Positions 1-64,000 of a stretch of DNA of 64,000 nt are shown here, piece after piece (position 1 is the first letter of the stretch; every line of letters starts with the position of its first letter). Source of the DNA: Candidatus Poseidoniales archaeon (lineage in GTDB: Archaea > Thermoplasmatota > Poseidoniia > Poseidoniales > Poseidoniaceae); contig DUDM01000043.1 of the NCBI GenBank assembly GCA_012959275.1, positions 2,910 through 66,909 of the forward strand. The letters are read 5' to 3'. Under the pieces are notes generated by a model. The model worked only from the letters and a program-made list of their open reading frames with translations. It did not search any database and was not told where the DNA came from. The position numbers were made by a program, and so were the translations under genes.

Positions 1-147
1 GTGGAGATACTGGCGAATTGCCATCGCACCCATTTTGGTCTGCGATTTCCCCAGCTCCTTGGCAGCACTTTTCCATTCATTCAACTCATCCAAGTTACGG
101 GCTTCAATACTGAAGACGGGGCGAGGGTTGGTTCCTTTGCGCGGCAT
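1..147 (-). CDS. Ribbon-helix-helix (CopG/Arc/MetJ-like) DNA-binding protein; start codon at 145-147, C-terminus runs off the window start (partial)
   Basis: Minus-strand translation from the ATG at 147: MPRKGTNPRPVFSIEARNLDELNEWKSAAKELGKSQTKMGAMAIRQYLH. This gives a beta-strand (VFSIEAR) followed by two helices, the RHH pattern. It is not in the ORF track because it has no stop inside the window. Preferred over the poor-looking + strand ORF 1..189. Confidence 0.4.
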   Translation of the reverse strand, partial: MPRKGTNPRPVFSIEARNLDELNEWKSAAKELGKSQTKMGAMAIRQYLH

Positions 148-197
148 CGAAATAATATTCGAAGGCCGACCCTCATAAACAGTTCCTAGGAACTAAA

Positions 198-272
198 TGC
201 TCGTAGCGGGATTCGAACCCGCGTGACCGCCTCGAAAGGGCGGGATGATGGACCGTGCTACACCATACAAGC
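198..272 (-). tRNA. tRNA-Glu (anticodon UUC)
   Basis: Reverse complement folds as a cloverleaf: acceptor GCUUGUA/UACGAGC with a G-U pair, anticodon stem CCGCC/GGCGG with loop CUUUCGA (anticodon UUC), T-arm GCGGG-UUCGAAU-CCCGC, discriminator A, no encoded CCA. The extended D-arm (UGGUGUAGCACGGUCCAUCAU) matches archaeal tRNA-Glu architecture. Confidence 0.8.
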
Positions 273-316
273 AGCAAGCCGCCGGCATGCCTCTCAGCCA
301 TAATATTACCCTTGCT

Positions 317-964
317 TCATTCCTCTTCATCAACAGGTGCAAGACCTTGCCACCATGACCAAGAAACAATTCCAATGCCAATTATTGCTAGCAGGGAGGC
401 CCCCATCAAAAATTCATGATCAACGAACCATGCAAGCCCGTCAAGCACCTTATCTCCATAGATTCCTATTAGTAATGCTTCAACTCCAAAGCGTAGACCT
501 CTACCAAGCAGTCCAGCGATTATGAAAGGCCGTTTTTCCATTTCACCCATTCCTGCTACCCAGCCAAATACCTTGTAGGGAATTGGTGAAAATGCAGCAA
601 TGAATATTCCAAATGTTCCATAGCGCTGGGTGAGTGCTTCTAATTTGAGGACTGCCGAGTCAGATGAATATTTGTCTAGTAGAGTACGCCCCCATTTCCT
701 TCCTAACCAGTAACCGACTAATGAGCCAGCAACACTGCTGATGGTGACTACTAGCCAAAGCCAAATCACAATACTCATTGAATCTTGAGCATTGATTAGT
801 TGTGGGATATACATCAGGTCTGGCGGCACAGGCTGGATAATTGCCTCGGTGAATGAGAGTAATGCGAGGGCTGCTACACCGAATTGGTCGAACCATTCGA
901 GGATTGAATCCTCAAGCCCACCGAGAATGCCCACATAACGATGGGCCGACCTTTGGCATATCAA
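317..964 (-). CDS. DedA / SNARE-associated (TVP38/TMEM64) family membrane protein
   Basis: 215-aa ORF with multiple hydrophobic helices. The N-terminal LEWFDQFGVAALALLSFTEAIIQPVPPDLMYIP matches the DedA-family signature (Y-G-Y..LFLLLFLE...PIPSE). Confidence 0.75.
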   Translation of the reverse strand: MICQRSAHRYVGILGGLEDSILEWFDQFGVAALALLSFTEAIIQPVPPDLMYIPQLINAQDSMSIVIWLWLVVTISSVAGSLVGYWLGRKWGRTLLDKYSSDSAVLKLEALTQRYGTFGIFIAAFSPIPYKVFGWVAGMGEMEKRPFIIAGLLGRGLRFGVEALLIGIYGDKVLDGLAWFVDHEFLMGASLLAIIGIGIVSWSWWQGLAPVDEEE

Positions 965-1020
965 TGCTGATGCCGTGGGGCTTGGAAGAATACAAAAGCA
1001 GGAGGGTTTGAGGGAATGTC

Positions 1021-1497
1021 ATGGTTGATGTGCTGGATACCGCAGCATTGCTGAATTGGCCTGCTGAACGCATATGCTTGGGAATATGCGCTTTTTCCCA
1101 ATTACAGGAATTAGGCCGCTTATCCGAGCCGCGCTTATTGTTGGTCGAAGCAAATCCCCCAGACTTGCAAACTCCTACCAAGGAGGATTTGGAATTAGCC
1201 ATGAAAGCGGCAGCTAAGACTGGCGACCTCGATGGTCTATCTGAAGTCGATTTGGATGTCATGGCTTTGGCCATCAAACATACTGCTATTCTGCATACTG
1301 ATGATTATCGTTTGCAGAATATTGCCAAGGCTTCTGGTATTGCTTATCGCTCAGTTAGTACAAAGGGGATTAGCAGTTCATGGTCTTGGGAGTTACGTTG
1401 TAGTGGTTGCAGGGCAAGCGCAAAGGTTCCAGAAAATACACAGGTGCGGGAATGCGATATATGTGGCTCGCCACAGCAATTGAAACGTGTTCGTTGA
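1021..1497 (+). CDS. nob1: Nob1-like PIN-domain endonuclease with C-terminal zinc ribbon (pre-rRNA 3' end processing)
   Basis: 158 aa. N-terminal PIN-like region (VLDTAALL...DLDVMALAIKH...LHTDDYRLQNIA) followed by CSGC...x15...CDIC, a four-Cys zinc ribbon. This is the archaeal Nob1 architecture. Confidence 0.65.
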   Translation: MVDVLDTAALLNWPAERICLGICAFSQLQELGRLSEPRLLLVEANPPDLQTPTKEDLELAMKAAAKTGDLDGLSEVDLDVMALAIKHTAILHTDDYRLQNIAKASGIAYRSVSTKGISSSWSWELRCSGCRASAKVPENTQVRECDICGSPQQLKRVR

Positions 1498-1498
1498 C

Positions 1499-1807
1499 TT
1501 ACTCATCGGAATCAAGCGCTTCCAAAGCCTCGATTTTGGCCTTCAATTTACTGCTATCCATGCCAGCAGGGTCGATTCCAACCGCTTTTGCGCGCTCGAA
1601 AAGGATTTGTTCAGCAGTTCTTCCACCGGCCTCAAGGTCGGCTTCGGTATCCTTTGGCATTTCCGTTATTTCTTTCAGACCTTTGTGGAATTCACCCTTG
1701 GATTGGCCCAGTGAGCGTGCCATCTTTGGTAGTCGTTCTGCTCCAAATAATATGAAAAAGAAGACTAGGATGATTATCAGTTCTGTAGAGCCAAGTCCGC
1801 CAACCAT
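1499..1807 (-). CDS. tatA: Sec-independent protein translocase TatA/E
   Basis: 102 aa. N-terminal TM helix (LIIILVFFFILFG), then the amphipathic FG..RLPK.ARSLGQSKGEFHKG motif typical of TatA, then an acidic tail. Confidence 0.8.
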   Translation of the reverse strand: MVGGLGSTELIIILVFFFILFGAERLPKMARSLGQSKGEFHKGLKEITEMPKDTEADLEAGGRTAEQILFERAKAVGIDPAGMDSSKLKAKIEALEALDSDE

Positions 1808-1858
1808 CTTCCTTCCTCACCTTCCCGTCATAGATTGAACCTTCAAACATTGCTATGT

Positions 1859-2092
1859 TTAACCCCCAGAAAGGGGCGGAAGCAAAGCAACCTCCATCCC
1901 TTCAGTGAGTATTGAATCAGATGTTGCCATCTCGCCGTTAATTGCAAATGCTAAGCCAGCAGTATTCCAAACTTCGATTCCTAATTGTGATACCAAATCA
2001 ATAATTCTCGCTGCATCAGGCAATATCACTTGCCTATTTCTCCAGCCAAGCGCCTCAGCCAGCGGCCCAAAGCATAGAACTTCTATGTGCAT
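1859..2092 (-). CDS. MoaD/ThiS-family small sulfur-carrier / SAMP-like protein
   Basis: 77 aa, beta-grasp-like sequence ending in the diglycine ...LPPLSGG* that characterises MoaD/ThiS/SAMP carriers. Confidence 0.6.
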   Translation of the reverse strand: MHIEVLCFGPLAEALGWRNRQVILPDAARIIDLVSQLGIEVWNTAGLAFAINGEMATSDSILTEGMEVALLPPLSGG

Positions 2093-2169
2093 GTTATTGT
2101 CGAGTGGCTTCGACTTTTTCAGTGTGTGTCATGATTTTGCTTATTCACTGCTACCTCTTCGCAGCCTGC

Positions 2170-2865
2170 ATGGCGACAGTATTGGAAGGGCGCGGTCTTT
2201 GGAAGATTTACCAAAGTGGTTCAAACAAGATTGAGGCTTTGAGAGAAATTTCATTGACTATTGAGGCAGGTGAAATGGTTGCAATCATGGGTCCAAGTGG
2301 TTGTGGCAAGACCACGCTGTTGAACTGTTTGAGCGGTCTTGATGAATTGACTGCGGGTGAAGTATTGGTTGAAGGTATTTCTTTGACAGCCTCGGATGAT
2401 AAGCATCGAACAAATGTCCGAGGCAGAAATCTTGGCTTCATTTTTCAGAGTTTTAATCTGATTCCAGTACTAACGGCGGTTGAGAATGTCGAGATGCCTC
2501 TTCTTTTACAAGGAATTCCGGCCAAAGAGGCACGTCAACGTTCCTTAGATGCCCTGGATTTAGTTGGCCTGAAGAACTGGTCCACCCATCGCCCGATGGA
2601 GTTGAGCGGAGGGCAGCGACAAAGAGTCACCATTGCCAGAGCCTTTGTCCACGAACCAGCCGTTATTCTGGGGGATGAGCCTACCGGAAATCTCGATACC
2701 CGTACCAGCAACGAGGTCATGGATTTGTTATTCGAATTGAATGCAGAACGCGGCACTACGCTGCTAGTGGTAACTCATGATTCGGAAATTGCTGCCCGCT
2801 GTAGTCGAATCTTGCACATGGAAGACGGTTTAATCGTCAGGGATGAGAAAAGCGAAGAGGAATGA
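2170..2865 (+). CDS. ABC transporter ATP-binding protein, MacB/LolD/FtsE type
   Basis: Walker A GPSGCGKTT, Q-loop, ABC signature LSGGQRQRVTIARA, Walker B ILGDEPTGNLD, H-loop VTHD. Start placed at the internal ATG (MATVLEGRGLWKIY) rather than the ORF-track start at 2104. Directly upstream of the FtsX-type permease. Confidence 0.85.
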   Translation: MATVLEGRGLWKIYQSGSNKIEALREISLTIEAGEMVAIMGPSGCGKTTLLNCLSGLDELTAGEVLVEGISLTASDDKHRTNVRGRNLGFIFQSFNLIPVLTAVENVEMPLLLQGIPAKEARQRSLDALDLVGLKNWSTHRPMELSGGQRQRVTIARAFVHEPAVILGDEPTGNLDTRTSNEVMDLLFELNAERGTTLLVVTHDSEIAARCSRILHMEDGLIVRDEKSEEE

Positions 2866-2874
2866 GGTGTTCTA

Positions 2875-5800
2875 ATGTCTGAAACGCTCGTATTATCTGT
2901 TGGCTTAGGCCTGCATTTACTATGGGTTTGCGTTGCGCAATTTGTTACTAATCCTAGTACTAGGTCATTGAATTGGAAGAAGCATCTATTGGTCATTTTT
3001 TCTGTTCCTTTGATTTCTGTGCTGAGTCTTTGGTTAACTTTGGAGATGGGCGTATTCACCGCTTTTTGTTTTTCTTTAATGGTGGGTATTCTACTACACC
3101 AGGGCTTGTTGGTTGTTCTTTCTCCTCGCCATTTGGTGCTTTGGCGCTTGGCTTGGAATAATTTGGTTCGGCGTCGCCGCAATACCGCCTTGATGATGAT
3201 TGGACTTTTGGTTGGTGCCGCGATGGTCTCCTCTAGTCTAGTAGTTGGAGATTCGATGGATGCTACGATTAGTGCTGAAGTTCTGCTCCGTAGTGACACA
3301 TCCGACCTGCAAATTTCGGGGAGAGACCCTTTGACCGGTGCATTGCGGGAGTTGAATGAATCACGAATGCGTGAATTTGGTGAATTTCTGTTCAGTGATT
3401 CAAAATCACGAGAACATATCGACGGTTTTTCTATCAGTCGTAAGAAGTCGATATCCGTCATCAATGAGGCTGCATCCTTGGCTGAACCGGATGCACATTG
3501 GTGGGCTAGCGATCCGACTTTGGATGGCGCAGGTGGTTGGAGTTCAATCGGAGGAGTCTCATATTCTCAATTAGCCCATGAGGAATCAGTCCTTGGTCGT
3601 TCGATTTTTATCATCAACGAGGTCCTAGCAGATGAGGTCGGAGCAGGGCCTGGAGATACATTACTCATCAGTTGGAGTAGTTATGATGAAGATTATGTGC
3701 GAACAGATTATTCTGAAAATGTAGAGATTTGGAAGGTTGTGCCGATGCAAGGTGCGGCTGCTATTCAAGGCTCAAAGGGTGGTGTCATCTTTTCCACTCT
3801 TGCATCTGCCCAAGCCTTACAGGATGCTCAATCCTTGGTCAATATAATTCGCATTTCTGCAACTGGGGGCATCGATGATAGCCTTGATGCTGAGAAACTT
3901 CTCTATCCGCATGTTAGCCGCATCTTGGATGAGGCACTAGTGGCGCAAGATGCGTGGCTATTCACCGAAGGAGACCTTGACCTTGGCATCATCTCTCTCG
4001 TTAAATCCAGTCCTGTTTCGCGTCTTTCAGGCGAGCAGGTTAATGATTTGCGCAATAATTCAGTCGAGATGCTTGGCGAAACAGAAATCACCGAATTATT
4101 GCAGGCGCCCTTATTCGGGCTACGCTCAGCCGCAGGGCAAATTTTGACAGGATTACTTAGTAAGGAAATCAATGCGATAATTCCGGACGGGTCTGCAACA
4201 TGGTACATCCACCCAGAAGGCGTTAGCCGAGAATCAAACTTGGGAATATGGAATACTTGGCAGGTGCCGAATGGAACGCTATTACGCGATTACCAATTAT
4301 TAGAGGACGGGTTAGCAGTTTACCATGACGATGGAGTCGTCTTACTCGATGAGAATGCAGAGGAATTAGAATGGGGCGAATGGGACGAAAGCGACGAAAG
4401 TGACGATAATGCCTCTCCCCTCAAACTTAATGTGGGCTTTAACGATTCATTATATTCTCTATTTTTGCTTGATTCCATGCCATCTGTCTCGGACGGTTTG
4501 CAGTTAATTTCCCCAGATGCATGGAATTATGAAGTTCAAAATGCAGCCTTGTACAATACCTCCGAGGGCTTGGTAACCCACCTTGAAGGACTCCTGAAAA
4601 TTGAGACTTGGTTATTCGATGGAACTTGGCAATTACTCGCCGATGGCCCACAACATAAAATTGCAATAATCAACTCGCAGTTATTCATTGACGAAGGTCA
4701 AGGATATACCAACTTAGCAAATCAAACAACTACAGATTTAGGCCTACCAGAACTTGAGATTCTAAGTTTTAGCGGCTCTGACCTGATGCTCAGCGATTCA
4801 AGCATTTGGACCTTAAACAATAGTTTCACCAATACATCAATTGTATTAGACGATAAATGTGATGGGAATGCTTTTTTGAGGACAGAGGAATTGAGGTGTA
4901 CTACCTCATTTGGGGTCATAGTTGTTGAGGATGGAGAGAGCAGCATTAGATTACCAACCACGACAGAGTTAGAGGGGCTTGGAAAGATTCCCCTTTTGGT
5001 TATCGCTTCAAATTCTAATGCTGATTTGCCGGCTGTAAATGAAACTGAAGTTCGTCTAAGTTCTTGGGCAAATGAAGCACTACAAGGCCAAGATGGCGTG
5101 ACATTGGTTGGTGCATTTTCTGCCAGTCGCGGTAATACAACTGGAATTTTATTGGTTATCGGCGATGAAATACCTCTTATTCCTACTGTCCCAGGCCAGC
5201 CCGGAATCGCCGATGTTATCGTCGGCGTTGTCAACTTCAGTGTTGCAGAGCGATTGGCTTCAGCCGATGTTGATGAAAGAAATCTGCTAATGTTTAGTAG
5301 TTCAAATCTAAAACAACAATTTACCATGGATGCAGCCCTTGCCAACTTGCAGATTTGGATGGATGAAGAGGCTGACCAAGAAAGCGCGGGAATAATGGTT
5401 AACCGCGTTAAAAAAGAAGGTCTTGAGAATTCCAAAATGGCAAGTGGGAGCCTATCTGCTTTATTCATCGTATTCGGTTCTTTTACCATGTTAGCTGGAA
5501 TGTTGCTAGTTGTCAACATCTTCGTGATGCTTGCTGAGGAACGCAAAGTGGAGATGGGAATGATTCGAGCCCTTGGCTTACAACGCCCTGACCTGCGGGC
5601 ATTATTCGTTTTGGAAGGCTCTTTGGCTGCTGCTATCTCCAGCATCATCGGCTCGATTGTAGGATTATTCATCGGCTGGATTGTCGCAACCGGATTCGCC
5701 TGGGCCCTTTCCTCTCTTGATGGTGCATTCGTCTATGCATGGACATGGTCAAGCGTTATTGCTGGGGCAGCAGTTGGCTTCCTTGTCTCTTGGGCTTCAC

Positions 5801-7581
5801 TCTGGGCAACTGCAATGCGCAATAGCCGCCTCAATGTTGTTGCCGCAATGAGGAACTTGCCGCCTACAAGAGAAGACGGTCCTGCATGGTGGTCATGGCT
5901 ACTTCTAATCGGCCTAACTGGTTCCTCTTTGCTTTGTGTTGCTTGGTTTTTCCTCGGGGCAAGGGATTCGGCATTTGGGCATGGTCTTTGGAACCTTTCT
6001 GGTATTCTTGCATTACTCGGTGGAATTCCATTACTCCTCTATAATCTACCAAGCCTACTTTCCAATAAATTCACTCTTGCCGCAAAACTTCAGAGAAACT
6101 GTGCCCGAAACACCATGGCCGTTCTGGGTATTTCTCTAATTTTATGGGTCATGCTACCTGATTGGATTGACCCATTCCGCAAGGATTTGCTGCCAAATGA
6201 GTTCTCATTCATCGTGGTCGGCATCTCAAGTGTTGCTGCTGGTGTCATGCTCCTAACCTCAGTTGCACCCTTGTTGGCATCTGCAGTTGGACGTGCTGCA
6301 ACTGTCACAAAGCGTATTGGCCCTGTTGTGCCAACTGCCCTCGCTTATCCTCTTGCAACTCCATTCCGAACCGCATTAACTCTTGGAATGTTTAGCCTAA
6401 CGGTGTTCTCTGTTGTAGTACTGGCCGGATATAGCGCCCAATTTGAGTCTTATAGTGAATCATTTGTGGATGACGTTTCGGGAGACTTTGACCTCTTAGG
6501 AACAACTTCCTCTTGGGACCGACCTCTTCCATTGGAGGGAGGTTACGAAACGTGGGATTGGCCAGCAGATGTTCAAGCAGATGATTTCGACGGCATTGGA
6601 GTAGTTTCTCTAGGGGTTGTCAGATATGCCGATGCCGAGGATATCAATGCCGGTGAGACTGAACGAGTTCAACTGATTAGAGGAATAGATTCTGGTTTTG
6701 CTGAGCATGGGGGCTTACCACTCCACATCTGGGATCCCGCACTTGGGGATGATGAAAAGTCGGCTTGGCAAGCAGTTGCAAGCAATCCTAATTTAGCAAT
6801 CCTCGACGCCTCTTTTGGCATGGAATTTCAAGGTGCAGTTGACGAATCATCACCATTTTATCAACTCACTTTTTCAATTGGAGATTCGATTTTAGCAATT
6901 GACCCCGAAAACCCATCAATAAGCAAAGAGTTCACTGTAGTAGGCTTCCTTGATGAGGGCTCATTATGGTCGGCTCCAGGCATCTGGGTCAACCACTTAA
7001 GCAGTGCTGAGGAATTTGGTGCAAGATACACAAGATTGTACCTTTCTGTACCGGAAGGAACTAGCATGCAAGAAAAGGAAGAACTCGTTGAAGCAATGGA
7101 AAGAGGTTTCATCGATGACGGCATGGAAGTAGAAATCATTGAAGTCAGCGTAAAGGAGTTCCAGAGCGTTTTATTTGGCATTTTCAATATCTTCCAATCT
7201 TATTTGATGCTTGGCCTAGTTGTAGGCATCGCTGGATTAGGAATAGTTACTATCCGTTCAGTCAGCGAACGTTCTCACCAAACGGGAATCTTACGGGCTA
7301 TTGGATTCCAGCGAAGAATGGTAGTGGCAGGATACATTTTAGAATTAAGTTGGATCAGTTTGCTTGGAATTTTGAATGGTGTTGTTATCGGTATTGGATT
7401 CCATTGGTACCTCTATGACCGGTTTTGGCGCTCTGAAGGAGCTGAATTCACCATGCCTTGGCTTTCAATAGTTTCCATTATCCTTGCTGCATGGCTACTT
7501 GTATTGTTGGTTACAGCACTGCCTGTTCGACGTGCTGCGGCCATACGTCCGGCTGAAGCATTGCGTGAATTAACTTCTTAG
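2875..7581 (+). CDS. Giant ABC transporter permease with two FtsX/MacB-type modules and very large extracytoplasmic domains (1568 aa)
   Basis: N-terminal MacB-type start (LAWNNLVRRRRNTALMMIGLLVGAAMVSS). An extracytoplasmic domain of about 700 aa. First FtsX domain (MIRALGLQRPDLRALFVLEGSLAAAISSIIGSIVGLFIGWIVA). More TM helices and a second extracytoplasmic domain of about 280 aa. C-terminal FtsX domain (ILRAIGFQRRMVVAGYILELSWISLLGILNGVVIGIGF). Adjacent to the ABC ATPase. Confidence 0.8.
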   Translation: MSETLVLSVGLGLHLLWVCVAQFVTNPSTRSLNWKKHLLVIFSVPLISVLSLWLTLEMGVFTAFCFSLMVGILLHQGLLVVLSPRHLVLWRLAWNNLVRRRRNTALMMIGLLVGAAMVSSSLVVGDSMDATISAEVLLRSDTSDLQISGRDPLTGALRELNESRMREFGEFLFSDSKSREHIDGFSISRKKSISVINEAASLAEPDAHWWASDPTLDGAGGWSSIGGVSYSQLAHEESVLGRSIFIINEVLADEVGAGPGDTLLISWSSYDEDYVRTDYSENVEIWKVVPMQGAAAIQGSKGGVIFSTLASAQALQDAQSLVNIIRISATGGIDDSLDAEKLLYPHVSRILDEALVAQDAWLFTEGDLDLGIISLVKSSPVSRLSGEQVNDLRNNSVEMLGETEITELLQAPLFGLRSAAGQILTGLLSKEINAIIPDGSATWYIHPEGVSRESNLGIWNTWQVPNGTLLRDYQLLEDGLAVYHDDGVVLLDENAEELEWGEWDESDESDDNASPLKLNVGFNDSLYSLFLLDSMPSVSDGLQLISPDAWNYEVQNAALYNTSEGLVTHLEGLLKIETWLFDGTWQLLADGPQHKIAIINSQLFIDEGQGYTNLANQTTTDLGLPELEILSFSGSDLMLSDSSIWTLNNSFTNTSIVLDDKCDGNAFLRTEELRCTTSFGVIVVEDGESSIRLPTTTELEGLGKIPLLVIASNSNADLPAVNETEVRLSSWANEALQGQDGVTLVGAFSASRGNTTGILLVIGDEIPLIPTVPGQPGIADVIVGVVNFSVAERLASADVDERNLLMFSSSNLKQQFTMDAALANLQIWMDEEADQESAGIMVNRVKKEGLENSKMASGSLSALFIVFGSFTMLAGMLLVVNIFVMLAEERKVEMGMIRALGLQRPDLRALFVLEGSLAAAISSIIGSIVGLFIGWIVATGFAWALSSLDGAFVYAWTWSSVIAGAAVGFLVSWASLWATAMRNSRLNVVAAMRNLPPTREDGPAWWSWLLLIGLTGSSLLCVAWFFLGARDSAFGHGLWNLSGILALLGGIPLLLYNLPSLLSNKFTLAAKLQRNCARNTMAVLGISLILWVMLPDWIDPFRKDLLPNEFSFIVVGISSVAAGVMLLTSVAPLLASAVGRAATVTKRIGPVVPTALAYPLATPFRTALTLGMFSLTVFSVVVLAGYSAQFESYSESFVDDVSGDFDLLGTTSSWDRPLPLEGGYETWDWPADVQADDFDGIGVVSLGVVRYADAEDINAGETERVQLIRGIDSGFAEHGGLPLHIWDPALGDDEKSAWQAVASNPNLAILDASFGMEFQGAVDESSPFYQLTFSIGDSILAIDPENPSISKEFTVVGFLDEGSLWSAPGIWVNHLSSAEEFGARYTRLYLSVPEGTSMQEKEELVEAMERGFIDDGMEVEIIEVSVKEFQSVLFGIFNIFQSYLMLGLVVGIAGLGIVTIRSVSERSHQTGILRAIGFQRRMVVAGYILELSWISLLGILNGVVIGIGFHWYLYDRFWRSEGAEFTMPWLSIVSIILAAWLLVLLVTALPVRRAAAIRPAEALRELTS

Positions 7582-7693
7582 TTCCTATCAAAACCTCATC
7601 AATACTCACAAATCATCACCCAAAATCATCAGAAAAGAAGTTGCAAAGCCGGGAAAATGTAATTTATCTTTCCCAAATATTACTAAAATCCGC

Positions 7694-7708
7694 CTATACT
7701 ATAAATAC
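7694..7708 (+). promoter_or_regulatory. Putative archaeal TATA box/BRE for the 7758 surface-protein gene; GGAGG ribosome-binding site at 7746-7750
   Basis: ccgCCTATACTATAAATACgg lies about 50 nt upstream of the ATG at 7758, in an A/T-rich intergenic region. GGAGG sits 8 nt upstream of the start codon. Confidence 0.35.
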
Positions 7709-7757
7709 GGCAGGGTCTGTGCACGAAGGCACCGACTAATAGGTTGGAGGACTGAAT

Positions 7758-10700
7758 ATGAAGAATATTGTGCCAATGACACTGATTCTGCTGATGTTTG
7801 CGAGTGTATTCGCGAACACAGCATGGATTGAAATGAATGAGAATGAAATGGACGGGGCTGCTGATGGACGTGCTGACGATGATGTCGGCATACTAGGCAT
7901 CCTTGAGCCAAGAGCGACCAAGACCGATACAATGACCGGAGAACTTCGGAACACTGTAAAGGCCGGTGATGAAGTTAACTTCGTCGTTTCTGTGAAGAAC
8001 CATGGAACCAACAATGTGACTGAGATGAATATCGAAGCCACCATCTATCTTGCAGATGGAACTGTTGCCACGGATTTTGCAGGAAATGACTTAACTTGGT
8101 TAGATGCAGTTATCTGTGATGATGCACAATCATGTCCAGTTCAGTCGTTGGCTGCTGGAGCATACCTTAACGGTGGTTCATACTCCGTTAGAGATGCATC
8201 AGGCGCTGCTATTGCATGGGCTGCACCACTTGGTGCTTACACAATCGCAATTGAACTCGATGTAATGAGTGGCGATGATGATATCACCAATGATGAATTC
8301 ACTGTTGACATCACAGTTGTTAACTGGTATGACATTGCTATTGACCTTGAATGGAATCCTTCCGTCGAACAGGCTGAAGGCGCTGGGCCTCATGATTTCA
8401 CACTGACTGTCTCCACAGATGGTTCTGAAGAATGGTCTGCTCGCAGTGTAGTCGTCGACTTGATGATAACTGGAGCCGCATTAGATACTGCAGTTGACGG
8501 TGATGGCAATGATATCAAAGGAACCACTACTCACGAAACCGGAACTTCTCAAATAGTGGACGTCTTCTTTAACGAGAGTGCTCCATGTGACGACCCAGGA
8601 CCTGACAATATTACTGGTACTGCTGACGATGGACCTTGTGATGCACGCAACGGTAATGGTAGTAGATTAGTTATCGATTACCAAGACTCTTGGACCTACT
8701 CAGGAACAGTAACACCAGATGCTAATGCAAATGGTGGCTACCAAGTTGAGGCAGCTCTAGTTAACTACACACTGTACGGAGCCGCAGCAGAGTGTCAAGA
8801 ATCTGGCGAGGTAACGATAGACAATGGGCCTGATGGAATTGAAGGAACTGAAGATGATATTAGAGAGATTAGAACATTCATGAATATTTGTGAAGTTCCA
8901 GTTGAAACCGATGACAATAACTCAAACAATGAAGATAAAATCACTGGATTCATCGGTTCTTACCACAACATTGGGGTATCTAGCCTCGTCATTGCACAAG
9001 GATACGATTCCACCGGTAATGGTGAAGCAACCTCGATGCGTGGGGACCAAGATGAAATTGATGTTGGATTTAGTCGATTACATGCAATGGTAGAACACCG
9101 TGGTTCATCTGGCACAGGTCCTTATGATTGGGAAGTTACCTTCGTAGTGACGGATGTATATGACAATAACTCTGTCGTTGCAACTTACACTGCTGATGAA
9201 TGTCCTGCTGGAGTAGCACCTCCTTATACACACCTAGACCTCGGTGAGGGACTGACTGCACAACCTGCAGGATATGCATGTTCATCCCACGAATTCGATT
9301 CTGGAACCTACAAGATTACAGCAACAGTCGCAATGGTCAATCCAACCAACCCTGACGAGAGCAGCGTTGACGATTCACAAACTGCAACAGTTGAAGCACG
9401 TAATCACGACCCAGTCATCAGCCTATCATTGACTAGCGAGGGCGACATTGTAGTTGGAGACATTGTTTCCTTCGACGTCAGTGCTTTCGATGCTGAGGAT
9501 ATTACTGGAGAGAGTTTGACTTACTCATGGAGCCGCATTACCACAGACAGCATGAGCGTAGATATCGGTGAATGCAGTCCGAGTGATGATGGCGCTGGTG
9601 GATTAACCAAAGGAGAGCGCACTTGTGCAGTACCTGTTGATGGTTCATGGGCAACGACTCTACCAGTCACTGTCAAGGTCACCGACCCACATGGTGGAGA
9701 AGCATCCGATAAGGTCGATCTAAAAGTTTGGAACAGGCAGGTTGCAGAAGCAACAGCAGCAAGTGATGCAGTTAGCATTTCATATGACCTAACATACATG
9801 GCAGTTGCAGATTTCAGTATCACCGCTTCCGACTCTGCTGCGATCGAGGGAGTCCTACTTGGAAACTCCGAGGAAGGCGCAGATTCAGTCTACGTTATTG
9901 ACTACGCACCTGTGACCAACTACGGCCCTGGAGATGTAGGCAGCAATGCTTTGTCAATCACCTTCCCTGGAAGCAGCACCGAAGATTACAGCCTATGGTA
10001 TCAATATCCAGGCCAAGATTGGATTCTTCTTGATGGAGAGGCAGAGCAAGATGGTGCGACCAACATGAAGTTGGAATGGGTCAATCTTACCTCTGGAACG
10101 CTCAATAATGGTTTATTGGGAATCTTCAATGCAGCAGCTGGAACTGGCGCTGTACCAGCCAATGGAGTTAGCAATGCAATTGGTGTTAACATGGCAGGCG
10201 GTCTAATCGCTGTTCAGTGGACACTCGAGAATGGTGGCGTAGACCTTCTAAGCGGTGATAAGATTCAAATCTGTAGCGTTACTAATGCAAATGAGACTTG
10301 TACCAGTGTTGATAAGGATGCAACTCAGCACCTTCTAACTGGTACACACGGGCAGGTCTTCGATGTCACTGTGAGTGTAATCAATGTTAATGGAGCAAAT
10401 GCAAATGTCAAAACTTTCACTACTACTGCTGATGCAGAAGTATCACCTGTACCGACTACTACATTCGGTTCCATTGCAAATGGAAGCACCGCTTGGACTT
10501 TCACCATAACCACCGCTGATGCTGGAAATGCAGTAAAGTTGTACGTTTGTTGGAAGGATTCTACATACGAGGCATCCCAGTTGACCCCTGATGATTTGAG
10601 TTGTCAGCCAATGGATATTGCAGATGCTAGTGTTGATATTACCAAGCCATCAGTCACCTCCGAGACCGTTTACCACTTCTCTATATTCGCAGAGGATAGT

Positions 10701-10931
10701 TCTGGAAACGTTGTAGCACTATCAGATAAAACTACCCAGATTCGCTATGGTGAACTCGACGATCCAGGCGCAGGCACTGATACTCTCGATGATGACAAGA
10801 GTGGAACAACAGGTGTTCCAACTTGGACATGGGGAGTTATCATCGGCATAGTCGTTGTAGCATTCGGAATTGGCGCATTCATCCTTAGCCGTGGTGGCGA
10901 GGGTGGAGAAGGCAAGGAATGGGATTATTGA
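7758..10931 (+). CDS. Large cell-surface protein (1057 aa): signal peptide, CARDB/Ig-like beta-sandwich domains, C-terminal TM anchor
   Basis: N-terminal signal peptide MKNIVPMTLILLMFASVFANTAW. CARDB-like segment (GDEVNFVVSVKNHGTNNVTEMNIEATIYLADG). Acidic, Thr/Asp-rich Ig-like repeats. C-terminal helix GVIIGIVVVAFGIGAFILS followed by RGGEGGEGKEWDY. Confidence 0.75.
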   Translation: MKNIVPMTLILLMFASVFANTAWIEMNENEMDGAADGRADDDVGILGILEPRATKTDTMTGELRNTVKAGDEVNFVVSVKNHGTNNVTEMNIEATIYLADGTVATDFAGNDLTWLDAVICDDAQSCPVQSLAAGAYLNGGSYSVRDASGAAIAWAAPLGAYTIAIELDVMSGDDDITNDEFTVDITVVNWYDIAIDLEWNPSVEQAEGAGPHDFTLTVSTDGSEEWSARSVVVDLMITGAALDTAVDGDGNDIKGTTTHETGTSQIVDVFFNESAPCDDPGPDNITGTADDGPCDARNGNGSRLVIDYQDSWTYSGTVTPDANANGGYQVEAALVNYTLYGAAAECQESGEVTIDNGPDGIEGTEDDIREIRTFMNICEVPVETDDNNSNNEDKITGFIGSYHNIGVSSLVIAQGYDSTGNGEATSMRGDQDEIDVGFSRLHAMVEHRGSSGTGPYDWEVTFVVTDVYDNNSVVATYTADECPAGVAPPYTHLDLGEGLTAQPAGYACSSHEFDSGTYKITATVAMVNPTNPDESSVDDSQTATVEARNHDPVISLSLTSEGDIVVGDIVSFDVSAFDAEDITGESLTYSWSRITTDSMSVDIGECSPSDDGAGGLTKGERTCAVPVDGSWATTLPVTVKVTDPHGGEASDKVDLKVWNRQVAEATAASDAVSISYDLTYMAVADFSITASDSAAIEGVLLGNSEEGADSVYVIDYAPVTNYGPGDVGSNALSITFPGSSTEDYSLWYQYPGQDWILLDGEAEQDGATNMKLEWVNLTSGTLNNGLLGIFNAAAGTGAVPANGVSNAIGVNMAGGLIAVQWTLENGGVDLLSGDKIQICSVTNANETCTSVDKDATQHLLTGTHGQVFDVTVSVINVNGANANVKTFTTTADAEVSPVPTTTFGSIANGSTAWTFTITTADAGNAVKLYVCWKDSTYEASQLTPDDLSCQPMDIADASVDITKPSVTSETVYHFSIFAEDSSGNVVALSDKTTQIRYGELDDPGAGTDTLDDDKSGTTGVPTWTWGVIIGIVVVAFGIGAFILSRGGEGGEGKEWDY

Positions 10932-10984
10932 ATCCCAAGCCGACTCCAGCATGAATGAGTAATTTAACTGCATAGCAGTAATAC

Positions 10985-11030
10985 GGCCAGCAGGGTCCTT
11001 GAGGGGGCCCTGCTGGCGACCTTTTTTTCT
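10985..11030 (+). terminator. Hairpin plus T7 tract terminator downstream of the 1057-aa surface-protein gene
   Basis: CCAGCAGGG-tccttgagg-gCCCTGCTGG (perfect 9-bp stem) followed by cgaccTTTTTTTc. Archaeal termination at oligo-T. Confidence 0.55.
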
Positions 11031-11490
11031 TAACATCAACAGCACAGCAGTGAGGATTACAATCCTTGGTTGTGTTAATTTCTTGAAATTTTATGTAGCC
11101 GCATTTTGTTGGCAAAAGAAAATTCCACTTGATTTTCAAATGATTATCAGCTCAGGCCATTGGATTATTATTAAAATTGGAAATAATATTCAATGTCAAG
11201 TAATTTCGTCCTCTGATAATACTCCTGTTCTGGCTTAATCCCCATGCCATTTTTCAAATCCTCTAGGCAATATCGCCAAATTAGTTGGAAAATGGCCTCC
11301 GGCCGCGCCTAGTGTATAAGGGTCATCCTACTTACAAACGGATTGTTCTGCCAAGTGCCGGAGAATTGTTACGGAAAAGGGCCTAATCCGCTCTAAGTCT
11401 ATCGCTTTTTCAAATAAGATGTACCCCAACACTCATAAGGAAAACAATTACTCCAGCAGCCTGCATACAGTCCGTAAGGGGTTTGATGAC

Positions 11491-14400
11491 ATGATAAATG
11501 GAAGCAAGATGAAGAAGACAACAATCTGGGGTGGGCTCTTTAGCGCCCTCCTCCTTTGTGCACTGATGGCAATTATGCCATTCAGCAGCATGGTGGATAA
11601 CCCGGTGAGCGAGACTGACTATACAGAGTCAGAAACGGCAGAACAGAAAGATGATCCTTTCCACCTGCCCGAAACGATTGAACAAGTAGAATGGGAGTAT
11701 GCCCTCGAAGATGAACTTCAGGGTATGCGCGATGTAAACCAAAAAGCCTTCGTACACGATGGTGAAATTTCGGTGCTAACAAGCAGCGAACCTTTGCACT
11801 ATCTTGAAGCAGGCGCTTGGGAAAATATCGATACCAACATAGTACCAACCGCATTCGGCTGGGAAGTCTCGAAGAACGTCTTCAAGACTACATTCTCGTC
11901 TGATGTTGGAGCTGGTGTAGCGGTTCAGATGGACCCTAATGTTGACCCAATTATCGTGGGAATTGCCCCACAGATTGTAACTCTCGATGAAGCAGGCGTG
12001 GCGCCGGAAATGCACCATGTTGCACCTTCACATGATGCAATCAGCGTTGGTGGAAATGTAATCCGCTACCCTGTTGCAGATGGTTATGATTTGGATTATG
12101 AGGTTTCATCCGTACAGATGAAGCAGAACCTTGTTATCCGTCAACAGCCAGTTCTCGATGAATCCGTTGCTTGGTTCGGTCTACGCGAAATTATTCGCTT
12201 ACCAGCAGGCTATGCTCTATTCATCGGTGATGAAGTGGTTGGAGAAGAAATCGTCTCTACTCAAGAACTGATGACAATCCGTAGTCTTGAGACTGGAGAG
12301 GTATTAGCAGAAATTCCAGTACCAGTGGTATTGGAACCTGGAGCCGAAGAACAGTACACCGCTACTTTCTTCGTCAGTTTCACTAATGGACAAATCGTCT
12401 TGACTACAGCAATTGATACTGATTGGTTAATGGATGAGGACCGAGTTTTCCCTCTTTCTCTTGACCCAACAATCAAGCGCACGTCATCTACAGGAGGATA
12501 CTGCTATCGCTACTACGCATATTGCTACAGTGGAAATAGCCGTTATTTCTACCGCTATAATGCACGCATCTACTATCTACCTTGGAGCAAGTACCAGTTT
12601 AGTAGCAGCAATGCTATGCCTAGTGGCTCAACAACCTCCTCAGTAAAGTGGAAGCAATATGTTGGCTACAGCAATACCTGGGGAAGTAGTTCCTATGATG
12701 CTGCAATAATGATGACTTGTGGGACTGCAAGTCGTTATTCTTACAGTATTGCCAGTGCATCCTGTTCCAGCACTTTGCTTGGAATGCCCTCAAGTTCCCA
12801 GTATGGGAATACGAAGGCCCGCAAGATGGTTAGTTCCATTTGGAACAGTCCAAGCGTTGGAACCTTTTCCACCGGAACCGGTTGGAAAACAGTTACTGTA
12901 AATAGTGCATATGAGGGTATCATTACAAATGCTGCCAATAATTCTGCATCAATCGGTATGACTCACATCAATACTAACAGTAATTATTACTACATGTATG
13001 CCCGCTATGGCGGTTCATACGACAGTTATTTGGAAATCACCTATACTGGTGGTTCCGATAGCACTCCACCATCTGCTGATTTCGTACCATACGAGGTAAC
13101 ATCGTACAAGGAGGGTGCCCGTACTTTCTTCACCACCCTCACCGATCCCGCTGGTATTGACACAACATCGTCTGGAAACCCACGCCTTTTCTACAAAATA
13201 GGCAGCGGTTCATGGACTGGCGTTAGTGCATCAAGTATTGGAACCTGTAGCAGCAGTGCTGCAAAGTGTAGATTCAAGGCAACTACCGCAAGCATCAGTG
13301 CTGGCGACTCAGTTGACTACTACTGGGCTTTCCAAGACTTGGCATATGCCGCAGGAATGGCACAGTCAAACAACTTCGCCACACTACCTGCTGGTGGAAG
13401 TGGTTCACCAAGTTCAAACACACCACCATCTACAGTCTTTAATTTCGATGTTGAAGACGTGGCTAACGCAGGAACAGCCAGGAAGATGACCATCCTAACT
13501 ACTGATGTACACGCAGGAAACCGCTATACACCATCAAAGTGGTTCGACAGACAGGTCACCTATTACGACGACAATGATGAATATGTATTCGAGTTCGACA
13601 CCTCAGATTGTGGAAGCGGCGCTAGTTCATGTTTCTATGCAACTAGCTATTATTTCTACAGTCAATGGCAGATGCAGTGGACTACTTCACCATCTTCAGG
13701 ATATAATGGACTTGGTGGTACCAAGTCTGGTGATGCAAAATTCCACAAGGATGACTTCGGATACCTATCCATAACCACAAACAATGGGCCTGGAATGAAT
13801 TTGATTTATGTTTATGACAGCACCTCAAATAAGTGGGCAATGGTCGGATTAGGAGATGCAAGCACTGGAATCGATGAGCCACTTTCTGGCGGAGACGTTG
13901 AGCCCTCTTACAGGTCATCCTATGGATATACTCAGGCATACAACATCAAGGTGCCAGGGGATATCACTGGAACATTCGGTAAGTTTGATTTCAATAATAC
14001 TTACTCCTCGAGTAAGGCAAACTGGATGTGCGTTGGGACCAATGGATGGATTTACTTCTTCCGTTCTACCAGCAGTAATCCAATATGCACCTCTGGATAT
14101 TACTACATCTACAGTACCTCCTACAGGTGGAGTGGATTCGCAATGGGTAGCGGCTATTACGGTCGCATGGCAAGTAGCGGAGAGGTTTCCTCCAAGGTTG
14201 GAAGGGTCGCACCAACTCCTGATATTTATGCCCCTGAAATTGTACATTCAGCACTGAAGGACAGTCACTCAAGAGACAGGACCTTCACCTTTGAAATTAC
14301 AGATGCTGGGGACCCCCCATCCGGACTAAACACCTCGTCCGCTGCTGGCGTTGGGCCAACATTGTACTACACAATTACAGATCCTGATGGCACAGTTAAT

Positions 14401-17400
14401 GCGCAACAATCAAAGGTACTATCACCAGATGATACCCGTGCAAACTGTATAGCATCTACATGTGTTTGGAGTGCTGAGTTGACCGACATAGAGCGTGGCG
14501 CATCCCTATCATACCATACCACAGCAAGAGACATATCGACTGTAAGCAGTGGAACAAATAGTGTAACTACTTCTGCTAACAGTTTCGAAGTTGGAGACCC
14601 AAATAAGGTCTTCATCATAGAGTGGCACGACATGGGCTACACCAATTCATACACCTGTACTTATCAGGTCAAATTGTATGATGTAACCAATGAAATAGAG
14701 TTCCACTATGATACTGGCTGCAGGGTCTATTACGACTATGCAACTGTCGGCTATCAAGACAGTACTCGTACAAAGGGTGCAACTCTACGCACAGAACAGG
14801 GCTACATGGCTGGTGGAAATCCACATACTAACAACTACCGTATCACAACAGATGCAAGTAGCCACAGTTCAGAAACTTTTACCGCAGGATTGACTGAGAT
14901 TACCAATTACCAGACTGCAATTGCCGGTAATAGCAACGGTATGCCATACGGATACTATTGTGCTAGCTCCTACTACTGGAACTCTTACAAAAATGGCTGT
15001 GATGCTAACCTCGATATGCCTGATGGTTTCACTTTCGATTACTTCGGAAACACCTTCAATGGTAGTTCTTCTACAAGTCGTGTTATGATTTCAAGACAAG
15101 GTTCGATGTCATTGAAGAGTACATCCTCAACTCAACCTGAGCGCGCAATGACTACTTGGTACACGACAATGCCGAAACTACCATACTCTAGCAACACGTA
15201 CTCAAGAGCAAACTTGATTGCACCATGGTGGGGATACTACACATCCTACTACTGCTATGATAACACTGCTCTCGATTGTGGCGTACGCTACCGCGTAATG
15301 CCATTCGAAGGCAAGGGAACAGATATTGATGCTGACATCACTCAAGATACATCTTGGGATCTTGTTGACAGCCCGATTCGTGTTAACCCAAGCGGTGATT
15401 ACTTGTCCGTTAACGCTAACTTGAATATCGAGCCAGGCGTAGTGGTACAGGTTGCACAGGGCAAGGGAATTTCCTTTGACGGTGCTTGTGATACATTCAC
15501 AGTATCTGGAAATGATACTGATGGTGACAATAATCACGTTCGCTTTGAAGGACAATACGGCCAGACTTGGACCGGTATTGCCTTTACTGACAGTTGTACA
15601 ACAACTGATGGAACAAATGACCGCCACCAATTCTCATATGTAGACTTCGTAAATACTAGTGACTATGCAATTGCAGCAGGTAGCCGCCACGGCAGCAGCC
15701 CAAGCAGCAATGCAAATGTTGGAAACTTTACTATGGACCATGTAACCTTCAGTAATGTGAAGGGTGCCGTTTCACACGGTAGTGGACAAGGTACAGTATT
15801 CGATATCAGTGACTTCGAAGTCAACGATGCGAGCGAGAGTTGTTTCTTGTTCCCTGATGATGCAATTGTAACACTCACTGATGGAGAAATGGATGGTTGC
15901 AACAGCGACAATTCATACCAACATGGAGCAGTTACTGATGCAACCAGTGGCGCAAGTAGTTCCAGTACCGGTACTGCTTCTGGTTCACTCACTGTAGAGA
16001 ACGTAGCAATCACTGATTCTGAAGCAAACTTAATCCGTTCATTTGCAGAAAACATTTACATTTCAAATGTTTCTGCTACATCTAGCGCAAATCAGGCAAG
16101 ATATGCATTGAGGCTACTAGGTAGTGGAGGAAGCGGTACACACAGTGCTGTGATAAACAACTTTACTGCAACATCATATGGTTATGGTGTGAAAATTGGA
16201 GCAGAGGATTCCTACAGTTTAACTAATGTAGACATCGGAACTTCTACTTTAACGCTTAGCCCAGGAACATCGACGACCAGTGGACCTGTTGGAGATGATG
16301 CAGTTATCGATTCATTGGAAGCAGGTGGAATGGGCATTCAACGCACATTGCCAACAATGTCAAATATCGACCTCGGAACTGGTGAGTTATCTATTACTGG
16401 AAACAGCCCATCCTCAACGCAAACAAGCATCTCTGATCTTGATGCAGGCGGCATAGGAGTTTCTGGTTGTGGCTACAACCTATACTTCGGCAACGTGGAT
16501 ATCTCGGATACAAGCGATACTGGATACTTGAGCGGCAGTTGTTCAAGCAGTGCTGCACAAAACACCATCCTCGTTGAAGGCGGAACAATGGCAAGCAGCC
16601 AATCTTCTAACAACATCATCTATGCGCGCAACTCCAAGATAACTCTTGGTGGAGTGGCCATTACAGGTCAGACTGCAATGGGCAACTACGTTGCTAAGGC
16701 AAGCACCAACGGGCGCATCACCTTAATCGATGTCACCTTTGGAGGCAATGATTGTGCTGATGCAGGCGGCGATGCTGGTAATTGCTGGCTTGAGGTTTCC
16801 TCAAGCAGCGGTAGTATTTGGCTAGGTGGAATTGGAACAGCAACCACATTCAAGGAGAAGAATTCAGTTCGAACCCTGAAGCCTGGAACTACTGTAACAT
16901 CATTCGTGATGGACAGTTCCGGTGCATCCTTGTTCATGATTGGAACTCAGGTCACCGACTCCAATGGTGAAGCAGATGTCTGGACAATCTCTGGAACCTG
17001 TGTTAGTGCAGGATGTAGCAGCCACGACCATGGTACCTATTTCGATGCATATGGCCCTGCTGGAATTCACAGCGCTGCCAACACATCATTTGGACTCGGA
17101 GATGACACCTTCCTAAGATTAACACAACCACCAATCACTCTATCGGATAGCGGAATGGATTGTGCTTACTTAGCAACAAACCAGTCGATGTCAGCCCTTG
17201 ATACTGCTGGCGATGGCATTTATATCCTTGATGATGGTTCAATCCTATTGGATGCCGACCTAACACTAGATGGTTGTACAATACAGATGACTGAGTCAAA
17301 ATTCATCATCCGTAGTGATGCAACCAATTCCCCAACTCTAACTATCAACAATGGTGGAGAGTTGGAGATGATTAAAGGATCAGGCGGCACATTTTCAGAA

Positions 17401-20400
17401 TTGAAGGCAGCATCTGCAGCATATCCACTACACATCACTCTCGGTGATGGTGGAACTCTTGACTTGCAGGGTGTTTACGCCCGCAACTTTGCTCAGGACA
17501 GTACTCAACAGGGTGCTCTCATTATTGGCCCTGGAGCAACAGTCAGTTTGACTGACGGCACAGTAGTTTACGGGGATGCGGCAAGTAGCAAAGATATGGC
17601 GACCATCAAGGTAAACGGAGGAACACTTTCTGTTCTCGATGCAAGCGTAATCAACAATGGCGGTACAGGAACTGGAATTTGGTTTGAACAAACATCAAGC
17701 ACACTTTCTGACATTACTGTTAGCAATGCAGAAGTTGGAATGAAGTCGCATAATGCAGCACCTATAGTCAATGGATTTACTCTTTCTAACAATGATGTTG
17801 GATTGGATTTCTATGGTGGCATGTCTCTTCCTACTATTTACCGCAGTACCTTATTGTCTGGTGAGAGCAACGGATGGACAACCTACGGCTTTGATTTAAG
17901 TTCGTTAATCGGTAAGCAATACGTACAACTTGGTTTTGAGTCAGTCTTCGCGGGCGGAAACGCCCACCCAAGATACAATTACTACACAAGCAAGTATTAC
18001 AACATCTACGACCGCATGCAGTATGAGGTCACTCTTGATAACGGCGCAGTATTCAATTATTCAATCGATCAAGCCGGAAAGGACAGTGCAGGATATTGGG
18101 ATGACCCAACATCCGATAGTTCAGACTATGGTGGCTGGGGTAATTACAGCTGTGGCCTATATGGCTATGTGCAGAACCCTGCTTACCGAGATTATGGTTA
18201 TTATTACTATTTCCATAATTACGGACCCTACACTCAAAGCAGTAATGGCTACTATGGCGCAAACGCCGAACCAGATCAGTTCGGATTCCGCTGGGAAGCA
18301 GGAGAAACAAGCACCGCTAGTTCCTTGTATTACCCATACCATTACTGGGGATACTACTGGCCATCTTCCCAATTCGGAAGCAACTACCAAGGTGGAATCT
18401 ATGAACCACCATCCGGTTTTGATGGCTTGTGGAGTAATTACAATGTCTGTATTGATTACGCATATACATACTACCAGAGCCCTGGAACCGGCGCTCGTTT
18501 GGCAATGCCAATTATCGACACACTGAATACAGGTACTAATTCCGGAACCTCTGGAAATATTGTAGGATTGAAATTATACATCGATGTTCTACACAAAGGT
18601 GCCGATTACTATCAGGACCGCTTGGACTTCGTTGGACGTTCATCGAATAATCACAATGATATGGGTGATTGGGCACGTGAATCTGGAAAGCCTACCTTCA
18701 CTCAAGGAACAATCACTGGTGCAGATATAGGAATTGAGATTGGTGGAAACTTTGCAGCAGCAGTTGTTGAAAACGTTGAGATCACCAGCCCAACCACAAC
18801 TGGTTTGAAGGTCTCTGGTTCAACAGCATCCTCATTCGACTACCTGAATGTTTCAGGTGGAAGTTATGGAGCGTACACAACATTGACCAGCCGAGGCAAA
18901 CTCCATTTGAAGAATATTGACTTCGATAATCAAGGCGTTGCTGGTGTTTCTTATCTCAAGGACATAGCCGGTAGTATCTCTGGAAGTGTTACCAACAGCG
19001 CAGGTGCCGCAATTAGCTACGGTGTATTGACTACTGCCGAACGCAATTTAGGAATCGACCTTTCAGGAAATGCAATCGGAGTATTGACTGCAGGAAGTGG
19101 AGATATTAATTTGGAGGGCAACACCTTTGCTAATGCAAAGGACTTCGTAATAAGCGGGTCATCGACGGTGACATTTATTGATGGAACGGTAGATGAAAGT
19201 ACGGTAGACGTGTCAGGCAATGGTGTCTTCAATAGAGCCCGAAGCCTTATCGCATCTATTACTGCTGATTCAAACGATGTTGTCGGCGCTGAGGTATACC
19301 TGATGGATAGCTCTGGGAAACCTACTGGTAACGGCGTTACTGATGCTAATGGTGATGCAGATGGAATCATATACTATACTGCAGTTGTTAACAAGGCAGG
19401 ATTAACTAACCCTGTCCTAGCTGGATACAAGTTAGCAACGGTTGCACAGATTGGCGCATACAGTTCATCAACTGCAGATTTCCGCTACTACTATGATAGC
19501 GTAACTCTCGATGCGAACGCTGCAACAATTGCGGACGTTGCATTAACCAATAAGTTCGATGCAAGGGTTTGCTATAGTTTCACTAGTACTTCATACCATA
19601 TGATTGCACCATGTGCCAGCTCTCTTTCAACAAATGGAAAGAGAACAATTGGTACCATGGTGGAGTATGGATATTATGGAGCAGTAGATTGGGATATGTC
19701 TGGAAAGACGATCATGGTCGACGCACCATACATGTACCTCAAAGGTAAGAGTGGAACCAATATCAACGATTGGAGCGATAGCACCATTATCAATACAGGT
19801 TCTTACGATTATTATGGTACGACTAATTATCGTTCCACATACCCATATAATGCGAAATTCCACGTAGAAAATAGTACTATGATTGCTCTTTCAGGAGTGG
19901 ATGAAAACACTGGAGTGCCATTTGGTTTCGACCTCGGATATTATGCATGGTCAGATGTTAATCCATACTACAAGAACAGCACCTTTATTGGCCTGCAGAC
20001 AATCGCAGCAGCAAATGAATATGGAAACGTAATGCCTGATAGATTCGTCGTTGAAGACAACATTATTGTCAGCAACACACCTGTTGTACCAGGCTCAACC
20101 AGTTTCTACTATGATGAGATGTGTGTTGTGAACGGAGCAGTAAATGGTGCATCAGTTGCAAGGAACCAATTCTCTGGTTGCGCAATTGGAGTTCGCAGCA
20201 TGAATACTATCTACTCCTACTACTATGGGAGAAGCACATGGGGTGCTGATAACATGACCATCGAGGGTAATACCTTCGATGGCGGTGTACTCGATGTATG
20301 GTTCGCTCTTGGCAGTTATTCAGATGACAACGTGGTCAAAGATAACATCCACACGGGTGCTACTCAGACCGAATACGCAATTTATGCACAGGATAGAAAC

Positions 20401-23400
20401 ACTGTACGTCCGGTCATTGAAGGAAACACCATCTATAACTCGAAAGAACCAATCTACATGCGCGGTGCACTAGGCTGGGACATTAGCGAGAACACCATCT
20501 ATGGTGATGGAAATTCCGGACACGCTGGAATTTACGTCAAGGATGGATACGGTTCTATTGATGGAAACATCCTTATCGATGCAGATGGTGGAATCCTCGT
20601 AGACGGTCTATCCTATGGCTACTCAGCCTCGGTGACCAACAACGAGATCTACCAATCCAATGGAAGAACTGCAGTTAGTGCAGTCGGAATTTGGGCAGAA
20701 GATTGTGGAACATCAACTCTCGAGACTGGTGGCAATGACATTACCATAATGGGCAATGCACTTGTCACTGATGGATGCGATATCGAAGATACAGGCAGCG
20801 TATTTACCGGAACCGGCGGAAGCGGCGGAATGGTCTACACTGTCAACATCATGGCAGGTTATTTCGCACCACAGAACTTGAGCATTAACGAAGGAGACAC
20901 TGTCAAGTGGCGCCTACAGAATTACTCGAGTGGCACAAACTACCAACACGGTACCATCTCAAATGATACCGATGGAAGTGGCTCACCACTCTGGGATTCT
21001 GGTGCAATGAACTTGGGAGGTACCTTCACCCACCTCTTCACCACTGCTGGAACCTACAACTACTCTTGTACAAACCACCCTACCACTATGTGGGGAACAA
21101 TCACTGTTGCCTCAGGTTCAACCTCATCTTTCACCAGCATCGGATTAGATGTTGTGGGAAGTAATGATGATGTTTCCTTGAATGGTACAGAAATCAGCGG
21201 CTTCACTACTGCTTACGAGCAATCTGGTGGAAGCCTCTTCCTGAATGGTGGAGCTGATTTGGAAGGTGGCGACTATGCAGTTGACATCGATGGAACTGAT
21301 GTTTCATCAGATGGCGGAATGTTGTCAGCAACCTCTGCTACTGGAGTAGGTCTATACTTCACCGGTGGTGGTGCTCTTGCACTAGTCGATTTATCGACTG
21401 ATGCACCTCAGGGTGTCTACATCGATGGAAGCACAGATGGATTGTTCGACTGGAATGGTGGAACTGTCTACAGTGGTACTGGTCTCTATGCGGTCGACAA
21501 GGCTGAAGGAGATATTCAGAACATGACTTGGACAGACGCAAGCACCCAAATCTATGCGGGTAGCGACACCAAGATTACCAGTGTTGGAAACACACTCGAC
21601 GAGAACAAATTGGTAGTTGTCACCGGTGCAGAAGTTCATGAAGCAAACTTGCTTGACTTGAACGTTAACCACTTAGGTGCAGCATCAAGCAACGTTGGAC
21701 TGTTGATTACTTCCGAGAGCGGCAACAAGGCAGCATACGTTAGCCCTGACATGCGCAATACCGGAGTATTGGCTGTTGGAACATCTGGTGACGCTGGAGA
21801 CTTATCCGACTGGTTCGGTAATGTTGACAACCCATCTGATGACCTGATGCCTGGTGTTATGTCAAGCGATGGCGCTGGTGAAGACTTCATGGCTACATGG
21901 GATGAGACAAACTTGTTCCTCGCTCTAACTGGAGTCGACATGGATAATGGAGATCTAATGATCTTCCTAGACACTGCTGATGATGGAAGCACAGACGGCT
22001 GGGAGTGGGACGGTACAACACCATCCCTCGGCTACAGCGCAAACTATGCTTTCTGGGCAGAGGACGGTAGCGATTCGCCAAATGATGGAGATACAACTTA
22101 CAGTTACTCCTTGAAGAAGTGGCGCGGTGACAAGTGGGATGACAGCCTAGGCTGCACCAACATGGCCGCTCACGTCGGATGGACGGATAACACCAACACA
22201 GAGTTGAAGATTCCGTGGGATTGTATCGGAAGCCCAAGCAACCGCTGGGTCCGCATGTCAGTAGTTGTTCTTGAGGAGACTGGTGGCGTAGTTGCCAGCA
22301 ACCACCCAAGCACCGGCTACCTCAGCATGAACCTCGGCAAGGCTAACCTTGGCGATGGTACTCTATCTGATGAGCGCTTAAACTACCGCAGTTATATCGG
22401 TAGCAACTCGCCAAGCCCATCTGAGGATTACAACATCTTAGCAAAGGTAGCTGCAGATTGCGCAGAAGACTGGGGCAACATCGACGGACTAGATATGTCA
22501 GAAAACCGCGACGAGGACATCGACATTCTACGTGCATGTCCAATCATCACTGGTATTGAAGACGTTTCATACGATGAAGACAGTGGAGCCCAAACCATCT
22601 CCTTGACAGACAAGGCAGATGATGTACAGGATTCGGCAGCTTCTCTATCATGGACTCTTGAAAGCGATGTTGATGCTGATGGCGACTTGTTAACTGTAGT
22701 TCTAGTCGCTCACGACTTGACTATCACGCCTAAGGACAACGAGTTCGGCACCTACCTGATTTTACTAACTGTAGAAGACAGCAATGGTCTAAGCGCTTCC
22801 AAGTCGATGTTGATTACCGTCAACAACGTCAACGATGCACCAACAATCTGCAACACAGGACGCACCGATTGTATGCCAGTGTTCAGCGATGATGGATTCG
22901 ATAACCTAAACGTTCTCGATGAAGGATTCGGTAGCCACAGCAAGCCACTCGGTTTGATTGCAAACAGCGCTGGTTCATACATCACCGATCAGGCCAACGA
23001 GCAAACACAGACTCTATCTAACTCAGAGAATGTACCTCAGGCTTACATCTTCGGTGCAAGCGTACCAGCTGAGTGTGGCGCATTCAGCGTTGCAGTTGCC
23101 AACAATGAGTTGAGCATCACAGAAGTAGCAGATAACGAACTTGGTGGAGTTTGTACAGTCACTCTAACATTGAGCGACGGTGCAAGCGTCAACGATGCAG
23201 CAACAAGTGTTGATGTTGACTTCACAGTCAACCCAGTCAACGATGTGCCAGTTATCCCAGAGTACGATGTCAATACCGATGCACACCTCACCACCGGTGA
23301 GGGGGTTGCAGTTGCAACACCATGGTCAGTATCAGTGACAGAGGACACAGGCTGCGTAAATGCAGTTTGTGCTAACACCGATGCTCTAACCTTCGACCTA

Positions 23401-25008
23401 TCTGGCTTGAAGGCTGATAACGACCACAATGATGCAGACTTAACTTGGACTTGGGTAGAGACATCAAGTTGTGATGTTGACAATTACTTCGAGGATATTT
23501 CCTTTAACGGAAACGATTTGGAGTTCACCCTGATTCAGGATGCAGCAACCAACGTGCCATCTGAGGAAATTGATTTCTTGGATGACGGTGGAATACACCA
23601 GCAAGTGCCACTCAGTGGAGAATACTGTCCGATTAAGGTTGTACTGAGCGATTCGCCAAGTGCACCTTCGTACATCCCTAACTATGGTCTAACTACTGCA
23701 ACATACAACCAAGAGACCACCTCCACAATCTTCAGCATACGTGTTGAGAATACCCGTGAGATGGTAGCAGACTACTTGTTAGATGTAGACACTGGCTTTG
23801 ACTTTAACAGTGTCAACTTCATCATGCCAGGAACTAACATCCCAATTGATGTTGACATCCAGCACGAAGGAGATGAGGGACCATACAAGTACGACCAACT
23901 ACTCAAGGTTCAGTTCTTGAGCAACGGTGCTGGCGGATTAGCCACCAGAGACACACAGTTCATCGTACCACCAGCATGGGGACAATCTGTCAGCCTTGGT
24001 AGCAAGGTACTGATTGATGAGTCAACCACCCGTGTCGGAGTGCGTGTTGACGTCTTGACTTGTAAGGCAGCTTCCTGTCCAAGCCCAAGTGCAGCAACAC
24101 CAACTGACTTCATCACCAACAGCCCAGCAGCACACCGTGCAGCAGACACACCTAACTCCGCATGGAGCGAGCCAGGAGCAATCGGATACGATGCTACTAC
24201 TGGTGTCTACTCACAACGCAGACCTGCACTAGAAGATGGCAACTGGTCAAACAATGCAATGTTCTCATCATTGATTGCATCTGACCCATCAGGTATTCTA
24301 GACAGCGGACAAGATCTACCAGTAATGGTCGACACAATGGCACCATCTGCGGTACCATCTTTCGCACCAGGTCTAGTGGCAATCAGCGCAGCAGGATTAT
24401 TCGTTGCTGGTCTAATGTTGGCAAGTCAACGCCGCATCGATGATGATGAAGAGTTTGTACAATCAGCACTTGTTGATGACGAGCAGGCAGTCAGCCCAGT
24501 TATTGCTACCATCTTGATGGTCGCAATAACAGTGGTTTTGTCTGGTGTAGTATACGTATGGGCCAGTGATCTAGCTGACCAGCCAAGCAAGTCGGTTCCA
24601 CGAATCGCCTTCAAGGTTGAGAAGACAGACCCAGGTACCAACGGATACTGGTCCATCATCGTGACCAGCGCAAAGGAGCCAATAGCAACACAGGCGACTG
24701 TAGTAATGGTCGAGTGGGTCAACGATACCGGAAGTCAAATCGAGTCATTCAAGTTGTCTGATTCTGAGGGCACATACGGTTTCGCCCCGGTCAATTCGGA
24801 AAGCTTCATCACATTCTCTGACAGTATCAAGTGTGAGGCTGCGGATGAGTGCACCTCAACATATGGAGATGGAGATGCAATCCACATCAGGATGAGCGAC
24901 CCGAGTGGTTTCCTGTTAAAGGACAACGGAGTACGTGTTACACTGAAGTACGTCCCACAGGGAGTTGGAACTGCAAGCGTTCTGAAGACCTTCAACCTTG
25001 AAATTTGA
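11491..25008 (+). CDS. Giant cell-surface protein (about 4500 aa; uninterrupted ORF 11419..25008): signal peptide, parallel beta-helix repeats, cadherin-like repeats, embedded cupredoxin domain, C-terminal TM anchor plus pilin-like module
   Basis: Single 13.6-kb ORF with no stop. Likely start at MINGSKMKK (11491) or MKK (11509), which places the signal peptide MKKTTIWGGLFSALLLCALMAIMPFSS at the N-terminus. Ser/Thr/Gly/Tyr/Asn-rich with many N-x-S/T sequons. Beta-helix-like repeats (e.g. NNGGTGTGIWFEQTSSTLSDITVSNAEVGMKS). Cadherin-like repeats with NVNDAPTI / NPVNDVPVI. Cupredoxin domain at 20830-21110. C-terminal hydrophobic anchor ...GLFVAGLMLASQRR followed by a DUF1628/archaeal-pilin-like segment. 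Confidence 0.8.
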   Translation: MINGSKMKKTTIWGGLFSALLLCALMAIMPFSSMVDNPVSETDYTESETAEQKDDPFHLPETIEQVEWEYALEDELQGMRDVNQKAFVHDGEISVLTSSEPLHYLEAGAWENIDTNIVPTAFGWEVSKNVFKTTFSSDVGAGVAVQMDPNVDPIIVGIAPQIVTLDEAGVAPEMHHVAPSHDAISVGGNVIRYPVADGYDLDYEVSSVQMKQNLVIRQQPVLDESVAWFGLREIIRLPAGYALFIGDEVVGEEIVSTQELMTIRSLETGEVLAEIPVPVVLEPGAEEQYTATFFVSFTNGQIVLTTAIDTDWLMDEDRVFPLSLDPTIKRTSSTGGYCYRYYAYCYSGNSRYFYRYNARIYYLPWSKYQFSSSNAMPSGSTTSSVKWKQYVGYSNTWGSSSYDAAIMMTCGTASRYSYSIASASCSSTLLGMPSSSQYGNTKARKMVSSIWNSPSVGTFSTGTGWKTVTVNSAYEGIITNAANNSASIGMTHINTNSNYYYMYARYGGSYDSYLEITYTGGSDSTPPSADFVPYEVTSYKEGARTFFTTLTDPAGIDTTSSGNPRLFYKIGSGSWTGVSASSIGTCSSSAAKCRFKATTASISAGDSVDYYWAFQDLAYAAGMAQSNNFATLPAGGSGSPSSNTPPSTVFNFDVEDVANAGTARKMTILTTDVHAGNRYTPSKWFDRQVTYYDDNDEYVFEFDTSDCGSGASSCFYATSYYFYSQWQMQWTTSPSSGYNGLGGTKSGDAKFHKDDFGYLSITTNNGPGMNLIYVYDSTSNKWAMVGLGDASTGIDEPLSGGDVEPSYRSSYGYTQAYNIKVPGDITGTFGKFDFNNTYSSSKANWMCVGTNGWIYFFRSTSSNPICTSGYYYIYSTSYRWSGFAMGSGYYGRMASSGEVSSKVGRVAPTPDIYAPEIVHSALKDSHSRDRTFTFEITDAGDPPSGLNTSSAAGVGPTLYYTITDPDGTVNAQQSKVLSPDDTRANCIASTCVWSAELTDIERGASLSYHTTARDISTVSSGTNSVTTSANSFEVGDPNKVFIIEWHDMGYTNSYTCTYQVKLYDVTNEIEFHYDTGCRVYYDYATVGYQDSTRTKGATLRTEQGYMAGGNPHTNNYRITTDASSHSSETFTAGLTEITNYQTAIAGNSNGMPYGYYCASSYYWNSYKNGCDANLDMPDGFTFDYFGNTFNGSSSTSRVMISRQGSMSLKSTSSTQPERAMTTWYTTMPKLPYSSNTYSRANLIAPWWGYYTSYYCYDNTALDCGVRYRVMPFEGKGTDIDADITQDTSWDLVDSPIRVNPSGDYLSVNANLNIEPGVVVQVAQGKGISFDGACDTFTVSGNDTDGDNNHVRFEGQYGQTWTGIAFTDSCTTTDGTNDRHQFSYVDFVNTSDYAIAAGSRHGSSPSSNANVGNFTMDHVTFSNVKGAVSHGSGQGTVFDISDFEVNDASESCFLFPDDAIVTLTDGEMDGCNSDNSYQHGAVTDATSGASSSSTGTASGSLTVENVAITDSEANLIRSFAENIYISNVSATSSANQARYALRLLGSGGSGTHSAVINNFTATSYGYGVKIGAEDSYSLTNVDIGTSTLTLSPGTSTTSGPVGDDAVIDSLEAGGMGIQRTLPTMSNIDLGTGELSITGNSPSSTQTSISDLDAGGIGVSGCGYNLYFGNVDISDTSDTGYLSGSCSSSAAQNTILVEGGTMASSQSSNNIIYARNSKITLGGVAITGQTAMGNYVAKASTNGRITLIDVTFGGNDCADAGGDAGNCWLEVSSSSGSIWLGGIGTATTFKEKNSVRTLKPGTTVTSFVMDSSGASLFMIGTQVTDSNGEADVWTISGTCVSAGCSSHDHGTYFDAYGPAGIHSAANTSFGLGDDTFLRLTQPPITLSDSGMDCAYLATNQSMSALDTAGDGIYILDDGSILLDADLTLDGCTIQMTESKFIIRSDATNSPTLTINNGGELEMIKGSGGTFSELKAASAAYPLHITLGDGGTLDLQGVYARNFAQDSTQQGALIIGPGATVSLTDGTVVYGDAASSKDMATIKVNGGTLSVLDASVINNGGTGTGIWFEQTSSTLSDITVSNAEVGMKSHNAAPIVNGFTLSNNDVGLDFYGGMSLPTIYRSTLLSGESNGWTTYGFDLSSLIGKQYVQLGFESVFAGGNAHPRYNYYTSKYYNIYDRMQYEVTLDNGAVFNYSIDQAGKDSAGYWDDPTSDSSDYGGWGNYSCGLYGYVQNPAYRDYGYYYYFHNYGPYTQSSNGYYGANAEPDQFGFRWEAGETSTASSLYYPYHYWGYYWPSSQFGSNYQGGIYEPPSGFDGLWSNYNVCIDYAYTYYQSPGTGARLAMPIIDTLNTGTNSGTSGNIVGLKLYIDVLHKGADYYQDRLDFVGRSSNNHNDMGDWARESGKPTFTQGTITGADIGIEIGGNFAAAVVENVEITSPTTTGLKVSGSTASSFDYLNVSGGSYGAYTTLTSRGKLHLKNIDFDNQGVAGVSYLKDIAGSISGSVTNSAGAAISYGVLTTAERNLGIDLSGNAIGVLTAGSGDINLEGNTFANAKDFVISGSSTVTFIDGTVDESTVDVSGNGVFNRARSLIASITADSNDVVGAEVYLMDSSGKPTGNGVTDANGDADGIIYYTAVVNKAGLTNPVLAGYKLATVAQIGAYSSSTADFRYYYDSVTLDANAATIADVALTNKFDARVCYSFTSTSYHMIAPCASSLSTNGKRTIGTMVEYGYYGAVDWDMSGKTIMVDAPYMYLKGKSGTNINDWSDSTIINTGSYDYYGTTNYRSTYPYNAKFHVENSTMIALSGVDENTGVPFGFDLGYYAWSDVNPYYKNSTFIGLQTIAAANEYGNVMPDRFVVEDNIIVSNTPVVPGSTSFYYDEMCVVNGAVNGASVARNQFSGCAIGVRSMNTIYSYYYGRSTWGADNMTIEGNTFDGGVLDVWFALGSYSDDNVVKDNIHTGATQTEYAIYAQDRNTVRPVIEGNTIYNSKEPIYMRGALGWDISENTIYGDGNSGHAGIYVKDGYGSIDGNILIDADGGILVDGLSYGYSASVTNNEIYQSNGRTAVSAVGIWAEDCGTSTLETGGNDITIMGNALVTDGCDIEDTGSVFTGTGGSGGMVYTVNIMAGYFAPQNLSINEGDTVKWRLQNYSSGTNYQHGTISNDTDGSGSPLWDSGAMNLGGTFTHLFTTAGTYNYSCTNHPTTMWGTITVASGSTSSFTSIGLDVVGSNDDVSLNGTEISGFTTAYEQSGGSLFLNGGADLEGGDYAVDIDGTDVSSDGGMLSATSATGVGLYFTGGGALALVDLSTDAPQGVYIDGSTDGLFDWNGGTVYSGTGLYAVDKAEGDIQNMTWTDASTQIYAGSDTKITSVGNTLDENKLVVVTGAEVHEANLLDLNVNHLGAASSNVGLLITSESGNKAAYVSPDMRNTGVLAVGTSGDAGDLSDWFGNVDNPSDDLMPGVMSSDGAGEDFMATWDETNLFLALTGVDMDNGDLMIFLDTADDGSTDGWEWDGTTPSLGYSANYAFWAEDGSDSPNDGDTTYSYSLKKWRGDKWDDSLGCTNMAAHVGWTDNTNTELKIPWDCIGSPSNRWVRMSVVVLEETGGVVASNHPSTGYLSMNLGKANLGDGTLSDERLNYRSYIGSNSPSPSEDYNILAKVAADCAEDWGNIDGLDMSENRDEDIDILRACPIITGIEDVSYDEDSGAQTISLTDKADDVQDSAASLSWTLESDVDADGDLLTVVLVAHDLTITPKDNEFGTYLILLTVEDSNGLSASKSMLITVNNVNDAPTICNTGRTDCMPVFSDDGFDNLNVLDEGFGSHSKPLGLIANSAGSYITDQANEQTQTLSNSENVPQAYIFGASVPAECGAFSVAVANNELSITEVADNELGGVCTVTLTLSDGASVNDAATSVDVDFTVNPVNDVPVIPEYDVNTDAHLTTGEGVAVATPWSVSVTEDTGCVNAVCANTDALTFDLSGLKADNDHNDADLTWTWVETSSCDVDNYFEDISFNGNDLEFTLIQDAATNVPSEEIDFLDDGGIHQQVPLSGEYCPIKVVLSDSPSAPSYIPNYGLTTATYNQETTSTIFSIRVENTREMVADYLLDVDTGFDFNSVNFIMPGTNIPIDVDIQHEGDEGPYKYDQLLKVQFLSNGAGGLATRDTQFIVPPAWGQSVSLGSKVLIDESTTRVGVRVDVLTCKAASCPSPSAATPTDFITNSPAAHRAADTPNSAWSEPGAIGYDATTGVYSQRRPALEDGNWSNNAMFSSLIASDPSGILDSGQDLPVMVDTMAPSAVPSFAPGLVAISAAGLFVAGLMLASQRRIDDDEEFVQSALVDDEQAVSPVIATILMVAITVVLSGVVYVWASDLADQPSKSVPRIAFKVEKTDPGTNGYWSIIVTSAKEPIATQATVVMVEWVNDTGSQIESFKLSDSEGTYGFAPVNSESFITFSDSIKCEAADECTSTYGDGDAIHIRMSDPSGFLLKDNGVRVTLKYVPQGVGTASVLKTFNLEI
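20830..21110 (+). other. Cupredoxin (type-1 blue copper, plastocyanin/halocyanin-like) domain embedded in the giant surface protein
   Basis: MVYTVNIMAGYFAPQNLSINEGDTVKWRLQNYSSGTNYQHGTISND...GTYNYSCTNHPTTMWGTITVA. Upstream His ligand (YQHG) and C-x2-H-x3-M (YSCTNHPTTM) on a beta-sandwich-like sequence, the T1 copper ligand set. In frame with the giant ORF. Confidence 0.6.
24487..25008 (+). other. Archaeal type IV pilin / DUF1628 (archaeal flagellin N-terminal-like) module forming the last 173 aa of the giant ORF
   Basis: AVSPVIATILMVAITVVLSGVVYVWASD... matches the hallmark hydrophobic N-terminus of archaeal class-III-signal-peptide pilins (consensus roughly [KR]G-VSPVIATVLLIAITVVLAAVLY), followed by a beta-rich domain of about 140 aa. 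Here it is preceded by a TM anchor (24337-24435) and a 17-aa acidic linker instead of a short basic leader. Confidence 0.5.
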
Positions 25009-25027
25009 GGCTGGAAAGAAGCGAGAT

Positions 25028-25095
25028 AGGCTGGCACTCGTGCCAGTCTTTACGGCGGGAGTAATCCCTTCGCAGTCGCAAGGCTGCGAAGGGAA
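25028..25095 (+). terminator. Two stem-loops downstream of the giant gene (possible terminator or processing structures)
   Basis: CTGGCAC-tc-GTGCCAG (7-bp stem) followed by tcttta. Then CCTTCGCAG-tcgcaagg-CTGCGAAGG (9-bp stem). Located between the stop at 25008 and the next gene. Confidence 0.35.
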
Positions 25096-25128
25096 CTTCC
25101 AATCGTATTCGTTCATTCAGAGCAGGAT

Positions 25129-25821
25129 GTGTTAGCGATGATACGTTGTGTCGCATTCGATTGCGACGGGGTCTTAGCTGATGCAATTAGTTCCTGGAGA
25201 ACTTTGCACGATCATTTCGGCACCGATACAGGAGAGATGCTGCGACGCTTCATCGCTAAGGAAATTAGCGATGAGGAATTCATGCGCTATGATATCCAAT
25301 TGTGGAAATCCGTTCAAGCGGAGATTCACAGGGATGATTTGTTTCGAGCATATGCAGGCATCAAACTGATTACCGGTGCCCGTGAAGTGGTTGCAAGATT
25401 GCAAGAGGATGGAATACTGGTTGTTATTATCAGTGCAGGAATCGATATATTTGTTGGAGCAATCGCTGCAATGTTGAAAGTCGATGATTGGATTGCCAAT
25501 GGCTTCGAATTCGATGATGATGGATTCCTTTTAGATGAAGGTATCGTGAGAGTTTCTGCCCACAAAAAGGCAAGTGCTGTTGCACGAGTAATAGAGATGC
25601 ATGACCTTAGTGCTGAGGAAGTAGCCTGTATAGGTGATAGCGAGGTCGATTTGTCGATGCATGTGGAGGGTTCAACCTTCATTGGATTCAATCCAACGAG
25701 GAAGAGTTCCTTTGATGCGTTTGCAGAAGCGGGAGTTCCAATTGTTGAGAGTCGGGATTTGCGAGATATTTGGGTTCACCTGTTTGGTCAACCGTTTGAG
25801 GCGAAGGCATCAAGCCACTGA
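25129..25821 (+). CDS. HAD-superfamily hydrolase, phosphoserine-phosphatase-like (subfamily IB)
   Basis: Motif I FDCDGVL (DxDG), motif IV IGDSEVD near the C-terminus, alpha-helical cap region between them. 230 aa; an alternative start at 25138 (MIRC...) is possible. Confidence 0.7.
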   Translation: MLAMIRCVAFDCDGVLADAISSWRTLHDHFGTDTGEMLRRFIAKEISDEEFMRYDIQLWKSVQAEIHRDDLFRAYAGIKLITGAREVVARLQEDGILVVIISAGIDIFVGAIAAMLKVDDWIANGFEFDDDGFLLDEGIVRVSAHKKASAVARVIEMHDLSAEEVACIGDSEVDLSMHVEGSTFIGFNPTRKSSFDAFAEAGVPIVESRDLRDIWVHLFGQPFEAKASSH

Positions 25822-25837
25822 ATGCCATGCGTAGGAC

Positions 25838-27112
25838 ATGGCGCCTGCCAAGTCATCGTTGAGTATCATACTCACGTTGCTAGTGTTAAGCGCTGGATGT
25901 TTGTCTGATTCGCTTGATGATAGCGGTGTAACTTCTACAGAGGAAGTCTCCGGAAACTTGGTAATTTGGTCAACCTACGAGTCTGATTCAAAGGAAGAAG
26001 AGGCATTTTTGGATTCAGTTTCAGCCTGGCAAAAAATACATCCTGAAGTGGAAGTAGAAGTCACATCAAAACCATTCTATCAGGCAGTTCAGGCTTACAA
26101 GATTGCAGCCCTTGGTGGAGAGGCACCTGATTTGATGCGCTTTTCTAATGACCAATTAGGTAGCATTGCACCAGTTAGAGATAGAGGCAACCCACTTTTG
26201 GAGGACTTACGCCCTTGGTTAACCCCTGCTCAGCGTTCAGTATGGGATCCTATTGCCCTAGAATCGATGCGTTATGATGACGCACTTATGGCAATCCCAG
26301 TCAGTCAAGATTGTGTGAGTCTATTCTTCAATCGCGCCCTCTTTGATGAAGCCGGAATCAATTATCCCGATGAAAACTGGACAACTGCTGACTTTTTATC
26401 TGCAGCTCAAGACATGACCTTTGGCGAGCAAGTTGGCTTGTCTATTCCTACCAAGGACCCTTTTCGTTGGTTCTCGCTCAATAGCGGCTATGGGGGGAGT
26501 TTGTTCACTGCCAATGGTGAGGCGAACCTCGATGGAAATGGCTCGGCAGATGCTCTGCGTTTCTGGTTAGACCTAGAATTAAAACACGAAATCGTTCCGA
26601 CTGGAACAAACGTTGAGACCATGAAACAGCAATTCCTCAGTGGCAAGGCTGCGATGATTATTGATGGGCCTTGGCATTGGCCAACCTATACCGCCGCTCG
26701 CCTAGATGTTGGACAAGCCCTGCTTCCTATCGTTGAGGAGACTGGACTTCGAATGTCACCAATGGTCGGGTACAAGGGGTGGGCAGTCTCAAAACAAAGT
26801 CCAAACAAAGAATCTGCAATCTCTCTGGCGCTATATCTCTCATCTTCTGAGGTTGTCAAATACGCAGCCCTTGAAACTATGACTATGCCTGTACTCAGCA
26901 ATCTTTACGATGACCCCGATATCCATTCTGATGTCGCACTAAGGGGTTTCATCGCTCAAGCAAGACTAGGTTTCCCTGCACCTACAAGCAAAGGGATGTC
27001 AGCAATTTACGATATTCTTCCAACCGCAATTGAAAATTCTTATGTCGGTGAGATGAGTACCCAAGCAGCATTAACTGCGGCCAATCAAGAATTAAAGGAG
27101 GAAATGCGATGA
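25838..27112 (+). CDS. malE: ABC transporter substrate-binding protein, family 1 (maltose/maltodextrin-binding, MalE-like), lipobox-type signal peptide
   Basis: Signal peptide with LLVLSAGC lipobox-like Cys. NLVIWSTYESD...FLDSVSAWQKIHPEVEVEVT...APDLMRFSNDQLG parallels MalE (KLVIWINGDKGYNGL...GPDIIFWAHDRFG). First gene of a sugar-uptake/amylase operon. Confidence 0.75.
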   Translation: MAPAKSSLSIILTLLVLSAGCLSDSLDDSGVTSTEEVSGNLVIWSTYESDSKEEEAFLDSVSAWQKIHPEVEVEVTSKPFYQAVQAYKIAALGGEAPDLMRFSNDQLGSIAPVRDRGNPLLEDLRPWLTPAQRSVWDPIALESMRYDDALMAIPVSQDCVSLFFNRALFDEAGINYPDENWTTADFLSAAQDMTFGEQVGLSIPTKDPFRWFSLNSGYGGSLFTANGEANLDGNGSADALRFWLDLELKHEIVPTGTNVETMKQQFLSGKAAMIIDGPWHWPTYTAARLDVGQALLPIVEETGLRMSPMVGYKGWAVSKQSPNKESAISLALYLSSSEVVKYAALETMTMPVLSNLYDDPDIHSDVALRGFIAQARLGFPAPTSKGMSAIYDILPTAIENSYVGEMSTQAALTAANQELKEEMR

Positions 27113-28554
27113 AGTATTTTTTCTGGATAATTTTGGCTGTTTTCCTATTACCGGTAGTTTCTGCTCAGTCTCTCGACGTCCAAAGCGATTCTTCTGCTGC
27201 AGGTTTCAAACGGGTGCGAGTTTCAGTAGAAATTGAATCCTTCTCGGGTAATGGGAGCCTTGAGTTTCACGTATCAGAGACCTTCCATTCTGCGGTTGTT
27301 ATCATCCAAGGTCAAGCGGGAGAAATGACTCAACCACAAGTTGGAGAATGGTATGATGACTGCTGGACATCTAATAACTCGGGACTAAATTGGACCGAGA
27401 TTCATCGCGATGAAAACGGTCAGGCCCACGCCTTCTATTCCTCCCCCCAAATTCTTTCAATTCGTTGTGATTTAACCGGCATATCTCAATCTAAAGAGGA
27501 CAACCTTTCAGTGCGTCTTTTCGATGAAAACCAAGAATTGGATAGGATTGACACCGCTATTATAGCCTTGACAGCCGATGTCCTCCCCCCTCCTCCCGAC
27601 TCCAGTCCGGTCCTCTTTGCCATCGGAAGTATTGCATTGACCATCATCGCCTTGTTTGGCTATCTGCGCTGGAAAGACCGCAAGAGCATGAATCGTCACG
27701 GATTGGCATTCGTACTACCAGCATTCTTAGCCCTGGTTCTGCTGAGTTTCTATCCCGTCGCATATGGAATGGTTTTGTCTTTTACCGATGCTCATGAAGA
27801 ATCAATCGGCGATGAAGAATATAATGGTCTTGAAAATTACCTCGATGTTTTCACTTCAGGAGGTTTCCTTCGAGTCCTCTTCTTTACACTCGTCTGGACA
27901 TTTACCAATGTAATCTTCCACGTTGGAATCGGCGGTGCCTTAGCGATGTTATTACAACAAAAAGTCAGAGGAAAACTCGCTTATCGAACTCTGCTTTTAC
28001 TCCCTTGGGCTATTCCATCCTATATTTCGGTCCTCGTCTGGAAGGGGATGTTTCATCCTGAAGGCCTAGTCAACGTATTACTCGGTACGGAAACTGATTT
28101 CTTTTCTGGAGTGACAGAAGCCCAGACAATGGTCATCTTGGTTAATATCTGGTTAGGGGTGCCATTCATGATGATGAGTATCAGTGGAGCGCTCCAATCA
28201 ATCCCCGAGGATTTGCATGAAGCAGCAAAGGTCGAAGGTGTTAGTGATTGGGCCCGCTTACGACATATCACAATCCCATTGCTGAAGCCAACCGTTGTTC
28301 CACTGGCTTTGATGGGATTCATCTGGACATTCAATATGTTCAACGTCATCTTCCTTCTGACGAATGGTGGGCCTCAACTTTGGTTTGGAGAGCCGGGAGG
28401 AACTGATATTTTGATCACCTATGTTTATGATGTGGCCTTCGTCAAAGGAGAACTTGGCTTGGCAGCGGCTTGGTCAGTTGTCATCTTCATCATGCTAATG
28501 GCCTTTAGTTGGGCATATACAAAGGGTAGTAAGGCAACGGAGGCGGCGGTATGA
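27109..28554 (+). CDS. malF: ABC sugar transporter permease (MalF-like) with long N-terminal extracytoplasmic region
   Basis: Multiple TM helices. Binding-protein-dependent permease EAA loop: EAAKVEGVSDWARLRHITIPLLKPTVVPLAL. Start overlaps the malE stop by 4 nt (operon). Confidence 0.8.
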   Translation: MKYFFWIILAVFLLPVVSAQSLDVQSDSSAAGFKRVRVSVEIESFSGNGSLEFHVSETFHSAVVIIQGQAGEMTQPQVGEWYDDCWTSNNSGLNWTEIHRDENGQAHAFYSSPQILSIRCDLTGISQSKEDNLSVRLFDENQELDRIDTAIIALTADVLPPPPDSSPVLFAIGSIALTIIALFGYLRWKDRKSMNRHGLAFVLPAFLALVLLSFYPVAYGMVLSFTDAHEESIGDEEYNGLENYLDVFTSGGFLRVLFFTLVWTFTNVIFHVGIGGALAMLLQQKVRGKLAYRTLLLLPWAIPSYISVLVWKGMFHPEGLVNVLLGTETDFFSGVTEAQTMVILVNIWLGVPFMMMSISGALQSIPEDLHEAAKVEGVSDWARLRHITIPLLKPTVVPLALMGFIWTFNMFNVIFLLTNGGPQLWFGEPGGTDILITYVYDVAFVKGELGLAAAWSVVIFIMLMAFSWAYTKGSKATEAAV

Positions 28555-29819
28555 GCGAAGATTTGTCAAGTTCAGAATTGCCCCAAACGGACTTGGCTCG
28601 CCGTTGGTATATTCCATACGAGATGGAATTGATGCGCCGAGGTGCCATCCTCGTCATCCTAATCTGCCTCCCTATGTTCTGGATAGCAAGCCTACGAGGT
28701 GATGGCTGGCAAACTATCGCAATGGGGTTAGCAGGTGGACTACTCGCTGTATGGGCATTGCAGCAAAAAAACCGAGATATCATGTTAGTCTCGTCTGCTC
28801 TGATACTATTTTCTGGATTGATGCAGGCATTTTTTGCTTTGGAGGTCAAAGTTGCAGCCATCGATGTATGGTATTCTACAATCACAGTCGCATTAGGTGG
28901 CGGTGGGTTATGGGTTCTCAGCAGCCCCCACATGTCGCGCTGGCTTTCTTCAAGGTTGGAACTCGAAGAAGCAGAACGAGGTCTTGCTCGAAATAATAAA
29001 TTATCACCCCGTTGGAAAGCAGCAACAACTCATGCAATCCTTCTTCACTTCGTAGTCATCGTTCTCGTGCCAATTATCTGGATAATAGACGTAGCATTCT
29101 CACCTGGCCAATCCGCATCTGGAGAATTGGGTATTTCAGACTGGACAATCACCCACTTTGATGCAGTTCTATCGGGCTCGGACTTCTGGACTTGGGGATT
29201 GAACTCCGTTATCGTCTCTATTGGCACAACCATGGTTGGTTTGATGTTAGCAATCCCAGCCGGCTATGCATTTTCTCGCTACAAATTCAGCGGTCATGGC
29301 ATCATGATGTTCAGTCTTCTACTTGTCCAGATGTTCCCTGGAATAATCATCCTCGTTCCATATTTTATGGTCATGAAAACTCTTGGCCTGCTCAATACAT
29401 CGCTAGGTCTAATCCTCGCTTATTCGGTAACGGCCCTGCCATTCTGCGTCTGGATGCTAAAGGGCTGGTTCGACACAATACCTCGTGAATTAGAAGAAGC
29501 CGCAGCCTTGGATGGATGCACAACTTTCTCCACCTTCTGGCGAATCATCCTTCCCCTCTCATTGCCAGCAATTGCGGTAACTGCCTTATTCTCATTTTTG
29601 GCAGCATGGAATGAATTCCTCTTGGCATTGGTCTTCAATACCGACTCCAGTATGTACACCTTACCGGTTGGCCTAGCCTCTTACATTTCTGAGGCAAGTG
29701 CAAGATGGGGGGACTTCGCTGCGATGTCGCTAATCGTCTCCTTGCCGGTAGTTTTGCTATTCATCTTCTTCCAGAAATCCCTAATTCAGGGACTGTCTTC
29801 AGGGAGCGTCAAAGGTTGA
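28551..29819 (+). CDS. malG: ABC sugar transporter permease (MalG-like) with extra N-terminal TM helices
   Basis: EAA loop ELEEAAALDGCTTFSTFWRIILPLSLPAIAVTALFSF. Translationally coupled to the upstream permease (ATGA overlap). Confidence 0.8.
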   Translation: MSEDLSSSELPQTDLARRWYIPYEMELMRRGAILVILICLPMFWIASLRGDGWQTIAMGLAGGLLAVWALQQKNRDIMLVSSALILFSGLMQAFFALEVKVAAIDVWYSTITVALGGGGLWVLSSPHMSRWLSSRLELEEAERGLARNNKLSPRWKAATTHAILLHFVVIVLVPIIWIIDVAFSPGQSASGELGISDWTITHFDAVLSGSDFWTWGLNSVIVSIGTTMVGLMLAIPAGYAFSRYKFSGHGIMMFSLLLVQMFPGIIILVPYFMVMKTLGLLNTSLGLILAYSVTALPFCVWMLKGWFDTIPRELEEAAALDGCTTFSTFWRIILPLSLPAIAVTALFSFLAAWNEFLLALVFNTDSSMYTLPVGLASYISEASARWGDFAAMSLIVSLPVVLLFIFFQKSLIQGLSSGSVKG

Positions 29820-29828
29820 GGTGAGAAT

Positions 29829-30899
29829 ATGAGTGGAGTATCATTTGAAGGAATACGCAAAGTCTACGATGATGGAACAGTGGCGGTCAAAGGACTAGAC
29901 CTTACGATAAAAGACGGCGAATTCCTAGTCTTAGTAGGGCCATCAGGTTGCGGTAAATCAACAACATTGAGAATGTTGGCAGGCCTAGAAGACCTAACAG
30001 AAGGCAGCATAAAAATCGGCGAAGCAACAGTGGACCACCTTCCAGCAAGAGCCCGTGGACTCGGCATGGTTTTCCAATCATACGCCCTATACCCGCACAT
30101 GTCGGTCCAAGATAACTTGACTTTTGGACTACGAATGTTAGCCAAAACTGAGCGCCCCGACCCCCCAGAAATGAAGCGAATGGTTCAGGAAACTGCTAGC
30201 ATGTTAGGCATCGATGATATCCTTGAAAAGCGACCGCGAGACCTCTCCGGAGGACAGCGACAAAGAGTAGCACTCGGTAGAGCCTTGATACGAAAACCAA
30301 AGGTCATTCTAATGGATGAGCCCCTCTCAAACTTAGATGCAAAACTACGTAATCAAATGCGCGTAGAATTGCGAAGACTGCACGATGAACTAGGTTTCAC
30401 CACTGTCTATGTAACTCACGACCAAGTGGAAGCGATGACCTTAGCAGACCGAATCGCAGTCATGAAGGACGGAGAATTACAACAACATTGCCCTCCCTTA
30501 GAGGCCTATCACCAACCAGCCAATACATTCGTTGCCTCATTCTTGGGCACCCCTGCGATGAACTTAATCGAAGGCCAAGCAGAAGCTGGAGTATTCACCA
30601 GTAATGGGCTCTCATTCCCACTTCCAGATCACTTAAGTGATTGCACAGGAAAGGGAACCTTTGGCATCAGGCCAGAAAACGTGAAGGTGCTAAAATCCAA
30701 CGCTATGGAAGCAGAAATACGCGGAGTCGAGCGACTTGGTTCAGAAAGCGTCTATCATCTAAATGTCGGAGGAACCGATATCAAAGCCCTCTGGCATCGT
30801 TCTGGTGAAGAGGCGTGGGATGCGGAGAAAGGTGGTTGGCCAGAAGAAAATATGTTCATTTCCTTCAATGACCCTTCAGCACTATGGTTTAGCGCATGA
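29829..30899 (+). CDS. malK: ABC transporter ATP-binding protein MalK/UgpC type with C-terminal TOBE/regulatory domain
   Basis: Walker A GPSGCGKST, signature LSGGQRQRVALGRAL, Walker B ILMDEPLSNLD, H-loop VTHDQ. C-terminal extension of about 120 aa as in MalK. Confidence 0.85.
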   Translation: MSGVSFEGIRKVYDDGTVAVKGLDLTIKDGEFLVLVGPSGCGKSTTLRMLAGLEDLTEGSIKIGEATVDHLPARARGLGMVFQSYALYPHMSVQDNLTFGLRMLAKTERPDPPEMKRMVQETASMLGIDDILEKRPRDLSGGQRQRVALGRALIRKPKVILMDEPLSNLDAKLRNQMRVELRRLHDELGFTTVYVTHDQVEAMTLADRIAVMKDGELQQHCPPLEAYHQPANTFVASFLGTPAMNLIEGQAEAGVFTSNGLSFPLPDHLSDCTGKGTFGIRPENVKVLKSNAMEAEIRGVERLGSESVYHLNVGGTDIKALWHRSGEEAWDAEKGGWPEENMFISFNDPSALWFSA

Positions 30900-30908
30900 G
30901 GTGATAAG

Positions 30909-33900
30909 ATGAGGAAAGCAGTGGTATTGGCATTCTTGCTATTATCCGTGTTACTGCCTATCTCAAATGCAGATTCAGACTTTCAAAGGCCGCGTTCTAC
31001 AAGCACAGAGTTCAGTTATTCGGGGGATGCAGAAGATGTCGTCCTACGCGGTGAATGGAATTGGATTGAAGAAACTCCTCTAAGCCTCAATAACGGAGTA
31101 TGGGGTGTTTCTCTTGAACTTCAAGAAGGGATGTACTGCTACAAGTTCGTGGTTGATGATGTTTGGATTTTGGACCCCCTAAACAGCGAAACAACTTGGT
31201 GTGATGGCTTTGAGAATTCTCTAATCAGAATTGATGATAAAACAAAACCCAAACTCTCAGTAGAATCTCTCTCAATTGATAATAACTCGTTTTCAGCCAG
31301 CATTCTCTATTCTGGTTCAACACCAGACCAAGTCATTGCCACCTTAGACAAGGGAAGCGGCGGCATCTCCAGCACTTGGAATCTAGCAGATTGGAGTCTT
31401 GATATCAGCGCCAATAATCTTCAAGACGGGAAATACCGAATCAGAGTATCAGCCAGCGATGGGGAGCAAAATCAGGCAGAGGACCTCCTCCTTCCCTTTT
31501 GGATTGAAGAACAAAAATTCCAGTGGGATGATGCAGTCATCTACATGATAATGACCGACCGCTACATCAATGCCAATACCTCGAATGACCCAGCACCACT
31601 TTCTGGTGCCGCCAATGGCGGTGATTGGCTTGGCGGGGACATCGAAGGCATAACATCAAACCTCGATAATCTGCAAGAACTTGGCATCAACACATTGTGG
31701 TTAAGCCCACTTAATCAAGGGCCAAGCCATTTGGAAATAGCAGGAGATGGAGAGCATCAAGTCGCAGGCTACCACGGCTATTGGCCGGTTCAACCTAGAA
31801 CGATCGACAGCCGCCTTGGAGACGAAGCCCAACTAAACACTCTTGTCGATGCAGCACATAGTAGGGGCATCAGAGTGATGGCAGACATGGTTTTGAACCA
31901 TGTTCACGAAGACCATCCTTACTATACAGATAATCCGCAATGGTTCAACCAAGGTTGCCTATGTGGAAGCAGTGATTGCGATTGGACAGAGCGCCGCCTT
32001 GACTGCTTATTCATGCCATACATGCCCGATATCGATTGGCGCAACCGCAATGCCAGCGAGCAATTCATCAGCGATGCAATTTGGTGGGCGGAGCAGTTTA
32101 ATTTCGATGGCATGCGCCTTGATGCAGTCAAGCACGTTGATGATAACGCCATCAATAATATCGCAGCCCGAATATCTGAAAAATTTGAAGCAAGCGGACT
32201 GCGATTCTATCTCAAAGGTGAGACTGCAATGGGTTGGGTTGACGGCAGCGTAGCCGATAACCGAGAACAATATGATACCATCAATCGTTACATGGGCGAA
32301 GGGGGGTTAGATGGTCAAGCGGATTTTGTCCTATATCATGCGGTTGTGGATAATGTCCTTACAAGTGCTAACAAAGGGCTGATTCATCTCGATTATTGGA
32401 CCAAGCAAAGCCAAGAAGAATTCACAGAAGGCTCCATCATGGTTCCTTACATCGGCAGTCATGATGTACCGCGATTCATTTCGCGAGCAGACCCTGATGC
32501 AAACGGCGTTTGGAATCAATGGCAAGATTTGCCAACCAACACAACCAACAACACAGCATTTCAACGCTGGGAAATGGCGATGGCTTGGCTCCTAACAATT
32601 CCAGGTGCACCACTAATCTATGCTGGAGATGAGCATGCTATGGTTGGGGGAGCCGACCCTGATAATCGTAGAATGTTTGATGAATCAGCAAGGGATTCAG
32701 ACTGGGTACAATACTTTGCAAAAGCCAGAGCAGAACTTGAACCCTTGAGGAGAGGAGAATACGTTCAACTAACTGCCGAAGAGGATATCATGGCTTTTGC
32801 AAGACAAAGTGAGGAAGAGCATGTAGTAGTGGTGCTGAATCGCGGTGGCAATAGCATCAATCTATCCGCTCATCAATGGTTGGGCAATATGAGTAATTAT
32901 CTCGGCGAGATAGAATGGAATGGCGGAGTTATCGAGATGGATGGAGTTTCAGCTGCAATCTTCGTTCAAACTAAGCAAGCACCTTGTCCGCCACTAACTC
33001 TACAAGTGGAAAATACAACTGGAGAATTAGCAGATGCCCTACCAAAGGAAATCGATGTTTTTGGAATAAAACTGCTCGCTACAAGTGGGGTTATGGACGA
33101 TACATTATTGCATGCAGCGGGTATAATGGCAGGTTATCTCGACAATGATGGCGATGGTAAGCCAGATGACCAATCGGTGGTAGATGCAATGGTGGCAGCA
33201 AATGCCATGATGTTCATTCCCCGCAATGAAAATGAAATGGAGCAACTATTCGATATAATTCCAGAATCATTCCTCATCAAGGTGGATTCAGGAGAATACC
33301 AAGTCCAAGACTTGTTTGAAGATGAAATCAGGCCTGGTGGAAAGTCAGGTATGGGCTTTGATGCAAGCCTTGAGGAAGTGTTGCATCTCATCACCCACGT
33401 TGGATATGTCAATGCATACCCTGCTGTTTTCTCCGAGATGACGGGCAGTGAATTGACCAATGCGATGGACCTTGCCAGAGGTGGGCACTTTGAGGAAGAC
33501 GATGCATCATCTTGCGAGGATGACGAAGGGCAATGTGCAATTCCTGTTCAAGGTTATCCACAAACAGCATGGTATCATTATGAGGACCCTACCTGTGATT
33601 ATGCTTGTATGGCCACAGAATACCTCTACTGGGGATTAACAACATACATGGGAGTTCAAAGCGAGAGATGTGAATGGATATCAGAAGAATGGGAGGCGTG
33701 TACGCGCTATCAATTATCTGTGATGGATGAGGGGATGTTTTCATTGATTGAGCAGAGCACTTTGCCCAGAATAGCCCCTGATGGTGAAGTTTGTGATTCA
33801 ATTGTAGGGGATAACCATACACTTCCTGAAGAGAATAATACCACTTCAGAAGAGAATAATACCAACCCTGAGGATAATACTACTGTGCCTGTTGACAATA

Positions 33901-34037
33901 ATACAGGCAATGGGACTTCGGTTGAGGTTGAAAGTAAGTCAAGTGGCTTGATGGCGGAAAGTGCGAAATGGGTATTGTTAGGTTTGATTGGAATTGTTGT
34001 TGGGGCCTTAGTTTTCACTTCAAGACGAAGAGAATGA
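30909..34037 (+). CDS. Extracellular membrane-anchored GH13 alpha-amylase-family glycoside hydrolase with N-terminal CBM48/E-set starch-binding-like domain (1042 aa)
   Basis: Signal peptide MRKAVVLAFLLLSVLLPISNA. CBM48-like VLRGEWNWIE...GMYCYKFVVDDVWILDPLN. GH13 conserved regions: I GIRVMADMVLNHV, II GMRLDAVKHV, III YLKGETAMGW, IV YIGSHDVP. C-terminal TM helix WVLLGLIGIVVGALVFTS followed by RRRE. Confidence 0.85.
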   Translation: MRKAVVLAFLLLSVLLPISNADSDFQRPRSTSTEFSYSGDAEDVVLRGEWNWIEETPLSLNNGVWGVSLELQEGMYCYKFVVDDVWILDPLNSETTWCDGFENSLIRIDDKTKPKLSVESLSIDNNSFSASILYSGSTPDQVIATLDKGSGGISSTWNLADWSLDISANNLQDGKYRIRVSASDGEQNQAEDLLLPFWIEEQKFQWDDAVIYMIMTDRYINANTSNDPAPLSGAANGGDWLGGDIEGITSNLDNLQELGINTLWLSPLNQGPSHLEIAGDGEHQVAGYHGYWPVQPRTIDSRLGDEAQLNTLVDAAHSRGIRVMADMVLNHVHEDHPYYTDNPQWFNQGCLCGSSDCDWTERRLDCLFMPYMPDIDWRNRNASEQFISDAIWWAEQFNFDGMRLDAVKHVDDNAINNIAARISEKFEASGLRFYLKGETAMGWVDGSVADNREQYDTINRYMGEGGLDGQADFVLYHAVVDNVLTSANKGLIHLDYWTKQSQEEFTEGSIMVPYIGSHDVPRFISRADPDANGVWNQWQDLPTNTTNNTAFQRWEMAMAWLLTIPGAPLIYAGDEHAMVGGADPDNRRMFDESARDSDWVQYFAKARAELEPLRRGEYVQLTAEEDIMAFARQSEEEHVVVVLNRGGNSINLSAHQWLGNMSNYLGEIEWNGGVIEMDGVSAAIFVQTKQAPCPPLTLQVENTTGELADALPKEIDVFGIKLLATSGVMDDTLLHAAGIMAGYLDNDGDGKPDDQSVVDAMVAANAMMFIPRNENEMEQLFDIIPESFLIKVDSGEYQVQDLFEDEIRPGGKSGMGFDASLEEVLHLITHVGYVNAYPAVFSEMTGSELTNAMDLARGGHFEEDDASSCEDDEGQCAIPVQGYPQTAWYHYEDPTCDYACMATEYLYWGLTTYMGVQSERCEWISEEWEACTRYQLSVMDEGMFSLIEQSTLPRIAPDGEVCDSIVGDNHTLPEENNTTSEENNTNPEDNTTVPVDNNTGNGTSVEVESKSSGLMAESAKWVLLGLIGIVVGALVFTSRRRE

Positions 34038-35657
34038 GCGGTAAATTCGAACATACTCATCCAACATCCTAGCAGCAGTAAAACGCGCACTGGTCGAAAT
34101 AGCAGCCCTGCAAAATCCCCCCCATCTTTCATCCCCAGAATCCCACGCCGGTAGCACCTCATTTTCCAAAGAATCAAGCAAATCACGATTATCACGCTCG
34201 TCATCACGATCATCATCATTATTTCCTACAGCCCAACCATTTACCCCATGCTGACATCCTTCAGGCCACCAACCATCGAGAATAGAACAATTTGGAACCC
34301 CATTCATTACGGCCTTCATTCCACTAGTGCCACTCGCTTCCATCGGCCGCACGGGGTTATTCATCCAGACATCGACTCCACTGGTCATCGCTAAGCCTGT
34401 AGCCATTGAATAATCTTCAAGGAATACTACGGGAATGTCATCACCAAGTTTCTTTGCTGCAGCGTGGATATTACGAATCAGAGTCTTACCGCCCTCATCT
34501 TTTGGATGGGCCTTGCCGGCGAATACGAATTGCATTCTTCCTGTTCCTATCTGTCTTAATCTCTCAAGGTCATGGAATACCAAATCCGCTCGCTTGTAGG
34601 TGGCAAAGCGTCGAGCAAAGCCGATTGTCAATCTATCTTCGTGTAGTTCCACTCCACTCATCGATTGTACAATGTCGCGTAGGATGGCGCGCGATTTACT
34701 CCTTGCCACTACTAACTCAGGGGTTGGAATACGTCCAGCATGTGAGAGTAGTAAGGGGTCCTTTCGCCATCCTGCTATCTGTTCATCATAGAGTTCAGCC
34801 ATCGGCCCTGAAGTCCATGTAATGTGATGGGCTCCATTTGTGATCGGTTGAATATGATGCTCAGGAAACATCCCACTGGCAACATGGGCGTTGAGATTTG
34901 ATACTGCGTTTGCAGAGCCGCATAGGCTGATGGCGAGATGGCTCATCGATGCCCTATCAAGGCCTGCTAATTGTTGAGCATCGTCTGGTAGGAGTTTTCC
35001 AAGGACAACCTTCATCTCCTGCCAACTGAACCTATCGTGGCCGGCTGGAACAGGGGTATGAGTGGTGAATAGACTTCTATCCTTCAGTTCTTCTCTTGTC
35101 CATCCTTGGTCTAGCATTTCCAAGGCAGCAAAGGCACAATGTCCTTCGTTAAGATGGATTCCTTGTAGTGGCCAAACTCCCAATGCCTTGAGAGCCCTGA
35201 TACCACCTACTCCGAGCAGGTATTCTTGGCGGATGCGTGTGGAGTCATCGCCACCATAGAGGCGTTGAGCAAGGGTGGCATGTTCGGGAGAGTTATCGGG
35301 ATGTTGAGTGTCGAGGAATAGTACTTCTACGCTTTTTCCTGTAACTCCTGTTATGGTTTTCTTCCAGATTCTTGAATGCAGTTTTCGGCCATCAAGGTCA
35401 AGTGCCATGTCAATTCCAGTGTCGACCAAGAATTCCTTCGGCTCAAATTCGGGATAAGTTTCGCTCTGAATTCCATCTTCGTCTAAGTGCTGTCTTCCAT
35501 AGCCTTGGCGATAGAGCAATGTGATGGCTATGAAGTCCAAACCGGCATCTGCTGCTGCCTTGACGTGGTCGCCTGCTAATACTCCTAATCCACCTGAATA
35601 GGTAGGAAGCCGCGACTCCAAACCAATCTCCGCCGAGAAGTAAGCAATAGTGGCCAT
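34020..35657 (-). CDS. glgP: Alpha-glucan (maltodextrin/glycogen) phosphorylase, short archaeal GT35 type
   Basis: N-terminal MATIAYFSAEIGLESRLPTYSGGLGVLAGDHVKAAADAGLDFIAITLLYRQGYGRQ is the canonical alpha-glucan phosphorylase start. PLP-lysine region EASGTSGMKAVMNGV. 545 aa. Confidence 0.85.
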   Translation of the reverse strand: MATIAYFSAEIGLESRLPTYSGGLGVLAGDHVKAAADAGLDFIAITLLYRQGYGRQHLDEDGIQSETYPEFEPKEFLVDTGIDMALDLDGRKLHSRIWKKTITGVTGKSVEVLFLDTQHPDNSPEHATLAQRLYGGDDSTRIRQEYLLGVGGIRALKALGVWPLQGIHLNEGHCAFAALEMLDQGWTREELKDRSLFTTHTPVPAGHDRFSWQEMKVVLGKLLPDDAQQLAGLDRASMSHLAISLCGSANAVSNLNAHVASGMFPEHHIQPITNGAHHITWTSGPMAELYDEQIAGWRKDPLLLSHAGRIPTPELVVARSKSRAILRDIVQSMSGVELHEDRLTIGFARRFATYKRADLVFHDLERLRQIGTGRMQFVFAGKAHPKDEGGKTLIRNIHAAAKKLGDDIPVVFLEDYSMATGLAMTSGVDVWMNNPVRPMEASGTSGMKAVMNGVPNCSILDGWWPEGCQHGVNGWAVGNNDDDRDDERDNRDLLDSLENEVLPAWDSGDERWGGFCRAAISTSARFTAARMLDEYVRIYRSFSSS

Positions 35658-35681
35658 GCCTTTGCCGCTCTCCCATTATGC

Positions 35682-36929
35682 CTATGATGATGACGACGGT
35701 GGACTCAGATTGAATGAAGGCAAGTCTTGCCATTGGAATTGCCATTTCCAGTTTCCAAATGTTGTTCCTGGGACATTCATTCTTGCGCTTGTGCCCAATT
35801 CCATGATGTCTTGGAGGGGAATTATTGCCATTCCTGAATTGCAGTTGAGTGCTATGTTGATTAGAGTCTGACAAACAGATTTACCTTCCATTATTGAGAA
35901 TTCCTTTGGGGGAGAAATCCCCCAACTGGCGGTTGTATCATTATCGTGGGTGCCTGTATAGACCACTTGGTCTGCTTGGATATTATTTGGCCGGTTGGAG
36001 TTTTCGGGACTTCCTTCGAAGCCAAATTGCAGAACTGCCATGCCTTCGAGTTGGTGGCGCTTGCGTAATTCAATGACGGCAGGGGGGATTATTCCGAGGT
36101 CTTCAGCAATGATGCAGCGTGGACTTTTGGCAATATCGAGGAGTTGTTCTAACAATTCGTCTTTAGGGCCTTCTTGCCATTGGCCGTGCCTAGCGTTCTC
36201 GTCATCAGCCGGAATAGCCCATGCTGAATCAAACCCACGAAAGTGATCTATTCTGACGATATCGAATTGTCTCAGTAATCTTGCCATTCGTTGGCGCCAC
36301 CATTGCCAGCCCTCGGCTCTATGGGCATCCCAATCATAGAGTACAGTCCCCCATTTTTGTCCCTCTTCGCTGAAGTAATCAGGTGGCACTCCAGCCACTA
36401 CTGTTGGCATTCCATTTGCATCCAATTGGAATAATTCTCGGTGTGCCCAGACATCGGCTGAATCATGGGCGATGTAGAGGGGTAGGTCTCCAATCAGGCT
36501 GATTCCTTTGCTGGTCGCATATTGGCGTAGTTGATTCCATCGGTAGTTGAATTGTCTTTGGCAATCCGTGTTGATAATGACTTTGGAGAGTGTGGCTGGT
36601 TCACGTTCACGAAGTTCTGTCGGCCATTCGTACCATGGCGCCCCGCCCTGTTGCTTTTTGATGGCCTCATATAATGCCCAATCATCAAGCCAATATTCAT
36701 CTTCATCTGAAGTATCTAGTTGGCAATCGGATTGATTCAATTCGCACCATGCGGCAAATGCGGAGGGCGAAGAATAGGGGGAATTATGCTCATCTGGCGG
36801 GGTAATGGGGAGCATTTGCCAAACTGTTGCTCCTGATTTTGCGAGGATGTCGATGAATTGTTCTGCATCGTCGAGGTTGCCTGATGGTAATGAGGTGAGG
36901 TGACAGAGCACTCCCGTATACTGCACCAT
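35682..36929 (-). CDS. malQ: 4-alpha-glucanotransferase (amylomaltase, GH77)
   Basis: YTGVLCHLTSLPSG...WQMLPITPPDEHNSPYSSPSAFAAWCELN and downstream GH77 blocks (LIGDLPLYIAHDSADVW, DHFRGFDSAWAIP). Start placed at the internal ATG (MVQYTGVL...) because the 48-codon upstream extension of the ORF track overlaps the GH57 gene start. Confidence 0.8.
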   Translation of the reverse strand: MVQYTGVLCHLTSLPSGNLDDAEQFIDILAKSGATVWQMLPITPPDEHNSPYSSPSAFAAWCELNQSDCQLDTSDEDEYWLDDWALYEAIKKQQGGAPWYEWPTELREREPATLSKVIINTDCQRQFNYRWNQLRQYATSKGISLIGDLPLYIAHDSADVWAHRELFQLDANGMPTVVAGVPPDYFSEEGQKWGTVLYDWDAHRAEGWQWWRQRMARLLRQFDIVRIDHFRGFDSAWAIPADDENARHGQWQEGPKDELLEQLLDIAKSPRCIIAEDLGIIPPAVIELRKRHQLEGMAVLQFGFEGSPENSNRPNNIQADQVVYTGTHDNDTTASWGISPPKEFSIMEGKSVCQTLINIALNCNSGMAIIPLQDIMELGTSARMNVPGTTFGNWKWQFQWQDLPSFNLSPPSSSS

Positions 36930-36979
36930 GTTGCTGCGTGGCAGGCGAAAACCTTTGACATTGTGACAGCAGCGCATGT

Positions 36980-39900
36980 TTGATGCGTGGAGTTGCCCTG
37001 CTGATTTGCAGCATTCTAGTTTTGACTCCTTGGACCTCTTTAGTCGCCGCTGACAAGGATATTGACGGCTCATTAGATGATTGGGATGCTACAACCTTGA
37101 TGGCAACAGATTCCAATGAAGTTTCCTTCTTTATGGATTGGAATGCAAGCCATCTTTCCTTTGCTTGGAATAATACAGATTGGTCAAATTTGTCTTCAGG
37201 TGCTGATTTATTCATCTATCTCAATACTACTGAAAATGGTGCTGCGATGTCTAAGGATTGGGGTTTTGCTCATGTACTTCCTTTTGCTGCTGATTATGCT
37301 TTTATTTTGGAAGACATGAATTATTTCAGGTTGATTCAATGGAATGGCACTGGATGGGAAGATGGCGAGCAAGGTGGAATCAACGCATATATTGCCAATG
37401 ATGGCGAAAAGAAGAGTGAAATTAGCATTCCTCTCACTTCACTTTCTTCACCTAATGAATTTGGAGTATTATCATGGGCCCAAAATCAAGGCGAGGGGAA
37501 AGTATGGACTTCATTCCCTCCTCAAAACCCAGCCTTTCAAAACGCAGCAGAGACCTTTACCCATTATTACCAAGTCAACTTGAGTAATGCCACAAACCCT
37601 TCAGATTCACCCGTCTATGAAGATGAAAGGACAAGCGTAAAAGTGGATAATCCGCTTAATTTGGCCCTAGTTTTCCACCAGCATCAACCATATTACCGAA
37701 ACATGCTGACTGGAATGTATGAGATGCCTTGGGTCAGAGTCCATTCGATGACCGAATACGTGGACAGTCCTGGGATTTTGGCAAAATATCCAGATACAAA
37801 AATCGTCTATAATTTAGTCCCTTCTTTGATGGAACAGATGATTGACTACAACCAAAATGAAACTCTTGATATTCATACCGATTGGGCGAGGAGGACTTGG
37901 CCTGTTGATGAAGATGGCATGGTTACTGGTTATCCTGAAATGACTGAATATGAAATGCACAATATGCAGTTCCAATCTTTTTGGAATAGTGGTTGGATTT
38001 ACAATGTTAGCCAAGATGATGAGGAAAATGGTTGGCTATACCCTGCTTCGCTTGCCTACAAGGGATTCCAAGACAGAACTCTTCACAATCTAAAGCCGGC
38101 TACTATCATGAATGATGAACTGCTTCCTCCTCAAGATTTGTTGGACTTACAAGTTCTGTGGTTGCTTTTCCAGATTTCTCCTGATTATGTAAGGGGAGAT
38201 TATGCAGATGTGGGAGACCCTGAAGCAGATGGACGCAGCCCTCATTTTAATCAGTCTATAATCGACCTCTTCATACAGGGAAGTGGCTTCAAACCAACAG
38301 ACATCCTGATGGTGCTCGATTATCAACACGACCAGATGGGTAATGTTCTGCCGATGTATTCTGACTTAGCCGCCAGTGGTCAAGTTGAATTGACTACTAC
38401 TCCGTATTACCATCCAATAATGCCACTATTGATGAAAGATGGTTGGACAATGGAAGATGGGATTACAGTTCGCAAAGAGGCTTGGCCTGATGATACTGCA
38501 AAGCAATTAACGCGGGGTATGGATTTATTTGAATCTCAAATGGGCTTTCGCCCCGTAGGGATGTGGCCCAGCGAGCAATCTACTTCGCCTGCAATGATTC
38601 AGCCTGTGGTCGATGTTGGAGTCGAATGGTTCGTTAGCGATGAGGAAAACCTCGGCCGCTCATTTTTGGCTGACGGTAGCCATCCCGATACCGATGATGC
38701 TTCTGTCCTTACTTCTCCTTGGAGAGTTACTGGTGCTGATGGTGGAGAAGTTTCGGCATTCTTCCGGGACCGAGTAATTTCAGATAGAATCGCCTTCCAA
38801 TATGGTACAATGACGCCTGAGGCTGCGGTTACCGATTTCCTCTCCTATCTCGATGGTATTCGAGATGAACTTGTCGCTGCAGGCGAGGACCCAAGCGAAC
38901 ACATCATCACGGTTGCATTGGATGGTGAGAACTGGATGTTCATGTCGGAGTTTCAGCATCATGACAATGCAAGGCCATTCATGGAAGAATGGTATTCACG
39001 CCTTTCAAGCCATCCAACAATCCAGACCATGACGCCTGCAGAATTTTTGGATAACAACAATGTCTCTCGCGATATCGATGTCATCAATACCGGTTCATGG
39101 ATTGATGGAACCCTCTCTACTTGGGCAGGCGAAGAAGAAGAATCCCTTGCTTGGATAAGGCTTGTTGAAGCCCGCAAAGCATTGGTGGAATTTGAAGCAG
39201 CAAATCCAGGTCATAGCGGCCTTGAATCCGCTTGGGAATCATTGTATATCTCTGAAGGCAGCGATTGGTATTGGTGGTATGGTCTTGACCAAGATAGCGG
39301 TTATGATGAGTTATGGGATACTCTCTTCAAAGTACACCTCTCCAATATCTATCGGGCAGTTGACCTTGATTTACCACCCTACCTTCTCGATTTGTGGACC
39401 AATCCGGCAACCCCTGAAGAATCTGCAAATGCTATTATCGAGCCGATGATCGACGGCATTGCCTTGGCTGGGGAATGGGATGGCGCAGCCATCTATGATG
39501 CTTCATCTATCGATGGCGGCGACCTTGACATCAGCAAATTCTACCTCGGTTATGATTCAAGTAATGTCCATATTAGAGTTGACCTTGCCAATGCTACTCC
39601 TGCCGAAATAGATACTTGGAGCGATAAAAACGTCGACCTCTCCATTTACTTCATGCAATCCAACGCCATTAATTTTAATGAGGTCGAGACTAATTTCAGA
39701 ACATATTATGGCAATGAAATTCTTGGCTTCCCAGCCAAATACATGGTCTCATTTGATTTCTCTGAACTACGTGATGATGGGCGGGCCAAATGGAATCTAT
39801 TCGAAGCCAAGGGCAAGGTCGGCGAAAAGGAAAAGTGGAATCTAATCGCCACTTCAAATCTTGGCGCTTGCGCCGCAAAAGATGTCTATGAATTCAGCAT

Positions 39901-41452
39901 CCCTTGGTCGGAAATCGGCTTAGCGCCAAGATATACAACTCGCATCAAAGTTCTAACTTCATTCTACGAATCAACTGCCTACGGCGACGGCCAAGACCAA
40001 GAAATGGCACCCCCTGCCCCTGCAGAAATAATCCTTCCAGATTTGGAGGAATGGATAACTCTGCTCGATATCGACGATGCAATTGGAGACGATGATAGAG
40101 ATGGAGCAATCCAAATGCCATTGGCAACGGACTTCGCAAGTGACGGTAGCCTATGGGATATCCAACACTTGAAGATTTCACAAAGTTCGTGGAATGCCCG
40201 CTTCGAAGTGGAGGTTGATGACATTACAAACATCTGGGGCATGAGCAATGGATTCAGCCATCAAATTCTCCAAATCTACGTCGACCAAGGCAATAGCAGC
40301 AGTGGAAAAACTGCCATGCTAGAAGGAGCAAATGCTGTCGTAGCAGATGACTGGGCTTGGGAAGTTGCACTCTCAGCAACTGGAGAGCCAGGGGCAGTCA
40401 AGGCAGTAATGGCAGAAAGTGGAGAGACCATTTCCAAAGGAATTGAAGTATCAGCAAATAGCGATACAGACACCATCACTCTAACCGTCAACAAAGATGT
40501 CATTGGCCAAGATGTTGCAAGCTATCGGTACATCATCGTCTTAGGAAGTCAAGATGGCTTTGGCGATGGCAAATGGCGAGGAATAGATGCCAGTGCTAAG
40601 ACTTGGAGATTAGGGGGCGGTGCTGACCCAGCAAGCGATGATGGCATAGAATACGACCCCAATATTCTCGATATGATGACTCCAGAAGGTGTTGACCAGA
40701 ATGCAATGTTGGCAGATTATTCAGCAACTACTCATAAATTTGCAGCACTTACAGGAATAGAGATACCTGAATTGGAACAACAAATATTCGGAGCAACTGT
40801 TGTAGGAGCAACAGCCAGCAGCGCTATCATAGGATTCCAAACTACTCAAGCAACAACCTCGACCGTCTCGTGTGGGCAAAATACGGCAGTTGGAGCCAAT
40901 ACCACATCACATACAGTAACGGTGAATGGATTAACAACAGCAACAAATTACAGTTGTATAATCTCCGTACCTGGTATTGACAATATCAGTATTGAAGTCC
41001 AGACTTCAGCAGTCGAGGATACAACCCTGCCTGAAATTCTCAACGTGGTAGTCGTGGTCTCAGAAGATGGAGTGGCAAGTATAACTTGGTATACTTCAGA
41101 AGCCGCAACCGAAGCAATAGTCCTAACAAAAGGAAATGAAGAAATCCACATTGATGGCAGCCAAATCGCAATCTCAAAGAATCACCACCTCAGCAGTAAT
41201 ACGCCATTGTCAAGAGGTCAATGGACGGTTGGTGTAACTGCAATTGATGCGTCTGGAAATAGCAATACTAGCCATAGCGAATTCAGCGTCGAGGAAACTA
41301 CAGCAGCAACTCCAGAGGAGTCTGAAGAAAAAACAGAGACAACAAACTCGGGGAATATTTTTGCCGATACAAAGTTGCAAATTATGTTCTTAGTAGTCGT
41401 GCTATTGACAACCTTAGCAATGTTGCGCGGTAGAAGGAGCGACACCATCTAA
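36980..41452 (+). CDS. Extracellular membrane-anchored GH57-family alpha-glucan hydrolase (amylopullulanase/alpha-amylase-like), 1490 aa
   Basis: Signal peptide MMRGVALLICSILVLTPWTSLVAA. GH57 motifs LALVFHQHQPYY, TPYYHPIMPLL, ITVALDGENWMF. Long C-terminal beta-sandwich/Ig-like extensions. C-terminal TM helix IMFLVVVLLTTLAML followed by RGRRSDTI. Confidence 0.8.
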   Translation: MMRGVALLICSILVLTPWTSLVAADKDIDGSLDDWDATTLMATDSNEVSFFMDWNASHLSFAWNNTDWSNLSSGADLFIYLNTTENGAAMSKDWGFAHVLPFAADYAFILEDMNYFRLIQWNGTGWEDGEQGGINAYIANDGEKKSEISIPLTSLSSPNEFGVLSWAQNQGEGKVWTSFPPQNPAFQNAAETFTHYYQVNLSNATNPSDSPVYEDERTSVKVDNPLNLALVFHQHQPYYRNMLTGMYEMPWVRVHSMTEYVDSPGILAKYPDTKIVYNLVPSLMEQMIDYNQNETLDIHTDWARRTWPVDEDGMVTGYPEMTEYEMHNMQFQSFWNSGWIYNVSQDDEENGWLYPASLAYKGFQDRTLHNLKPATIMNDELLPPQDLLDLQVLWLLFQISPDYVRGDYADVGDPEADGRSPHFNQSIIDLFIQGSGFKPTDILMVLDYQHDQMGNVLPMYSDLAASGQVELTTTPYYHPIMPLLMKDGWTMEDGITVRKEAWPDDTAKQLTRGMDLFESQMGFRPVGMWPSEQSTSPAMIQPVVDVGVEWFVSDEENLGRSFLADGSHPDTDDASVLTSPWRVTGADGGEVSAFFRDRVISDRIAFQYGTMTPEAAVTDFLSYLDGIRDELVAAGEDPSEHIITVALDGENWMFMSEFQHHDNARPFMEEWYSRLSSHPTIQTMTPAEFLDNNNVSRDIDVINTGSWIDGTLSTWAGEEEESLAWIRLVEARKALVEFEAANPGHSGLESAWESLYISEGSDWYWWYGLDQDSGYDELWDTLFKVHLSNIYRAVDLDLPPYLLDLWTNPATPEESANAIIEPMIDGIALAGEWDGAAIYDASSIDGGDLDISKFYLGYDSSNVHIRVDLANATPAEIDTWSDKNVDLSIYFMQSNAINFNEVETNFRTYYGNEILGFPAKYMVSFDFSELRDDGRAKWNLFEAKGKVGEKEKWNLIATSNLGACAAKDVYEFSIPWSEIGLAPRYTTRIKVLTSFYESTAYGDGQDQEMAPPAPAEIILPDLEEWITLLDIDDAIGDDDRDGAIQMPLATDFASDGSLWDIQHLKISQSSWNARFEVEVDDITNIWGMSNGFSHQILQIYVDQGNSSSGKTAMLEGANAVVADDWAWEVALSATGEPGAVKAVMAESGETISKGIEVSANSDTDTITLTVNKDVIGQDVASYRYIIVLGSQDGFGDGKWRGIDASAKTWRLGGGADPASDDGIEYDPNILDMMTPEGVDQNAMLADYSATTHKFAALTGIEIPELEQQIFGATVVGATASSAIIGFQTTQATTSTVSCGQNTAVGANTTSHTVTVNGLTTATNYSCIISVPGIDNISIEVQTSAVEDTTLPEILNVVVVVSEDGVASITWYTSEAATEAIVLTKGNEEIHIDGSQIAISKNHHLSSNTPLSRGQWTVGVTAIDASGNSNTSHSEFSVEETTAATPEESEEKTETTNSGNIFADTKLQIMFLVVVLLTTLAMLRGRRSDTI

Positions 41453-42985
41453 TCAGGCGAATGGAATAGATGCAGTTTTGTGAGTTCCCAAATTCACCAC
41501 CGTCAATATACAGGGTTGTGGCTGGAAACCCAGCATTCTCTGGTAGGAAGTCTGGTCCTGCCAAGTCGAAGAACAAACTAAAGTAGTCCCTTTGTGATTG
41601 ATACAGGAATGCCCATGCACGTGGCCAGTTACAAAAATATCCGGAATCGTCGAGATAACCAAATTATCTTGAGGCTCCGGCGAAAGAGGAGTCTTACCTC
41701 CCCATTGAGGCGCCAAATGCCTCTGCAGCATCATCTGCTTCATCGCATCAACTGGAGAGCCATAGGTGATTGTCCTCATGCCGGCAACGAAATCGTCGAT
41801 ACTCTTGCCATGATAGGACAGTAGGCGTACGCCATGCAGTGAAAACTCACAGGGATTGCCAACAAATTTTGTAGTATTGTAGTCTTGTTGAATATCTGGT
41901 TCCAAGGCTGGTTGAGGTTCTGCGGGTCTCACAGCATCGTGGTTTCCCGGCAATAGGATACATTCAACCCAATCAGGAAGCAACTCGATGAGGCGGGCAA
42001 AGTGAGAATATTGATGATACAAATCGGTTATTGCCAATTCCTTGTCTTGATTAGGATAAATACCAACTCCATCAACCACATCACCTGATAGAATCAGATA
42101 CTTGATGGTGTGCCCAAGTGGGTCTTCTCGCATCCATTGTGCCATCTTATACCACTGATCTTCCAAGAAGGTCTTGGAGCCGACGTGGATATCAGAAAGA
42201 AAAGCAACGCTAACGCCTTGTTCAGCATTAACGCGTTGACGGTTGGGTAAGTCAGGCCAATGTAGGTCTGAGATGTAAAATAAATCACCATCTCGGCTGA
42301 ACGAACCAGAAACGCCAATCACATTATCGGGAAGTATTCCAGAAGTAACTACTGGATTTGGGTCCTCATCATCCTTGCGCAATAAGCAGGTCATGGCGCC
42401 CGTATGGTCCTCCAAATCGAAGATTAGATGGCCATTTTTCGTGCTTCGCGGTTCGTTAACCAGACCTATAGCACAAGCGATATTTTCGTAGCCAGTGAAG
42501 CGAATACGCTCGGATTGTAGGCGAGCAATATCGCTGCAACGAGTAGGCAATCCGGCTTTGACTATCATTTGTTTGATTTTTTTCAAGCGGTCATTGAAGC
42601 AAGAGCGAATATCATCCATACGCCCTTCAGTAACGCTATTTCCGGTAATCTCCCAATGCACTTCAATGTCCGAAGAGGCATCTGTCGCTTTCATTGGAAA
42701 ATCATCCATGTTATAATCCGCCAAGCCATGAATCTTGAACACCGGCACGGGCGCGGTTTCAACCAAAGGCGCAATTACACGCGCTAAGTCGGCAGGGCTT
42801 TCATCGAGCACCTTCACAGGTGCCCCGAAATCCTCAAGTTTGAGAAATCCAGGCTCTGCTTTTTCTACGATAGACATCGGGTTATCCATCTCAAGCAATT
42901 TTTCTTTGACACCGCGTTTGATGAGGATACCATTGGCCATGCAATATTGGAGGATATCCTGCCAATCCGCCTGCGCCATAGCCAC
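41453..42985 (-). CDS. polB: DNA polymerase II (PolD) small subunit DP1 (calcineurin-like phosphoesterase/exonuclease)
   Basis: N-terminal DP1 domain, OB fold, and metallophosphatase motifs VAFLSDIHVGS, ILSGDVVDGVGIYP, LLPGNHDAVR, GHVHGHS. 510 aa. Confidence 0.85.
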   Translation of the reverse strand: MAMAQADWQDILQYCMANGILIKRGVKEKLLEMDNPMSIVEKAEPGFLKLEDFGAPVKVLDESPADLARVIAPLVETAPVPVFKIHGLADYNMDDFPMKATDASSDIEVHWEITGNSVTEGRMDDIRSCFNDRLKKIKQMIVKAGLPTRCSDIARLQSERIRFTGYENIACAIGLVNEPRSTKNGHLIFDLEDHTGAMTCLLRKDDEDPNPVVTSGILPDNVIGVSGSFSRDGDLFYISDLHWPDLPNRQRVNAEQGVSVAFLSDIHVGSKTFLEDQWYKMAQWMREDPLGHTIKYLILSGDVVDGVGIYPNQDKELAITDLYHQYSHFARLIELLPDWVECILLPGNHDAVRPAEPQPALEPDIQQDYNTTKFVGNPCEFSLHGVRLLSYHGKSIDDFVAGMRTITYGSPVDAMKQMMLQRHLAPQWGGKTPLSPEPQDNLVISTIPDIFVTGHVHGHSCINHKGTTLVCSSTWQDQTSYQRMLGFQPQPCILTVVNLGTHKTASIPFA

Positions 42986-43053
42986 AACCCTGTTGAGGGG
43001 CTCTTCAAGGCTTTCGATGTCGAACAGTCAAAATCCTTAACAGAATCAAAGGG

Positions 43054-43737
43054 CTATTTTTCCCATTCGACATCTCCACCAATGTCGCGGTCAGCCTTTA
43101 CGGGTCGGTCCCATACTTGTTCTTGCCAAGGTGCAGAGGCCTTTGCTTTTGCTTCTGCAATCAGTCGCTTGAGGCGCTTTTCTTCTTCGATAACACGAGT
43201 AGCTTCACGCTTTTGAACATCCTCTGCTTCCATTTTCGCATCTTTATCTCGCATTAAATCCCATTGTCGGATTGCGAATTGCAAAGCAAAGGCTACGAAT
43301 GATTCTTTGTTTTCTTGGCGTGAACCGCCAAATCGGGCTTGTTTTGTGCGCTCACCTTCTTCTGTTGAAACGCCAACATAAACGATGCCTATCGGTTTAT
43401 TAGTTTCATCAGCCTTTGGCCCTGCGATTCCAGTTATTGAAATGGCGAAAGTTGTACCTGCTCTTTCACGGGCTCCTTTGGCCATAGCCATCGCTACATC
43501 CGAAGAGACTGCACCATGTTCTGCTAACATTTCAACTCCGACGCCTAAATGTCGATGCTTAGCCTCGTTGGTATAGGTAATCCATGATTGGCGGTACCAA
43601 GCACTCGCCCCAGATAAATCGGTTAAAGTGCTAGAAAGCAGACCGCCTGTGCATGACTCTGCGCATGAAATGGTTCCCTCGACACCTTTCAGCCGGCGCC
43701 CTAATCGAGCAGCCAAGGCACTAACAGCCTCATCCAT
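43054..43737 (-). CDS. CinA C-terminal domain protein (PncC-like NMN deamidase family) with K/E-rich C-terminal extension
   Basis: ISCAESCTGGLLSSTLTDLSGAS...GAVSSDVAMAMAKGARER...ISITGIAGP...PIGIVYVGV matches the CinA_C/PncC signature. About 70 aa of charged low-complexity tail. Confidence 0.65.
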   Translation of the reverse strand: MDEAVSALAARLGRRLKGVEGTISCAESCTGGLLSSTLTDLSGASAWYRQSWITYTNEAKHRHLGVGVEMLAEHGAVSSDVAMAMAKGARERAGTTFAISITGIAGPKADETNKPIGIVYVGVSTEEGERTKQARFGGSRQENKESFVAFALQFAIRQWDLMRDKDAKMEAEDVQKREATRVIEEEKRLKRLIAEAKAKASAPWQEQVWDRPVKADRDIGGDVEWEK

Positions 43738-43819
43738 ATATTGTTTGTAGAGCCATCTTATTCATCAAGGTTGGCTTGCCGACGATTTGAAGGGGGATAG
43801 GTGCAGCCCAAGGCTTGTA

Positions 43820-43892
43820 GGGCCCGTGGTCTAGTGGTTATGACAACGCCCTTACAAGGCGTGGATCACCGGTTCAAATCCGGTCGGGCCCA
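43820..43892 (+). tRNA. tRNA-Val (anticodon UAC)
   Basis: GGGCCCG/CGGGCCC acceptor, anticodon stem ACGCC/GGCGU with loop CUUACAA (UAC), T-arm ACCGG-UUCAAAU-CCGGU, discriminator A. 73 nt, no encoded CCA. Confidence 0.85.
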
Positions 43893-44015
43893 CTAAAAGT
43901 TGCTAACAGCCTCGGCAATGAAGGGATTTGCACTCAACTGAGCAATTCATGGGAAGAACCCTCAAGGGTGGATGTCTACAAAACCTTTGAATGGCAGTTC
44001 TAGCCACCGTATAGG

Positions 44016-46331
44016 GTGCAGTCGCGCTGGTACCTCACCCTGCTAGGAATCTTCATTCTCATTTGCAATATTTCAGGAGTATTGGCTGTTGATACAGATG
44101 GCGATGGTGTTGATGATGAATTAGATTCATTCCCTTTCGATTCAAGTCAGCAATTAGATAGTGATTTTGATGGCTTTGGAGATAGTCCAGTTGGCAATAA
44201 TTCAGACGATTGCCCTTCGGAATATGGTACAAGTCTGACTGAAAATCTTGGTTGTGTTGACGATGATGGAGATGGGATACGAAATAGCGATGATCAATTC
44301 CCTTTTGATGACCAACAATGGCTTGACCGCGATGGTGATGGTTTTGGAGATAATTTGGTGGGAGAATATGGAGATGCATGTCCTGATGAAGCCAATAAAG
44401 GCAATCATGGATGTGCTGAAAGGCAGCAAGCGAAGGCTGAAAAAATCCAAGGTGAGGCCGGAACTCCAATCTTTAACCTCTCAATTTTAATCTCGATTGT
44501 AGTGGGAGTTATTGTTGGAATAAAACTTCCAAAAATTTCAGATGCAGAAAATATGTGGCAGCAAGAGAATGATAAACCATTACTCAGTATTTTATTTGGA
44601 GTTCTTCTTCTTACATCATTAATTCCTGCATTTGCTCTACTTACAGACGTAGCAGCTGATGGGACAGGGGTGGATGGGGTAGAAATTTGGTTTGATGATA
44701 ATCACACCTATCTGGCATGGTGGGGAGATGAAGAAGGTAACACGGAAGGGTTTTGGGTTTATTATGAGGTAGAAACAAATGAAACGGATGATGTTGAGTT
44801 GCGCGTTCAGGCAAACATTACAATTCAGGCTGAGCCTGAGCATTCGATTAATGAGAGAACAGAAATTATATTTTACCATACTAATATTTCTAATTCAACT
44901 CCTGATGCAGAGGTTCCAATTCCGATAACCCCTTGGGCGGTTGGAAGCTATACTGCTGAGTTATGGGTTCAAAGAATTATAGATGGTATTCCGTCGGGTG
45001 ATGAACTGACTGACTATTTTGATAACCAAACAATATATGTGGAACAAATGGATCACTACCCCACTATGGAAGCAGTAGTCGAGGGAGAACTATTGGATGG
45101 ACTTCCATGTTCTTTTCAGGTGGAAATAAATGATAAGGTTGGAGAGGATTGGGATAAGGAAGGGAGTTGGGATGTGATTTCATTTGCTGGAATACCAATC
45201 GAAGGATCAGATCCTCCAAGGTATGATTGCCAAAATGCTGGTGATGGGGTACATGACTTTGAATTTACATACACTTCATATTTTGGTGATATCACGACTG
45301 TTTTATTCAGCATCAACATTATTTTACAATCCGAGGATGATGGCTATTGCGACAATGGAGAAGAGCGCGACGAAATGGGGTATTGTCCTGGTGAGCGTGT
45401 TAGCAGTCTACTAATTTTTGACACGGACCCTCTTTCAGAGTCCTTCCTAAACCTTACCGCCGAGATACAAAGTTCAAATTTGGTAATAGGAGATTCATAT
45501 GACGTAGATTACTACTTGTGGCATTCAGGAGTTGATTCAGAAGCCCCGCTCGATACGGGTTATTACGCGTTTCCCGCCCTCTCAGAAGAATACGAAGAAT
45601 GGGATGAATGGACCTTAAGTGACCCTGAAAGCGCGACTGGTATTATTGATAGAGGCGAAACATATTGTCTTAGAGTGGAGTTGTGGGAGGTTATGGATGA
45701 GGGACACCCTAATGACCCACTTGCATTGGATAATTCTTCTTGTGTAACTATACCTTATTTTGAAGCGGAAAGCAATAGCACTGGAGAGGAAAACAATAGC
45801 ATTGGAGGGAGTGAAGACCCATTGAAAACACCTCCTTTAATTCCGGTTGATGTGTCGCTTTCATCAGAAATATTTACTCTTTTTGAGGCAAATGAATGTT
45901 GGCTTAACCTAAGCGTAAATGAATGGACAAATACTAGCAGTATTGTTATCAAAGGAAGCCCTATTGCTGGTATTAAGAACTCTAATAATCTGACTATTGA
46001 CTGTTCAAACTGGCCGGTTGGTGTCCACCATTTAAGCCTCAATTCTAGTGCCACTAATGGCCAATATCAAGTGTCTATGGTTTCTTTAATCATCGAAGAT
46101 GAAGAGTTAGTTGCATTGTCAAATACTGCACAACTCGTCGATGAATTGGAATCAACATCCATTGGAAAGGTACTTGGAACTCTGATAGGACTTTGCGTTG
46201 GAATAATGGCTGCTGTTGCGATTGTAGTTGGAGTAATTTATTCTCGAATGAATAGAATAGTCAGCATAGATATTGAAGAAGGTGCTGGAGTCATGATGAA
46301 CTTTCAGCATAACTCCAAACTAAGGGAATAA
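44016..46331 (+). CDS. Surface/membrane protein with thrombospondin-type-3-like calcium-binding repeats and C-terminal TM anchor (771 aa)
   Basis: Signal peptide MQSRWYLTLLGIFILICNISGVLA. Repeated DxDGDGxxDxxDxFPxD motifs (DTDGDGVDDELDSFPFD, DDDGDGIRNSDDQFPFD, DRDGDGFGDN). Internal TM segments. C-terminal helix VLGTLIGLCVGIMAAVAIVVGVIY. Confidence 0.7.
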   Translation: MQSRWYLTLLGIFILICNISGVLAVDTDGDGVDDELDSFPFDSSQQLDSDFDGFGDSPVGNNSDDCPSEYGTSLTENLGCVDDDGDGIRNSDDQFPFDDQQWLDRDGDGFGDNLVGEYGDACPDEANKGNHGCAERQQAKAEKIQGEAGTPIFNLSILISIVVGVIVGIKLPKISDAENMWQQENDKPLLSILFGVLLLTSLIPAFALLTDVAADGTGVDGVEIWFDDNHTYLAWWGDEEGNTEGFWVYYEVETNETDDVELRVQANITIQAEPEHSINERTEIIFYHTNISNSTPDAEVPIPITPWAVGSYTAELWVQRIIDGIPSGDELTDYFDNQTIYVEQMDHYPTMEAVVEGELLDGLPCSFQVEINDKVGEDWDKEGSWDVISFAGIPIEGSDPPRYDCQNAGDGVHDFEFTYTSYFGDITTVLFSINIILQSEDDGYCDNGEERDEMGYCPGERVSSLLIFDTDPLSESFLNLTAEIQSSNLVIGDSYDVDYYLWHSGVDSEAPLDTGYYAFPALSEEYEEWDEWTLSDPESATGIIDRGETYCLRVELWEVMDEGHPNDPLALDNSSCVTIPYFEAESNSTGEENNSIGGSEDPLKTPPLIPVDVSLSSEIFTLFEANECWLNLSVNEWTNTSSIVIKGSPIAGIKNSNNLTIDCSNWPVGVHHLSLNSSATNGQYQVSMVSLIIEDEELVALSNTAQLVDELESTSIGKVLGTLIGLCVGIMAAVAIVVGVIYSRMNRIVSIDIEEGAGVMMNFQHNSKLRE

Positions 46332-46339
46332 TCTGAAAT

Positions 46340-47821
46340 CTATTCAGAGAATAGGGCTTGTTGTTCTATATCATCCATAGACCCTAAAGCACCACCAATA
46401 CCAACCGCATCCATGCCAATTCCAAACATCTTCTCAACATCTTCAGCCATAACACCACCAACCGGAATCAACACAACCTCAGGCATTAATTCCCTAATCT
46501 TCACCATTTCCACTATTCTCCAATCATTTTTCGAATGGAAGAGTTTCAAGCAAACAGCCCCTTGGGAGACTGCCGCTTCTGCTTCCTCGATACTAGAAAC
46601 TCCCGGAATTGCCAATGAATTGAACATCTTACATTCCTCGATAAATCCTTTAGGGTTATTTGGAGAAAGGAAGAATCTGGCCCCTCTCCTATATGACTTC
46701 AATACTACTTCGGTAGGTATCTGTACGGTGCCGACTCCCTTCAGTATTTCCTTTTCTCTGATGCTACCTAGGAGCCGGATACAATCGGGAGTATCGAGTG
46801 AAATTTCGATGCACTGTGCTCCATTATCGAGAACCCTTCTCGCTTCTTTTTCCGCTATTTCCCTTGAAGATGAACGGATAATTGGGATGATTCCAGCATT
46901 GACAATTCCGCTTATTGTTTCAAATTCAGCGCTTTGGCAATCGACATTATTTGAAAGGAAAAAGTCACCGAATGTAGATTGTTGAATGACCGCAATCACA
47001 TCAGCATTCTTCTCATTTTGAATAACCCCTGCTACCCATGCATCGCCCGAACCGAGATGTTCAATGGGTCTGTGAAGGATTTTATTCTCTCTCGATGATT
47101 CTACTTCCGAAGGAGTTGCAACTATCGACCAGCGCTTTTGCCAGCCCTGTAGCCTCCCAGTTTGAGTTTCTTTGAAAGTACATCCAACTCTATTGATGAG
47201 CCACTTACGGGCAATTTGTTTGCAAATTTCTTCTTCGCTCCCCGACATGCCTTCTTTGGAGGCGATCCAATGGAGGTCTTGTTCTGACATCGATAGGAGG
47301 TGGACTTTGCGAAGATGTGGCTCAATAACATCCCACAGTTCATCTCGACTACAAAGGGCTGGTCGATGATTGATGTCGAGGCTCAATTTTATGTCGTCAA
47401 GTTCAGAAAATATCATCACTCTATTCCAGAGTGCTCTTGGACCCTGCCCAAGAAATGGCGTGATACCAGTTAGGTGCACCCATTCATGCCCTTGCATGAA
47501 AGTTCGAATATTGATATCGTCTGGGTCCATCAATGCGAAGGCAGAACCTTCTCTCTGGTATTGCACTCTTTGCTCATCCTCAATTACAGTGTATTTGCCA
47601 ACCTCTCCATCATTTCTAATTATCACTGATTCGACACCAGTCCGAGATATAGCAGCAATCATTCCTTCATCATTTTCGGGCAGCACACTAAGCCAAGTGG
47701 TTTTCCAACCAAGGGAACTAAGGGCAACTGCGACGTTTAGTTCGGCTCCGCCAATACTTTGTTTTCCAGTCTTTGACATGTAGCGCTTCATCGCTTCACC
47801 GATGCAGATGATTCTTGCCAT
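46340..47821 (-). CDS. Bifunctional fusion: PfkB-family 2-keto-3-deoxygluconate kinase (N-terminal) / KDPG (KHG) aldolase Eda (C-terminal)
   Basis: N-terminal half: ribokinase/PfkB fold with IICIGEAM..., and the GSGDAWVAGVI anion-hole motif (cf. KdgK AAGDSFSAGYL). C-terminal about 200 aa aligns to Eda (IPIIRSS / GAQCIEISLDTP / GVGTV / GARFFLSPN / IPGVSSIEE / KLFHS / IPVGGV versus E. coli VPVIVV / GVRVLEVTLRT / GAGTV / GAQFAISPG / IPGISTVSE / KFFPA / CPTGGI). Confidence 0.75.
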   Translation of the reverse strand: MARIICIGEAMKRYMSKTGKQSIGGAELNVAVALSSLGWKTTWLSVLPENDEGMIAAISRTGVESVIIRNDGEVGKYTVIEDEQRVQYQREGSAFALMDPDDINIRTFMQGHEWVHLTGITPFLGQGPRALWNRVMIFSELDDIKLSLDINHRPALCSRDELWDVIEPHLRKVHLLSMSEQDLHWIASKEGMSGSEEEICKQIARKWLINRVGCTFKETQTGRLQGWQKRWSIVATPSEVESSRENKILHRPIEHLGSGDAWVAGVIQNEKNADVIAVIQQSTFGDFFLSNNVDCQSAEFETISGIVNAGIIPIIRSSSREIAEKEARRVLDNGAQCIEISLDTPDCIRLLGSIREKEILKGVGTVQIPTEVVLKSYRRGARFFLSPNNPKGFIEECKMFNSLAIPGVSSIEEAEAAVSQGAVCLKLFHSKNDWRIVEMVKIRELMPEVVLIPVGGVMAEDVEKMFGIGMDAVGIGGALGSMDDIEQQALFSE

Positions 47822-47830
47822 CTTAGCAAC

Positions 47831-48886
47831 TCACATTTTGAAGCGTAATAAAGCCACGGCTCCACCAAAGCCGAGTAATTGTTGTCCGGCATCGTGCTCG
47901 GTTGAGCATTGTTGGACCGTGGCATTGATGTCGGCCAAATCATCTACCCATTTGCTCCAACTTTCGCCATTAATTTTATCTTCTGAACGAAGTAAATCAG
48001 CACTGATGAGTAGAGTTTCCACGGCACCTTCTTCGAGGGCTTTTTGCAATTGCTCCTTGCCATAAGCAACTGGGCCATCGACTGCTAGGCGCCGCCAGCA
48101 TTCCTCAAGTAATCCGATTTCTTTGACCAAACCATGTTCTTCGAGTAATTCCCCTGCCAACCCTTCTGCCAATACTTCGTTGACTCCTGAGCGTCCGCCA
48201 ATTGAAGTCCCCACCGTTTTCAGAGTTCTTCCAGTATGTTTCATTTCAGAGAGTAATGCCTCTCTTGCAAGGCCAGGGCCGGCTAATAATAGCGCTACCT
48301 TTTCGGGTAATTGTAGGTGCAAATCCTTGGCGACTTTTGCTCTAAATGAATCTTGGACTTCTTGACTGGCTCGTATCCCTCCGCTGTATTTTCCTCCACC
48401 GCGCATGGTGAATTGAGCAACTTCTCTGATTCCGTGTAATGCTAATTCGTAGAGCGTAATTTCATCGTGTTCGACAATTGCAATTGCCAATCTTGATTCT
48501 CCGCTGGCTTTGCTGGCTTTTTCCAAAAGGTCCCAGTCTACTTGGGGGAATGATTCGGCTGTTATTTCCACCTCATCCCCAACTGCAATCATGTGGGTGT
48601 GGTGACTACCCTTGTCGATTTGTGCTTTTTCGATAATCCCGTGCACTCTCAGAGTTTCGCTAAAGGCTTGGACTTCATGTGACTCAACTCGTAGAACAAT
48701 CCACATTCTTTTTCGCTCGGCGACTTTCGCTCTCCCGCCTTCTTGACCAGCGGTAGTTTGGTCTCGTCGCTCTCCAAGCATCCCGAGTAATCTGCCCTTT
48801 CTGCAAAGGTGAGCAAGGCTCCACAAATCATCTTCGCTTCGAACCCTGATTCTCATCAATTCTTCAGAGCGTTTGATAATTTGCAT
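47831..48886 (-). CDS. pelA: Pelota (Dom34 homolog), mRNA surveillance/ribosome rescue factor
   Basis: 351 aa. N-terminal MQIIKRSEELMRIRVRSEDDLWSLAHL and eRF1-like central and C-terminal domains typical of archaeal Pelota. Confidence 0.85.
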   Translation of the reverse strand: MQIIKRSEELMRIRVRSEDDLWSLAHLCRKGRLLGMLGERRDQTTAGQEGGRAKVAERKRMWIVLRVESHEVQAFSETLRVHGIIEKAQIDKGSHHTHMIAVGDEVEITAESFPQVDWDLLEKASKASGESRLAIAIVEHDEITLYELALHGIREVAQFTMRGGGKYSGGIRASQEVQDSFRAKVAKDLHLQLPEKVALLLAGPGLAREALLSEMKHTGRTLKTVGTSIGGRSGVNEVLAEGLAGELLEEHGLVKEIGLLEECWRRLAVDGPVAYGKEQLQKALEEGAVETLLISADLLRSEDKINGESWSKWVDDLADINATVQQCSTEHDAGQQLLGFGGAVALLRFKM

Positions 48887-48898
48887 CGCATCACCAAA

Positions 48899-50614
48899 TC
48901 AACTAAATATTCCGGTCAAGTTTCCGTTTTCATCCATGTCCATATCAGCCGCAGCAGGGCGCTTTGGTAGTCCAGGCATGGTCATGATATCACCAAGAAC
49001 TGCTACTACGAATCCGGCACCGGCATTTAGTCTGAATTCTTTGATTGGTACTTCGAAGCCGCTTGGTGCTCCCAGTAAATGGGGGTCATGAGAGAATGAG
49101 TATTGGCTCTTAGCCATACAAATGGGGAGGTTTCCGTACCCCCACTTATTGATTTGAGTTAATTGGCGGTGGGCTTTGGAGTGGATATTGATTCCCGCTC
49201 CACCGTAAATATGAGTTACCACTTTGAGGGCTTTTTCTGCTAGTGGAGCATCTTTCTCAAAGAGAGGAGTGAATGGTCTGCCGGCTGCGATGTGCTCCTC
49301 GCTGGCTCCAATCACTGCCTTTGCTAATTCTAAGCCGCCAATCCCGCCGCGTGCATGGCCATCGAAGACGATTGCATCTTTGGCTCCTGATTCTAATGCT
49401 ACCAAACGCAAAACATCTATTTCGGCTTGAGTATCGCTGTGGAATTTGTTTATGCTAACAATAACTGGTACACCGAATTGCAACATGTTTCTAACATGGC
49501 GGTCGAGGTTGGTCTTGGCTCCTGCTTTTACGGCCTCCACATTTTCTTGGGACATCTCTTCTAAAGTTTGTCTGCGACCGCCAATATCTCCAAAGGCTCC
49601 ACCGTGTAACTTCATCGAACGAATAGTCACATTCATGACTACACAATCTGGGGCTCTACCACTTGTTGCTACCTTGATATGCATGAATTTCTCGGCTCCC
49701 ATGTCAGAACCAAATCCTGCTTCAGTGACTACGTAATCAGCGCATGATAACGCTAATCTATCGGCAATGATACTAGAGTTTCCGTGGGCAATATTTGCGA
49801 ATGGGCCGCCATGAATGAAGGCAGGGTCCTTTTCCAAAGTCTGAACCAAATTAGGTAGGAATGCTTGTCTTAGAAGTAGAGCCATTGAACCTGGTGCTTC
49901 CAATTGCTCGGCACGTACAGGGTTTCCTGCAGTATCTTGCCCTACTACGATGTCGCCTAGTCGATTTCTCAAGTCTTTGTAATCTGAAGCAAGTACGAGA
50001 ATAGCCATCACTTCACTTGCTGCTGTAATGTCGAAGCGGTCTTCCCGAACATAACCATTAGCAGCCCCACCTTTGCCAACTGTCACATTTCTTAGGGCTC
50101 GGTCATTGAGGTCGATAACGCGTGGCCAAGTCAACCTTAGAGGGTCTATTTGGAGGTCATTCCCATGTTTGATATGATTATCAAGCAAAGTCGATAATAA
50201 GTTGTGAGCGGATGTGACAGCGTGCAAATCACCTGTGAAATGAAGGTTGATTTCTTCCATCGGCAAAACTTGAGAGAATCCACCTCCGGCTGCCCCTCCC
50301 TTAATTCCGAATACTGGTCCCATACTTGGTTCACGAATTGCACAAACGGCCTTGGCACCATAGCGGTTGAGGGCTTGGGAAAGGCCGATGGTGGTGACTG
50401 TTTTACCTTCTCCAAATGGCGTTGGGTTAACAGATGTGACCAGTATCAAATTTCCTTGTGGCTTGCTGAGGCGGGCTTTTATTGCCGACCATTTGACCTT
50501 TGCAATGCCACTGCCAAAATGCATGATGTCTTCAATGGGTATAGATAACTTCCAAGCAATCTCCTCAATTGGCTCGATGGTTGCAGCTCTTGCGATATCT
50601 AGGTCACTGTCCAT
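48899..50614 (-). CDS. fhs: Formate--tetrahydrofolate ligase (formyltetrahydrofolate synthetase)
   Basis: 571 aa. DIEIA...I.LKPI/IE... N-terminus, P-loop region TPFGEGKTVTTIGLSQAL, and a length characteristic of FTHFS. Confidence 0.9.
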   Translation of the reverse strand: MDSDLDIARAATIEPIEEIAWKLSIPIEDIMHFGSGIAKVKWSAIKARLSKPQGNLILVTSVNPTPFGEGKTVTTIGLSQALNRYGAKAVCAIREPSMGPVFGIKGGAAGGGFSQVLPMEEINLHFTGDLHAVTSAHNLLSTLLDNHIKHGNDLQIDPLRLTWPRVIDLNDRALRNVTVGKGGAANGYVREDRFDITAASEVMAILVLASDYKDLRNRLGDIVVGQDTAGNPVRAEQLEAPGSMALLLRQAFLPNLVQTLEKDPAFIHGGPFANIAHGNSSIIADRLALSCADYVVTEAGFGSDMGAEKFMHIKVATSGRAPDCVVMNVTIRSMKLHGGAFGDIGGRRQTLEEMSQENVEAVKAGAKTNLDRHVRNMLQFGVPVIVSINKFHSDTQAEIDVLRLVALESGAKDAIVFDGHARGGIGGLELAKAVIGASEEHIAAGRPFTPLFEKDAPLAEKALKVVTHIYGGAGINIHSKAHRQLTQINKWGYGNLPICMAKSQYSFSHDPHLLGAPSGFEVPIKEFRLNAGAGFVVAVLGDIMTMPGLPKRPAAADMDMDENGNLTGIFS

Positions 50615-50676
50615 GTCTGTCGGGCTTTGCCTCGCCTCTTCAAGCGTTTCCCATTCTAAGGTCCTAAGGGCCTTGT

Positions 50677-52080
50677 TCAGTTCTCAGCATCTTCTGCCAT
50701 GCTGCCTAGATAAGAAGGCAGGTCAACCCCAGCCATCTTTGCAACATCATGTAGTGGTGGTAAGGTATTGATTAGGTTTGAGACGAAGTTGGATGTACTC
50801 GAGCCTTCACCTGCATTACCCCCTGAATCCCAGACGGTTATCTTGTCAATCTTCAAGTTGGAGATTGCTTCGACCTGACTGGCGACAATGCTCTCAATCT
50901 TCTCTACCATCAATAAGGTGGCTGCTGCTTTTGGATCTCCTCCGCTGGCTGCTACCAACTTCTCATATCCTGCTGCCTTGGCATTCAGGACCTCAGCAAT
51001 TCCTTCCGCTTCTGCTCTGCGCAGTGAAAGTATTGCATCTGCTTCTCCCTGTGCGACTCTGCGAGTTCGCTCTGCTTCTGCTTCTGCTGCTATTTCCACT
51101 TGAGTTTTGGCGATTTCTTCACGCACGATTTCCTCGGCCTTTAGGCGCTCTTGTTCGAGTTTATACTGGGCCTTTTGGATTTCAGTTTCAGCACCCCTAC
51201 GGGCAACTTCTGCCCTCTGCAATGCCTCTGCTTCTTTTTCCGCAAGGCCTGCGTTATAGCCAGCGATTTCTGCCTTTGATTTGTTTTCTCCATCAATTCC
51301 TATGGATTCTTGTTCTTGAACGTAAACACGTTGATTGACAAATGCTGCTTTCTTTCCTTTTTCTGCTTCTGCATGATTTTCAGCAACTGCAACCTCTTTC
51401 TCTCGGTCTGCTTCTGCTTGTCCTACAGCACCATCTCTTTCTGCTTCTGCAACATCTACCTTGGCCTTGTTGACCGCTTCTGATGCAGCCTTCTTTCCAA
51501 TGCTCTCGATATAATCTGCTTCATCGGTGATATCTGTTATGTTGACGTTGATGAGGAATAGTCCCACTTTGCTCAATTCGGGCTCAACATTGGTGCGAAT
51601 TAATTCCAGAAAAGACTCCCTGTCCTGATTGATTTGCTCGATTGTCAGGGTAGCAACGGTCAGTCTCAACTGTCCGAAGATGATTTCTTTTGCCATTTCT
51701 TCAATGTTGGCGGGTTGTAATCCGAGCAATCTCTCTGCAGCATTCTGCATGATGTGCTTGACGGTGCTAACTCCGATGGTAAAGGTACTTGGTACGTTGA
51801 TGCGGATATTTTGCTGGGAGAGAGCATTCTGTAGGTCGATGTTTATCGTCATCGGTTTGAGGTCTAAGAAGGCATAATCTTGGAATAATGGCCAAACGAA
51901 TTTTCCTCCTCCGTGGTGAGTTTGAGCGAATTCTCCTTCGCCGGTTTTTCCATATATAACCAGAATCTTATCTGATGGGCAGCGCTTAAATCTCGATGCA
52001 TAAAGCACAACCGACATAAATAATAAGCCAATAAAGGCTAATATTGCAATCGTCATTATTCCTGTTCCGTCATCTGCCAT
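50677..52080 (-). CDS. Flotillin-like SPFH/band-7 domain protein (YqiK/FloA type)
   Basis: N-terminal TM helix, SPFH domain, then a long Ala/Glu-rich coiled-coil flotillin region (EAEAERTRRVAQGEADAILSLRRAEAEG...). Confidence 0.85.
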   Translation of the reverse strand: MADDGTGIMTIAILAFIGLLFMSVVLYASRFKRCPSDKILVIYGKTGEGEFAQTHHGGGKFVWPLFQDYAFLDLKPMTINIDLQNALSQQNIRINVPSTFTIGVSTVKHIMQNAAERLLGLQPANIEEMAKEIIFGQLRLTVATLTIEQINQDRESFLELIRTNVEPELSKVGLFLINVNITDITDEADYIESIGKKAASEAVNKAKVDVAEAERDGAVGQAEADREKEVAVAENHAEAEKGKKAAFVNQRVYVQEQESIGIDGENKSKAEIAGYNAGLAEKEAEALQRAEVARRGAETEIQKAQYKLEQERLKAEEIVREEIAKTQVEIAAEAEAERTRRVAQGEADAILSLRRAEAEGIAEVLNAKAAGYEKLVAASGGDPKAAATLLMVEKIESIVASQVEAISNLKIDKITVWDSGGNAGEGSSTSNFVSNLINTLPPLHDVAKMAGVDLPSYLGSMAEDAEN

Positions 52081-52082
52081 TC

Positions 52083-52727
52083 TTATTCCTCCTCTATTTT
52101 ATTTGCGTCATATGGTATGACGACCATCCTACCAGCCACGATTTTCTCAACGGTGACGGTTGCTCCAGTCTTCAAGTATAGACTACTATCTGAAGCGATG
52201 GCATCTAGTGTCCTCAACGCTCCTTGAATTGTTACCTGTATCTGTCCCACTGCTCCGGGCTTGATTCGCATGTAGACAGTGCCATCCTGTCCAACTGCAT
52301 TTTGAATATCCATATTGCCACTGCTTTGAACATTGTGGAATGCTTGGAACATTTTACCCATCGACCACATCGAAGCACCACCTGCTACTGTTCCTGCAAA
52401 TAATGCCATCATATCTCCTTGGTCGGAGCGGGAAAGGGCAAGTCCAACTAATCCAAACATCAGAATAAAGGCAATAATTCCCTGAAAAGTGAAGGCTTTG
52501 AATGAAAGGTCAGCACCCATGTCAACGTCAAGCCCGACGCCATCAAGAATGCCTCCGGCCAAGCCTCCCACCATCAGTAGGAAGAACCAGGCGATGAACA
52601 GAATACCACCTATCAGGGCAGCAGAGGCGAATAATAGGTCAAGACCGGTTACGTCACCAAGTCCTACCATCTCAAACAGATTAACCATCATTTCCCCCCT
52701 GTGCTCAGACCTTCTTCGCCTTGCCAC
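52083..52727 (-). CDS. NfeD-like membrane protein (YqiJ/YuaF type), partner of flotillin
   Basis: Immediately upstream of flotillin on the same strand with a 2-nt gap. N-terminal TM helices and a C-terminal OB-fold-like beta domain (VYMRIKPGAVGQIQVTIQGALRTLDAIASD). The true start may be the internal MMVNLFEM at about 52691. Confidence 0.7.
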   Translation of the reverse strand: MARRRRSEHRGEMMVNLFEMVGLGDVTGLDLLFASAALIGGILFIAWFFLLMVGGLAGGILDGVGLDVDMGADLSFKAFTFQGIIAFILMFGLVGLALSRSDQGDMMALFAGTVAGGASMWSMGKMFQAFHNVQSSGNMDIQNAVGQDGTVYMRIKPGAVGQIQVTIQGALRTLDAIASDSSLYLKTGATVTVEKIVAGRMVVIPYDANKIEEE

Positions 52728-52986
52728 TGGTGGTGGAGGCTTTACTGCTTTCGCCCGTTGCCTTATGTGCCCAAGCTACGAATTTATTTTCTAAGGTGAT
52801 TAAAGGGCCTAAACTTCCACCCACAATGATGGCTACCCAAATCTTATGAATCCCCAGTGCAATCCCTCCGAAGATCATCAATAATGGTACTCCAACCCAT
52901 AGAATCCGCCTAATGAAAATCCAATATCCACCGATTAAATTTTCATGCGTTTCATCACCGATTAGGCGATTCAGGCTACTGCTCAT
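52705..52986 (-). CDS. Small hypothetical membrane protein (two predicted TM helices), same operon as nfeD/flotillin
   Basis: 93 aa with two hydrophobic helices and a lysine-rich C-terminus. Minus-strand operon position only; no recognisable family. Confidence 0.35.
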   Translation of the reverse strand: MSSSLNRLIGDETHENLIGGYWIFIRRILWVGVPLLMIFGGIALGIHKIWVAIIVGGSLGPLITLENKFVAWAHKATGESSKASTTSGKAKKV

Positions 52987-52995
52987 TAGGAACCC

Positions 52996-53334
52996 TCAGA
53001 ACAACCACTTTGAGACTGCGAAAGCGATTGCGAACCAGATTATCGTTATTGTAAAACCGGAACTATCACGGCCCTTGATTGGTTCATTGATTAATCCCCC
53101 GTCTGCACCGCGAACCACCGCGCTGCGCTCATGTTTATCGTAGCCTTGAAGTTCAGAAAGGGACTCATTTCGCTTTTCCTGAATCCAGAAATATCCGGCC
53201 AAAACAATCATTGCTGCACCACTTGAACCGAATAATGTAGTCATCGGTCCTTCGAGTTCTTCCCACATTGACCACATCAGGAATATTTGTGATGCACCGA
53301 GCAACATCCACAGTAGAGAGCCGTTATTCTTCAT
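52996..53334 (-). CDS. Hypothetical membrane protein (start placed at internal MKNNGSLLWML...)
   Basis: Hydrophobic helices at both ends. The longer ORF-track version (to 53469) would overlap the divergent aroE-like gene, so a shorter start is preferred. No family recognised. Confidence 0.3.
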   Translation of the reverse strand: MKNNGSLLWMLLGASQIFLMWSMWEELEGPMTTLFGSSGAAMIVLAGYFWIQEKRNESLSELQGYDKHERSAVVRGADGGLINEPIKGRDSSGFTITIIWFAIAFAVSKWLF

Positions 53335-53424
53335 ATGCCTCGTGTACCGGAGAGTAGGGGTGCCATAAGAGGTTGATGCAGGACGATAGCGCAAACTTTG
53401 TACTATATCCATCGATGCCAATGC

Positions 53425-54423
53425 ATGGTCGCAGTTCGCTACGGTAGCGCCGGCGACCCAATCGCTCATTCTTTATCTCCAGTTTTGTCCCGCCTTGTAG
53501 TCTCCCATTTAGCGGGTGAAGGAGAGGGGAAACAGTCTGCAGATATTCAGATGAAACGAGTGATGATAATCCCTGCTCGTAAAGTTGAAGATGCACTTGC
53601 ATGGGCATATGTTGATGCCTTACCACATTCAGTAAATTGGTCATTAACCGACTTGCCACTCGAGAAATTCGCTTCTTACCATCGTCTAGAGAAGGCGGTT
53701 GCTGCAGCAACAAATGCGGTGAAGGATTGCCCTCCTTCATTATTACAAAAAGGTGATTTTCCACATCTACCGATTGGCCCAGATAGAATCCCGGGTTCAC
53801 ATGAAGAAGTGTGGTTATCTTTGACTAGTCCATTAAAACATCAACTTGGCGCAGCATCATTGCGCTATGTGGATGAATCAAAGGGTATTGAAAGCATCAA
53901 TTGTTTACGTTGGAATAACCGAGAGTGGTGGGCTGCATCAACCGATGGTCCAGGAATGGTTTTTGTTGCTGAATATCTTGGAATCGGGATGGATGATTCT
54001 CCCGTTCTTGATATGCGTGGAGGCGGTGGTGCTGCTCGTTCTACTGCTTGGGCTTGGTCATGCGAAGGTGGAAAATTGCGTTGGTTGGGTGGGCGGCGAG
54101 AATTGCGGGAAGATGGCCCATGGGAAGCCGCGATTGTTGATTCAAAAACACCTGCCCAACTTACTGTGGATTTCGAAGGTAATGACCATGACGAAGTCGA
54201 GGGTTTCTTCATGAATGCAGCCTACAAACCCATGATAGGTGATTATTTAGAGAGAATAGAGATTCTTTCAGATGTCGATAAGGCAGTTGATGGACGTTGG
54301 TTATTAGCCGCTCAACATCTCATTTCATGGTCTACTCTTTGGCGACCCGATTTAGCCCTTCAACTGCCTGAACTTGGATTATTGCTCGCAAGACTTGCCC
54401 ATGTAGAAGCCAACATCCTGTGA
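53425..54423 (+). CDS. aroE: Shikimate dehydrogenase-like oxidoreductase (AroE family), divergent with a large insertion
   Basis: AGDPIAHSLSPVLS (cf. GNPIAHSKSP), TSPLKH (cf. TVPFK), ASTDGPGMV (cf. DNTDGVGLL), MRGGGGAARSTAWAW (Rossmann GAGGA), C-terminal GRWLLAAQHLISWSTLW (cf. GLGMLVAQAAHAFLLW). Confidence 0.6.
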   Translation: MVAVRYGSAGDPIAHSLSPVLSRLVVSHLAGEGEGKQSADIQMKRVMIIPARKVEDALAWAYVDALPHSVNWSLTDLPLEKFASYHRLEKAVAAATNAVKDCPPSLLQKGDFPHLPIGPDRIPGSHEEVWLSLTSPLKHQLGAASLRYVDESKGIESINCLRWNNREWWAASTDGPGMVFVAEYLGIGMDDSPVLDMRGGGGAARSTAWAWSCEGGKLRWLGGRRELREDGPWEAAIVDSKTPAQLTVDFEGNDHDEVEGFFMNAAYKPMIGDYLERIEILSDVDKAVDGRWLLAAQHLISWSTLWRPDLALQLPELGLLLARLAHVEANIL

Positions 54424-54470
54424 AGAGTGGATGCGTATCATTGAAGACCGTCAGGCGTGCAGAGTAATAC

Positions 54471-57212
54471 ATGCGCAAGCGCATTGGAGTTATTGCATGG
54501 CTACTTTTGTCGGCTTTTTTTGCTCCAGTATTCGCTGAAGAAAACAGTAACTTCAGTCAGGTATTTGATTCACAAACTTTCAATGCCGGAAAGTTAAATC
54601 TAAACATCAACAAAAGTGTTGGAATAAACGAAAAATGGCAGGGAATAATGACCTATCCGGCTGAAAATCAAAGCGGTCAAGCAGTAGATTTCAATATCAG
54701 CGGAGCGCCATTTCCAGTCCTAGTTTATTGGGTGGATGACGGTGAGGAATTGGATAATTATGAGTGGATTACAGAACTTGCAAATTCGGGATATGTAGTC
54801 ATCGTTGCACCAACTTGGGATAATATGGAGGAAGAAGAATTGCTTGCAGATATGGCGATATTGATTTCTCAGTTGGCGGAATACAATACCAATGGCAGCA
54901 CTTCCGTAAACAATCTCATCGGGGCTTTAGACTTAGAACACTGGGGTGTTGCAGGTCACGGTACGGGTGCTATGAGTGCAGCACTGGTCAATGCCTTATG
55001 GCAATCTCAAAATTCAACAGTTAATCTACCACCACCCAGAGCATTATTTGCTCTTGGGATCGATATTAGTGATTCACGAGTTCAAAACCTCGCAGGTGGC
55101 ACACCTGCAGAACCTTCGATGGCTCTCTTCCTTACAGGAACAGCAGATGATTTAGCACCAGCCGCAGACAACCTCGACAAGGTCATCGAGAATTGGAATG
55201 GCGGTTGGCATCGAATGTCCCCGCATGGGGCGAATCATTTGCAATATGAAGATGAGAACGATTGGTGGGAGTTTGGAGATGGCTCAGGAGATATGGACAA
55301 AGAAGAACAACAGACTCATGCGATGGACCATATCCAACCTTATCTTGACCTTATCTTGAAGGGCGACCACACAAAGTGGGAAAATGCCAGCAATCGAGAT
55401 ATCGACCCTCAAACGATTTCAGATTCCGATGCTTATGTCGATGAAAACCTCAATAATTCTCGATTGCTGAAGATTACCGGTACAACTTCTCCGGATGAAG
55501 AATTACAACTTGGTCAATCCGCTAATTTGAGCATCAATCTCTCGCACCGCGATGGCTCAATCTTGGGTGCATCCTCCTCTTCTGCTTGGTGCCGCCATTG
55601 GAACGGCTCTCTAATTGCAGGTGGATTTGATGATGGAAACGACTCTGCTCACTGTACAATCGAAGGGGATATGTTAGTCCCAGGAGGACAAGTCATCACA
55701 TTATTCGCAGAATGGCATGGTATGATGGCATCGTATGATTTCACCCTAACCCGCGGGAATACTCCTTTGCAAGAAGTTCTCCCAACTCCACAAGTTTCCT
55801 TTGACCAGCACACCTCAATAACTCTGCAACCCAGCCTATTTGCTACAGACCCAGACGGCCAAGACATCATTTTCATGCAAGCCAACCTCAGTGGTAATGG
55901 CAGCGAAAACATTTCAATTTACAATAATGGAAGTGAAATCACCTTGACCCATGTTGGAGAGCCAGAATGGCAGGGTAGTTTGGCCCTAGATATTTGGTTA
56001 AGTGAAGTCTCATCAAATCCAGACTCCCTCAATCTCAGTACAGTAGTAACCTTGCTACCTGTAGATGATGCGGTAATCCAGTTGGCAGATATTCCCCAGC
56101 AATCTTTCGAGGAAGATAGCGATGGGTTGCAACTTAATCTTTCACAATGGTTTGAGGACCCTGAAGGTCAAGACCTTGTGGTTGTTGGAAGTAGTAATGA
56201 TGCTAACATCAGCCTCGACTGGCAAGACAACTTACTACACATTGATGCAGCAGAAAACTGGTCTGGTGCTGCCATTCTCAATATCAGTGTGAGCGACGGC
56301 GCTACAGCAGCCATTTGGGAGGCCTTCCCACTGAGAGTAAACTCCCTCCCTGACCCGCCTGTCTTCATTTTGACTAATTTTAGTTTTGAAGAAGATTCCA
56401 GTATTCAAATTCCACTTTCAAGCATTGCATATGATTCCGATAGTGGCAACCTGCAATATTCACTCTCTGATGAAGAATGTTCAGAACCACCTTTGACTGT
56501 AGCAATCAGCGGGGATTTCCTCGTCTTGAGTAGTCGCGCAAATTGGTTCGGAATAGAGGATTGTTGGCAAATCTCCGTAAATGATGGAAGTACCAATATC
56601 ACTTCTTCATTCACTGTTAATGTCTCTTCTGTTGATGATGCACCTTCCGTAGCATGGCATTCTCCCGAAGTCCGAGAAGATGGAAACATCAGTCTTGGTT
56701 TCACATTCTTCGATGATGATCAACCGATTACACACCAAGTCAGAATTGCATGGAGAGAAGGTGATTGGGTTGATATCAACGGTGCTGCATGCTTGGAATG
56801 GAGTGATGGCGCATTGGCTTGCACACTTCTACTCGAACCACTTTTCTTTAGCCTTGGAGAGCATTCAATTTGGGCAGAAATAGAATCACAAGGTGCAAGT
56901 ACCGGAGTTCAAAAATTAAGTTATTCAATTTCTGAAGGTGAAGAACAAGCCAATGCTGCCGAAGTCGAGGAGGTAGTATCAATGTTTGATGATATTAAAT
57001 TAAGAATAGCCGCTGGAGCAATTTTTGTATTACTCATTGTGGCCTTCCTCGGCAATATGCGTAAGTCAACCACCACCACCGTAGTCGAACAAACGATAAT
57101 CGGGCATCAACAACCCAAGGCAGTAATAGAAATCGTTGAGGATGTGATAGAAGTCTTCGAGGATGAAAAACCAGCAACTGGGCTACTTGACCTTGCCAAT
57201 CGGAGAAAGTGA
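54471..57212 (+). CDS. Large surface protein (913 aa): signal peptide, degenerate alpha/beta-hydrolase-like (PAF-AH/chlorophyllase-like) domain lacking the Ser nucleophile, cadherin-like repeats, C-terminal TM anchor
   Basis: Signal peptide MRKRIGVIAWLLLSAFFAPVFA. FPVLVYWV...SGYVVIVAPTW...GVAGHGTGAMSA aligns to FPLVVFSHG...GFIVAA...GHSFGGA, with Gly in place of the nucleophilic Ser. Repeats with VDDAPS / VDDAV. C-terminal helix IAAGAIFVLLIVAFLG followed by NMRK. Confidence 0.7.
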   Translation: MRKRIGVIAWLLLSAFFAPVFAEENSNFSQVFDSQTFNAGKLNLNINKSVGINEKWQGIMTYPAENQSGQAVDFNISGAPFPVLVYWVDDGEELDNYEWITELANSGYVVIVAPTWDNMEEEELLADMAILISQLAEYNTNGSTSVNNLIGALDLEHWGVAGHGTGAMSAALVNALWQSQNSTVNLPPPRALFALGIDISDSRVQNLAGGTPAEPSMALFLTGTADDLAPAADNLDKVIENWNGGWHRMSPHGANHLQYEDENDWWEFGDGSGDMDKEEQQTHAMDHIQPYLDLILKGDHTKWENASNRDIDPQTISDSDAYVDENLNNSRLLKITGTTSPDEELQLGQSANLSINLSHRDGSILGASSSSAWCRHWNGSLIAGGFDDGNDSAHCTIEGDMLVPGGQVITLFAEWHGMMASYDFTLTRGNTPLQEVLPTPQVSFDQHTSITLQPSLFATDPDGQDIIFMQANLSGNGSENISIYNNGSEITLTHVGEPEWQGSLALDIWLSEVSSNPDSLNLSTVVTLLPVDDAVIQLADIPQQSFEEDSDGLQLNLSQWFEDPEGQDLVVVGSSNDANISLDWQDNLLHIDAAENWSGAAILNISVSDGATAAIWEAFPLRVNSLPDPPVFILTNFSFEEDSSIQIPLSSIAYDSDSGNLQYSLSDEECSEPPLTVAISGDFLVLSSRANWFGIEDCWQISVNDGSTNITSSFTVNVSSVDDAPSVAWHSPEVREDGNISLGFTFFDDDQPITHQVRIAWREGDWVDINGAACLEWSDGALACTLLLEPLFFSLGEHSIWAEIESQGASTGVQKLSYSISEGEEQANAAEVEEVVSMFDDIKLRIAAGAIFVLLIVAFLGNMRKSTTTTVVEQTIIGHQQPKAVIEIVEDVIEVFEDEKPATGLLDLANRRK

Positions 57213-57213
57213 T

Positions 57214-58149
57214 TCACTCGACAGGCGGGGGAGTATATTCCTTGACGATAACCTTCCAAGTATAGGAACGGCTGTTGTGCCAAGGGTCGCCATCTTCCTC
57301 AAAAGTCACTTCAATTGTATGCACACCAATACCAAGTCCTTCTGTACTCAAGCGAATAGCAGTTCCAACATCTTCAGTATGAGGAAGCATTGTTGGCCAA
57401 GATAAATTGGCATCATTATCCTTCATTGACCCTCCCCATTCACTCAAATTAGCAAAATGAGATGAATTAGTACTCAAATTATGAACGCTCCCGTCAAACA
57501 ATGTTATTGTTCCAGAAACCGTTGCCTTCGATGTATCCATGTTATCTCTCAATCCGAATAAAAGCCAAACATCTCCGTTCAAGGATGATTGACCCTCAGG
57601 AAGATGAAATTCCATCTCATCGCCGCCGTCGAGGTCATCGTGAGTCATAACCAAGTCTTCTCCATCAACAACCACAACTGTCCATGCCGCAGCAGCCTCA
57701 GGAGCCCCAATATCCCCAAAAGGTGGATTTGACAAGAGGAAAGTAATCGCCAACCAACCGAAAACAAGTAGGAAAGATGCCTTGAACCAGGTCCCCTTTC
57801 CATAGTGCTCAAGCAACTCTTCTGACATTACGAGGCGGTGAAGGGAAGGAATAAGGAAAACTAAAGACATTGGAAGTACCCAAAGCAAGTCGCCATCTGA
57901 ATCTTCGAATGCAGGCATGACAGCATAGCGCATCATTAAGCCGACGACGATAGCAAAAAGGATAACCAGCCACATCGAGAGCATATCTGCACGTTCTTTG
58001 GAAACGTGCTTAACAGGGTCAAAAGCCTCTATTCCGTGGTTCCTACCACTACGGCTTTTTTTATCCCCGTCCTTTTTCTTCTGGCGTTCAGCACGTTCAG
58101 CTCTAGCAGCGGCCATCGCAGTTCCAATGTCCACCATGCGCCACGCCAC
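57214..58149 (-). CDS. Hypothetical membrane protein with basic N-terminal tail and C-terminal extracytoplasmic beta-rich domain
   Basis: 311 aa. K/R-rich N-terminus (ERQKKKDGDKKSRSGRNHG), two to three TM helices, acidic Asn/Thr-rich C-terminal domain with N-x-S/T sequons. No recognised family. Confidence 0.45.
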   Translation of the reverse strand: MAWRMVDIGTAMAAARAERAERQKKKDGDKKSRSGRNHGIEAFDPVKHVSKERADMLSMWLVILFAIVVGLMMRYAVMPAFEDSDGDLLWVLPMSLVFLIPSLHRLVMSEELLEHYGKGTWFKASFLLVFGWLAITFLLSNPPFGDIGAPEAAAAWTVVVVDGEDLVMTHDDLDGGDEMEFHLPEGQSSLNGDVWLLFGLRDNMDTSKATVSGTITLFDGSVHNLSTNSSHFANLSEWGGSMKDNDANLSWPTMLPHTEDVGTAIRLSTEGLGIGVHTIEVTFEEDGDPWHNSRSYTWKVIVKEYTPPPVE

Positions 58150-58407
58150 CCGAGCCCCGCCTTTTTATTCTCCGACTCAAAAAGCAGCCACAATCATGCA
58201 GTTCTAACATAATATGCTGAGACCTGAGCATTGCGCAGCAACAAGAATGGGCAATGTTTGCTGAGCACCAAGAATCCCGTACATCAAGAAGCAAGATGGC
58301 TGCGCATGCGAAAGGCATTTTTTTACGACAAATAATCAAAAACATAGCGTCGTGAATAATGCCAGGAGGGGGGGGTGAGTGAATCGCTTTCGATTCACGA
58401 AGAACAT

Positions 58408-58477
58408 CAAAAAACAATATTCCGGCCTCTCGGCACTGAATCAACAATAAATCATCAAACATCGTTGATTCAGTGCC
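58408..58477 (-). terminator. Perfect 14-bp inverted repeat hairpin plus T6 tract immediately 3' of the tRNA(CAU) on its strand (putative terminator or processing element)
   Basis: GGCACTGAATCAAC-(18-nt loop)-GTTGATTCAGTGCC at 58432-58477. The right arm overlaps the last 4 nt of the tRNA. On the tRNA strand it is followed by TTTTTT (58408-58416 on +). A second hairpin GTGAATCG-cttt-CGATTCAC (58379-58398) and a G8/C8 homopolymer (58368-58375) follow. Confidence 0.4.
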
Positions 58478-58603
58478 GGGAGTGGGGCTTGAACCCACGA
58501 CCTTCGGATGTCTCAGACACCACGGAGATTGACTTCAGCGCGAACATATGCCATTTCTGGCTGCCCTATGAGTCCGACGCGCCACCAACTACGCCACCCC
58601 GGC
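58474..58603 (-). tRNA. Intron-containing tRNA with anticodon CAU (elongator tRNA-Met or tRNA-Ile2); 57-nt intron at canonical position 37/38 (58510-58566)
   Basis: Exon 1: GCCGGGG-UG-GCGU-AGUUGGUG-GCGC-G-UCGGA-CUCAUA. Exon 2: A-UCCGA-AGGUC-GUGGG-UUCAAGC-CCCAC-UCCCGGC-A. Spliced length 73 nt with canonical numbering; anticodon 34-36 = CAU; G1:C72 so not an initiator. The intron interrupts one nucleotide 3' of the anticodon, as in archaeal BHB-spliced introns. Confidence 0.7.
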
Positions 58604-58699
58604 GACGAGCCCGCCGACTCGCCGCCCCGTCTTCAAGGGTGCGGCCGTAGCGACTGTCCGACGCGCAGCGTTGATGTGCCCCCAATTACCCGACTGTCC

Positions 58700-60061
58700 A
58701 TGGCGGATGTTGTTATGCCCTTGCTGGGAAGCCGCATAAGGATGGAAGTTTCCACATTTGCAGGAAAAACCGTGCATGAAGGAATGGTATTGCCTTCTGC
58801 AGGAGAAGGCCATGTCACTCTAAAATTGGTTAATGGCTACAATGTTAGCCATCCGCTAACAGAGGTCTCTTCACTTGAGGAATTATCGCCACCAGTTGAA
58901 TCTTCAAGCACCAGTACTCCTGAAGTTGAATTAGATCAATCATTGCCTTTGGTGAGGATTATCCATACAGGAGGTACAATCGCTAGTAAGGTGGACTATG
59001 CAACGGGGGCGGTCGTAGCCCGTTTTGAGCCTGAGGAGATGCTCGCCGCTTTTCCTGAAATGGCAAGTATCGCTAGGATTGAGGCTGTAAAACTTGGAAA
59101 TATGTGGTCGGATGACATGCGCCCTCAACATTGGAATCAGATTTCCTCTGCGATTGTTGATGCTTTTGCAGATGGTGCTACTGGGGTAGTGATTACCCAA
59201 GGTACTGATACAATGCACTTTACTTCAGCCGCTCTTTCCTATATGTGGGCTGGAAATGGGCAGCGGCCACCCGGAAGAATTGTCCTAACAGGGTCGCAAC
59301 GTTCCAGTGACAGAGGTTCAACAGATGCCGCTGAAAATATCATGGCTGCAGTTTATTGGGCGGCACATGGACCTTTGCCCGATGGTGGACTTGGAGATAC
59401 TGCGGTTATTGTCATGCATTCGAGTAGTGATGATGGGAGTTCTGTAGTTTTACCTGGATGTGCAGTAAGGAAGAGCCATTCAAGTAGAAGAGATGCCTTC
59501 CGTTGCGTTAATTCTCAACCAATAGCATATGTTTCAAATTCCCATGGCGAAATGAGCCATCAAATAATGGGGCATTACAAGCCTTCTTATTCAAGAGATA
59601 TAACGAATTCTCCTACTTCGATAAATGAGAATCTTAGAATCTGCCAACTGCTTGCAGGTCCTCACTTACATGCTGATATCATCAGTGCCTTATCAGGACT
59701 TGATTACGATGCATTATTGATTCATGGAACTGGTCTTGGGCATCTACCGATTGAGGATGCAATGGGCGATACACCAGAAAACATTGCACTTCACAAAGCC
59801 ATCGGAGAGTGGTGCTCTTCAGGAAGAATCGCAGTAGTCTCCACTCAGTGTATCCATGGACCGGTTAATTTAGCCGTTTATTCAAAGGGTCGTATTCAAC
59901 AAGAATTGGGGATGATTGGCCATGATAGTAATACAGGACCTGATTCTGCCTTGATTAAACTGCATTACTTACTCTCAACCCATGGCAGGGATTTCGAGCA
60001 AATCAAAGGTGCTTGGAATGATAATTTAATGGGTGAAAACCCTCCCAACTTGCAGAGTTGA
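58700..60061 (+). CDS. gatD: Glutamyl-tRNA(Gln) amidotransferase subunit D (GatD)
   Basis: N-terminal GatD-specific domain (EVSTFAGKTVHEGMVLPSAGEGHVTLKLVNGYNVS) followed by an L-asparaginase-like domain (VRIIHTGGTIAS, GVVITQGTDTM, HGTG). The ORF-track start at 58508 overlaps the opposite-strand tRNA; the true start was taken as MADVVMPL at 58700. Confidence 0.8.
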   Translation: MADVVMPLLGSRIRMEVSTFAGKTVHEGMVLPSAGEGHVTLKLVNGYNVSHPLTEVSSLEELSPPVESSSTSTPEVELDQSLPLVRIIHTGGTIASKVDYATGAVVARFEPEEMLAAFPEMASIARIEAVKLGNMWSDDMRPQHWNQISSAIVDAFADGATGVVITQGTDTMHFTSAALSYMWAGNGQRPPGRIVLTGSQRSSDRGSTDAAENIMAAVYWAAHGPLPDGGLGDTAVIVMHSSSDDGSSVVLPGCAVRKSHSSRRDAFRCVNSQPIAYVSNSHGEMSHQIMGHYKPSYSRDITNSPTSINENLRICQLLAGPHLHADIISALSGLDYDALLIHGTGLGHLPIEDAMGDTPENIALHKAIGEWCSSGRIAVVSTQCIHGPVNLAVYSKGRIQQELGMIGHDSNTGPDSALIKLHYLLSTHGRDFEQIKGAWNDNLMGENPPNLQS

Positions 60062-60117
60062 TAGTGTGCTTATACAACCGCGTTGGTCAAGAACTTGATT
60101 GCTATGGGAGTGGTTGG

Positions 60118-61674
60118 ATGAGCAGTCAAGATCACGTCGAGGATTTGCGCTCCTACCGTCAATCTGCCTTAGCGGGTGGCGGTATGAAGCGGCTCGAATC
60201 TATCCGCAATAGTGGCCGTAGGACTGCACGCGACAGAATCAGAGCCTTGCTTGATGAGGATAGTTTCCATGAGATTGACAGTTTTGTATCTCATCGTTCC
60301 ACTGATGATAATTTGCATTTATTGAATCATCTTGGAGATGGAGTTGTTACTGGCCATGGGACTATTGATGGACGCCGAATCTACTGTTTCGCTCAGGACT
60401 TTTCAGTTCATGGAGGTAGTATGGGTGAGATGCACGCTCAGAAAATCAGCAAACTTGTTGAAATGGCAGAGAGAGCCCGTGTGCCCATTATTTGCATTTG
60501 GGATGGCGGGGGTCAACGCGCTCAGGATGGAGTAACTGCCCTTGCTGGAACCGGTGTATTACTCGATAGATTGGTCCAATGCAGTGGTCGTATTCCGATG
60601 ATTAGTTTGGTCCTTGGCCCTGTAGTGGGTGTTTCTGCTCTGTCTGCAAGTCTTTCCGACTTTACAATCCTTGGTCGTGAGCATGGCCAATTATTCATGT
60701 CTAGCCCACTCGAGACTCCAGAAGTAATCTCTGGAGAAGTAGATTCAGCCGGACTTGGAGGAGCGGATTTGCACTCAAGTCGTTCGGGAATTGCCTGTCT
60801 CGTTGCTGAAGATGAAGATGATGCGATAGATATCGTTGCGATGTTGCTTTCGTACCTACCAGACCACAATATGGCAGAACCGCCTCACCTTCCTACGCCT
60901 GACCCCTTTGATAGAATATCTGAAGACCTGAAGGATATCGTGCCGGATAATCCAAATCGCCCATATGATATGGTCAAGGTCATCAAGGAAGTTGTTGATG
61001 AAGAAGAATTTTTGGAATTATTCCCCAGTTATGCCGAGAACATCGTCATTGGATTTGCTCGCTTAGATGGATATCCCGTTGGTGTAATTGCCAACCAACC
61101 AAAAGTATTGGCAGGTTGTCTTGATATTGACGCCTCAATCAAGGCTGCTCGTTTTATTCGCACATGTGATGCCTTTTCGATTCCCCTTCTTACCTTCGAG
61201 GATGTCCCCGGATTCCTTCCAGGAGTGGTTCAAGAATGGGGTGGAATCATTCGGCATGGCGCAAAATTACTGTTTGCATATGCTGAAGCAACTGTGCCGA
61301 AAATGACGGTGGTTGTACGCAAGGCCTACGGTGGAGCATATTTGGCGATGTCCTGCAAACATTTGCAATCCGACTATAATATTGCTTGGCCAACTGCAGA
61401 ATTAGCAGTCATGGGTGCTGAAGGTGCAGTAAATATCATTCATCGAAGAGAAATTGCTGCAGCAAGTGTCGAAGAGCGTGAAAATGTTAGAACTTCCCTG
61501 ATAGATGAGTACAAGGCAAAATTCGGCGACCCATATGTGGCAGCGAGAAATGGTTGGCTGGATGATGTCATCGAGCCACAAGAAACACGTCTCCGGTTAA
61601 TTCGCGCCTTGCGTTTGTTGAAGTCTAAGCGTGAGTGGACACCACCTAAGAAACACGGCAATATTCCCTTGTAG
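60118..61674 (+). CDS. Acyl-CoA carboxylase carboxyltransferase subunit (propionyl-CoA carboxylase beta / methylmalonyl-CoA decarboxylase alpha family)
   Basis: About 519 aa. N- and C-terminal crotonase-like carboxyltransferase halves (MKRLESIRNSGRRTARDRIRALLDEDSFHEID; GGSMGEMHAQKISKLVE; YGGAYLAMS; AWPTAELAVMGAEGAVNII) are characteristic of PccB/AccD5/MmdA. Confidence 0.8.
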   Translation: MSSQDHVEDLRSYRQSALAGGGMKRLESIRNSGRRTARDRIRALLDEDSFHEIDSFVSHRSTDDNLHLLNHLGDGVVTGHGTIDGRRIYCFAQDFSVHGGSMGEMHAQKISKLVEMAERARVPIICIWDGGGQRAQDGVTALAGTGVLLDRLVQCSGRIPMISLVLGPVVGVSALSASLSDFTILGREHGQLFMSSPLETPEVISGEVDSAGLGGADLHSSRSGIACLVAEDEDDAIDIVAMLLSYLPDHNMAEPPHLPTPDPFDRISEDLKDIVPDNPNRPYDMVKVIKEVVDEEEFLELFPSYAENIVIGFARLDGYPVGVIANQPKVLAGCLDIDASIKAARFIRTCDAFSIPLLTFEDVPGFLPGVVQEWGGIIRHGAKLLFAYAEATVPKMTVVVRKAYGGAYLAMSCKHLQSDYNIAWPTAELAVMGAEGAVNIIHRREIAAASVEERENVRTSLIDEYKAKFGDPYVAARNGWLDDVIEPQETRLRLIRALRLLKSKREWTPPKKHGNIPL

Positions 61675-61943
61675 TCACAGGCTCAAGATAACAGGAAATT
61701 CGTGGAGTAATTTTTGGCAAATTTTACGTATTCTTTTACGCCCTTTATTGTCTTTTATTTCGCTTCTTCTTTGTGCTCTGATTAAGCCTGCAAAAGGTGT
61801 CCAACATAATTTGTCTAACCATTGATCTCGTCGTCTCATCATTTCATCCCAACATTAGCATCAGGCTGAGGGGTATGTGATTTTCCAAGGGGGTTATTTA
61901 GGAAAACTGAAAGTAAAGTTCTTTAATTGAGAAAAGTGATTTT

Positions 61944-62900
61944 TCAATTGGACAGAGATTGGCAAATTCTAGCGGTTAAGGCATCGAGTTGTAGGTCTTC
62001 GCCTCCACCTTCGACAAGGCGAAAATCAATCTCTGCCATCAATTCGGTTAAGTCTAATTTAGCCCCTTCACTGAGGAAATCAGAATTGTATAATTCTCTA
62101 TGTAATTGATTGACTAAATCCGTTCCTGCAAGACCAAATTCATCAAGCAAAGTTCGCAGCCTTCTTCGGGCTGCATGGAAGCCATCTTCTCGACAAGCTA
62201 AAAGGTAGCCTTGCAAGGCTTCTGGAGGAGCAGTTGCAGTAGTTTCGTAAATCATTGAACGAGTGATATGTGGGTCAAGGGCGGCTGCAACTTGCAAGGC
62301 TGTAATCGCTTTGCGCAAGTCACCTCTGCTGATCAGAACTATCGCTTCAGCAGCGTCAGCATCTAATTCAACTCCTTCAATTTCTGAGACAGACATAATC
62401 TGGGATGTTACATCATCATTTGGCAGCGGCCTAAAGCGAAATACTGCACAGCGCGACTGAATAGGCTCAATTACCTTAGAGGAGTAATTACAGGATAGAA
62501 TAAATCTACAAGTTTGGGCATATTGCTCCATTATTCTTCGCAAAGCACCTTGAGCATCATTGGTCAATGCATCTGCCTCGTCGAGAAAAATAATCTTGAA
62601 AGCGGCACCATGTAGGGGTGCAGTTCTGGCAAACTGCTTGACTTTTGTGCGTATACTTTCCAGTTTTCTCTCATCGCTGGCATTCATTTCGAGGAGGTTA
62701 TCGCGAAATTTCTCCCCATATACATCTCTTGCTAAGGCCATTGCAGCAGTGGTCTTTCCGGTCCCTGGTGGGCCAGCGAAAAGCAAGTGTGGAAATTCCT
62801 TTTTTACAGCGTAAACTTTCAGCCGTTTAACTGCGCTGCTTTGTCCACGAATCTCCGTGACCGTCTTCGGTCGATGCTTCTCGACCCATAGTTCGCTCAT
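61944..62900 (-). CDS. rfcS: Replication factor C small subunit (clamp loader)
   Basis: MSELWVEKHRPKTVTEIRGQ, Walker A LLFAGPPGTGKTTAAMALA, DEAD box FKIIFLDEADALT, SRC motif ILSCNYSSKVIEPIQSRCAVFRF. No intein. Start taken at the internal Met of the ORF-track ORF (which begins with GTG); coordinate is approximate to within 1 nt. Confidence 0.85.
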   Translation of the reverse strand: MSELWVEKHRPKTVTEIRGQSSAVKRLKVYAVKKEFPHLLFAGPPGTGKTTAAMALARDVYGEKFRDNLLEMNASDERKLESIRTKVKQFARTAPLHGAAFKIIFLDEADALTNDAQGALRRIMEQYAQTCRFILSCNYSSKVIEPIQSRCAVFRFRPLPNDDVTSQIMSVSEIEGVELDADAAEAIVLISRGDLRKAITALQVAAALDPHITRSMIYETTATAPPEALQGYLLACREDGFHAARRRLRTLLDEFGLAGTDLVNQLHRELYNSDFLSEGAKLDLTELMAEIDFRLVEGGGEDLQLDALTARICQSLSN

Positions 62901-63018
62901 GCAATAAATGGGCTGATGGCGACGCCCATTGAACCTTGTCTTTGGAGCCTTTCTCATGGCCGCCCTACGGGCGGCCGAGGCGAAGCCTGATAACAAAGTC
63001 AGATTGTCCACTGCAACA

Positions 63019-64000
63019 TGGGCATGCTACAGACCACCACTTCACCAAAAAATAGTACCCGCGCATTGATTCTAGTGATTCTTTTTCTCTTTGCTGACTT
63101 GATGGTTCCACAATTATATCCCGCAACAACTTTGCAGGAAGATGGCAATCCTTCTCGAGTTTCTACAACATGGGATTTCAATGTTAGTATTGATACAATG
63201 ATTGAATCCAGCTCGCCACTGGCAAATCATGGTTCTGATGGTGCCGCATCGGTAGGAATTGATGGAATGTCAGAGAGCCGAATGTTGTTAGATTTTGTTT
63301 TGAATCTTAGTTCGGTGCAGGTCCATTCTGCTACATTGAATTTGGAATGCTCCCAAGGTGATGGCGAATCAGCGTTTTTCCAAATTTCAAACTTGACTCA
63401 TGGGTTTAACGAAAGCAATGCCAATTGGGGAAACTCCAACACTTCGGTGAGTTGGAGTGAAATGGGAGCAGAATCCCTCCTCGACCGTTCAGCATGGGAA
63501 CCCTCATTGGCAGTTTCAACCAATGGTACAGTGAACTTGAATGTGACTCGACTTGTGCAACAACGTGTTCTCAATGCATGGACTTCAATGCGATTTATCG
63601 TGGCTGGTACAGATTCACAATATGAGTGCTATACCAGCGATGACAGTAATACCTCCTTACACCCTACTTTGAGTATTGAATTCAGTAACAACACAGCATC
63701 CTCACTTGGCAGTATCCTTCCAAATTGGATTGAAGATGGCGCATCATTGATGACTGGAGATTTCATTTTGGCTGCAGATACCACACCAACTATGACTTGG
63801 ACCAACCTATCTGGAGATGCAGTATTGGTTCAGGTATCAGGTTCTGATAAGTTTAGGATGGAATCAGACTTTGGAAGTCATTGGAATTCCATTGACGACC
63901 CTTCGATGTTCACTCTTGCAGGCAATGGAAGTATGAGCATTGGCTCCTCAAATGCCCTTAGTAATGGTTCAACTATTTACTATCGAATGCGGGCTATGAA
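63019..64000 (+). CDS. Secreted hypothetical protein, N-terminal part (ORF runs off the window end)
   Basis: Open frame from the ATG at 63019 to the window end with no stop. MGMLQTTTSPKNSTRALILVILFLFADLMVPQL is signal-peptide-like. Thr/Ser/Asn-rich with many N-x-S/T sequons, resembling the other surface proteins in the window. Divergent from rfcS. Confidence 0.5.

Follow-up and report, generated by a model that had tools for sequence, protein, structure and literature searches.

A type VII ABC system with a duplicated FtsX permease shares a conserved gene block with two large surface proteins in Poseidoniales

We found that an ABC ATPase and a 1568-aa duplicated FtsX permease are encoded in a conserved gene block together with two large surface proteins, p1057 and a giant protein of about 4.5k aa, in a Candidatus Poseidoniales archaeon and its relatives. 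We tentatively suggest, with a probability of about 0.4, that the ABC pair is a mechanotransducer of the type VII ABC class, with these two anchored envelope proteins as its targets. This suggestion starts from direct observations, namely the family assignment, the domain layout, the conservation of gene order and the co-variation between the proteins. The window analysed here is the whole stretch of 64,000 nucleotides; its features are listed in Table 1. Within it, the genes encoding the ATPase, the permease, p1057 and the giant protein are four tandem ORFs on the + strand, as the first-pass annotation of this DNA had described them.

Table 1. Features of the gene block and its edges. Coordinates are positions in the window.
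Feature	Position	Strand	Evidence or remark
VTT/DedA-family membrane protein	317..964	-	upstream block edge; Pfam VTT_dom 1e-15
PIN_6 domain protein	1021..1497	+	block member; Pfam PIN_6 2.1e-8
TatA/E-like twin-arginine translocase subunit	1499..1807	-	NCBIfam tatAE 2.9e-13
ThiS/MoaD-like small protein	1859..2092	-	translation ends ...LLPPLSGG (C-terminal GG)
ABC ATPase, LolD/YbbA/MacB-NBD type	2170..2865	+	Pfam ABC_tran 6.9e-35
Duplicated FtsX permease, 1568 aa, two type VII modules in one chain	2875..7581	+	Pfam FtsX (two) and MacB_PCD
Extracytoplasmic domain 1 (ECD1), LolC/E-like core and lineage-specific insert	3247..5436	+	about aa 125-854 (~730 aa), hydropathy scan
ECD1 insert, beta-rich, ~450 aa	3955..5358	+	about aa 361-828
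Extracytoplasmic domain 2 (ECD2), MacB-like periplasmic core domain	6430..7167	+	aa 1186-1431 (~245 aa)
TATA-like box TATAAATA	7700..7707	+	ahead of p1057; GGAGG at 7746-7750, ATG at 7758
p1057, 1057-aa surface protein	7758..10931	+	signal peptide and C-terminal TM
Hairpin and T7 terminator-like element	10986..11028	+	after p1057; hairpin 10986-11017, T7 11022-11028
Giant surface protein, ORF of 4529 aa	11419..25008	+	collinear orthologues
VPSFAP motif, TM anchor and RR of the giant protein	24352..24435	+	aa 4312-4339; conserved in P0019-P0026
Acidic cytoplasmic linker of the giant protein	24436..24486	+	aa 4340-4356
Archaeal type IV pilin-like module of the giant protein, AVSPVIATILMVAITVVLSG... 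and about 150 aa	24487..25008	+	Pilin_N
HAD-family hydrolase	25129..25821	+	3' of the giant gene; Pfam HAD 3.9e-16

The ABC ATPase and the duplicated permease

The top NCBIfam matches of the ATPase are LolD, YbbA, MacB, DevA and FtsE, every one under its equivalog cut-off. Its catalytic motifs are intact, with Walker A (GPSGCGKTT), signature (LSGGQRQR), Walker B with the catalytic Glu (ILGDEPTG) and H-loop (VTHD). The spacing between the ATPase and permease genes has a median of 0 nt (75 loci).

Pfam FtsX matches the permease in two stretches (9.4e-29), and both modules have PDB sequence matches to MacB, YtrF, LolC and LolF (aa 858-945 and 1400-1564). A hydropathy scan gave about 15 hydrophobic segments, including about three extra N-terminal ones and four linker TMs between the modules. 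With two FtsX modules in a single polypeptide, the protein belongs with the duplicated permeases of the YbbP, ADOP and BceB class. The FtsX-type 4-TM module, the MacB/LolC-type fold of the extracytoplasmic domain and the cognate intact NBD place the pair, by sequence and fold, in the type VII ABC systems (MacB/FtsX superfamily). The first-pass annotation had also proposed a MacB/FtsX-type system, in which the FtsX module occurs twice and the extracytoplasmic domains are large, and the Pfam, PDB and NCBIfam matches bear this out. Its sizes of about 700 and 280 aa for the two domains are replaced by about 730 and 245 aa from the hydropathy scan.

The confident part of an AlphaFold2 model of ECD1 superposes on the periplasmic domains of LolE, LolC and MacB (TM 0.65-0.68, E 8.6e-8). 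It should be noted that the model, made from 8 sequences, has a pLDDT of 49 and falls below 50 in the insert, where it is unreliable, so that only the LolC/E-like core is usable. An ECD1 profile of 50 sequences matched, among PDB sequences, only LolE at an E-value of about 0.2, and with the same number of sequences the insert matched no solved structure in the PDB. As to whether ECD1 is MacB-like or novel, a question left by the first-pass annotation, the core is thus MacB/LolC/E-like, while the insert has a low-confidence model and no PDB match. We rejected a beta-propeller-like fold for the insert, as the structure matches were weak (probability <=0.8, E above 0.04). The insert was unaligned in the outgroup permeases compared, and in a profile search of 1.84 billion proteins full-length ECD1 was found only in proteins of 1453-1619 aa. 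ECD1 contains 12 N-X-S/T sequons versus about 6 expected, and hhalign found no domain that it has in common with p1057 or the giant protein. In ECD2, Pfam MacB_PCD matches at aa 1166-1406 (4.1e-12).

The two surface proteins

The AlphaFold model of p1057 (pLDDT 80) is an array of about nine beta-sandwich (Ig/FN3-like) domains. The protein is predicted to be all-beta; apart from its TM anchor and signal peptide, only a few turns of 4 residues are helical. Its structure matches are generic (Ig/FN3/MG), and it has no significant Pfam or NCBIfam match. The label "CARDB-like" of the first-pass annotation holds only in the loose sense of an Ig/FN3-like fold, as Pfam gave no CARDB match even at E 0.5. 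The Pfam search also gave no hydrolase domain. We found 67 full-length homologues, and every named one is from Poseidoniales or Euryarchaeota. The cytoplasmic tail is invariant (...RGG...(D/E)WDY). The signal peptide, beta-sandwich array and C-terminal anchor make up the architecture of an S-layer or major cell-surface glycoprotein, and p1057 is possibly the main surface-layer protein. The sequon density is not raised in p1057 or in the giant protein.

The conserved start of the giant protein is probably Met25 (nt 11491), as read from the alignment of 31 orthologues in which this residue is invariant. Homologues were searched with its C-terminal 1200 aa. The orthologues have a median identity of 47.5% over about 2100 aa, versus 34% for the permease, and they are collinear; this is not the pattern of a fast-evolving adhesin. 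A profile of 31 sequences gave no PDB match for the first 1900 aa. Further on, a cupredoxin-like domain occupies aa 3148-3230, and there are weak matches to beta-helix and Big_9 domains. The giant gene has probably been annotated as "plastocyanin" in MAG studies because of this one small cupredoxin-like domain, a label that can mislead the interpretation of metatranscriptomes.

The last 173 aa of the giant protein open with AVSPVIATILMVAITVVL, the hydrophobic N-terminus of archaeal type IV pilins and class III signal-peptide proteins. In known pilins this segment is N-terminal behind a short leader, whereas here it begins at aa 4357 of the ORF, with 4,356 residues ahead of it in frame, the last of which form a TM anchor followed by an acidic linker. 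The module matches Pfam Pilin_N (2.4e-9), TIGR02537 (2.2e-12) and PDB 8fj5 (1.6e-6). It is near-invariant among homologues, and Pfam Pilin_N was also found on the giant protein in loci L001-L003, L089 and L094. In the window, the linker has no ATG, GTG or TTG codon; in some lineages an ATG lies in frame 9 codons before the pilin segment. Genes for a prepilin peptidase and for pilus assembly were not present in the window.

Two further ideas about these proteins were rejected. The VPSFAP segment of the giant protein and the VPTWTWG segments resemble exosortase or archaeosortase sorting signals (VPXXXP-CTERM, IPTL-CTERM and similar). With E-values of up to 10 allowed, neither VPSFAP-TM-RR nor VPTWTWG-TM-R was matched by an NCBIfam CTERM model, and we did not retain an archaeosortase-type sorting signal. 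The adjacent TatA gene raised the idea that p1057 and the giant protein are Tat substrates; their N-termini have no conserved twin-arginine motif, and it was dismissed.

Gene order and transcription signals

In Poseidoniales the block has the order flippase-like gene, PIN, TatA, ThiS, ATPase, permease, p1057 and giant. This order was without a break wherever the sequence sufficed, in 80 species-level genomes and on metagenome contigs. The last four genes are adjacent and co-oriented at all loci with enough sequence in the 80 species-representative genomes, with p1057 visible at 69 loci and the giant gene at 49; independent metagenome contigs have the same four in the same order. On the question of whether the double-FtsX permease always lies next to giant surface-protein genes, posed by the first-pass annotation, we found that it adjoins both large surface-protein genes across Poseidoniales and in the divergent lineage described below. 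The genes that directly flank the block on its upstream side come from 22 unrelated families across 40 loci; background synteny is therefore low and the block selectively kept. Kept gene order next to reshuffled upstream genes suggests, without proving it, that the ABC motor, p1057 and the giant protein work together.

The conserved unit is larger than these four genes and also includes DedA or DUF368, PIN, TatA and ThiS. Adjacency in the block therefore does not point to the ABC pair in particular as the partner of the surface proteins. The VTT/DedA gene is found at the upstream edge in 64 related loci, and in loci L003 and L100 its place is taken by a non-homologous DUF368 (PF04018) gene. 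The PIN gene was found at 65 loci and also in the divergent lineage (L097, L099 and L100). Pfam TatA_B_E matches in the equivalent slot of L001-L003, L005, L089 and L094, with a homologous ORF in L100, and Pfam ThiS in that of L001, L002, L005, L089 and L094.

The divergent lineage encodes a 1230-aa permease that lacks the ECD1 insert, and retains the cassette with p1057 and the giant protein. The insert is thus not essential for any interaction with them. Identities are 30-32% for the permease, 22-26% for p1057 and 28-36% for the giant protein. Those of the ATPase (54-57%) and PIN (41-43%) are no lower than in the most distant Poseidoniales sampled, and we do not claim that the lineage lies outside the order. 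Its cassette is more tightly spaced, with 6, 55 and 102 nt between genes, and GyrA/GyrB lie upstream of its DUF368 gene. Among outgroups, the nearest ABC/double-FtsX pairs (L091 and L093 from other Thermoplasmata, and L006) lack homologues of p1057 and the giant protein within 10 kb, and the ancestral role of the ABC pair did therefore not need them. Stand-alone pairs in related genomes had been named beforehand as evidence against a functional link, and these pairs count in part against it.

A TATA-like motif was found within 120 nt upstream of the p1057 orthologue at 49 of 69 loci, versus 1 of 79 for the permease. The hairpin 3' of p1057 has a predicted energy of -30.7 kcal/mol (z = -4.4), and none of 200 shuffles was equally stable. 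A comparable hairpin with a T-run follows p1057 at 31 of 49 loci, versus 3 of 74 for the permease. As terminator-like elements are few after the permease and a strong one lies after p1057, read-through of the ABC operon into p1057 is possible. A spacer of 390-450 nt precedes the giant gene. The TATA-like box and the hairpin/T7 terminator had been noted in the first-pass annotation, and its remark that the four genes need not form one operon stands, p1057 having both signals of its own. These signals would also be indirect evidence for very high expression of p1057, as expected of a major cell-surface glycoprotein.

Co-variation of the permease and the surface proteins

We compared the divergence of the proteins in 25 related species after regression on the divergence of VTT, PIN and ATPase. 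The partial correlation was 0.75 for permease and p1057, 0.87 for p1057 and giant, and 0.48 for permease and giant (Mantel p = 0.0002, n = 25). Each of the three against any single background gene gave -0.35 to 0.34. Among permease regions, the values against p1057 and giant were highest for the ECD1 insert (0.84 and 0.68), followed by ECD2 (0.60 and 0.34), the ECD1 core (0.54 and 0.32), the TMs (0.47 and 0.22) and the C-terminal TMs (0.14 and 0.00). It should be noted that the comparison had only block-gene controls and 25 related species, and that the co-variation could reflect common selection on all surface-exposed sequence, not contact.

A somewhat unlikely alternative is that these genes are neighbours by inheritance only. 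The ABC/FtsX pair would serve in housekeeping, for the extraction or efflux of small hydrophobic compounds, lipids or peptides, like MacB, YbbAP and many uncharacterised FtsX permeases. It would have no functional tie to p1057 or the giant protein, and the block would persist for other reasons, for example a common chromosomal domain or expression context. The stand-alone outgroup pairs of the same architecture are in line with this, as are the apparently unrelated PIN and ThiS genes, the separate transcription signals and the generic LolD/YbbA/MacB type of the ATPase; other FtsX systems are also present in Poseidoniales (supplement of PMC9723583). However, zero breaks within the block against 22 different upstream neighbours are hard to reconcile with inheritance alone, and the same is true of the more compact cassette retained in the divergent lineage and of region-specific co-variation that is highest in the ECD1 insert.

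Proposed function and comparison with known systems

We suggest that the ATPase and the permease would together form a type VII mechanotransducer of the MacB/LolCDE/FtsEX class. In brief, the permease would be one pseudo-heterodimeric chain like YbbP or BceB, presumably with two ATPase copies, and cytoplasmic ATP hydrolysis would be converted into movement of the extracytoplasmic domains. Contact with an envelope partner is likely to be made by ECD1, with its LolC/E-like core and insert. Foremost as candidates for this partner would be p1057, an anchored Ig/FN3 array with a cytoplasmic ...WDY tail, and the giant protein. The system may position, assemble or remodel proteins that are already Sec-exported and membrane-anchored, with no transport across the membrane, by analogy with FtsEX or YbbAP acting on a partner encoded by a neighbouring gene. 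The physical contact itself, the direction in which the system acts and the process that it serves are inferred.

Type VII systems often have their extracytoplasmic partner encoded next door, as in YbbAP-TesA of E. coli, where the partner is co-located, co-evolving and co-purified (PMC12646458). The system described here resembles YbbAP-TesA in having two FtsX modules per polypeptide and a LolD-like ATPase, with YbbA among the top NCBIfam matches. We also count as a likeness that the neighbour-encoded partner of YbbAP co-evolves with the permease, in a system of mechanotransmission and not of transport. YbbP, however, has about 800 aa and 10 TMs, compared with 1568 aa, about 15 hydrophobic segments and a 730-aa ECD1 here. 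The neighbour of YbbAP is a small esterase, whereas here the neighbours are giant surface proteins, of the Ig-array and pilin-fused kinds, in an archaeon with a single membrane.

FtsEX with EnvC, PcsB or RipC is similar in being a type VII ABC system whose role is to regulate a partner that remodels the envelope and not to transport a substrate. FtsX has a single module with a small extracytoplasmic domain, and its partners are coiled-coil activators or hydrolases, whereas p1057 is predicted all-beta; there is also no peptidoglycan. The duplicated architecture is also that of ADOP (TIGR03434), the best NCBIfam family match of the permease. The permease falls outside this family, as it scores 45.2 bits against a cut-off of 622.3 and matches with only the C-terminal ~130 aa, at model positions 676-802. 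MacAB-TolC is a tripartite pump with an adjacent membrane-fusion adaptor of the HlyD family and an outer-membrane duct; no HlyD/MFP domain was found in the neighbouring genes or annotated related loci (L001-L003, L089 and L094).

Lipid-antibiotic complexes are recognised by BceB, itself a duplicated FtsX permease, and BceAB also has one large extracellular domain and two ATPase copies (PMC9169098). The action of BceAB on lipid-carrier complexes bears on the DedA/DUF368 neighbour here. The large domain of BceB lies in the second module (TM7-TM8) and the system includes the BceRS two-component system, whereas here the largest domain is in module 1 and no sensor kinase or regulator was found in the window neighbourhood or in loci L001-L003.

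It is quite improbable, though with some precedent in BceB, that the permease acts in a BceAB-like manner on polyprenyl (dolichyl) phosphate-linked intermediates or outer-leaflet complexes, and with the DedA or DUF368 flippase-like gene serves glycosylation of the neighbouring surface proteins. The two families that alternate in the upstream-edge slot, DedA/VTT and DUF368 ("undecaprenyl phosphate translocase-like"), are both reported as C55-P translocases (PMC9876793, PMC12893004), and the doubled sequon number of ECD1 points the same way. Against this, three genes of mixed orientation lie between the flippase-like gene and the ABC genes, the DedA/DUF368 replacement may be a single evolutionary event, the block contains no glycosyltransferase or AglB gene, and sequons are not enriched in p1057 or the giant protein. 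A role of the archaeal DedA and DUF368 proteins in this process would be by analogy with the reported C55-P translocase families.

In LolCDE, the periplasmic domains of LolE and LolC are those on which the ECD1 core superposes best, and LolD is the best ATPase match. That LolCDE acts on membrane-anchored proteins is a conceptual likeness. The scores stay far below equivalog level (lolCE 44.8 bits versus 362, LolD 247 versus 308). LolCDE has two separate permease chains, here fused into one. Unlike LolCDE, the present system has no LolA-like carrier annotated in the window and no outer membrane, and the archaeal surface proteins are TM-anchored and not acylated; Pfam annotation of the window gave no MFP adaptor gene either.

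Remodelling or organisation of already anchored proteins by the mechanotransducer is more plausible than the dedicated export put forward in the first-pass annotation. We know of no type VII system that moves a folded protein across the membrane (review PMC5985334). That the machine translocates the giant proteins, or pulls out their TM anchors as in LolCDE so that the proteins are released or passed on, would accord with the LolC/E-like core, the TM anchors of both candidate substrates and the conserved adjacency, yet it is the least likely version, since type VII systems are not known as protein exporters, both proteins have ordinary N-terminal signals and C-terminal anchors, p1057 has its own promoter and terminator, the closest Thermoplasmata pairs stand alone, no carrier or adaptor gene is at hand in the window, and the invariance of the p1057 WDY tail and of the giant TM-linker-pilin hairpin speaks for anchors that are retained and put to use and against their being shed.

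Relevance and flanking genes

Poseidoniales are uncultured. As marine group II (MGII) they are, by one description, the most abundant archaea in the plankton of the surface ocean (PMC6461757). The block was not mentioned in the genomic and transcriptomic literature that we searched. An "ftsX-like permease" is among the top 5% of transcribed MGIIa genes (PMC9723583); MGII genomes carry other FtsX permeases, and that gene could not be tied to the permease described here.

The block spans about 25 kb and brings together an archaeal type VII motor whose outer domain has 730 aa, a probable major protein of the cell surface and a 13.6-kb pilin-fused gene. If the parts work together, it would define the core of the MGII cell surface, with relevance for particle attachment, virus recognition and grazing, and the "mechanotransmission" paradigm of ABC systems would extend to archaea. 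We consider it rather unlikely that the block represents an unrecognised archaeal envelope machine, seen so far only in Poseidoniales-type marine lineages, in which an FtsX motor couples ATP hydrolysis to p1057 and a giant polyprotein with its own pilin module. If true, it would be a new apparatus for surface assembly, adhesion or motility, with the pilin made stoichiometrically with the giant anchor protein.

At locus L087 the C-terminus of the giant protein is detached from the cassette. We did not accept this as a real break and treated it as an assembly problem, because several kb of the contig recur on both sides and the gene begins mid-domain. The HAD gene was found 3' of the giant gene in all three loci where this side is visible (the window, L087 and L088).

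Gene order and transcription

All four plus-strand genes described in the first-pass annotation, encoding an ABC ATPase, a permease, a 1057-aa surface protein (p1057) and a giant protein, are found in the window (Table). Scanning a single genome for each GTDB species with the permease gave 320 relatives, and the best 80 were taken with their flanks. Within these 80, the permease gene adjoins the p1057 and giant genes wherever sequence sufficed, so the proximity noted in the first pass is conserved. All sufficiently long loci have the order VTT(-), PIN(+), [TatA(-), ThiS(-)], ATPase, permease, p1057, giant, which holds down to 32% permease identity and is identical in independent metagenome and MAG contigs. 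The gene upstream, beyond VTT (a DedA-family membrane protein), belongs to 22 unrelated families among 40 loci, and no breaks occur within the block; its conservation thus far exceeds the local background. The conserved unit is a block of eight to nine genes and not one of four.

The 80 loci belong to Poseidoniaceae and Thalassarchaeaceae MAGs, save three bins with bacterial labels. These block-bearing contigs (L009, L081, L082) are binned as Yoonia sp., Rhodobiaceae bacterium and Salipiger bermudensis, likely due to binning contamination in public assemblies.

The median spacing of the ATPase and permease genes is 0 nt, and consistent spacers of about 190 nt and 450 nt separate permease from p1057 and p1057 from the giant, respectively. 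Both the TATA-like box ahead of p1057 and the hairpin with T7 after it are present as claimed. A TATA-like motif lies 5' of p1057 in 49 of 69 loci, and a strong hairpin with T-run lies 3' of p1057 in 31 of 49 loci, against 3 of 74 for the permease. From these patterns, we conclude that the ATPase and permease genes are one operon, that p1057, having strong signals of its own, could also be reached by read-through from the ABC genes, and that the giant gene is probably a separate transcription unit. The first pass had likewise noted that the four genes need not form one operon.

Features of the window and of two related loci (L003, L100); permease topology is from a hydropathy scan
Feature	Position (nt)	Position (aa)	Strand	Remarks
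ABC ATPase	2170-2865	231 aa	+	Pfam ABC_tran 6.9e-35
Permease	2875-7581	1568 aa	+	Pfam: two FtsX stretches and MacB_PCD
Permease N-terminus				about three hydrophobic segments ahead of TM1
Permease TM1		106-124
Permease ECD1 (extracytoplasmic domain)		125-854		followed by three TMs
Permease linker		1009-1130		four TMs
Permease TM1'		1167-1185
Permease ECD2 (extracytoplasmic domain)		1186-1431		followed by three TMs
TATA-like box	7700-7707		+	TATAAATA; ahead of p1057
p1057	7758-10931	1057 aa	+	signal peptide, C-terminal TM helix
Hairpin and T7	10986-11028		+	-30.7 kcal/mol, z = -4.4
Giant ORF	11419-25008	4529 aa	+	conserved start Met25 (nt 11491)
Giant, cupredoxin/plastocyanin-like domain	20860-21108	3148-3230	+	single
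Giant C-terminus	24352-25008	4312-4529	+	VPSFAP, TM anchor, RR, acidic linker, pilin module; one frame
Maltodextrin island	25838-41452			solute-binding protein, two permeases, MalK-like ATPase; GH13 amylase with glycogen-binding module, phosphorylase-like gene, GH77 4-alpha-glucanotransferase; GH57 (1490 aa) with glucodextranase-type C-terminal module
DUF368 gene	L003 1320-2261		-	block edge slot
DUF368 gene	L100 7252-8472		-	block edge slot

The slot at the block edge holds DedA/VTT in the window (317-964, -) and 64 related loci; two divergent lineages have the non-homologous DUF368 (PF04018, 'undecaprenyl phosphate translocase-like') there instead. DedA and DUF368 being the two families with reported polyprenyl-phosphate flippases (PMC9876793, PMC12893004), the swap resembles a non-orthologous displacement and hints at an island for the cell envelope or for glycosylation.

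In the window and in those related loci that were annotated, PIN and the ATPase are separated by a TatA/E-like gene (1499-1807, -) and a ThiS/MoaD-like gene whose product ends in GG (1859-2092, -). The latter could encode a SAMP-type small modifier. A conserved twin-arginine signal is absent from both p1057 and the giant.

Distant relatives

Two Thermoplasmata MAGs encode permeases, P0253 (1277 aa) and P0255 (1383 aa), that share the overall architecture at 25-30% identity. Each gene adjoins an ATPase gene, the other neighbours are unrelated, and homologues of p1057, the giant, VTT and PIN are all absent from the 10 kb flanks; locus L006 is alike in lacking these homologues. The first-pass annotation had held that ABC/FtsX pairs without giant neighbours would speak against a dedicated module, and these three stand-alone cases therefore do so in part.

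The lineage of P0114 (1230 aa) tells the opposite. P0114 is the nearest relative without the insert in ECD1, window aa ~361-828 being unmatched in it, and the ABC and surface-protein genes are present together. On metagenome contigs, the order is GyrB, GyrA, DUF368(-), PIN, TatA(-), ThiS(-), ATPase, permease, p1057 homologue (1334 aa, 22-26% identity) and giant homologue (28-36% identity, truncated where the contig ends), with spacers of only 6, 55 and 102 nt. Deep divergence has thus left the cassette in place, and its persistence does not depend on the ECD1 insert.

The ABC ATPase and the permease

The ATPase has an intact Walker A, signature motif, Walker B with catalytic Glu, and H-loop. 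Its top NCBIfam matches are LolD, YbbA, the MacB NBD, DevA and FtsE, every one under the equivalog cut-off. Both permease modules have PDB sequence matches to MacB, YtrF, LolC and LolF chains. The pair is securely assigned to the type VII ABC systems with a duplicated permease, has YbbP, BceB and ADOP-like architecture, and misses the cut-offs of all curated NCBIfam subfamilies. In a study of MGII (marine group II, the Poseidoniales), the top 5% of transcribed MGIIa genes include an 'ftsX-like permease' (PMC9723583), which is at most a candidate counterpart of the window permease.

The first-pass annotation had asked if ECD1 is MacB-like or novel. The confident N-terminal part of the predicted structure is MacB/Lol-like, superposing on the periplasmic domains of LolE, LolC and MacB (TM 0.65-0.68); the model as a whole is poor (pLDDT 49). 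For the insert, a profile search of the PDB detected no relatives, and hhalign gave no match with either p1057 or the giant. An exhaustive search of 1.84 billion representative proteins with the ECD1 profile gave only 128 matches. Full-length ECD1 is confined to proteins of 1453-1619 aa, and the match to remoter FtsX permeases of duplicated type, about 950-1400 aa long, covers the first 250-315 positions only.

The surface proteins

Searches of Pfam and NCBIfam with p1057 gave no matches. Its C-terminus (aa 1012-1057, window 10790-10931), comprising VPTWTWG, a TM and SRGGEGGEGKEWDY, is nearly invariant, and the terminal (D/E)WDY-COOH is retained even in homologues at just 22-26% overall identity. 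This conservation suggests that the tail is a candidate docking motif for a cytoplasmic or membrane-face partner.

The giant had been taken for an adhesin. It is unlike a fast-evolving repeat adhesin, being collinear across the order and, with a median of 47.5% identity over about 2100 aa, more conserved than either the permease (34%) or p1057 (32%). The first ~2000 aa have no matches in Pfam or the PDB, and beta-helix and Big_9 signals are both weak. Odd Tyr/Cys-rich patches occur, e.g. at aa 361-400 (YCYRYYAYCYSGNSRYFYRY...) and aa 2243-2282. A metatranscriptome study reported a 7.9-kb 'plastocyanin (petE)' gene of an MGIIb MAG as differentially transcribed (PMC9723583). This is probably the giant gene, of which the cupredoxin-like domain is a small part, so the petE label may mislead users of such studies.

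At the C-terminus, a linker of 17 residues separates RR from AVSPVIATILMVAITVVLSG..., the hallmark archaeal type IV pilin N-terminus, followed by a ~150-aa domain. The TM-linker-pilin arrangement is near-invariant among all homologues and is present on every giant orthologue that was annotated. In the window the linker contains no ATG, GTG or TTG, and the pilin module can therefore be made only within the giant; an ATG in frame, nine codons upstream, occurs in other lineages. Possibly the module is part of a polyprotein cut by prepilin peptidase. With a topology of out-in TM, cytoplasmic linker and in-out pilin helix, a site of the prepilin-peptidase type (EQA|VSPV) would come to lie on the cytoplasmic side.

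Co-variation and proposed function

Co-variation was analysed in the 25 species for which all six proteins are complete, using the residuals of pairwise distances after regression on the VTT, PIN and ATPase mean. Residual correlations were 0.87 for p1057-giant, 0.75 for permease-p1057 and 0.48 for permease-giant (Mantel p 0.0002), and -0.35 to 0.34 for these three against any single background gene. Co-variation with p1057 and the giant, respectively, was 0.84 and 0.68 for the ECD1 insert, 0.60 and 0.34 for ECD2, 0.54 and 0.32 for the ECD1 core, 0.47 and 0.22 for the central TMs, and 0.14 and 0.00 for the C-terminal TMs. This pattern fits co-evolution of the outer permease domains with both surface proteins; selection shared by all surface-exposed sequence would produce it too.

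Type VII ABC systems spend ATP on moving their extracytoplasmic domains, and their targets are partners or molecules embedded in the membrane, not substrates to be pumped across it (PMC5985334, PMC12646458). We tentatively suggest, with a probability of about 0.4, that the ABC pair is a mechanotransducer that would position, assemble or remodel anchored p1057 and/or giant. We favour this because the cassette is selectively maintained, and compacted in a divergent lineage, because read-through into p1057 is possible and the co-variation is graded, and because YbbAP-TesA provides a precedent for a type VII partner gene next door (PMC12646458).

The main rival is that the pair, merely embedded in a conserved envelope block, retains an ancestral function with no relation to p1057 or the giant, as in the Thermoplasmata relatives lacking both neighbours; we consider it only somewhat less probable. 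A role in a polyprenyl-phosphate or glycosylation cycle, to which the DedA/DUF368 swap and the action of BceAB on lipid-carrier complexes (PMC9876793, PMC9169098) would point, is a third and improbable reading. Least likely is the dedicated export or release of p1057 and the giant proposed in the first pass, because both carry ordinary N-terminal signals and their conserved anchors suggest retention.

The MGII genomic and transcriptomic literature that we searched does not mention the block. We found no earlier description of the giant-pilin fusion or of the conserved block; the ABC system is a variant of the known duplicated-permease type VII kind. The block is robustly present across the order, in an uncultured archaeon that is abundant worldwide, and the predictions made here, including the link that we propose between the ABC pair and the surface proteins, are testable.

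Flanking regions

A HAD hydrolase gene lies 3' of the giant in the window and two other lineages. The genes for the PolD small subunit and Pelota mark the window as archaeal, and it belongs to Poseidoniales. CinA, PolD, Pelota, FTHFS and flotillin genes recur downstream, and the window differs by an inversion and an inserted maltodextrin/starch utilisation island between HAD and PolD. In L087 and L088, two lineages with this flank, the island is absent at that position, CinA and PolD directly follow HAD, and their strand relative to the giant is opposite to that in the window.

In L087 (ERZ28548058 contig_14579, 1-24251), the FTHFS/flotillin segment lies on either side of a gene for a truncated giant C-terminus (1416 aa). 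The fragment begins mid-domain, with no giant N-terminal sequence upstream, and is probably a long-read assembly artefact or recent rearrangement and not a true break of the cassette.

Two further large ORFs are distant from the ABC/FtsX genes. A 771-aa ORF (44016-46331, +) has no Pfam match, and a 913-aa ORF with Big_9/cadherin-like domains (54471-57212, +) looks like another surface protein.

Follow-up and report, generated by a model that had tools for sequence, protein, structure and literature searches.

A giant cell-surface protein of Poseidoniales that ends in a complete archaeal type IV pilin

Archaeal type IV pilins carry a short basic N-terminal leader, and Lys or Arg is the typical −2 residue of archaeal class III cleavage sites. 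In the adhesion pilins (Haloferax volcanii PilA1-6 and the Protein Data Bank entries 9myg and 8rey), the cleavage site is followed by a helix of the form ..A|VSPVI(A/G).IL.VAITV.., which is common to several of the H. volcanii pilin paralogues, and then by a β-sandwich head. The modular pilins PilB and PilC of Streptococcus sanguinis hold extra modules C-terminal to the pilin, which ride the pilus after leader cleavage. Pilin-type signals and the prepilin peptidase have also been described for functional surface proteins outside filaments (a 2007 report, as cited in PMC12448462); in those proteins, the signals are N-terminal, with the functional domain after the helix. Very large, acidic extracellular proteins with β-helix or Ig-like folds are represented by the bacterial giant adhesins (Ag43, Fap2, FHA, and RTX proteins such as SiiE) and by archaeal halomucin.

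We analyzed a 64,000-nucleotide stretch of Candidatus Poseidoniales DNA (the window), in which a pilin helix and head of the archaeal adhesion type form the C-terminus of a giant protein. Unlike in archaeal type IV pilins, the signal is internal, after a 4,250-residue ectodomain, and its −2 residue is neither Lys nor Arg. As in the modular pilins, the pilin is covalently joined to large modules of an adhesive kind, but the giant part here precedes the cleavage site, so that cleavage would separate it from the pilin. To our knowledge, this orientation is opposite to that of every described modular pilin. An 829-aa modular pilin (P0183) with the same helix as the giant protein was also found. 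The resemblance to giant adhesins lies in size, acidity, and β-helix and Ig-like folds, including fold matches to Ag43 and Fap2; unlike the bacterial giant adhesins, the protein is non-repetitive, lacks autotransporter, T1SS, and TPS signals, and combines an archaeal Sec signal with a TM/pilin C-terminus.

A giant gene at a conserved position

The gene is a single reading frame of 13.6 kb, open throughout, as the first-pass annotation of this DNA had claimed (Table 1). Residue numbers below refer to the 4529-aa ORF. The start proposed earlier, 11491, is in frame but is only the second in-frame ATG. The third, at 11509, is the likelier true start and gives a 4499-aa protein that begins MKKTTIWGG..., resembling a signal peptide. 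NCBI HIF16550.1 ("type IV pilin, Ca. Poseidoniales") is the identical protein, 4499 aa long and with this start. To call the gene one of the largest in archaea was an overstatement, as homologues within the same family reach 5559 aa.

Table 1. Features of the giant gene and its surroundings (positions within the window; aa numbers on the 4529-aa ORF).
Feature	Position	Strand	Basis
Terminator-like hairpin with T-run, between the preceding 1057-aa gene and the giant gene	10986..11017	+	sequence
Giant ORF, single and uninterrupted	11419..25008	+	4529 codons + stop
N-terminal Sec-type signal peptide or anchor, MKKTTIWGGLFSALLLCALMAIMPFSS	11509..11589	+	hydrophobic aa 34-52; start as in HIF16550.1
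Tyr/Cys-rich stretch, GGYCYRYYAYCYSGNSRYFYRYNARIYY, first of several Tyr-rich blocks	12493..12576	+	sequence
Right-handed parallel β-helix, aa 1290-2189	15286..17985	+	AlphaFold2 + Foldseek
Second, larger Tyr-rich region, aa 2161-2400, up to 25 % Tyr	17899..18618	+	Tyr count
Further putative β-helix-like repeats (GNTI..N, ..GI.V.. pattern)	19966..20808	+	translated sequence
Predicted type-1 (blue copper) cupredoxin domain	20830..21117	+	Pfam, PDB match
Two Ig-like (tandem-95 / cadherin- or PKD-like) modules	22573..23256	+	motifs + sub-threshold HMMs
Conserved membrane-proximal β-sandwich "stalk", aa 4119-4215	23773..24063	+	AlphaFold2, alignment A1
VPSFAP motif, TM helix 1, and basic stop QRR, aa 4312-4339, conserved	24352..24435	+	sequence, orthologues
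Acidic loop of 17 residues, predicted cytoplasmic, IDDDEEFVQSALVDDEQ	24436..24486	+	sequence, orthologues
Class III signal-peptide-like junction (Ala4357 −1, Val4358 +1) and pilin α-helix, AVSPVIATILMVAITVVLSGVVYVWAS	24487..24576	+	Pilin_N, TIGR02537
Pilin globular β-sandwich head, aa 4387-4529	24577..25005	+	AlphaFold2, Foldseek
Two hairpins between stop codon and HAD hydrolase gene	25029..25093	+	read by eye
HAD-family hydrolase gene, downstream neighbor	25129..25821	+	Pfam

Assembly collapse or chimerism is very unlikely to have produced the ORF because repeats are absent and near-identical full-length copies lie on at least eight independent contigs. The first-pass annotation had mentioned internal repeats; TRF returned only trifles of 15-24 nt from the DNA of the gene, and self-BLASTP of the protein returned none at E < 1e-3. 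The cluster at ≥90 % identity has 15 members (NCBI, JGI, Logan); its full-length copies measure 4467-4529 aa and come from contigs of 17-135 kb.

Searches with the C-terminal module gave 1918 homologues, and at least 529 loci in species-representative genomes contain it. In 76 of 80 Poseidoniales loci, no stop interrupts the frame between the pilin helix and the edge of the locus, a distance of up to ~3600 aa, and complete homologues (2785-5559 aa) have the pilin at their extreme C-terminus. Over more than 3700 aa, orthologues align collinearly with 39-62 % identity, which speaks against the "mosaic" proposed earlier. In each of the 87 related Poseidoniales loci examined, the gene sits at the same syntenic position, and tblastn always placed the HAD gene after the pilin module. 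One locus with the gene, L072, belongs to the 1.53-Mb contig JAYQHX010000002.1. By homologue counts, open frames, collinearity, and HAD synteny, the fusion is selected rather than accidental, and the gene is a core, order-wide conserved giant cell-surface protein gene of Poseidoniales (Marine Group II).

On the upstream side, loci that extend to the start of the gene yielded no match to the MacB-like ABC system or the 1057-aa protein. The giant gene here adjoins an α-glucan utilization cluster; a functional link between the two is not supported because just 23 of the 87 loci contain the cluster. Sequences in which a giant-type pilin domain stands alone (P0105, P0115, and P0117; L006 and L088) were considered as natural gene fissions and are probably assembly chimeras. 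All are SPAdes contigs of 1.4-1.6× coverage that fuse the 5′ region of a stand-alone pilin gene, downstream of an M24 peptidase, to a giant-type head. The join falls inside helix-coding DNA, where ~40 identical bases are common to both genes; L006, which is joined to the HAD gene as well, starts with a Nextera adapter.

Composition and folds of the ectodomain

The view of the protein as giant, exported, and acidic at the cell surface is supported: D+E number 528 versus 212 for K+R, and a Sec signal peptide, probably cleaved and overlooked in the first pass, stands at the N-terminus. The S/T/G/Y/N bias reported earlier matches the computed composition (S 11.2, G 10.4, T 9.5, D 7.9, N 6.1, and Y 5.6 %), and the Tyr/Cys-rich stretch noted near the N-terminus was located precisely (Table 1). 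Taking as Tyr-rich any 60-residue block with at least 11 % Tyr, we found such blocks at aa 361-420, 481-540, 841-900, 1081-1200, 1261-1320, 2161-2400, 2641-2700, and 2761-2820, the richest containing 23-25 %.

The first-pass annotation had also read dozens of N-x-S/T sequons and probable heavy N-glycosylation from the sequence. The mature protein has 25 sequons (27 when counted from 11419), about half the 54.6±6.5 expected from composition (z about −4.5), and none of 500 shuffles was as low, which also held for local 50-residue shuffles. The reverse motif, S/T-x-N, occurs 60 times. Sequons are depleted in 52 of 52 orthologues (observed/expected 0.06-0.80) and enriched 1.5-2.9-fold in other exported proteins of the window; proteins of 913 and 771 aa are rich in them. 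These counts contradict heavy glycosylation, and the avoidance of sequons suggests that the surface of the ectodomain may have to stay glycan-free.

A large part of the ectodomain is predicted to be a right-handed parallel β-helix, which upholds the fold proposed earlier. AlphaFold2 modeled aa 1290-2189 (pLDDT 75) as two helical segments with a low-confidence insert between them. All 50 matches listed by Foldseek against the PDB are β-helix proteins (best E 4e-5), headed by PL6 alginate lyases, GH55, Ag43, phage tailspikes, and Fap2. The Pfam families Beta_helix (aa 2053-2141; E 0.005, 16.8 bits, cut-off 25.9) and Pect-lyase_RHGA_epim (15.8 bits, cut-off 27) stayed below threshold. With PL6 alginate lyases and a GH55 glucanase as its best fold matches, and with the glucan cluster adjoining the gene, the ectodomain could instead be a surface polysaccharide lyase or hydrolase, or a main, S-layer-like component of the envelope, with adhesion secondary; accessory adhesins do not typically keep to a single syntenic position, as the giant gene does in each of the species-representative loci examined. 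We nevertheless find this reading highly improbable. The PL6 structures share ~10 % identity with the β-helix model at TM-scores of 0.1-0.2, too little for a reliable mapping of the catalytic Ca2+ site and Brønsted base/acid residues of PL1/PL6-type lyases, no CAZyme family HMM matches the giant protein, the glucan cluster is missing from most loci, and archaeal S-layer glycoproteins typically show the reverse of sequon depletion. By analogy with known giant adhesins, the ectodomain most plausibly serves adhesion.

Beyond the β-helix lies a domain that the first-pass annotation had overlooked, a predicted type-1 cupredoxin identified by its family HMM and ligand set. Pfam Copper-bind (PF00127) scores 25.8-28.8 bits, above its cut-off of 21.2, and PDB 5fc9 matches at E 1.4e-9, its residues being identical at the ligand-type His, Cys, and His of the query. 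The putative copper ligands follow the pattern His...Cys-x2-His-x3-Met, with Met at C+7. The domain is found in only 9 of 52 orthologues, and all 9 keep C-x2-H-x2-4-M.

The repeats described as cadherin-like are Ig-like modules that end in V-N-D-(A/V)-P: NVNDAPTI at aa 3803 (nt 22825) and NPVNDVPVI at aa 3938 (nt 23230). The cadherin label is loosely supported, as all family HMMs fall below their cut-offs: the tandem-95 model NF012211 from NCBIfam (E 8e-9; 35.3 bits versus 90), Big_9 (20.6 versus 23.6), Cadherin_5 (13.9 versus 26.5), and PKD likewise. Among PDB matches, a PKD domain reached E 0.005 and a protocadherin E 0.69. Closest to the membrane is the β-sandwich stalk, modeled by AlphaFold2 at pLDDT >90, matched by Foldseek to fn3/MG-like folds, and conserved in alignment A1. 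On the whole, the first-pass description was right about the ORF, its composition and motifs, and a giant exported surface protein with a β-helix; sequon wealth, internal repeats, glycosylation, and mosaicism fell away, and "cadherin-like" holds only loosely.

The C-terminal transmembrane, loop, and pilin module

The most distinctive feature of the protein, likewise overlooked in the first pass, is its C-terminal succession of a TM helix, an acidic loop, and a type IV pilin. The protein has three hydrophobic segments, with RR after TM1 and the acidic loop next; the topology that we draw from these segments and from the charge distribution would place the loop in the cytoplasm. Its counterparts in orthologues are 15-18 aa long and 57 % D/E. 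The C-terminus is a complete archaeal type IV pilin, as family HMMs and a matching fold agree. Pilin_N (PF07790) scores 38.4-41.6 bits (cut-off 25.2) and TIGR02537 scores 42.3-45.3 bits (cut-off 20), and PDB sequence matches of the module include the archaeal pilins 8fj5, 8gi2, and 9myg. The head was modeled by AlphaFold2 at pLDDT ~90. For helix and β-sandwich together, Foldseek gave probability 1.0 to the Cuniculiplasma filament 8rey and to Natrinema PilA1 9myg, with TM(target) of 0.40-0.42.

The VPSFAP motif fits V-P-x-x-x-P and, with the hydrophobic helix and Arg-Arg behind it, resembles the archaeosortase signals PGF-CTERM and VPXXXP-CTERM. Unlike those signals, it is not C-terminal: 190 residues follow the motif, and the isolated segment found no NCBIfam match to such signals even at E ≤ 10. 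On these two grounds, we reject the reading of the protein as an archaeosortase substrate.

In alignment A1 (107 sequences), the pilin helix segment A4357-A4382 is invariant at 24 of its 26 residues and at least 90 % conserved at the remaining two, whereas the module outside the helix is ~45 % identical and TM1 is variable. Because synonymous sites of the helix vary freely at third codon positions, this constraint points to purifying selection on the protein, and gene conversion is ruled out as its cause. Ala4357 at −1 is invariant in the same sequences, in keeping with the small residue (Gly or Ala) that prepilin peptidase sites have there, and acidic residues at −3/−4 are conserved. The junction ..EE-A|VSPVIATIL.. 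also occurs in canonical stand-alone pilins with leaders of 8-14 residues. Here it is internal, at residue 4357 of 4529, after the ectodomain, TM1, and the acidic loop rather than a short N-terminal leader; position −2 is Gln and is variable within the family. We know of no precedent for a leader of such size. One of 26 residues has already been termed unusually long (PMC12448462).

The internal position invites the reading that the junction is left uncut, the pilin helix acting as the second TM segment of a hairpin anchor and the head as a membrane-proximal docking or oligomerization domain, for example as a cap or terminator at the pilus base or as a contact for an envelope partner. Such an anchor is compatible with the topology, with the frame left uninterrupted in 76 of 80 loci, and with the non-basic −2 residue. 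The neighborhood fits it as well: the window encodes neither a type IV pilus ATPase nor a platform protein or A24 peptidase, a motif scan of 1.5 Mb of related loci found no type IV pilus machinery, and the ±10-kb surroundings of the gene in 87 loci contain neither that machinery nor an extra pilin gene. The one C-terminal model made (pTM 0.70) gives both hydrophobic helices only pLDDT ~53-80 and neither supports nor excludes a hairpin. We consider an uncleaved anchor unlikely, however, as a plain anchor needs no near-invariant helix while TM1 drifts freely. Recognition by the pilin machinery is suggested instead because the −1 Ala is invariant and the junction is common to pilins with short leaders. 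Moreover, unprocessed pilins cannot enter type IV filaments.

The acidic loop itself offers another route to a free prepilin, namely an internal start that would yield a second product from the same frame, either alongside the fusion or in its place. With their many purines, the GAG/GAA codons of the loop resemble a ribosome-binding site, and gene callers repeatedly begin there. Met is present in 64 of 75 distinct linkers versus ~30 % expected from the Met content of the protein, although the linkers are related by phylogeny and the enrichment is thus not a clean statistic; the Met residues cluster at −6, −8, and −1, in positions that differ among linker variants. An MG-II DUF1628 pilin gene is also among the strongest transcription start sites in situ, a signal not tied to a particular gene (PMC5069720). 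Against this, the linker in the window has no in-frame ATG, GTG, or TTG, so an internal start cannot be the general or sole mechanism, and the absence of a stop codon between the two parts is left unaccounted for. We judge two products from one frame to be distinctly improbable.

Processing of the junction and its meaning for Poseidoniales

The reading we prefer, to which we give an even chance, is that a Sec-exported giant adhesin and a prepilin are made as one polypeptide whose junction is cleaved by the class III signal peptidase. Expression in situ also favors it, given the strong start site of the MG-II DUF1628 pilin gene (PMC5069720). We infer the export route, cleavage, filament incorporation, and adhesion as follows. 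The Sec signal peptide would export an ectodomain of ~4,250 residues, composed of β-helix segments, Tyr-rich blocks, a cupredoxin (in this lineage), two Ig-like modules, and the β-sandwich stalk, which is most plausibly an adhesin or polysaccharide binder. The chain would cross the membrane at VPSFAP-TM helix-RR, pass through the 17-residue acidic loop in the cytoplasm, and re-enter the membrane as the pilin N-terminal helix, leaving the β-sandwich head outside the cell. TM helix and loop would then take the role of a class III signal peptide, albeit an oversized one, cut by the archaeal prepilin peptidase (PibD/ArlK/EppA) at the cytoplasmic face between A4357 and V4358. After the cut, the giant protein would remain as a type-I membrane-anchored adhesin, and the mature pilin set free could co-assemble with stand-alone pilins into an adhesion pilus. 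Co-assembly is possible because the helix is nearly identical to that of abundant stand-alone Poseidoniales pilins of ~175 aa. The extracellular VPSFAP motif might mark a second cut that hands the adhesin to the pilus.

In its fuller form, the proposal is of a natural polyprotein, in which an adhesin of ~4,300 residues with TM helix and loop serves as the prepilin leader and cleavage couples an anchored adhesin to a (minor) pilin that seeds or joins adhesion pili; this is plausible to us, if somewhat short of an even chance. The unexplained 1:1 production of adhesin and pilin counts against the model, as do Gln at −2, a leader larger than any known to us, and the failure to find the pilus machinery in the window or in 1.5 Mb of related loci. 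A literature search on Poseidoniales pilins, giant pilin fusions, and internal class III signals returned nothing.

Among archaea, Poseidoniales dominate surface waters and are the most abundant planktonic group of the ocean, and they are uncultured. For most MGII genera, only an archaellum operon has been reported, and attachment to particles or algae has been discussed so far only through this operon and thrombospondin-like genes (PMC6461757). In the protein described here, a huge β-helix ectodomain and the type IV pilin system are physically linked. Its avoidance of sequons, which sets it apart from the sequon-rich other exported proteins of the organism, provides a second testable clue. 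If the proposal is true, the junction would represent an internal class III signal peptide, the first of its kind; if processed, it would widen the substrate range of class III signal peptidases and give a testable model of MGII adhesion.

A single giant reading frame and its surroundings

The giant gene is a single, unbroken ORF, as the first-pass annotation had proposed, and has 4529 codons; the sequence motifs quoted there were found at their positions. The start assigned there is probably not the true one: ATG 11491 is the second in-frame ATG, whereas NCBI HIF16550.1 ("type IV pilin [Candidatus Poseidoniales archaeon]", 4499 aa), an identical protein, starts at 11509, the third, which begins the signal-peptide-like sequence MKKTTIWGGLFSALLLCALMAIMPF. 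Repeat-driven assembly collapse, which had been feared, has no substrate, since Tandem Repeats Finder returned only 15-24-nt trifles within the gene and self-BLASTP no internal protein repeats at E<1e-3. The cluster at ≥90% identity has 15 members, and full-length copies of 4467-4529 aa occur on independently assembled 17-135 kb contigs (NCBI, JGI, Logan). The protein is rich in Ser (11.2%), Gly (10.4%), Thr (9.5%), Asp (7.9%), Asn (6.1%), and Tyr (5.6%), contains Tyr-rich blocks, and is strongly acidic (528 D+E vs 212 K+R).

Hairpins flank the gene on both sides. The ABC ATPase, permease, and orphan genes upstream had no counterparts found in the two loci that reach the giant gene's start. 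The 1568-aa permease has recognized domains in only its last ~400 residues, leaving a very large extra N-terminal/extracytoplasmic part, and the orphan has no Pfam match. Downstream, the HAD hydrolase gene is followed by an alpha-glucan utilization cluster encoding a sugar-binding protein, two permeases, a MalK-like ATPase, a GH13 amylase with CBM48, a phosphorylase-like protein, GH77, and a 1490-aa GH57 with a glucodextranase C-terminal domain. Of 87 loci, only 23 carry this cluster beside HAD, so it is an island and does not partner the giant gene; in the others, the genes after HAD encode the DNA polymerase small subunit (DP1) and CinA. Farther downstream, ARAGORN calls a 'tmRNA' around tRNA-Val, in an archaeal genome almost certainly a spurious call.

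Features of the window and of related Poseidoniales loci (window positions unless a locus is named; sequon counts refer to exported proteins other than the giant protein)
Feature	Position	Strand	Sequons observed	Sequons expected	Remark
ABC ATPase, MacB/FtsX-type permease, orphan 1057-aa protein	2104-10931	+			upstream of giant gene
Giant ORF	11419-25008	+			aa numbers count from 11419
Cupredoxin domain	20830-21117				lineage-variable insert
Acidic loop	24436-24486				between TM1 and pilin helix
Ser4359 codon	24493-24495
Gly4376 codon	24544-24546
Alpha-glucan utilization island	25838-41452				between HAD and DNA polymerase small subunit gene
GH13 amylase			15	7.4
GH57 protein			17	11.3
ARAGORN 'tmRNA'	43470-43893	+			overlaps tRNA-Val
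tRNA-Val	43820-43893
771-aa protein	44016-46328	+	17	6.0	exported-looking; no family match
913-aa protein	54471-57209	+	25	8.6	exported-looking; weak Big_9/Cadherin_4 matches
Stand-alone pilin, L089	10001-10528				stand-alone pilin locus
Stand-alone pilin, L090	10001-10534				stand-alone pilin locus
Giant-type pilin head, L006	1-270				probable chimera
Giant-type pilin head, L088	1-730				probable chimera

Ectodomain folds and sequon content

Pfam and NCBIfam models were run on the whole giant protein and on ten overlapping segments. Two regions scored above threshold, Pilin_N/TIGR02537 (aa 4354-4425) and Copper-bind (aa 3148-3230), while Beta_helix (aa 2053-2141, E 0.005) fell below it. The previously proposed beta-helix is nevertheless supported by prediction: an AlphaFold2 model of aa 1290-2189, built with 12 homologues, is all-beta (pLDDT 75), and Foldseek matched it in the PDB to right-handed beta-helix proteins and nothing else. 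The best matches are PL6 alginate lyases (E 4e-5), alongside a GH55 glucanase, Ag43, tailspikes, Fap2, and PfbA. Lyase activity does not follow from this modeled fold, because identity is about 10% and TM 0.1-0.2. The most fitting description of the region annotated as cadherin-like is a pair of Ig-like modules ending in VND(A/V)P; tandem-95, Big_9, Cadherin_5, and PKD all score below threshold there (aa 3719-3812), and in the PDB it matches only a PKD-like domain (E 0.005) and protocadherin (E 0.69). Nor is the protein the mosaic it was taken for, as orthologues are collinear with it at 39-62% identity over >3700 aa.

The cupredoxin domain matches the Nitrosopumilus blue-copper protein 5fc9 (E 1.4e-9) in an alignment that pairs the ligand-type His, Cys, and His. 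Only 9 of the 52 orthologues have the domain, and these nine keep C-x2-H-x2-4-M. The domain immediately follows a beta-helix segment, where ortholog alignments break (aa ~3065-3240).

Heavy N-glycosylation had also been suggested, and here the sequence points the opposite way. The mature giant protein contains 25 N-x(not P)-S/T sequons, against 54.6±6.5 expected by whole-composition shuffling and 54.0±6.3 by shuffling inside 50-residue blocks; none of 500 shuffles reached a count as low. The protein has 60 copies of the reverse motif S/T-x-N, in line with expectation. Every one of the 52 orthologous giant ORFs that reach 2000 aa has an observed/expected ratio below 1 (0.06-0.80, median 0.64); for the reverse motif, the median is 1.01. 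Selection acts against sequons in this family. The extreme is the orthologue at locus L043, with 3 sequons in a 3787-aa portion where about 50 are expected. Exported proteins elsewhere in the window are instead sequon-enriched, and the 913-aa and 771-aa proteins are better candidates for heavily N-glycosylated envelope proteins.

A conserved C-terminal pilin module

Hydropathy analysis identified three hydrophobic segments: the signal peptide, aa 4318-4336 (TM1, preceded by VPSFAP and followed by QRR), and aa 4358-4382, with IDDDEEFVQSALVDDEQ between the last two. From aa 4358 to the C-terminus, the protein is a complete archaeal type IV pilin, with PDB sequence matches to the archaeal pilins 8fj5, 8gi2, and 9myg. 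An AlphaFold2 model of aa 4092-4529 (107 sequences, pLDDT 80.9) comprises a beta-sandwich stalk, TM helix, loop, and pilin helix with beta-sandwich head; Foldseek matched the modeled pilin to the Cuniculiplasma filament subunit 8rey and Natrinema PilA1 9myg with probability 1.0. The implied topology places the ectodomain outside, with TM1 running out-to-in, the acidic loop cytoplasmic, the pilin helix in-to-out, and the head outside.

Searches with the C-terminal 272 aa returned 1918 homologues, those with organism labels being Poseidoniales, Thalassarchaeaceae, Thermoplasmatota, or, under an older label, Euryarchaeota. All organism-named homologues share the pattern VPSFAP(S/G)-TM-RR-acidic loop-(D/E)(D/E)x-AVSPVIATILMVAITVVLSGVIYVWA, and species-representative genomes hold at least 529 loci of the module. 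In a 50% identity representative library, top matches are 2785-5559-aa proteins with the pilin at the extreme C-terminus, and the weaker matches are canonical pilins of 80-260 aa, in which the helix lies at about residues 7-50. In 76 of 80 loci, no stop codon interrupts the frame between the pilin helix and the limit of the fetched DNA, as far as about 3600 codons upstream; the ORFs complete in two cases encode 2480 and 3546 aa. The HAD gene lies 3' in 87 of 87 loci. Together, the uninterrupted frames indicate that the fusion of giant ectodomain and pilin is conserved and that the fused product itself is selected.

Within the pilin helix (A4357-A4382), 24 of 26 residues are invariant across the 107 aligned sequences, third codon positions vary freely among 83 distinct ortholog DNA sequences, and TM1, unlike the helix, drifts. 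This combination argues for residue-by-residue purifying selection on the helix. Such selection would fit filament-core packing and handling by pilin machinery and would be unexpected for a mere anchor. Separately, the Ser4359 codon is AGC in 83 of 83 orthologue sequences and the Gly4376 codon GGT in 82 of 83, with neighboring synonymous sites varying freely.

Proposed processing at the junction and an apparently undescribed architecture

Poseidoniales also encode a large family of stand-alone ~175-aa pilins (2264 matches), which share the giant protein's helix (AVSPVIATILMVAITVVLAGVLYVWAS) but differ in the head, and which carry a short, net-acidic class III leader such as MNNENRNEE or MKNEMKNDE. 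Their conserved locus has an M24 peptidase gene on one side and glycosyltransferase and nucleotide-sugar genes on the other, with no pilus assembly genes nearby. In a Red Sea metatranscriptome, one of the strongest MG-II transcription start sites belongs to a DUF1628 pilin gene (PMC5069720). Two loci, L006 and L088, present a giant-type head as a stand-alone gene with the other family's leader. Both are low-coverage SPAdes contigs joined inside helix-coding DNA common to both pilin genes, and L006 begins with a Nextera adapter (translated ...DVYKRQ); they are probably assembly chimeras, which matters for pilin counts in metagenomes.

The stand-alone N-terminal signals and the giant protein's internal junction (A4357|V4358) share Ala at -1 and an acidic residue at -3, the main reason to regard the junction as a genuine prepilin-peptidase site. 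Cleavage there is the reading we favor, with about an even chance of being correct, and would leave a giant adhesin with a type-I anchor and release a free pilin; the other, less probable reading is that the protein stays whole, with its hairpin as anchor or dock. By established type IV filament biology, an unprocessed pilin bearing an N-terminal charged loop, a second TM, and a 4,250-residue ectodomain is not extractable into a filament. In many orthologues, internal initiation may additionally supply free prepilin, as a Met stands at -6, -8, or -1 from the invariant Ala in 64 of 75 distinct linkers, vs about 30% expected. The linker in the window itself lacks any start codon, and the never-interrupted frame shows selection on the fused product. 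Neither the 64-kb window nor 1.5 Mb of related loci yielded a type IV ATPase, a platform protein, or an A24 peptidase; an archaellum operon, recorded for most MGII genera (PMC6461757), would imply the presence of a class III peptidase.

The component parts are of known kinds (Pilin_N pilin, beta-helix, Ig-like modules, cupredoxin), and databases name the protein "type IV pilin" or "flagellin-like protein". To our knowledge, described modular pilins carry their extra modules C-terminal to the pilin, whereas here the ectodomain is N-terminal. An arrangement in which a giant ectodomain precedes an internal class III signal and pilin was found neither in a census of archaeal type IV pili (PMC4858521), a survey of archaeal TFF machinery from 2026, or the Poseidoniales phylogenomics paper (PMC6461757), nor by several full-text literature searches; a 26-residue leader has already been called unusually long (PMC12448462). 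This architecture is of high relevance to surface attachment by the ocean's dominant planktonic archaea, with the putative cleavage at the junction as the key step.

Follow-up and report, generated by a model that had tools for sequence, protein, structure and literature searches.

The closest solved relative of the domain described here is Nmar_1307, the 'purple cupredoxin' of the marine archaeon Nitrosopumilus maritimus (PDB 5fc9), a small stand-alone protein of ~95 residues that lacks an axial Met. Previous work showed that the reactivity of Nmar_1307 stems from an open axial site where water is bound (PMC12109610), and that the protein oxidizes NO to nitrite (activity cited in PMC6790972). 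The archaeal extracytoplasmic type-1 copper cupredoxins also include the halocyanins, small lipid- or transmembrane-anchored carriers of the respiratory chain, which Poseidoniales also encode and transcribe at high levels (PMC9723583).

The uncultured Poseidoniales are some of the most abundant archaea in surface seawater, and their cell envelope is almost uncharted. Here, we analyzed 64,000 nucleotides of DNA from a Candidatus Poseidoniales archaeon (the window), which encode a cupredoxin domain with the same His...Cys-x2-His arrangement as Nmar_1307. Unlike Nmar_1307, this domain has an axial Met (Met3224) and sits in a 4,529-aa protein. It resembles the halocyanins in being archaeal, predicted to be extracytoplasmic and of the type-1 copper kind, but it is an insert in a giant beta-helix protein instead of a small anchored carrier.

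The giant protein and its cupredoxin module

The giant is encoded by a single ORF of 4,529 aa (positions 11419..25008, + strand); translation probably begins at Met31 (11509), and a signal or anchor helix, MKKTTIWGGLFSALLLCALMAIMPF, comes next. The protein aligns colinearly from end to end with the orthologues P0010, P0012 and P0014 (4,539-4,640 aa, mean identity 0.44), and the source annotations of its family read 'flagellin-like protein' or 'type IV pilin'. Reading of the sequence near the C-terminus revealed a putative transmembrane anchor, VPSFAPGLVAISAAGLFVAGLMLA (24352..24426, +), followed by RR and an acidic loop, a layout that was also found in P0009, P0010, P0012, P0014 and P0144. Downstream of this anchor lies a hydrophobic segment of the archaeal type IV pilin or archaellin N-terminal type, AVSPVIATILMVAITVVLSGVVYVW (24478..24693, +), which was recognized by Pfam PF07790 (38.4 bits, cut-off 25.2) and TIGR02537 (42.3 bits, cut-off 20) and is followed by a C-terminal domain of ~150 aa. 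The pilin-type segment is not at the N-terminus of the precursor: it begins at residue 4354-4357 of 4,529, past a 4.3-kaa ectodomain and the transmembrane helix, and its internal position is the same in orthologues. Because of the N-terminal signal helix and the C-terminal transmembrane anchor, the cupredoxin domain is predicted to lie outside the cell.

The gene is syntenic in L084, L085 and L086, each of which encodes a protein of ~1,050 aa directly upstream of it. The corresponding partner in the window is an acidic protein of 1,057 aa with a signal peptide and a C-terminal transmembrane anchor (7758..10931, +), for which no family match was obtained. Farther upstream (2104..7581, +) are an ABC ATPase (2104-2865) and a 1,568-aa MacB/FtsX-type permease (2875-7581); of the three orthologous loci examined, two share these neighbors in synteny. 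A functional tie to the adjoining alpha-amylase and sugar-transporter genes was rejected, because these form a window-specific island that is absent at the same position in 2 orthologous loci. We moderately favor, jointly with the overall explanation given below, that the giant is a Sec-exported, membrane-anchored envelope protein with conserved synteny across Ca. Poseidoniales (Marine Group II); the assignment to this group follows the source names of close homologues.

Translation of positions 20830-21110 (+) yielded exactly MVYTVNIMAGYF...GTYNYSCTNHPTTMWGTITV, in frame within the giant ORF, and the reverse strand over this stretch is rich in stops. A preliminary description of the DNA had noted a stretch of ~95 aa bearing His...Cys-x2-His-x3-Met near residue 3140 of a protein of ~4500 aa; both the stretch and its location were confirmed by translation and alignment of the ligand columns, the domain spanning residues 3138-3231 of 4,529. 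Codon 3231 ends at 21111, one base beyond the end given earlier, so the domain occupies 20830..21111 (+). The profile search and structure prediction that the same description proposed both identified a cupredoxin. Against a gathering cut-off of 21.2 bits, a 133-aa excerpt scored 32.3 for PF00127 (Copper-bind) and the entire protein 25.8, and the AlphaFold2 model of the domain showed a confident cupredoxin fold (pLDDT 89.7, pTM 0.79). When this model was compared with the PDB by Foldseek, the top matches were solely cupredoxins, at a probability of 1.00 (5fc9, plastocyanins, amicyanins and pseudoazurins), with target-normalized TM scores of 0.66-0.82 for the best matches and 0.79, at 31% identity, for the top match, 5fc9_A. 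This structure was also the best match in a sequence search of the PDB (E 2.4e-9), with plastocyanins and amicyanins next. AlphaFold2 and Foldseek agree on a Greek-key beta-sandwich. We conclude that residues 3138-3231 form a true cupredoxin module of the PF00127 family, with a match far beyond chance. A profile of the domain detected no second cupredoxin in the six-frame translation of the window.

The preliminary description had also depicted the giant as dominated by beta-helix and cadherin-like repeats, and the first part of this picture was supported for the segment around the cupredoxin. Right-handed parallel beta-helix rungs were assigned directly upstream of the cupredoxin (residues 2950-3131; 20266..20811, +) and downstream of it (residues 3241-3410; 21139..21648, +), and the two sets were modeled as continuous. 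In a 471-residue model (2950-3420) built from an 8-sequence alignment, the segment is predicted to form one unbroken right-handed beta-helix from which the cupredoxin departs as a side excursion, and its fold matched solved beta-helix proteins of the pectin-lyase-like type. The cadherin-like part was not borne out: no cadherin or cadherin-like family reached threshold in the giant, scanned whole and in 700-aa pieces, and the nearest sub-threshold repeat matches were Big_9 (20 vs 23.6 bits) and the tandem-95 repeat (35.3 vs 90 bits).

Conservation of the copper ligands

Comparison with 5fc9 and 54 related domains showed that His3177, Cys3217, His3220 and Met3224 occupy the canonical ligand columns. 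The N-terminal ligand, His3177 (20947..20949, +), aligns with the His ligand of 5fc9 and is invariant both in 55 aligned cupredoxin domains and in the full set of 48 non-redundant orthologues. The other three residues lie in the loop Cys3217-Thr-Asn-His3220-Pro-Thr-Thr-Met3224 (21067..21090, +), with codons at 21067-21069 (Cys3217), 21076-21078 (His3220) and 21088-21090 (Met3224) and the spacing Cys-x2-His-x3-Met. While His, Cys and His align with ligands of 5fc9, Met3224 aligns with a Val. In the 55-sequence subfamily alignment, Cys, His and Met were each at least 90% conserved.

A single-sequence scan of the genome collection yielded just 3 loci; metagenomic orthologues were instead retrieved by an alignment-based scan with search patterns that contained no ligand residue. 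The cupredoxin domain was present in all 59 of the 59 metagenomic orthologues spanning the region, and the H/C/H/M set was found in 68 of 79 aligned orthologous sequences; the other 11 include 3 truncated or frameshifted fragments and 1 sequence missing just the His column. Clustering at 90% identity left 48 non-redundant representatives with a median identity to the window of 53%. Conservation of the ligands in homologous giants, which the preliminary description had suggested checking, was evident in this set, 42 of the 48 (88%) having kept all four. The ligand columns showed conservation of 1.00 (His), 0.88 (Cys), 0.94 (His) and 0.96 (Met) versus a domain mean of 0.65, and all four were among the 21 best-conserved of 91 columns (P ~0.002 for four random columns, hand calculation). 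The cupredoxin segment as a whole was conserved at 0.54 versus 0.44 for the entire giant.

The Cys was lost in 6 of the 48 non-redundant orthologues (3 to Asp, 3 to Ser), and 4 of these 6 also lacked His or Met. Decayed sets among the aligned orthologues were HS-M, HSMM, HSAV and HDAI. Replacement of Cys by Asp was recurrent (P0004, P0006 and L040/L046), and the lineages with ligand loss also include P0012, P0064 and P0136. Because ~12% of the non-redundant orthologues have lost the Cys, the giant can work without a blue-copper site. The ligand loop varied in length (x2, x3 and x4), being mostly of the amicyanin type, Cys-x2-His-x2-Met, with few of the plastocyanin type (x4), and the Met was kept in every length variant. 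The ratio of domain to flank identity was 0.84-1.22 in ligand-less orthologues, and its median was 0.90 in intact ones. Altogether, these alignments suggest that the type-1 copper site is under selection in most lineages, including that of the window.

Possible roles of the copper site

The explanation that we moderately favor is that a cupredoxin module with a complete type-1 (blue) copper site is inserted laterally in the continuous beta-helix of a Sec-exported, membrane-anchored giant of Ca. Poseidoniales with conserved synteny, and that these cells probably display a one-electron copper center on their surface. The predicted site would be loaded with copper outside the cell and would act as a one-electron redox center at the cell surface. 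Both chain termini of cupredoxins are found on the far side of the fold from the copper site; by analogy, the copper end should therefore face outward from the beta-helix, within reach of a diffusible partner. Candidates for such a partner are a metal complex, a small redox-active molecule and a small carrier of the halocyanin type. Since the giant has a single cupredoxin and no heme CxxCH motif, and the window showed no further redox or copper genes, no electron path to or from the membrane is visible. Furthermore, because ligand-less lineages keep an equally conserved scaffold, the module appears to have a copper-independent structural role in the stalk. The readings offered in the preliminary description, namely extracellular electron transfer or oxidative chemistry coupled to particle or polymer binding, or a structural copper site, received partial support.

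A rather unlikely alternative is that copper is bound merely as a stabilizing or structural metal, or as a switch for stalk rigidity, with no dedicated electron partner and with the cupredoxin serving mainly as a rigid beta-sandwich knob. This would fit the occurrence of the domain in every orthologue whatever its ligand status, the equal conservation of the scaffold where ligands are missing, and the isolation of the single copper center, with neither a wire-like chain nor a neighboring partner gene. However, we know of no type-1 copper site with a purely structural role, and 88% of lineages, at 40-86% identity, have retained the complete ligand set with its weak axial Met (0.96), which fits redox tuning rather than mere metal binding; the Met is also retained across the x2, x3 and x4 loop variants. 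We consider it quite improbable that the scaffold acts alone in vivo, as a metal-free spacer or binding module whose ligands persist by ancestry. Degenerate sites with an intact scaffold do occur in 6 of the 48 lineages, and copper-free cupredoxin-fold domains are common in other families, e.g. the early nodulin-like relatives of phytocyanins, but the ligand columns are far better conserved than the domain mean across orthologues with as little as 40% identity, and other ligands often decay where the Cys is lost, a pattern expected if the residues are constrained solely as a functional set.

A role in copper handling, in which the module would bind or oxidize copper at the surface for resistance or acquisition, as do periplasmic cupredoxin-like copper-resistance proteins, strikes us as very improbable. 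A predicted high-affinity copper site is exposed to seawater, and the recurrent replacement of Cys by Asp could retune metal preference; against this, neither the window nor the syntenic loci examined showed a P-type ATPase, chaperone or multicopper oxidase for copper homeostasis, the domain is devoid of His/Met-rich tracts, and one site per 4,529 residues would be a very costly sink. Least probable, in our view, is a small-molecule oxidase or reductase site resembling that of Nmar_1307, even though 5fc9 is the best match by both sequence and fold and a C-S-x-H-P-W motif is common to Nmar_1307 and many orthologues of the giant. The reactivity of Nmar_1307 comes from the open, water-occupied axial position (PMC12109610), whereas here an axial Met is present and 96% conserved in orthologues, so that the site should be coordinatively saturated; assignment to the open-site purple cupredoxins was rejected on the same grounds.

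Returning to a laterally inserted, redox-active module, we also considered that an outward-facing type-1 copper center on a core giant envelope protein of the surface ocean's most abundant planktonic archaea does extracellular one-electron chemistry, a speculative and unlikely extension. Metal-organic complexes, reactive oxygen species or dissolved organic matter might, for example, undergo redox cycling at such a center; alternatively, the center might feed an oxidative step of polymer breakdown by the beta-helix stalk. Lineages with Asp or Ser in place of Cys would then represent evolutionary retunings or losses of the extracellular chemistry.

The giant appears to be a conserved, syntenic envelope component of ~4,500 residues whose sole recognizable functional center, besides the pilin-like tail, is a blue-copper site under apparent purifying selection. 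If the site is redox-active at the surface, it would tie Poseidoniales to extracellular copper-dependent redox chemistry and to marine copper demand; if the domain is just a structural knob, the giant would represent ordinary domain recruitment.

Relationship to other copper and beta-helix proteins

The fold and the four ligands of the window domain are those of the soluble type-1 copper electron carriers amicyanin, plastocyanin and pseudoazurin, but the domain differs in its x3 loop, in not being a free carrier, and in lacking a recognized partner such as MADH or cytochrome f. The preliminary description had called it plastocyanin/halocyanin-like, which is accurate as to the cupredoxin fold (PF00127, AlphaFold2 and Foldseek) and not as to family membership: it scored 33.9 bits for plastocyanin (TIGR02656; equivalog cut-off 87.85) and 27.2 bits for the halocyanin domain (TIGR03102; subfamily cut-off 93.8). 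Amicyanin was likewise rejected (TIGR02657, 24.7 bits; equivalog cut-off 110.2), its loop being x2 and that of the window domain x3. A fragment of a multicopper oxidase or nitrite reductase was rejected because a six-frame search of the window showed no cupredoxin besides the one in the giant, and a heme-based electron wire because the giant has no CxxCH motif. The orthologues offer bioinorganic chemistry a natural series on one scaffold, with x2, x3 and x4 loops and Cys-to-Asp replacements, which parallels the loop-swap and Cys-to-Asp variants engineered in azurin.

Compared with the beta-helix adhesins and polysaccharide depolymerases Vag8, pertactin, PfbA, phage tailspikes and PL6 lyases, the host segment shows only 8-15% identity, and none of these structures is described with a copper domain insert. 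Plant phytocyanins and early nodulin-like proteins also display a cupredoxin at the surface within a larger extracellular protein, and their family mixes full type-1 sites with ligand-less members that retain the fold; these proteins are eukaryotic, GPI-anchored and small, and their likeness to the giant is at the superfamily level.

A literature search for cupredoxins or copper in giant or adhesion proteins of Marine Group II, or for tandem cupredoxins at the surface, found nothing relevant. The preliminary description had regarded a copper center on a giant protein as unusual. However, metagenomes commonly encode secreted multi-cupredoxin proteins, giants among them, and the architecture is therefore unstudied rather than unique. 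The nearest non-orthologous relatives (30-45% identity) are secreted proteins from metagenomes in which PF00127 domains recur 3-12 times in tandem, PKD-containing giants among them (P0011, P0015, P0023 and P0033). These share with the window domain the signature H-T-x-T-S...W-D-S-G...C-x2-H-x2-3-M, and are likewise extracellular, multidomain and uncharacterized. Whereas the tandem proteins carry many cupredoxins on Pro/Thr/Ala linkers, in a possible electron relay, the window protein carries one cupredoxin within a beta-helix.

A cupredoxin domain in the giant surface protein

The peptide quoted in the preliminary description was found to be the exact translation of positions 20830-21110 on the + strand, and stops interrupt the reading of the opposite strand. 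Its in-frame placement in a protein of ~4500 aa was borne out, as the stretch forms residues 3138-3231 of a single ORF of 4,529 aa (11419..25008, +; hereafter the giant). The proposed copper ligands are encoded on the + strand by the codons for His3177 (20947-20949), Cys3217 (21067-21069), His3220 (21076-21078) and Met3224 (21088-21090), and these positions give the Cys-x2-His-x3-Met spacing that had been claimed.

The domain exceeded the gathering score (21.2) of Pfam PF00127 (Copper-bind), both in a 133-aa excerpt (32.3 bits) and in the whole giant (25.8 bits), and scored under the threshold of PF13473, the other family that had been named. The top match in a PDB sequence search was 5fc9_A, the blue copper domain protein Nmar_1307 of Nitrosopumilus maritimus (E 2.4e-9), followed by plastocyanins, amicyanins and the cupredoxin domains of nitrite reductases; His, Cys and His of the giant aligned with His, Cys and His of 5fc9, and its Met lay opposite Val. 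In an alignment of the window domain with 54 related domains, the first His was invariant and Cys, His and Met were each at least 90% conserved. The AlphaFold2 model based on this alignment (mean pLDDT 89.7, pTM 0.79) contained six DSSP strands of at least 3 residues plus short bridges, a predicted pattern consistent with the cupredoxin sandwich. Foldseek comparison of the model with the PDB returned only cupredoxins at probability 1.00, with 5fc9_A as the best match (target-normalised TM 0.79, 31% identity), then plastocyanins, pseudoazurins and amicyanins. Together, sequence and predicted structure show a complete putative type-1 ligand set on a cupredoxin fold in the giant.

Within the cupredoxin superfamily the domain is unremarkable, and it falls in none of the named subfamilies. 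Its NCBIfam scores rejected plastocyanin (33.9 vs a cut-off of 87.85), halocyanin (27.2 vs 93.8) and amicyanin (24.7 vs 110.2). A profile derived from the same alignment was run against the giant and against the window translated in all six frames and found this cupredoxin alone, and therefore a piece of a multicopper oxidase or nitrite reductase was also ruled out. The giant lacks a CxxCH haem motif.

Conservation of the ligands among orthologues

An exhaustive search of representatives gave 4,307 matches, and the orthologues with beta-helix flanks fell into ~15 clusters at 50% identity. Metagenome contigs were scanned with an orthologue alignment, using two search patterns in the beta-helix flank and first strand, away from the ligands; the domain was absent from 0/59 loci spanning the flanks and the domain. 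All four ligands (H/C/H/M) were present in 68/79 aligned orthologous sequences, the remaining 11 including three truncated or frameshifted fragments and one without the His column only. In a 90% identity set of 48 representatives, obtained after four fragments were dropped, 42 (88%) had full H/C/H/M, with domain identities to the window of 40-86% (median 53%) and a His-to-Met spacing of x2 in 29, x3 in 11 (the window among these) and x4 in 2; the six exceptions read HDHM (twice), HDAI, HS-M, HSMM and HSAV. Column conservation was 1.00 for the first His, 0.88 for Cys, 0.94 for the second His and 0.96 for Met, vs a mean of 0.65 across the domain, and all four ligand columns were among the 21 best conserved of 91 (P ~0.002 for four random columns, by hand arithmetic). 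Conservation of the ligands in homologous giants, which the preliminary description had proposed to check, is thus upheld, and it follows that purifying selection acts on the putative copper site in the majority of lineages, that of the window among them.

The domain/flank conservation ratio was 0.84-1.22 in the ligand-less orthologues vs a median of 0.90 in intact ones. From this equal conservation it follows that the scaffold has an additional role, independent of copper. Among the variants, Asp replaces Cys with both His and Met retained in two proteins (P0004, P0006) and with the second His and Met gone at two metagenome loci (L040:1501-2157, L046:6-602); Ser replaces Cys, with the second His gone, in three proteins (P0012, P0064, P0136). 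Since Cys-to-Asp requires two base changes and was seen repeatedly, in at least 3 of the variant sequences, it is unlikely to be a sequencing error. In these natural variants of the type-1 site, the change to Asp resembles that in engineered Cys-to-Asp azurin.

The host protein and its gene neighbourhood

Near homologues of the giant carry the source names Candidatus Poseidoniaceae, Poseidoniales or 'Euryarchaeota archaeon' MAGs. Another copy, 67% identical, lies on contig CAXRJJ010000049.1, filed under an alphaproteobacterial 'Yoonia sp.' MAG, probably by mis-binning. Three full-length orthologues (P0010, P0012 and P0014; 4,539-4,640 aa) are colinear with the giant end to end at a mean identity of 0.44, vs 0.54 in the cupredoxin segment. 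In all orthologues a signal or anchor helix stands at the N-terminus, and towards the C-terminus come a TM helix, then RR with an acidic loop, then a AVSPVIATILMVAITVVLSGV segment that hardly varies, and finally a domain of ~150 aa; the cupredoxin domain is thus extracellular, on the beta-helix stalk. In the giant this tail occupies residues 4312-4529 (24352-25008), in the order TM helix, RR-plus-acidic loop, AVSPVIATILMVAITVVLSGVVYVW segment and C-terminal domain. The AVSPVIATILMVAITVVLSGV segment matches archaeal type IV pilin N-terminal profiles (PF07790, 38.4 vs 25.2 bits; TIGR02537, 42.3 vs 20), which is why the family goes under the names 'flagellin-like' or 'type IV pilin' in the sources. 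It is odd that AVSPVIATILMVAITVVLSGVVYVW, a canonical archaeal type IV pilin/archaellin N-terminal segment, sits at residue ~4357 and not at the N-terminus, and every full-length orthologue keeps this internal class III signal-type segment, which might serve as a hairpin anchor or as a prepilin-peptidase site releasing a pilin-like piece. The remainder of the giant matched no Pfam family above threshold, Ig-like matches near residues 3720-3810 being sub-threshold. The cadherin-like repeats previously ascribed to it were not supported, as Pfam and NCBIfam scans matched no cadherin family there; such repeats are present in the window in a different gene (54471-57212, +), whose 913-aa product has bacterial Ig (Big_9) and cadherin-like (Cadherin_4) matches.

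On its 5' side the giant is preceded by an ABC ATPase, a MacB/FtsX permease (2875-7581) and a 1,057-aa acidic protein (7758-10931), and a HAD hydrolase lies downstream. The permease is unusually large (1,568 aa), FtsX and MacB_PCD matching its C-terminal ~400 residues only; the acidic protein, which adjoins it, has a signal peptide, a C-terminal TM anchor and no family match. A ~1,050-aa protein lies immediately before the giant in 3/3 other loci, the ABC/FtsX pair recurs in 2/3, and the HAD hydrolase follows in 2/2 that reach past the giant. The wider gene order is kept too: both far-reaching loci contain PIN, DNA polymerase small subunit, CinA, Pelota and FTHFS along with the giant, and one or other of the two also has VTT, PfkB/aldolase or flotillin. 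Because gene order is common to other loci, the giant is a core gene and not an adhesin carried on an island. The ABC/FtsX pair and the ~1,050-aa protein may together form an envelope module.

A 15.6-kb alpha-glucan utilisation cluster (25838-41452) separates the HAD gene from that of the DNA polymerase small subunit; it comprises a sugar ABC transporter, a 1,042-aa GH13 with a CBM48-like module, a phosphorylase-like gene, a GH77 and a 1,490-aa GH57 that ends in a glucodextranase C-terminal module. Two other Poseidoniales loci lack the cluster at the corresponding place in the gene order, and it looks like an inserted, window-specific island, so reading the giant's function from it was discarded. 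Elsewhere, Rfam places a 130-nt tRNA at 58474-58603 (-), missing from the ARAGORN output and overlapping the start of an ORF listed at 58508; its length suggests an intron-containing archaeal tRNA. The ARAGORN 'tmRNA' at 43470-43893 (+), which overlaps tRNA-Val (43820-43893), is almost certainly a false positive in this archaeal host, and Rfam found no tmRNA there.

Proposed role and comparison with known cupredoxins

Outside the orthologues, the domain is closest to uncharacterised secreted proteins, numbering in the hundreds, in which 3-12 PF00127 domains stand in tandem; among them are proteins of 2,938 and 3,670 aa in which PKD domains are present as well. Examples (P0011, P0015-P0035, P0023, P0033, P0054) combine tandem type-1 copper cupredoxins with Pro/Thr/Ala-rich linkers, and some reach 2,500-3,700 aa, with PKD domains and long C-x-P-H-G-x-P-G-G-x-G-M loops. 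This large and apparently unstudied population could act as extracellular copper-based electron relays. A literature search found no paper on very large extracellular copper-domain proteins or on this Poseidoniales giant. The preliminary description had called a copper centre on a giant protein unusual; very large copper-domain proteins are already in databases, and what is new is one cupredoxin inserted into a beta-helix, its location on a giant envelope protein that belongs to the core genes of an archaeal order both abundant and uncultured, and a series of natural variants that differ in loop length or have Asp or Ser in place of Cys.

On balance, we lean towards the domain being a redox module, in which copper would be bound at the site and single electrons exchanged. 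Both termini of a cupredoxin lie at the end opposite the copper, which implies that the copper end should point off the helix, where it would be open to a diffusible partner. No wire from the copper site to the membrane is visible (one centre, no haem, no adjoining redox gene), and the rest of the window yielded no copper or redox gene. Poseidoniales encode small halocyanin and plastocyanin carriers that are highly transcribed (PMC9723583); these would be candidate partners, and nothing in these data links them to the giant.

Copper might instead be a stabilising metal, which we consider unlikely; the scaffold's conservation in ligand-less orthologues favours this reading and that of a scaffold free of metal, the conserved ligand columns count against both, and the metal-free scaffold appears improbable. 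Copper handling is more doubtful still. Least probable in our estimate is a small-molecule oxidase resembling the best structural match, Nmar_1307, which oxidises NO (PMC6790972); it is disfavoured by the conserved Met of the giant's domain. Nmar_1307 has a water in the axial place instead of Met (PMC12109610), whereas the window domain, with its Met present, should be a closed, ordinary type-1 site.
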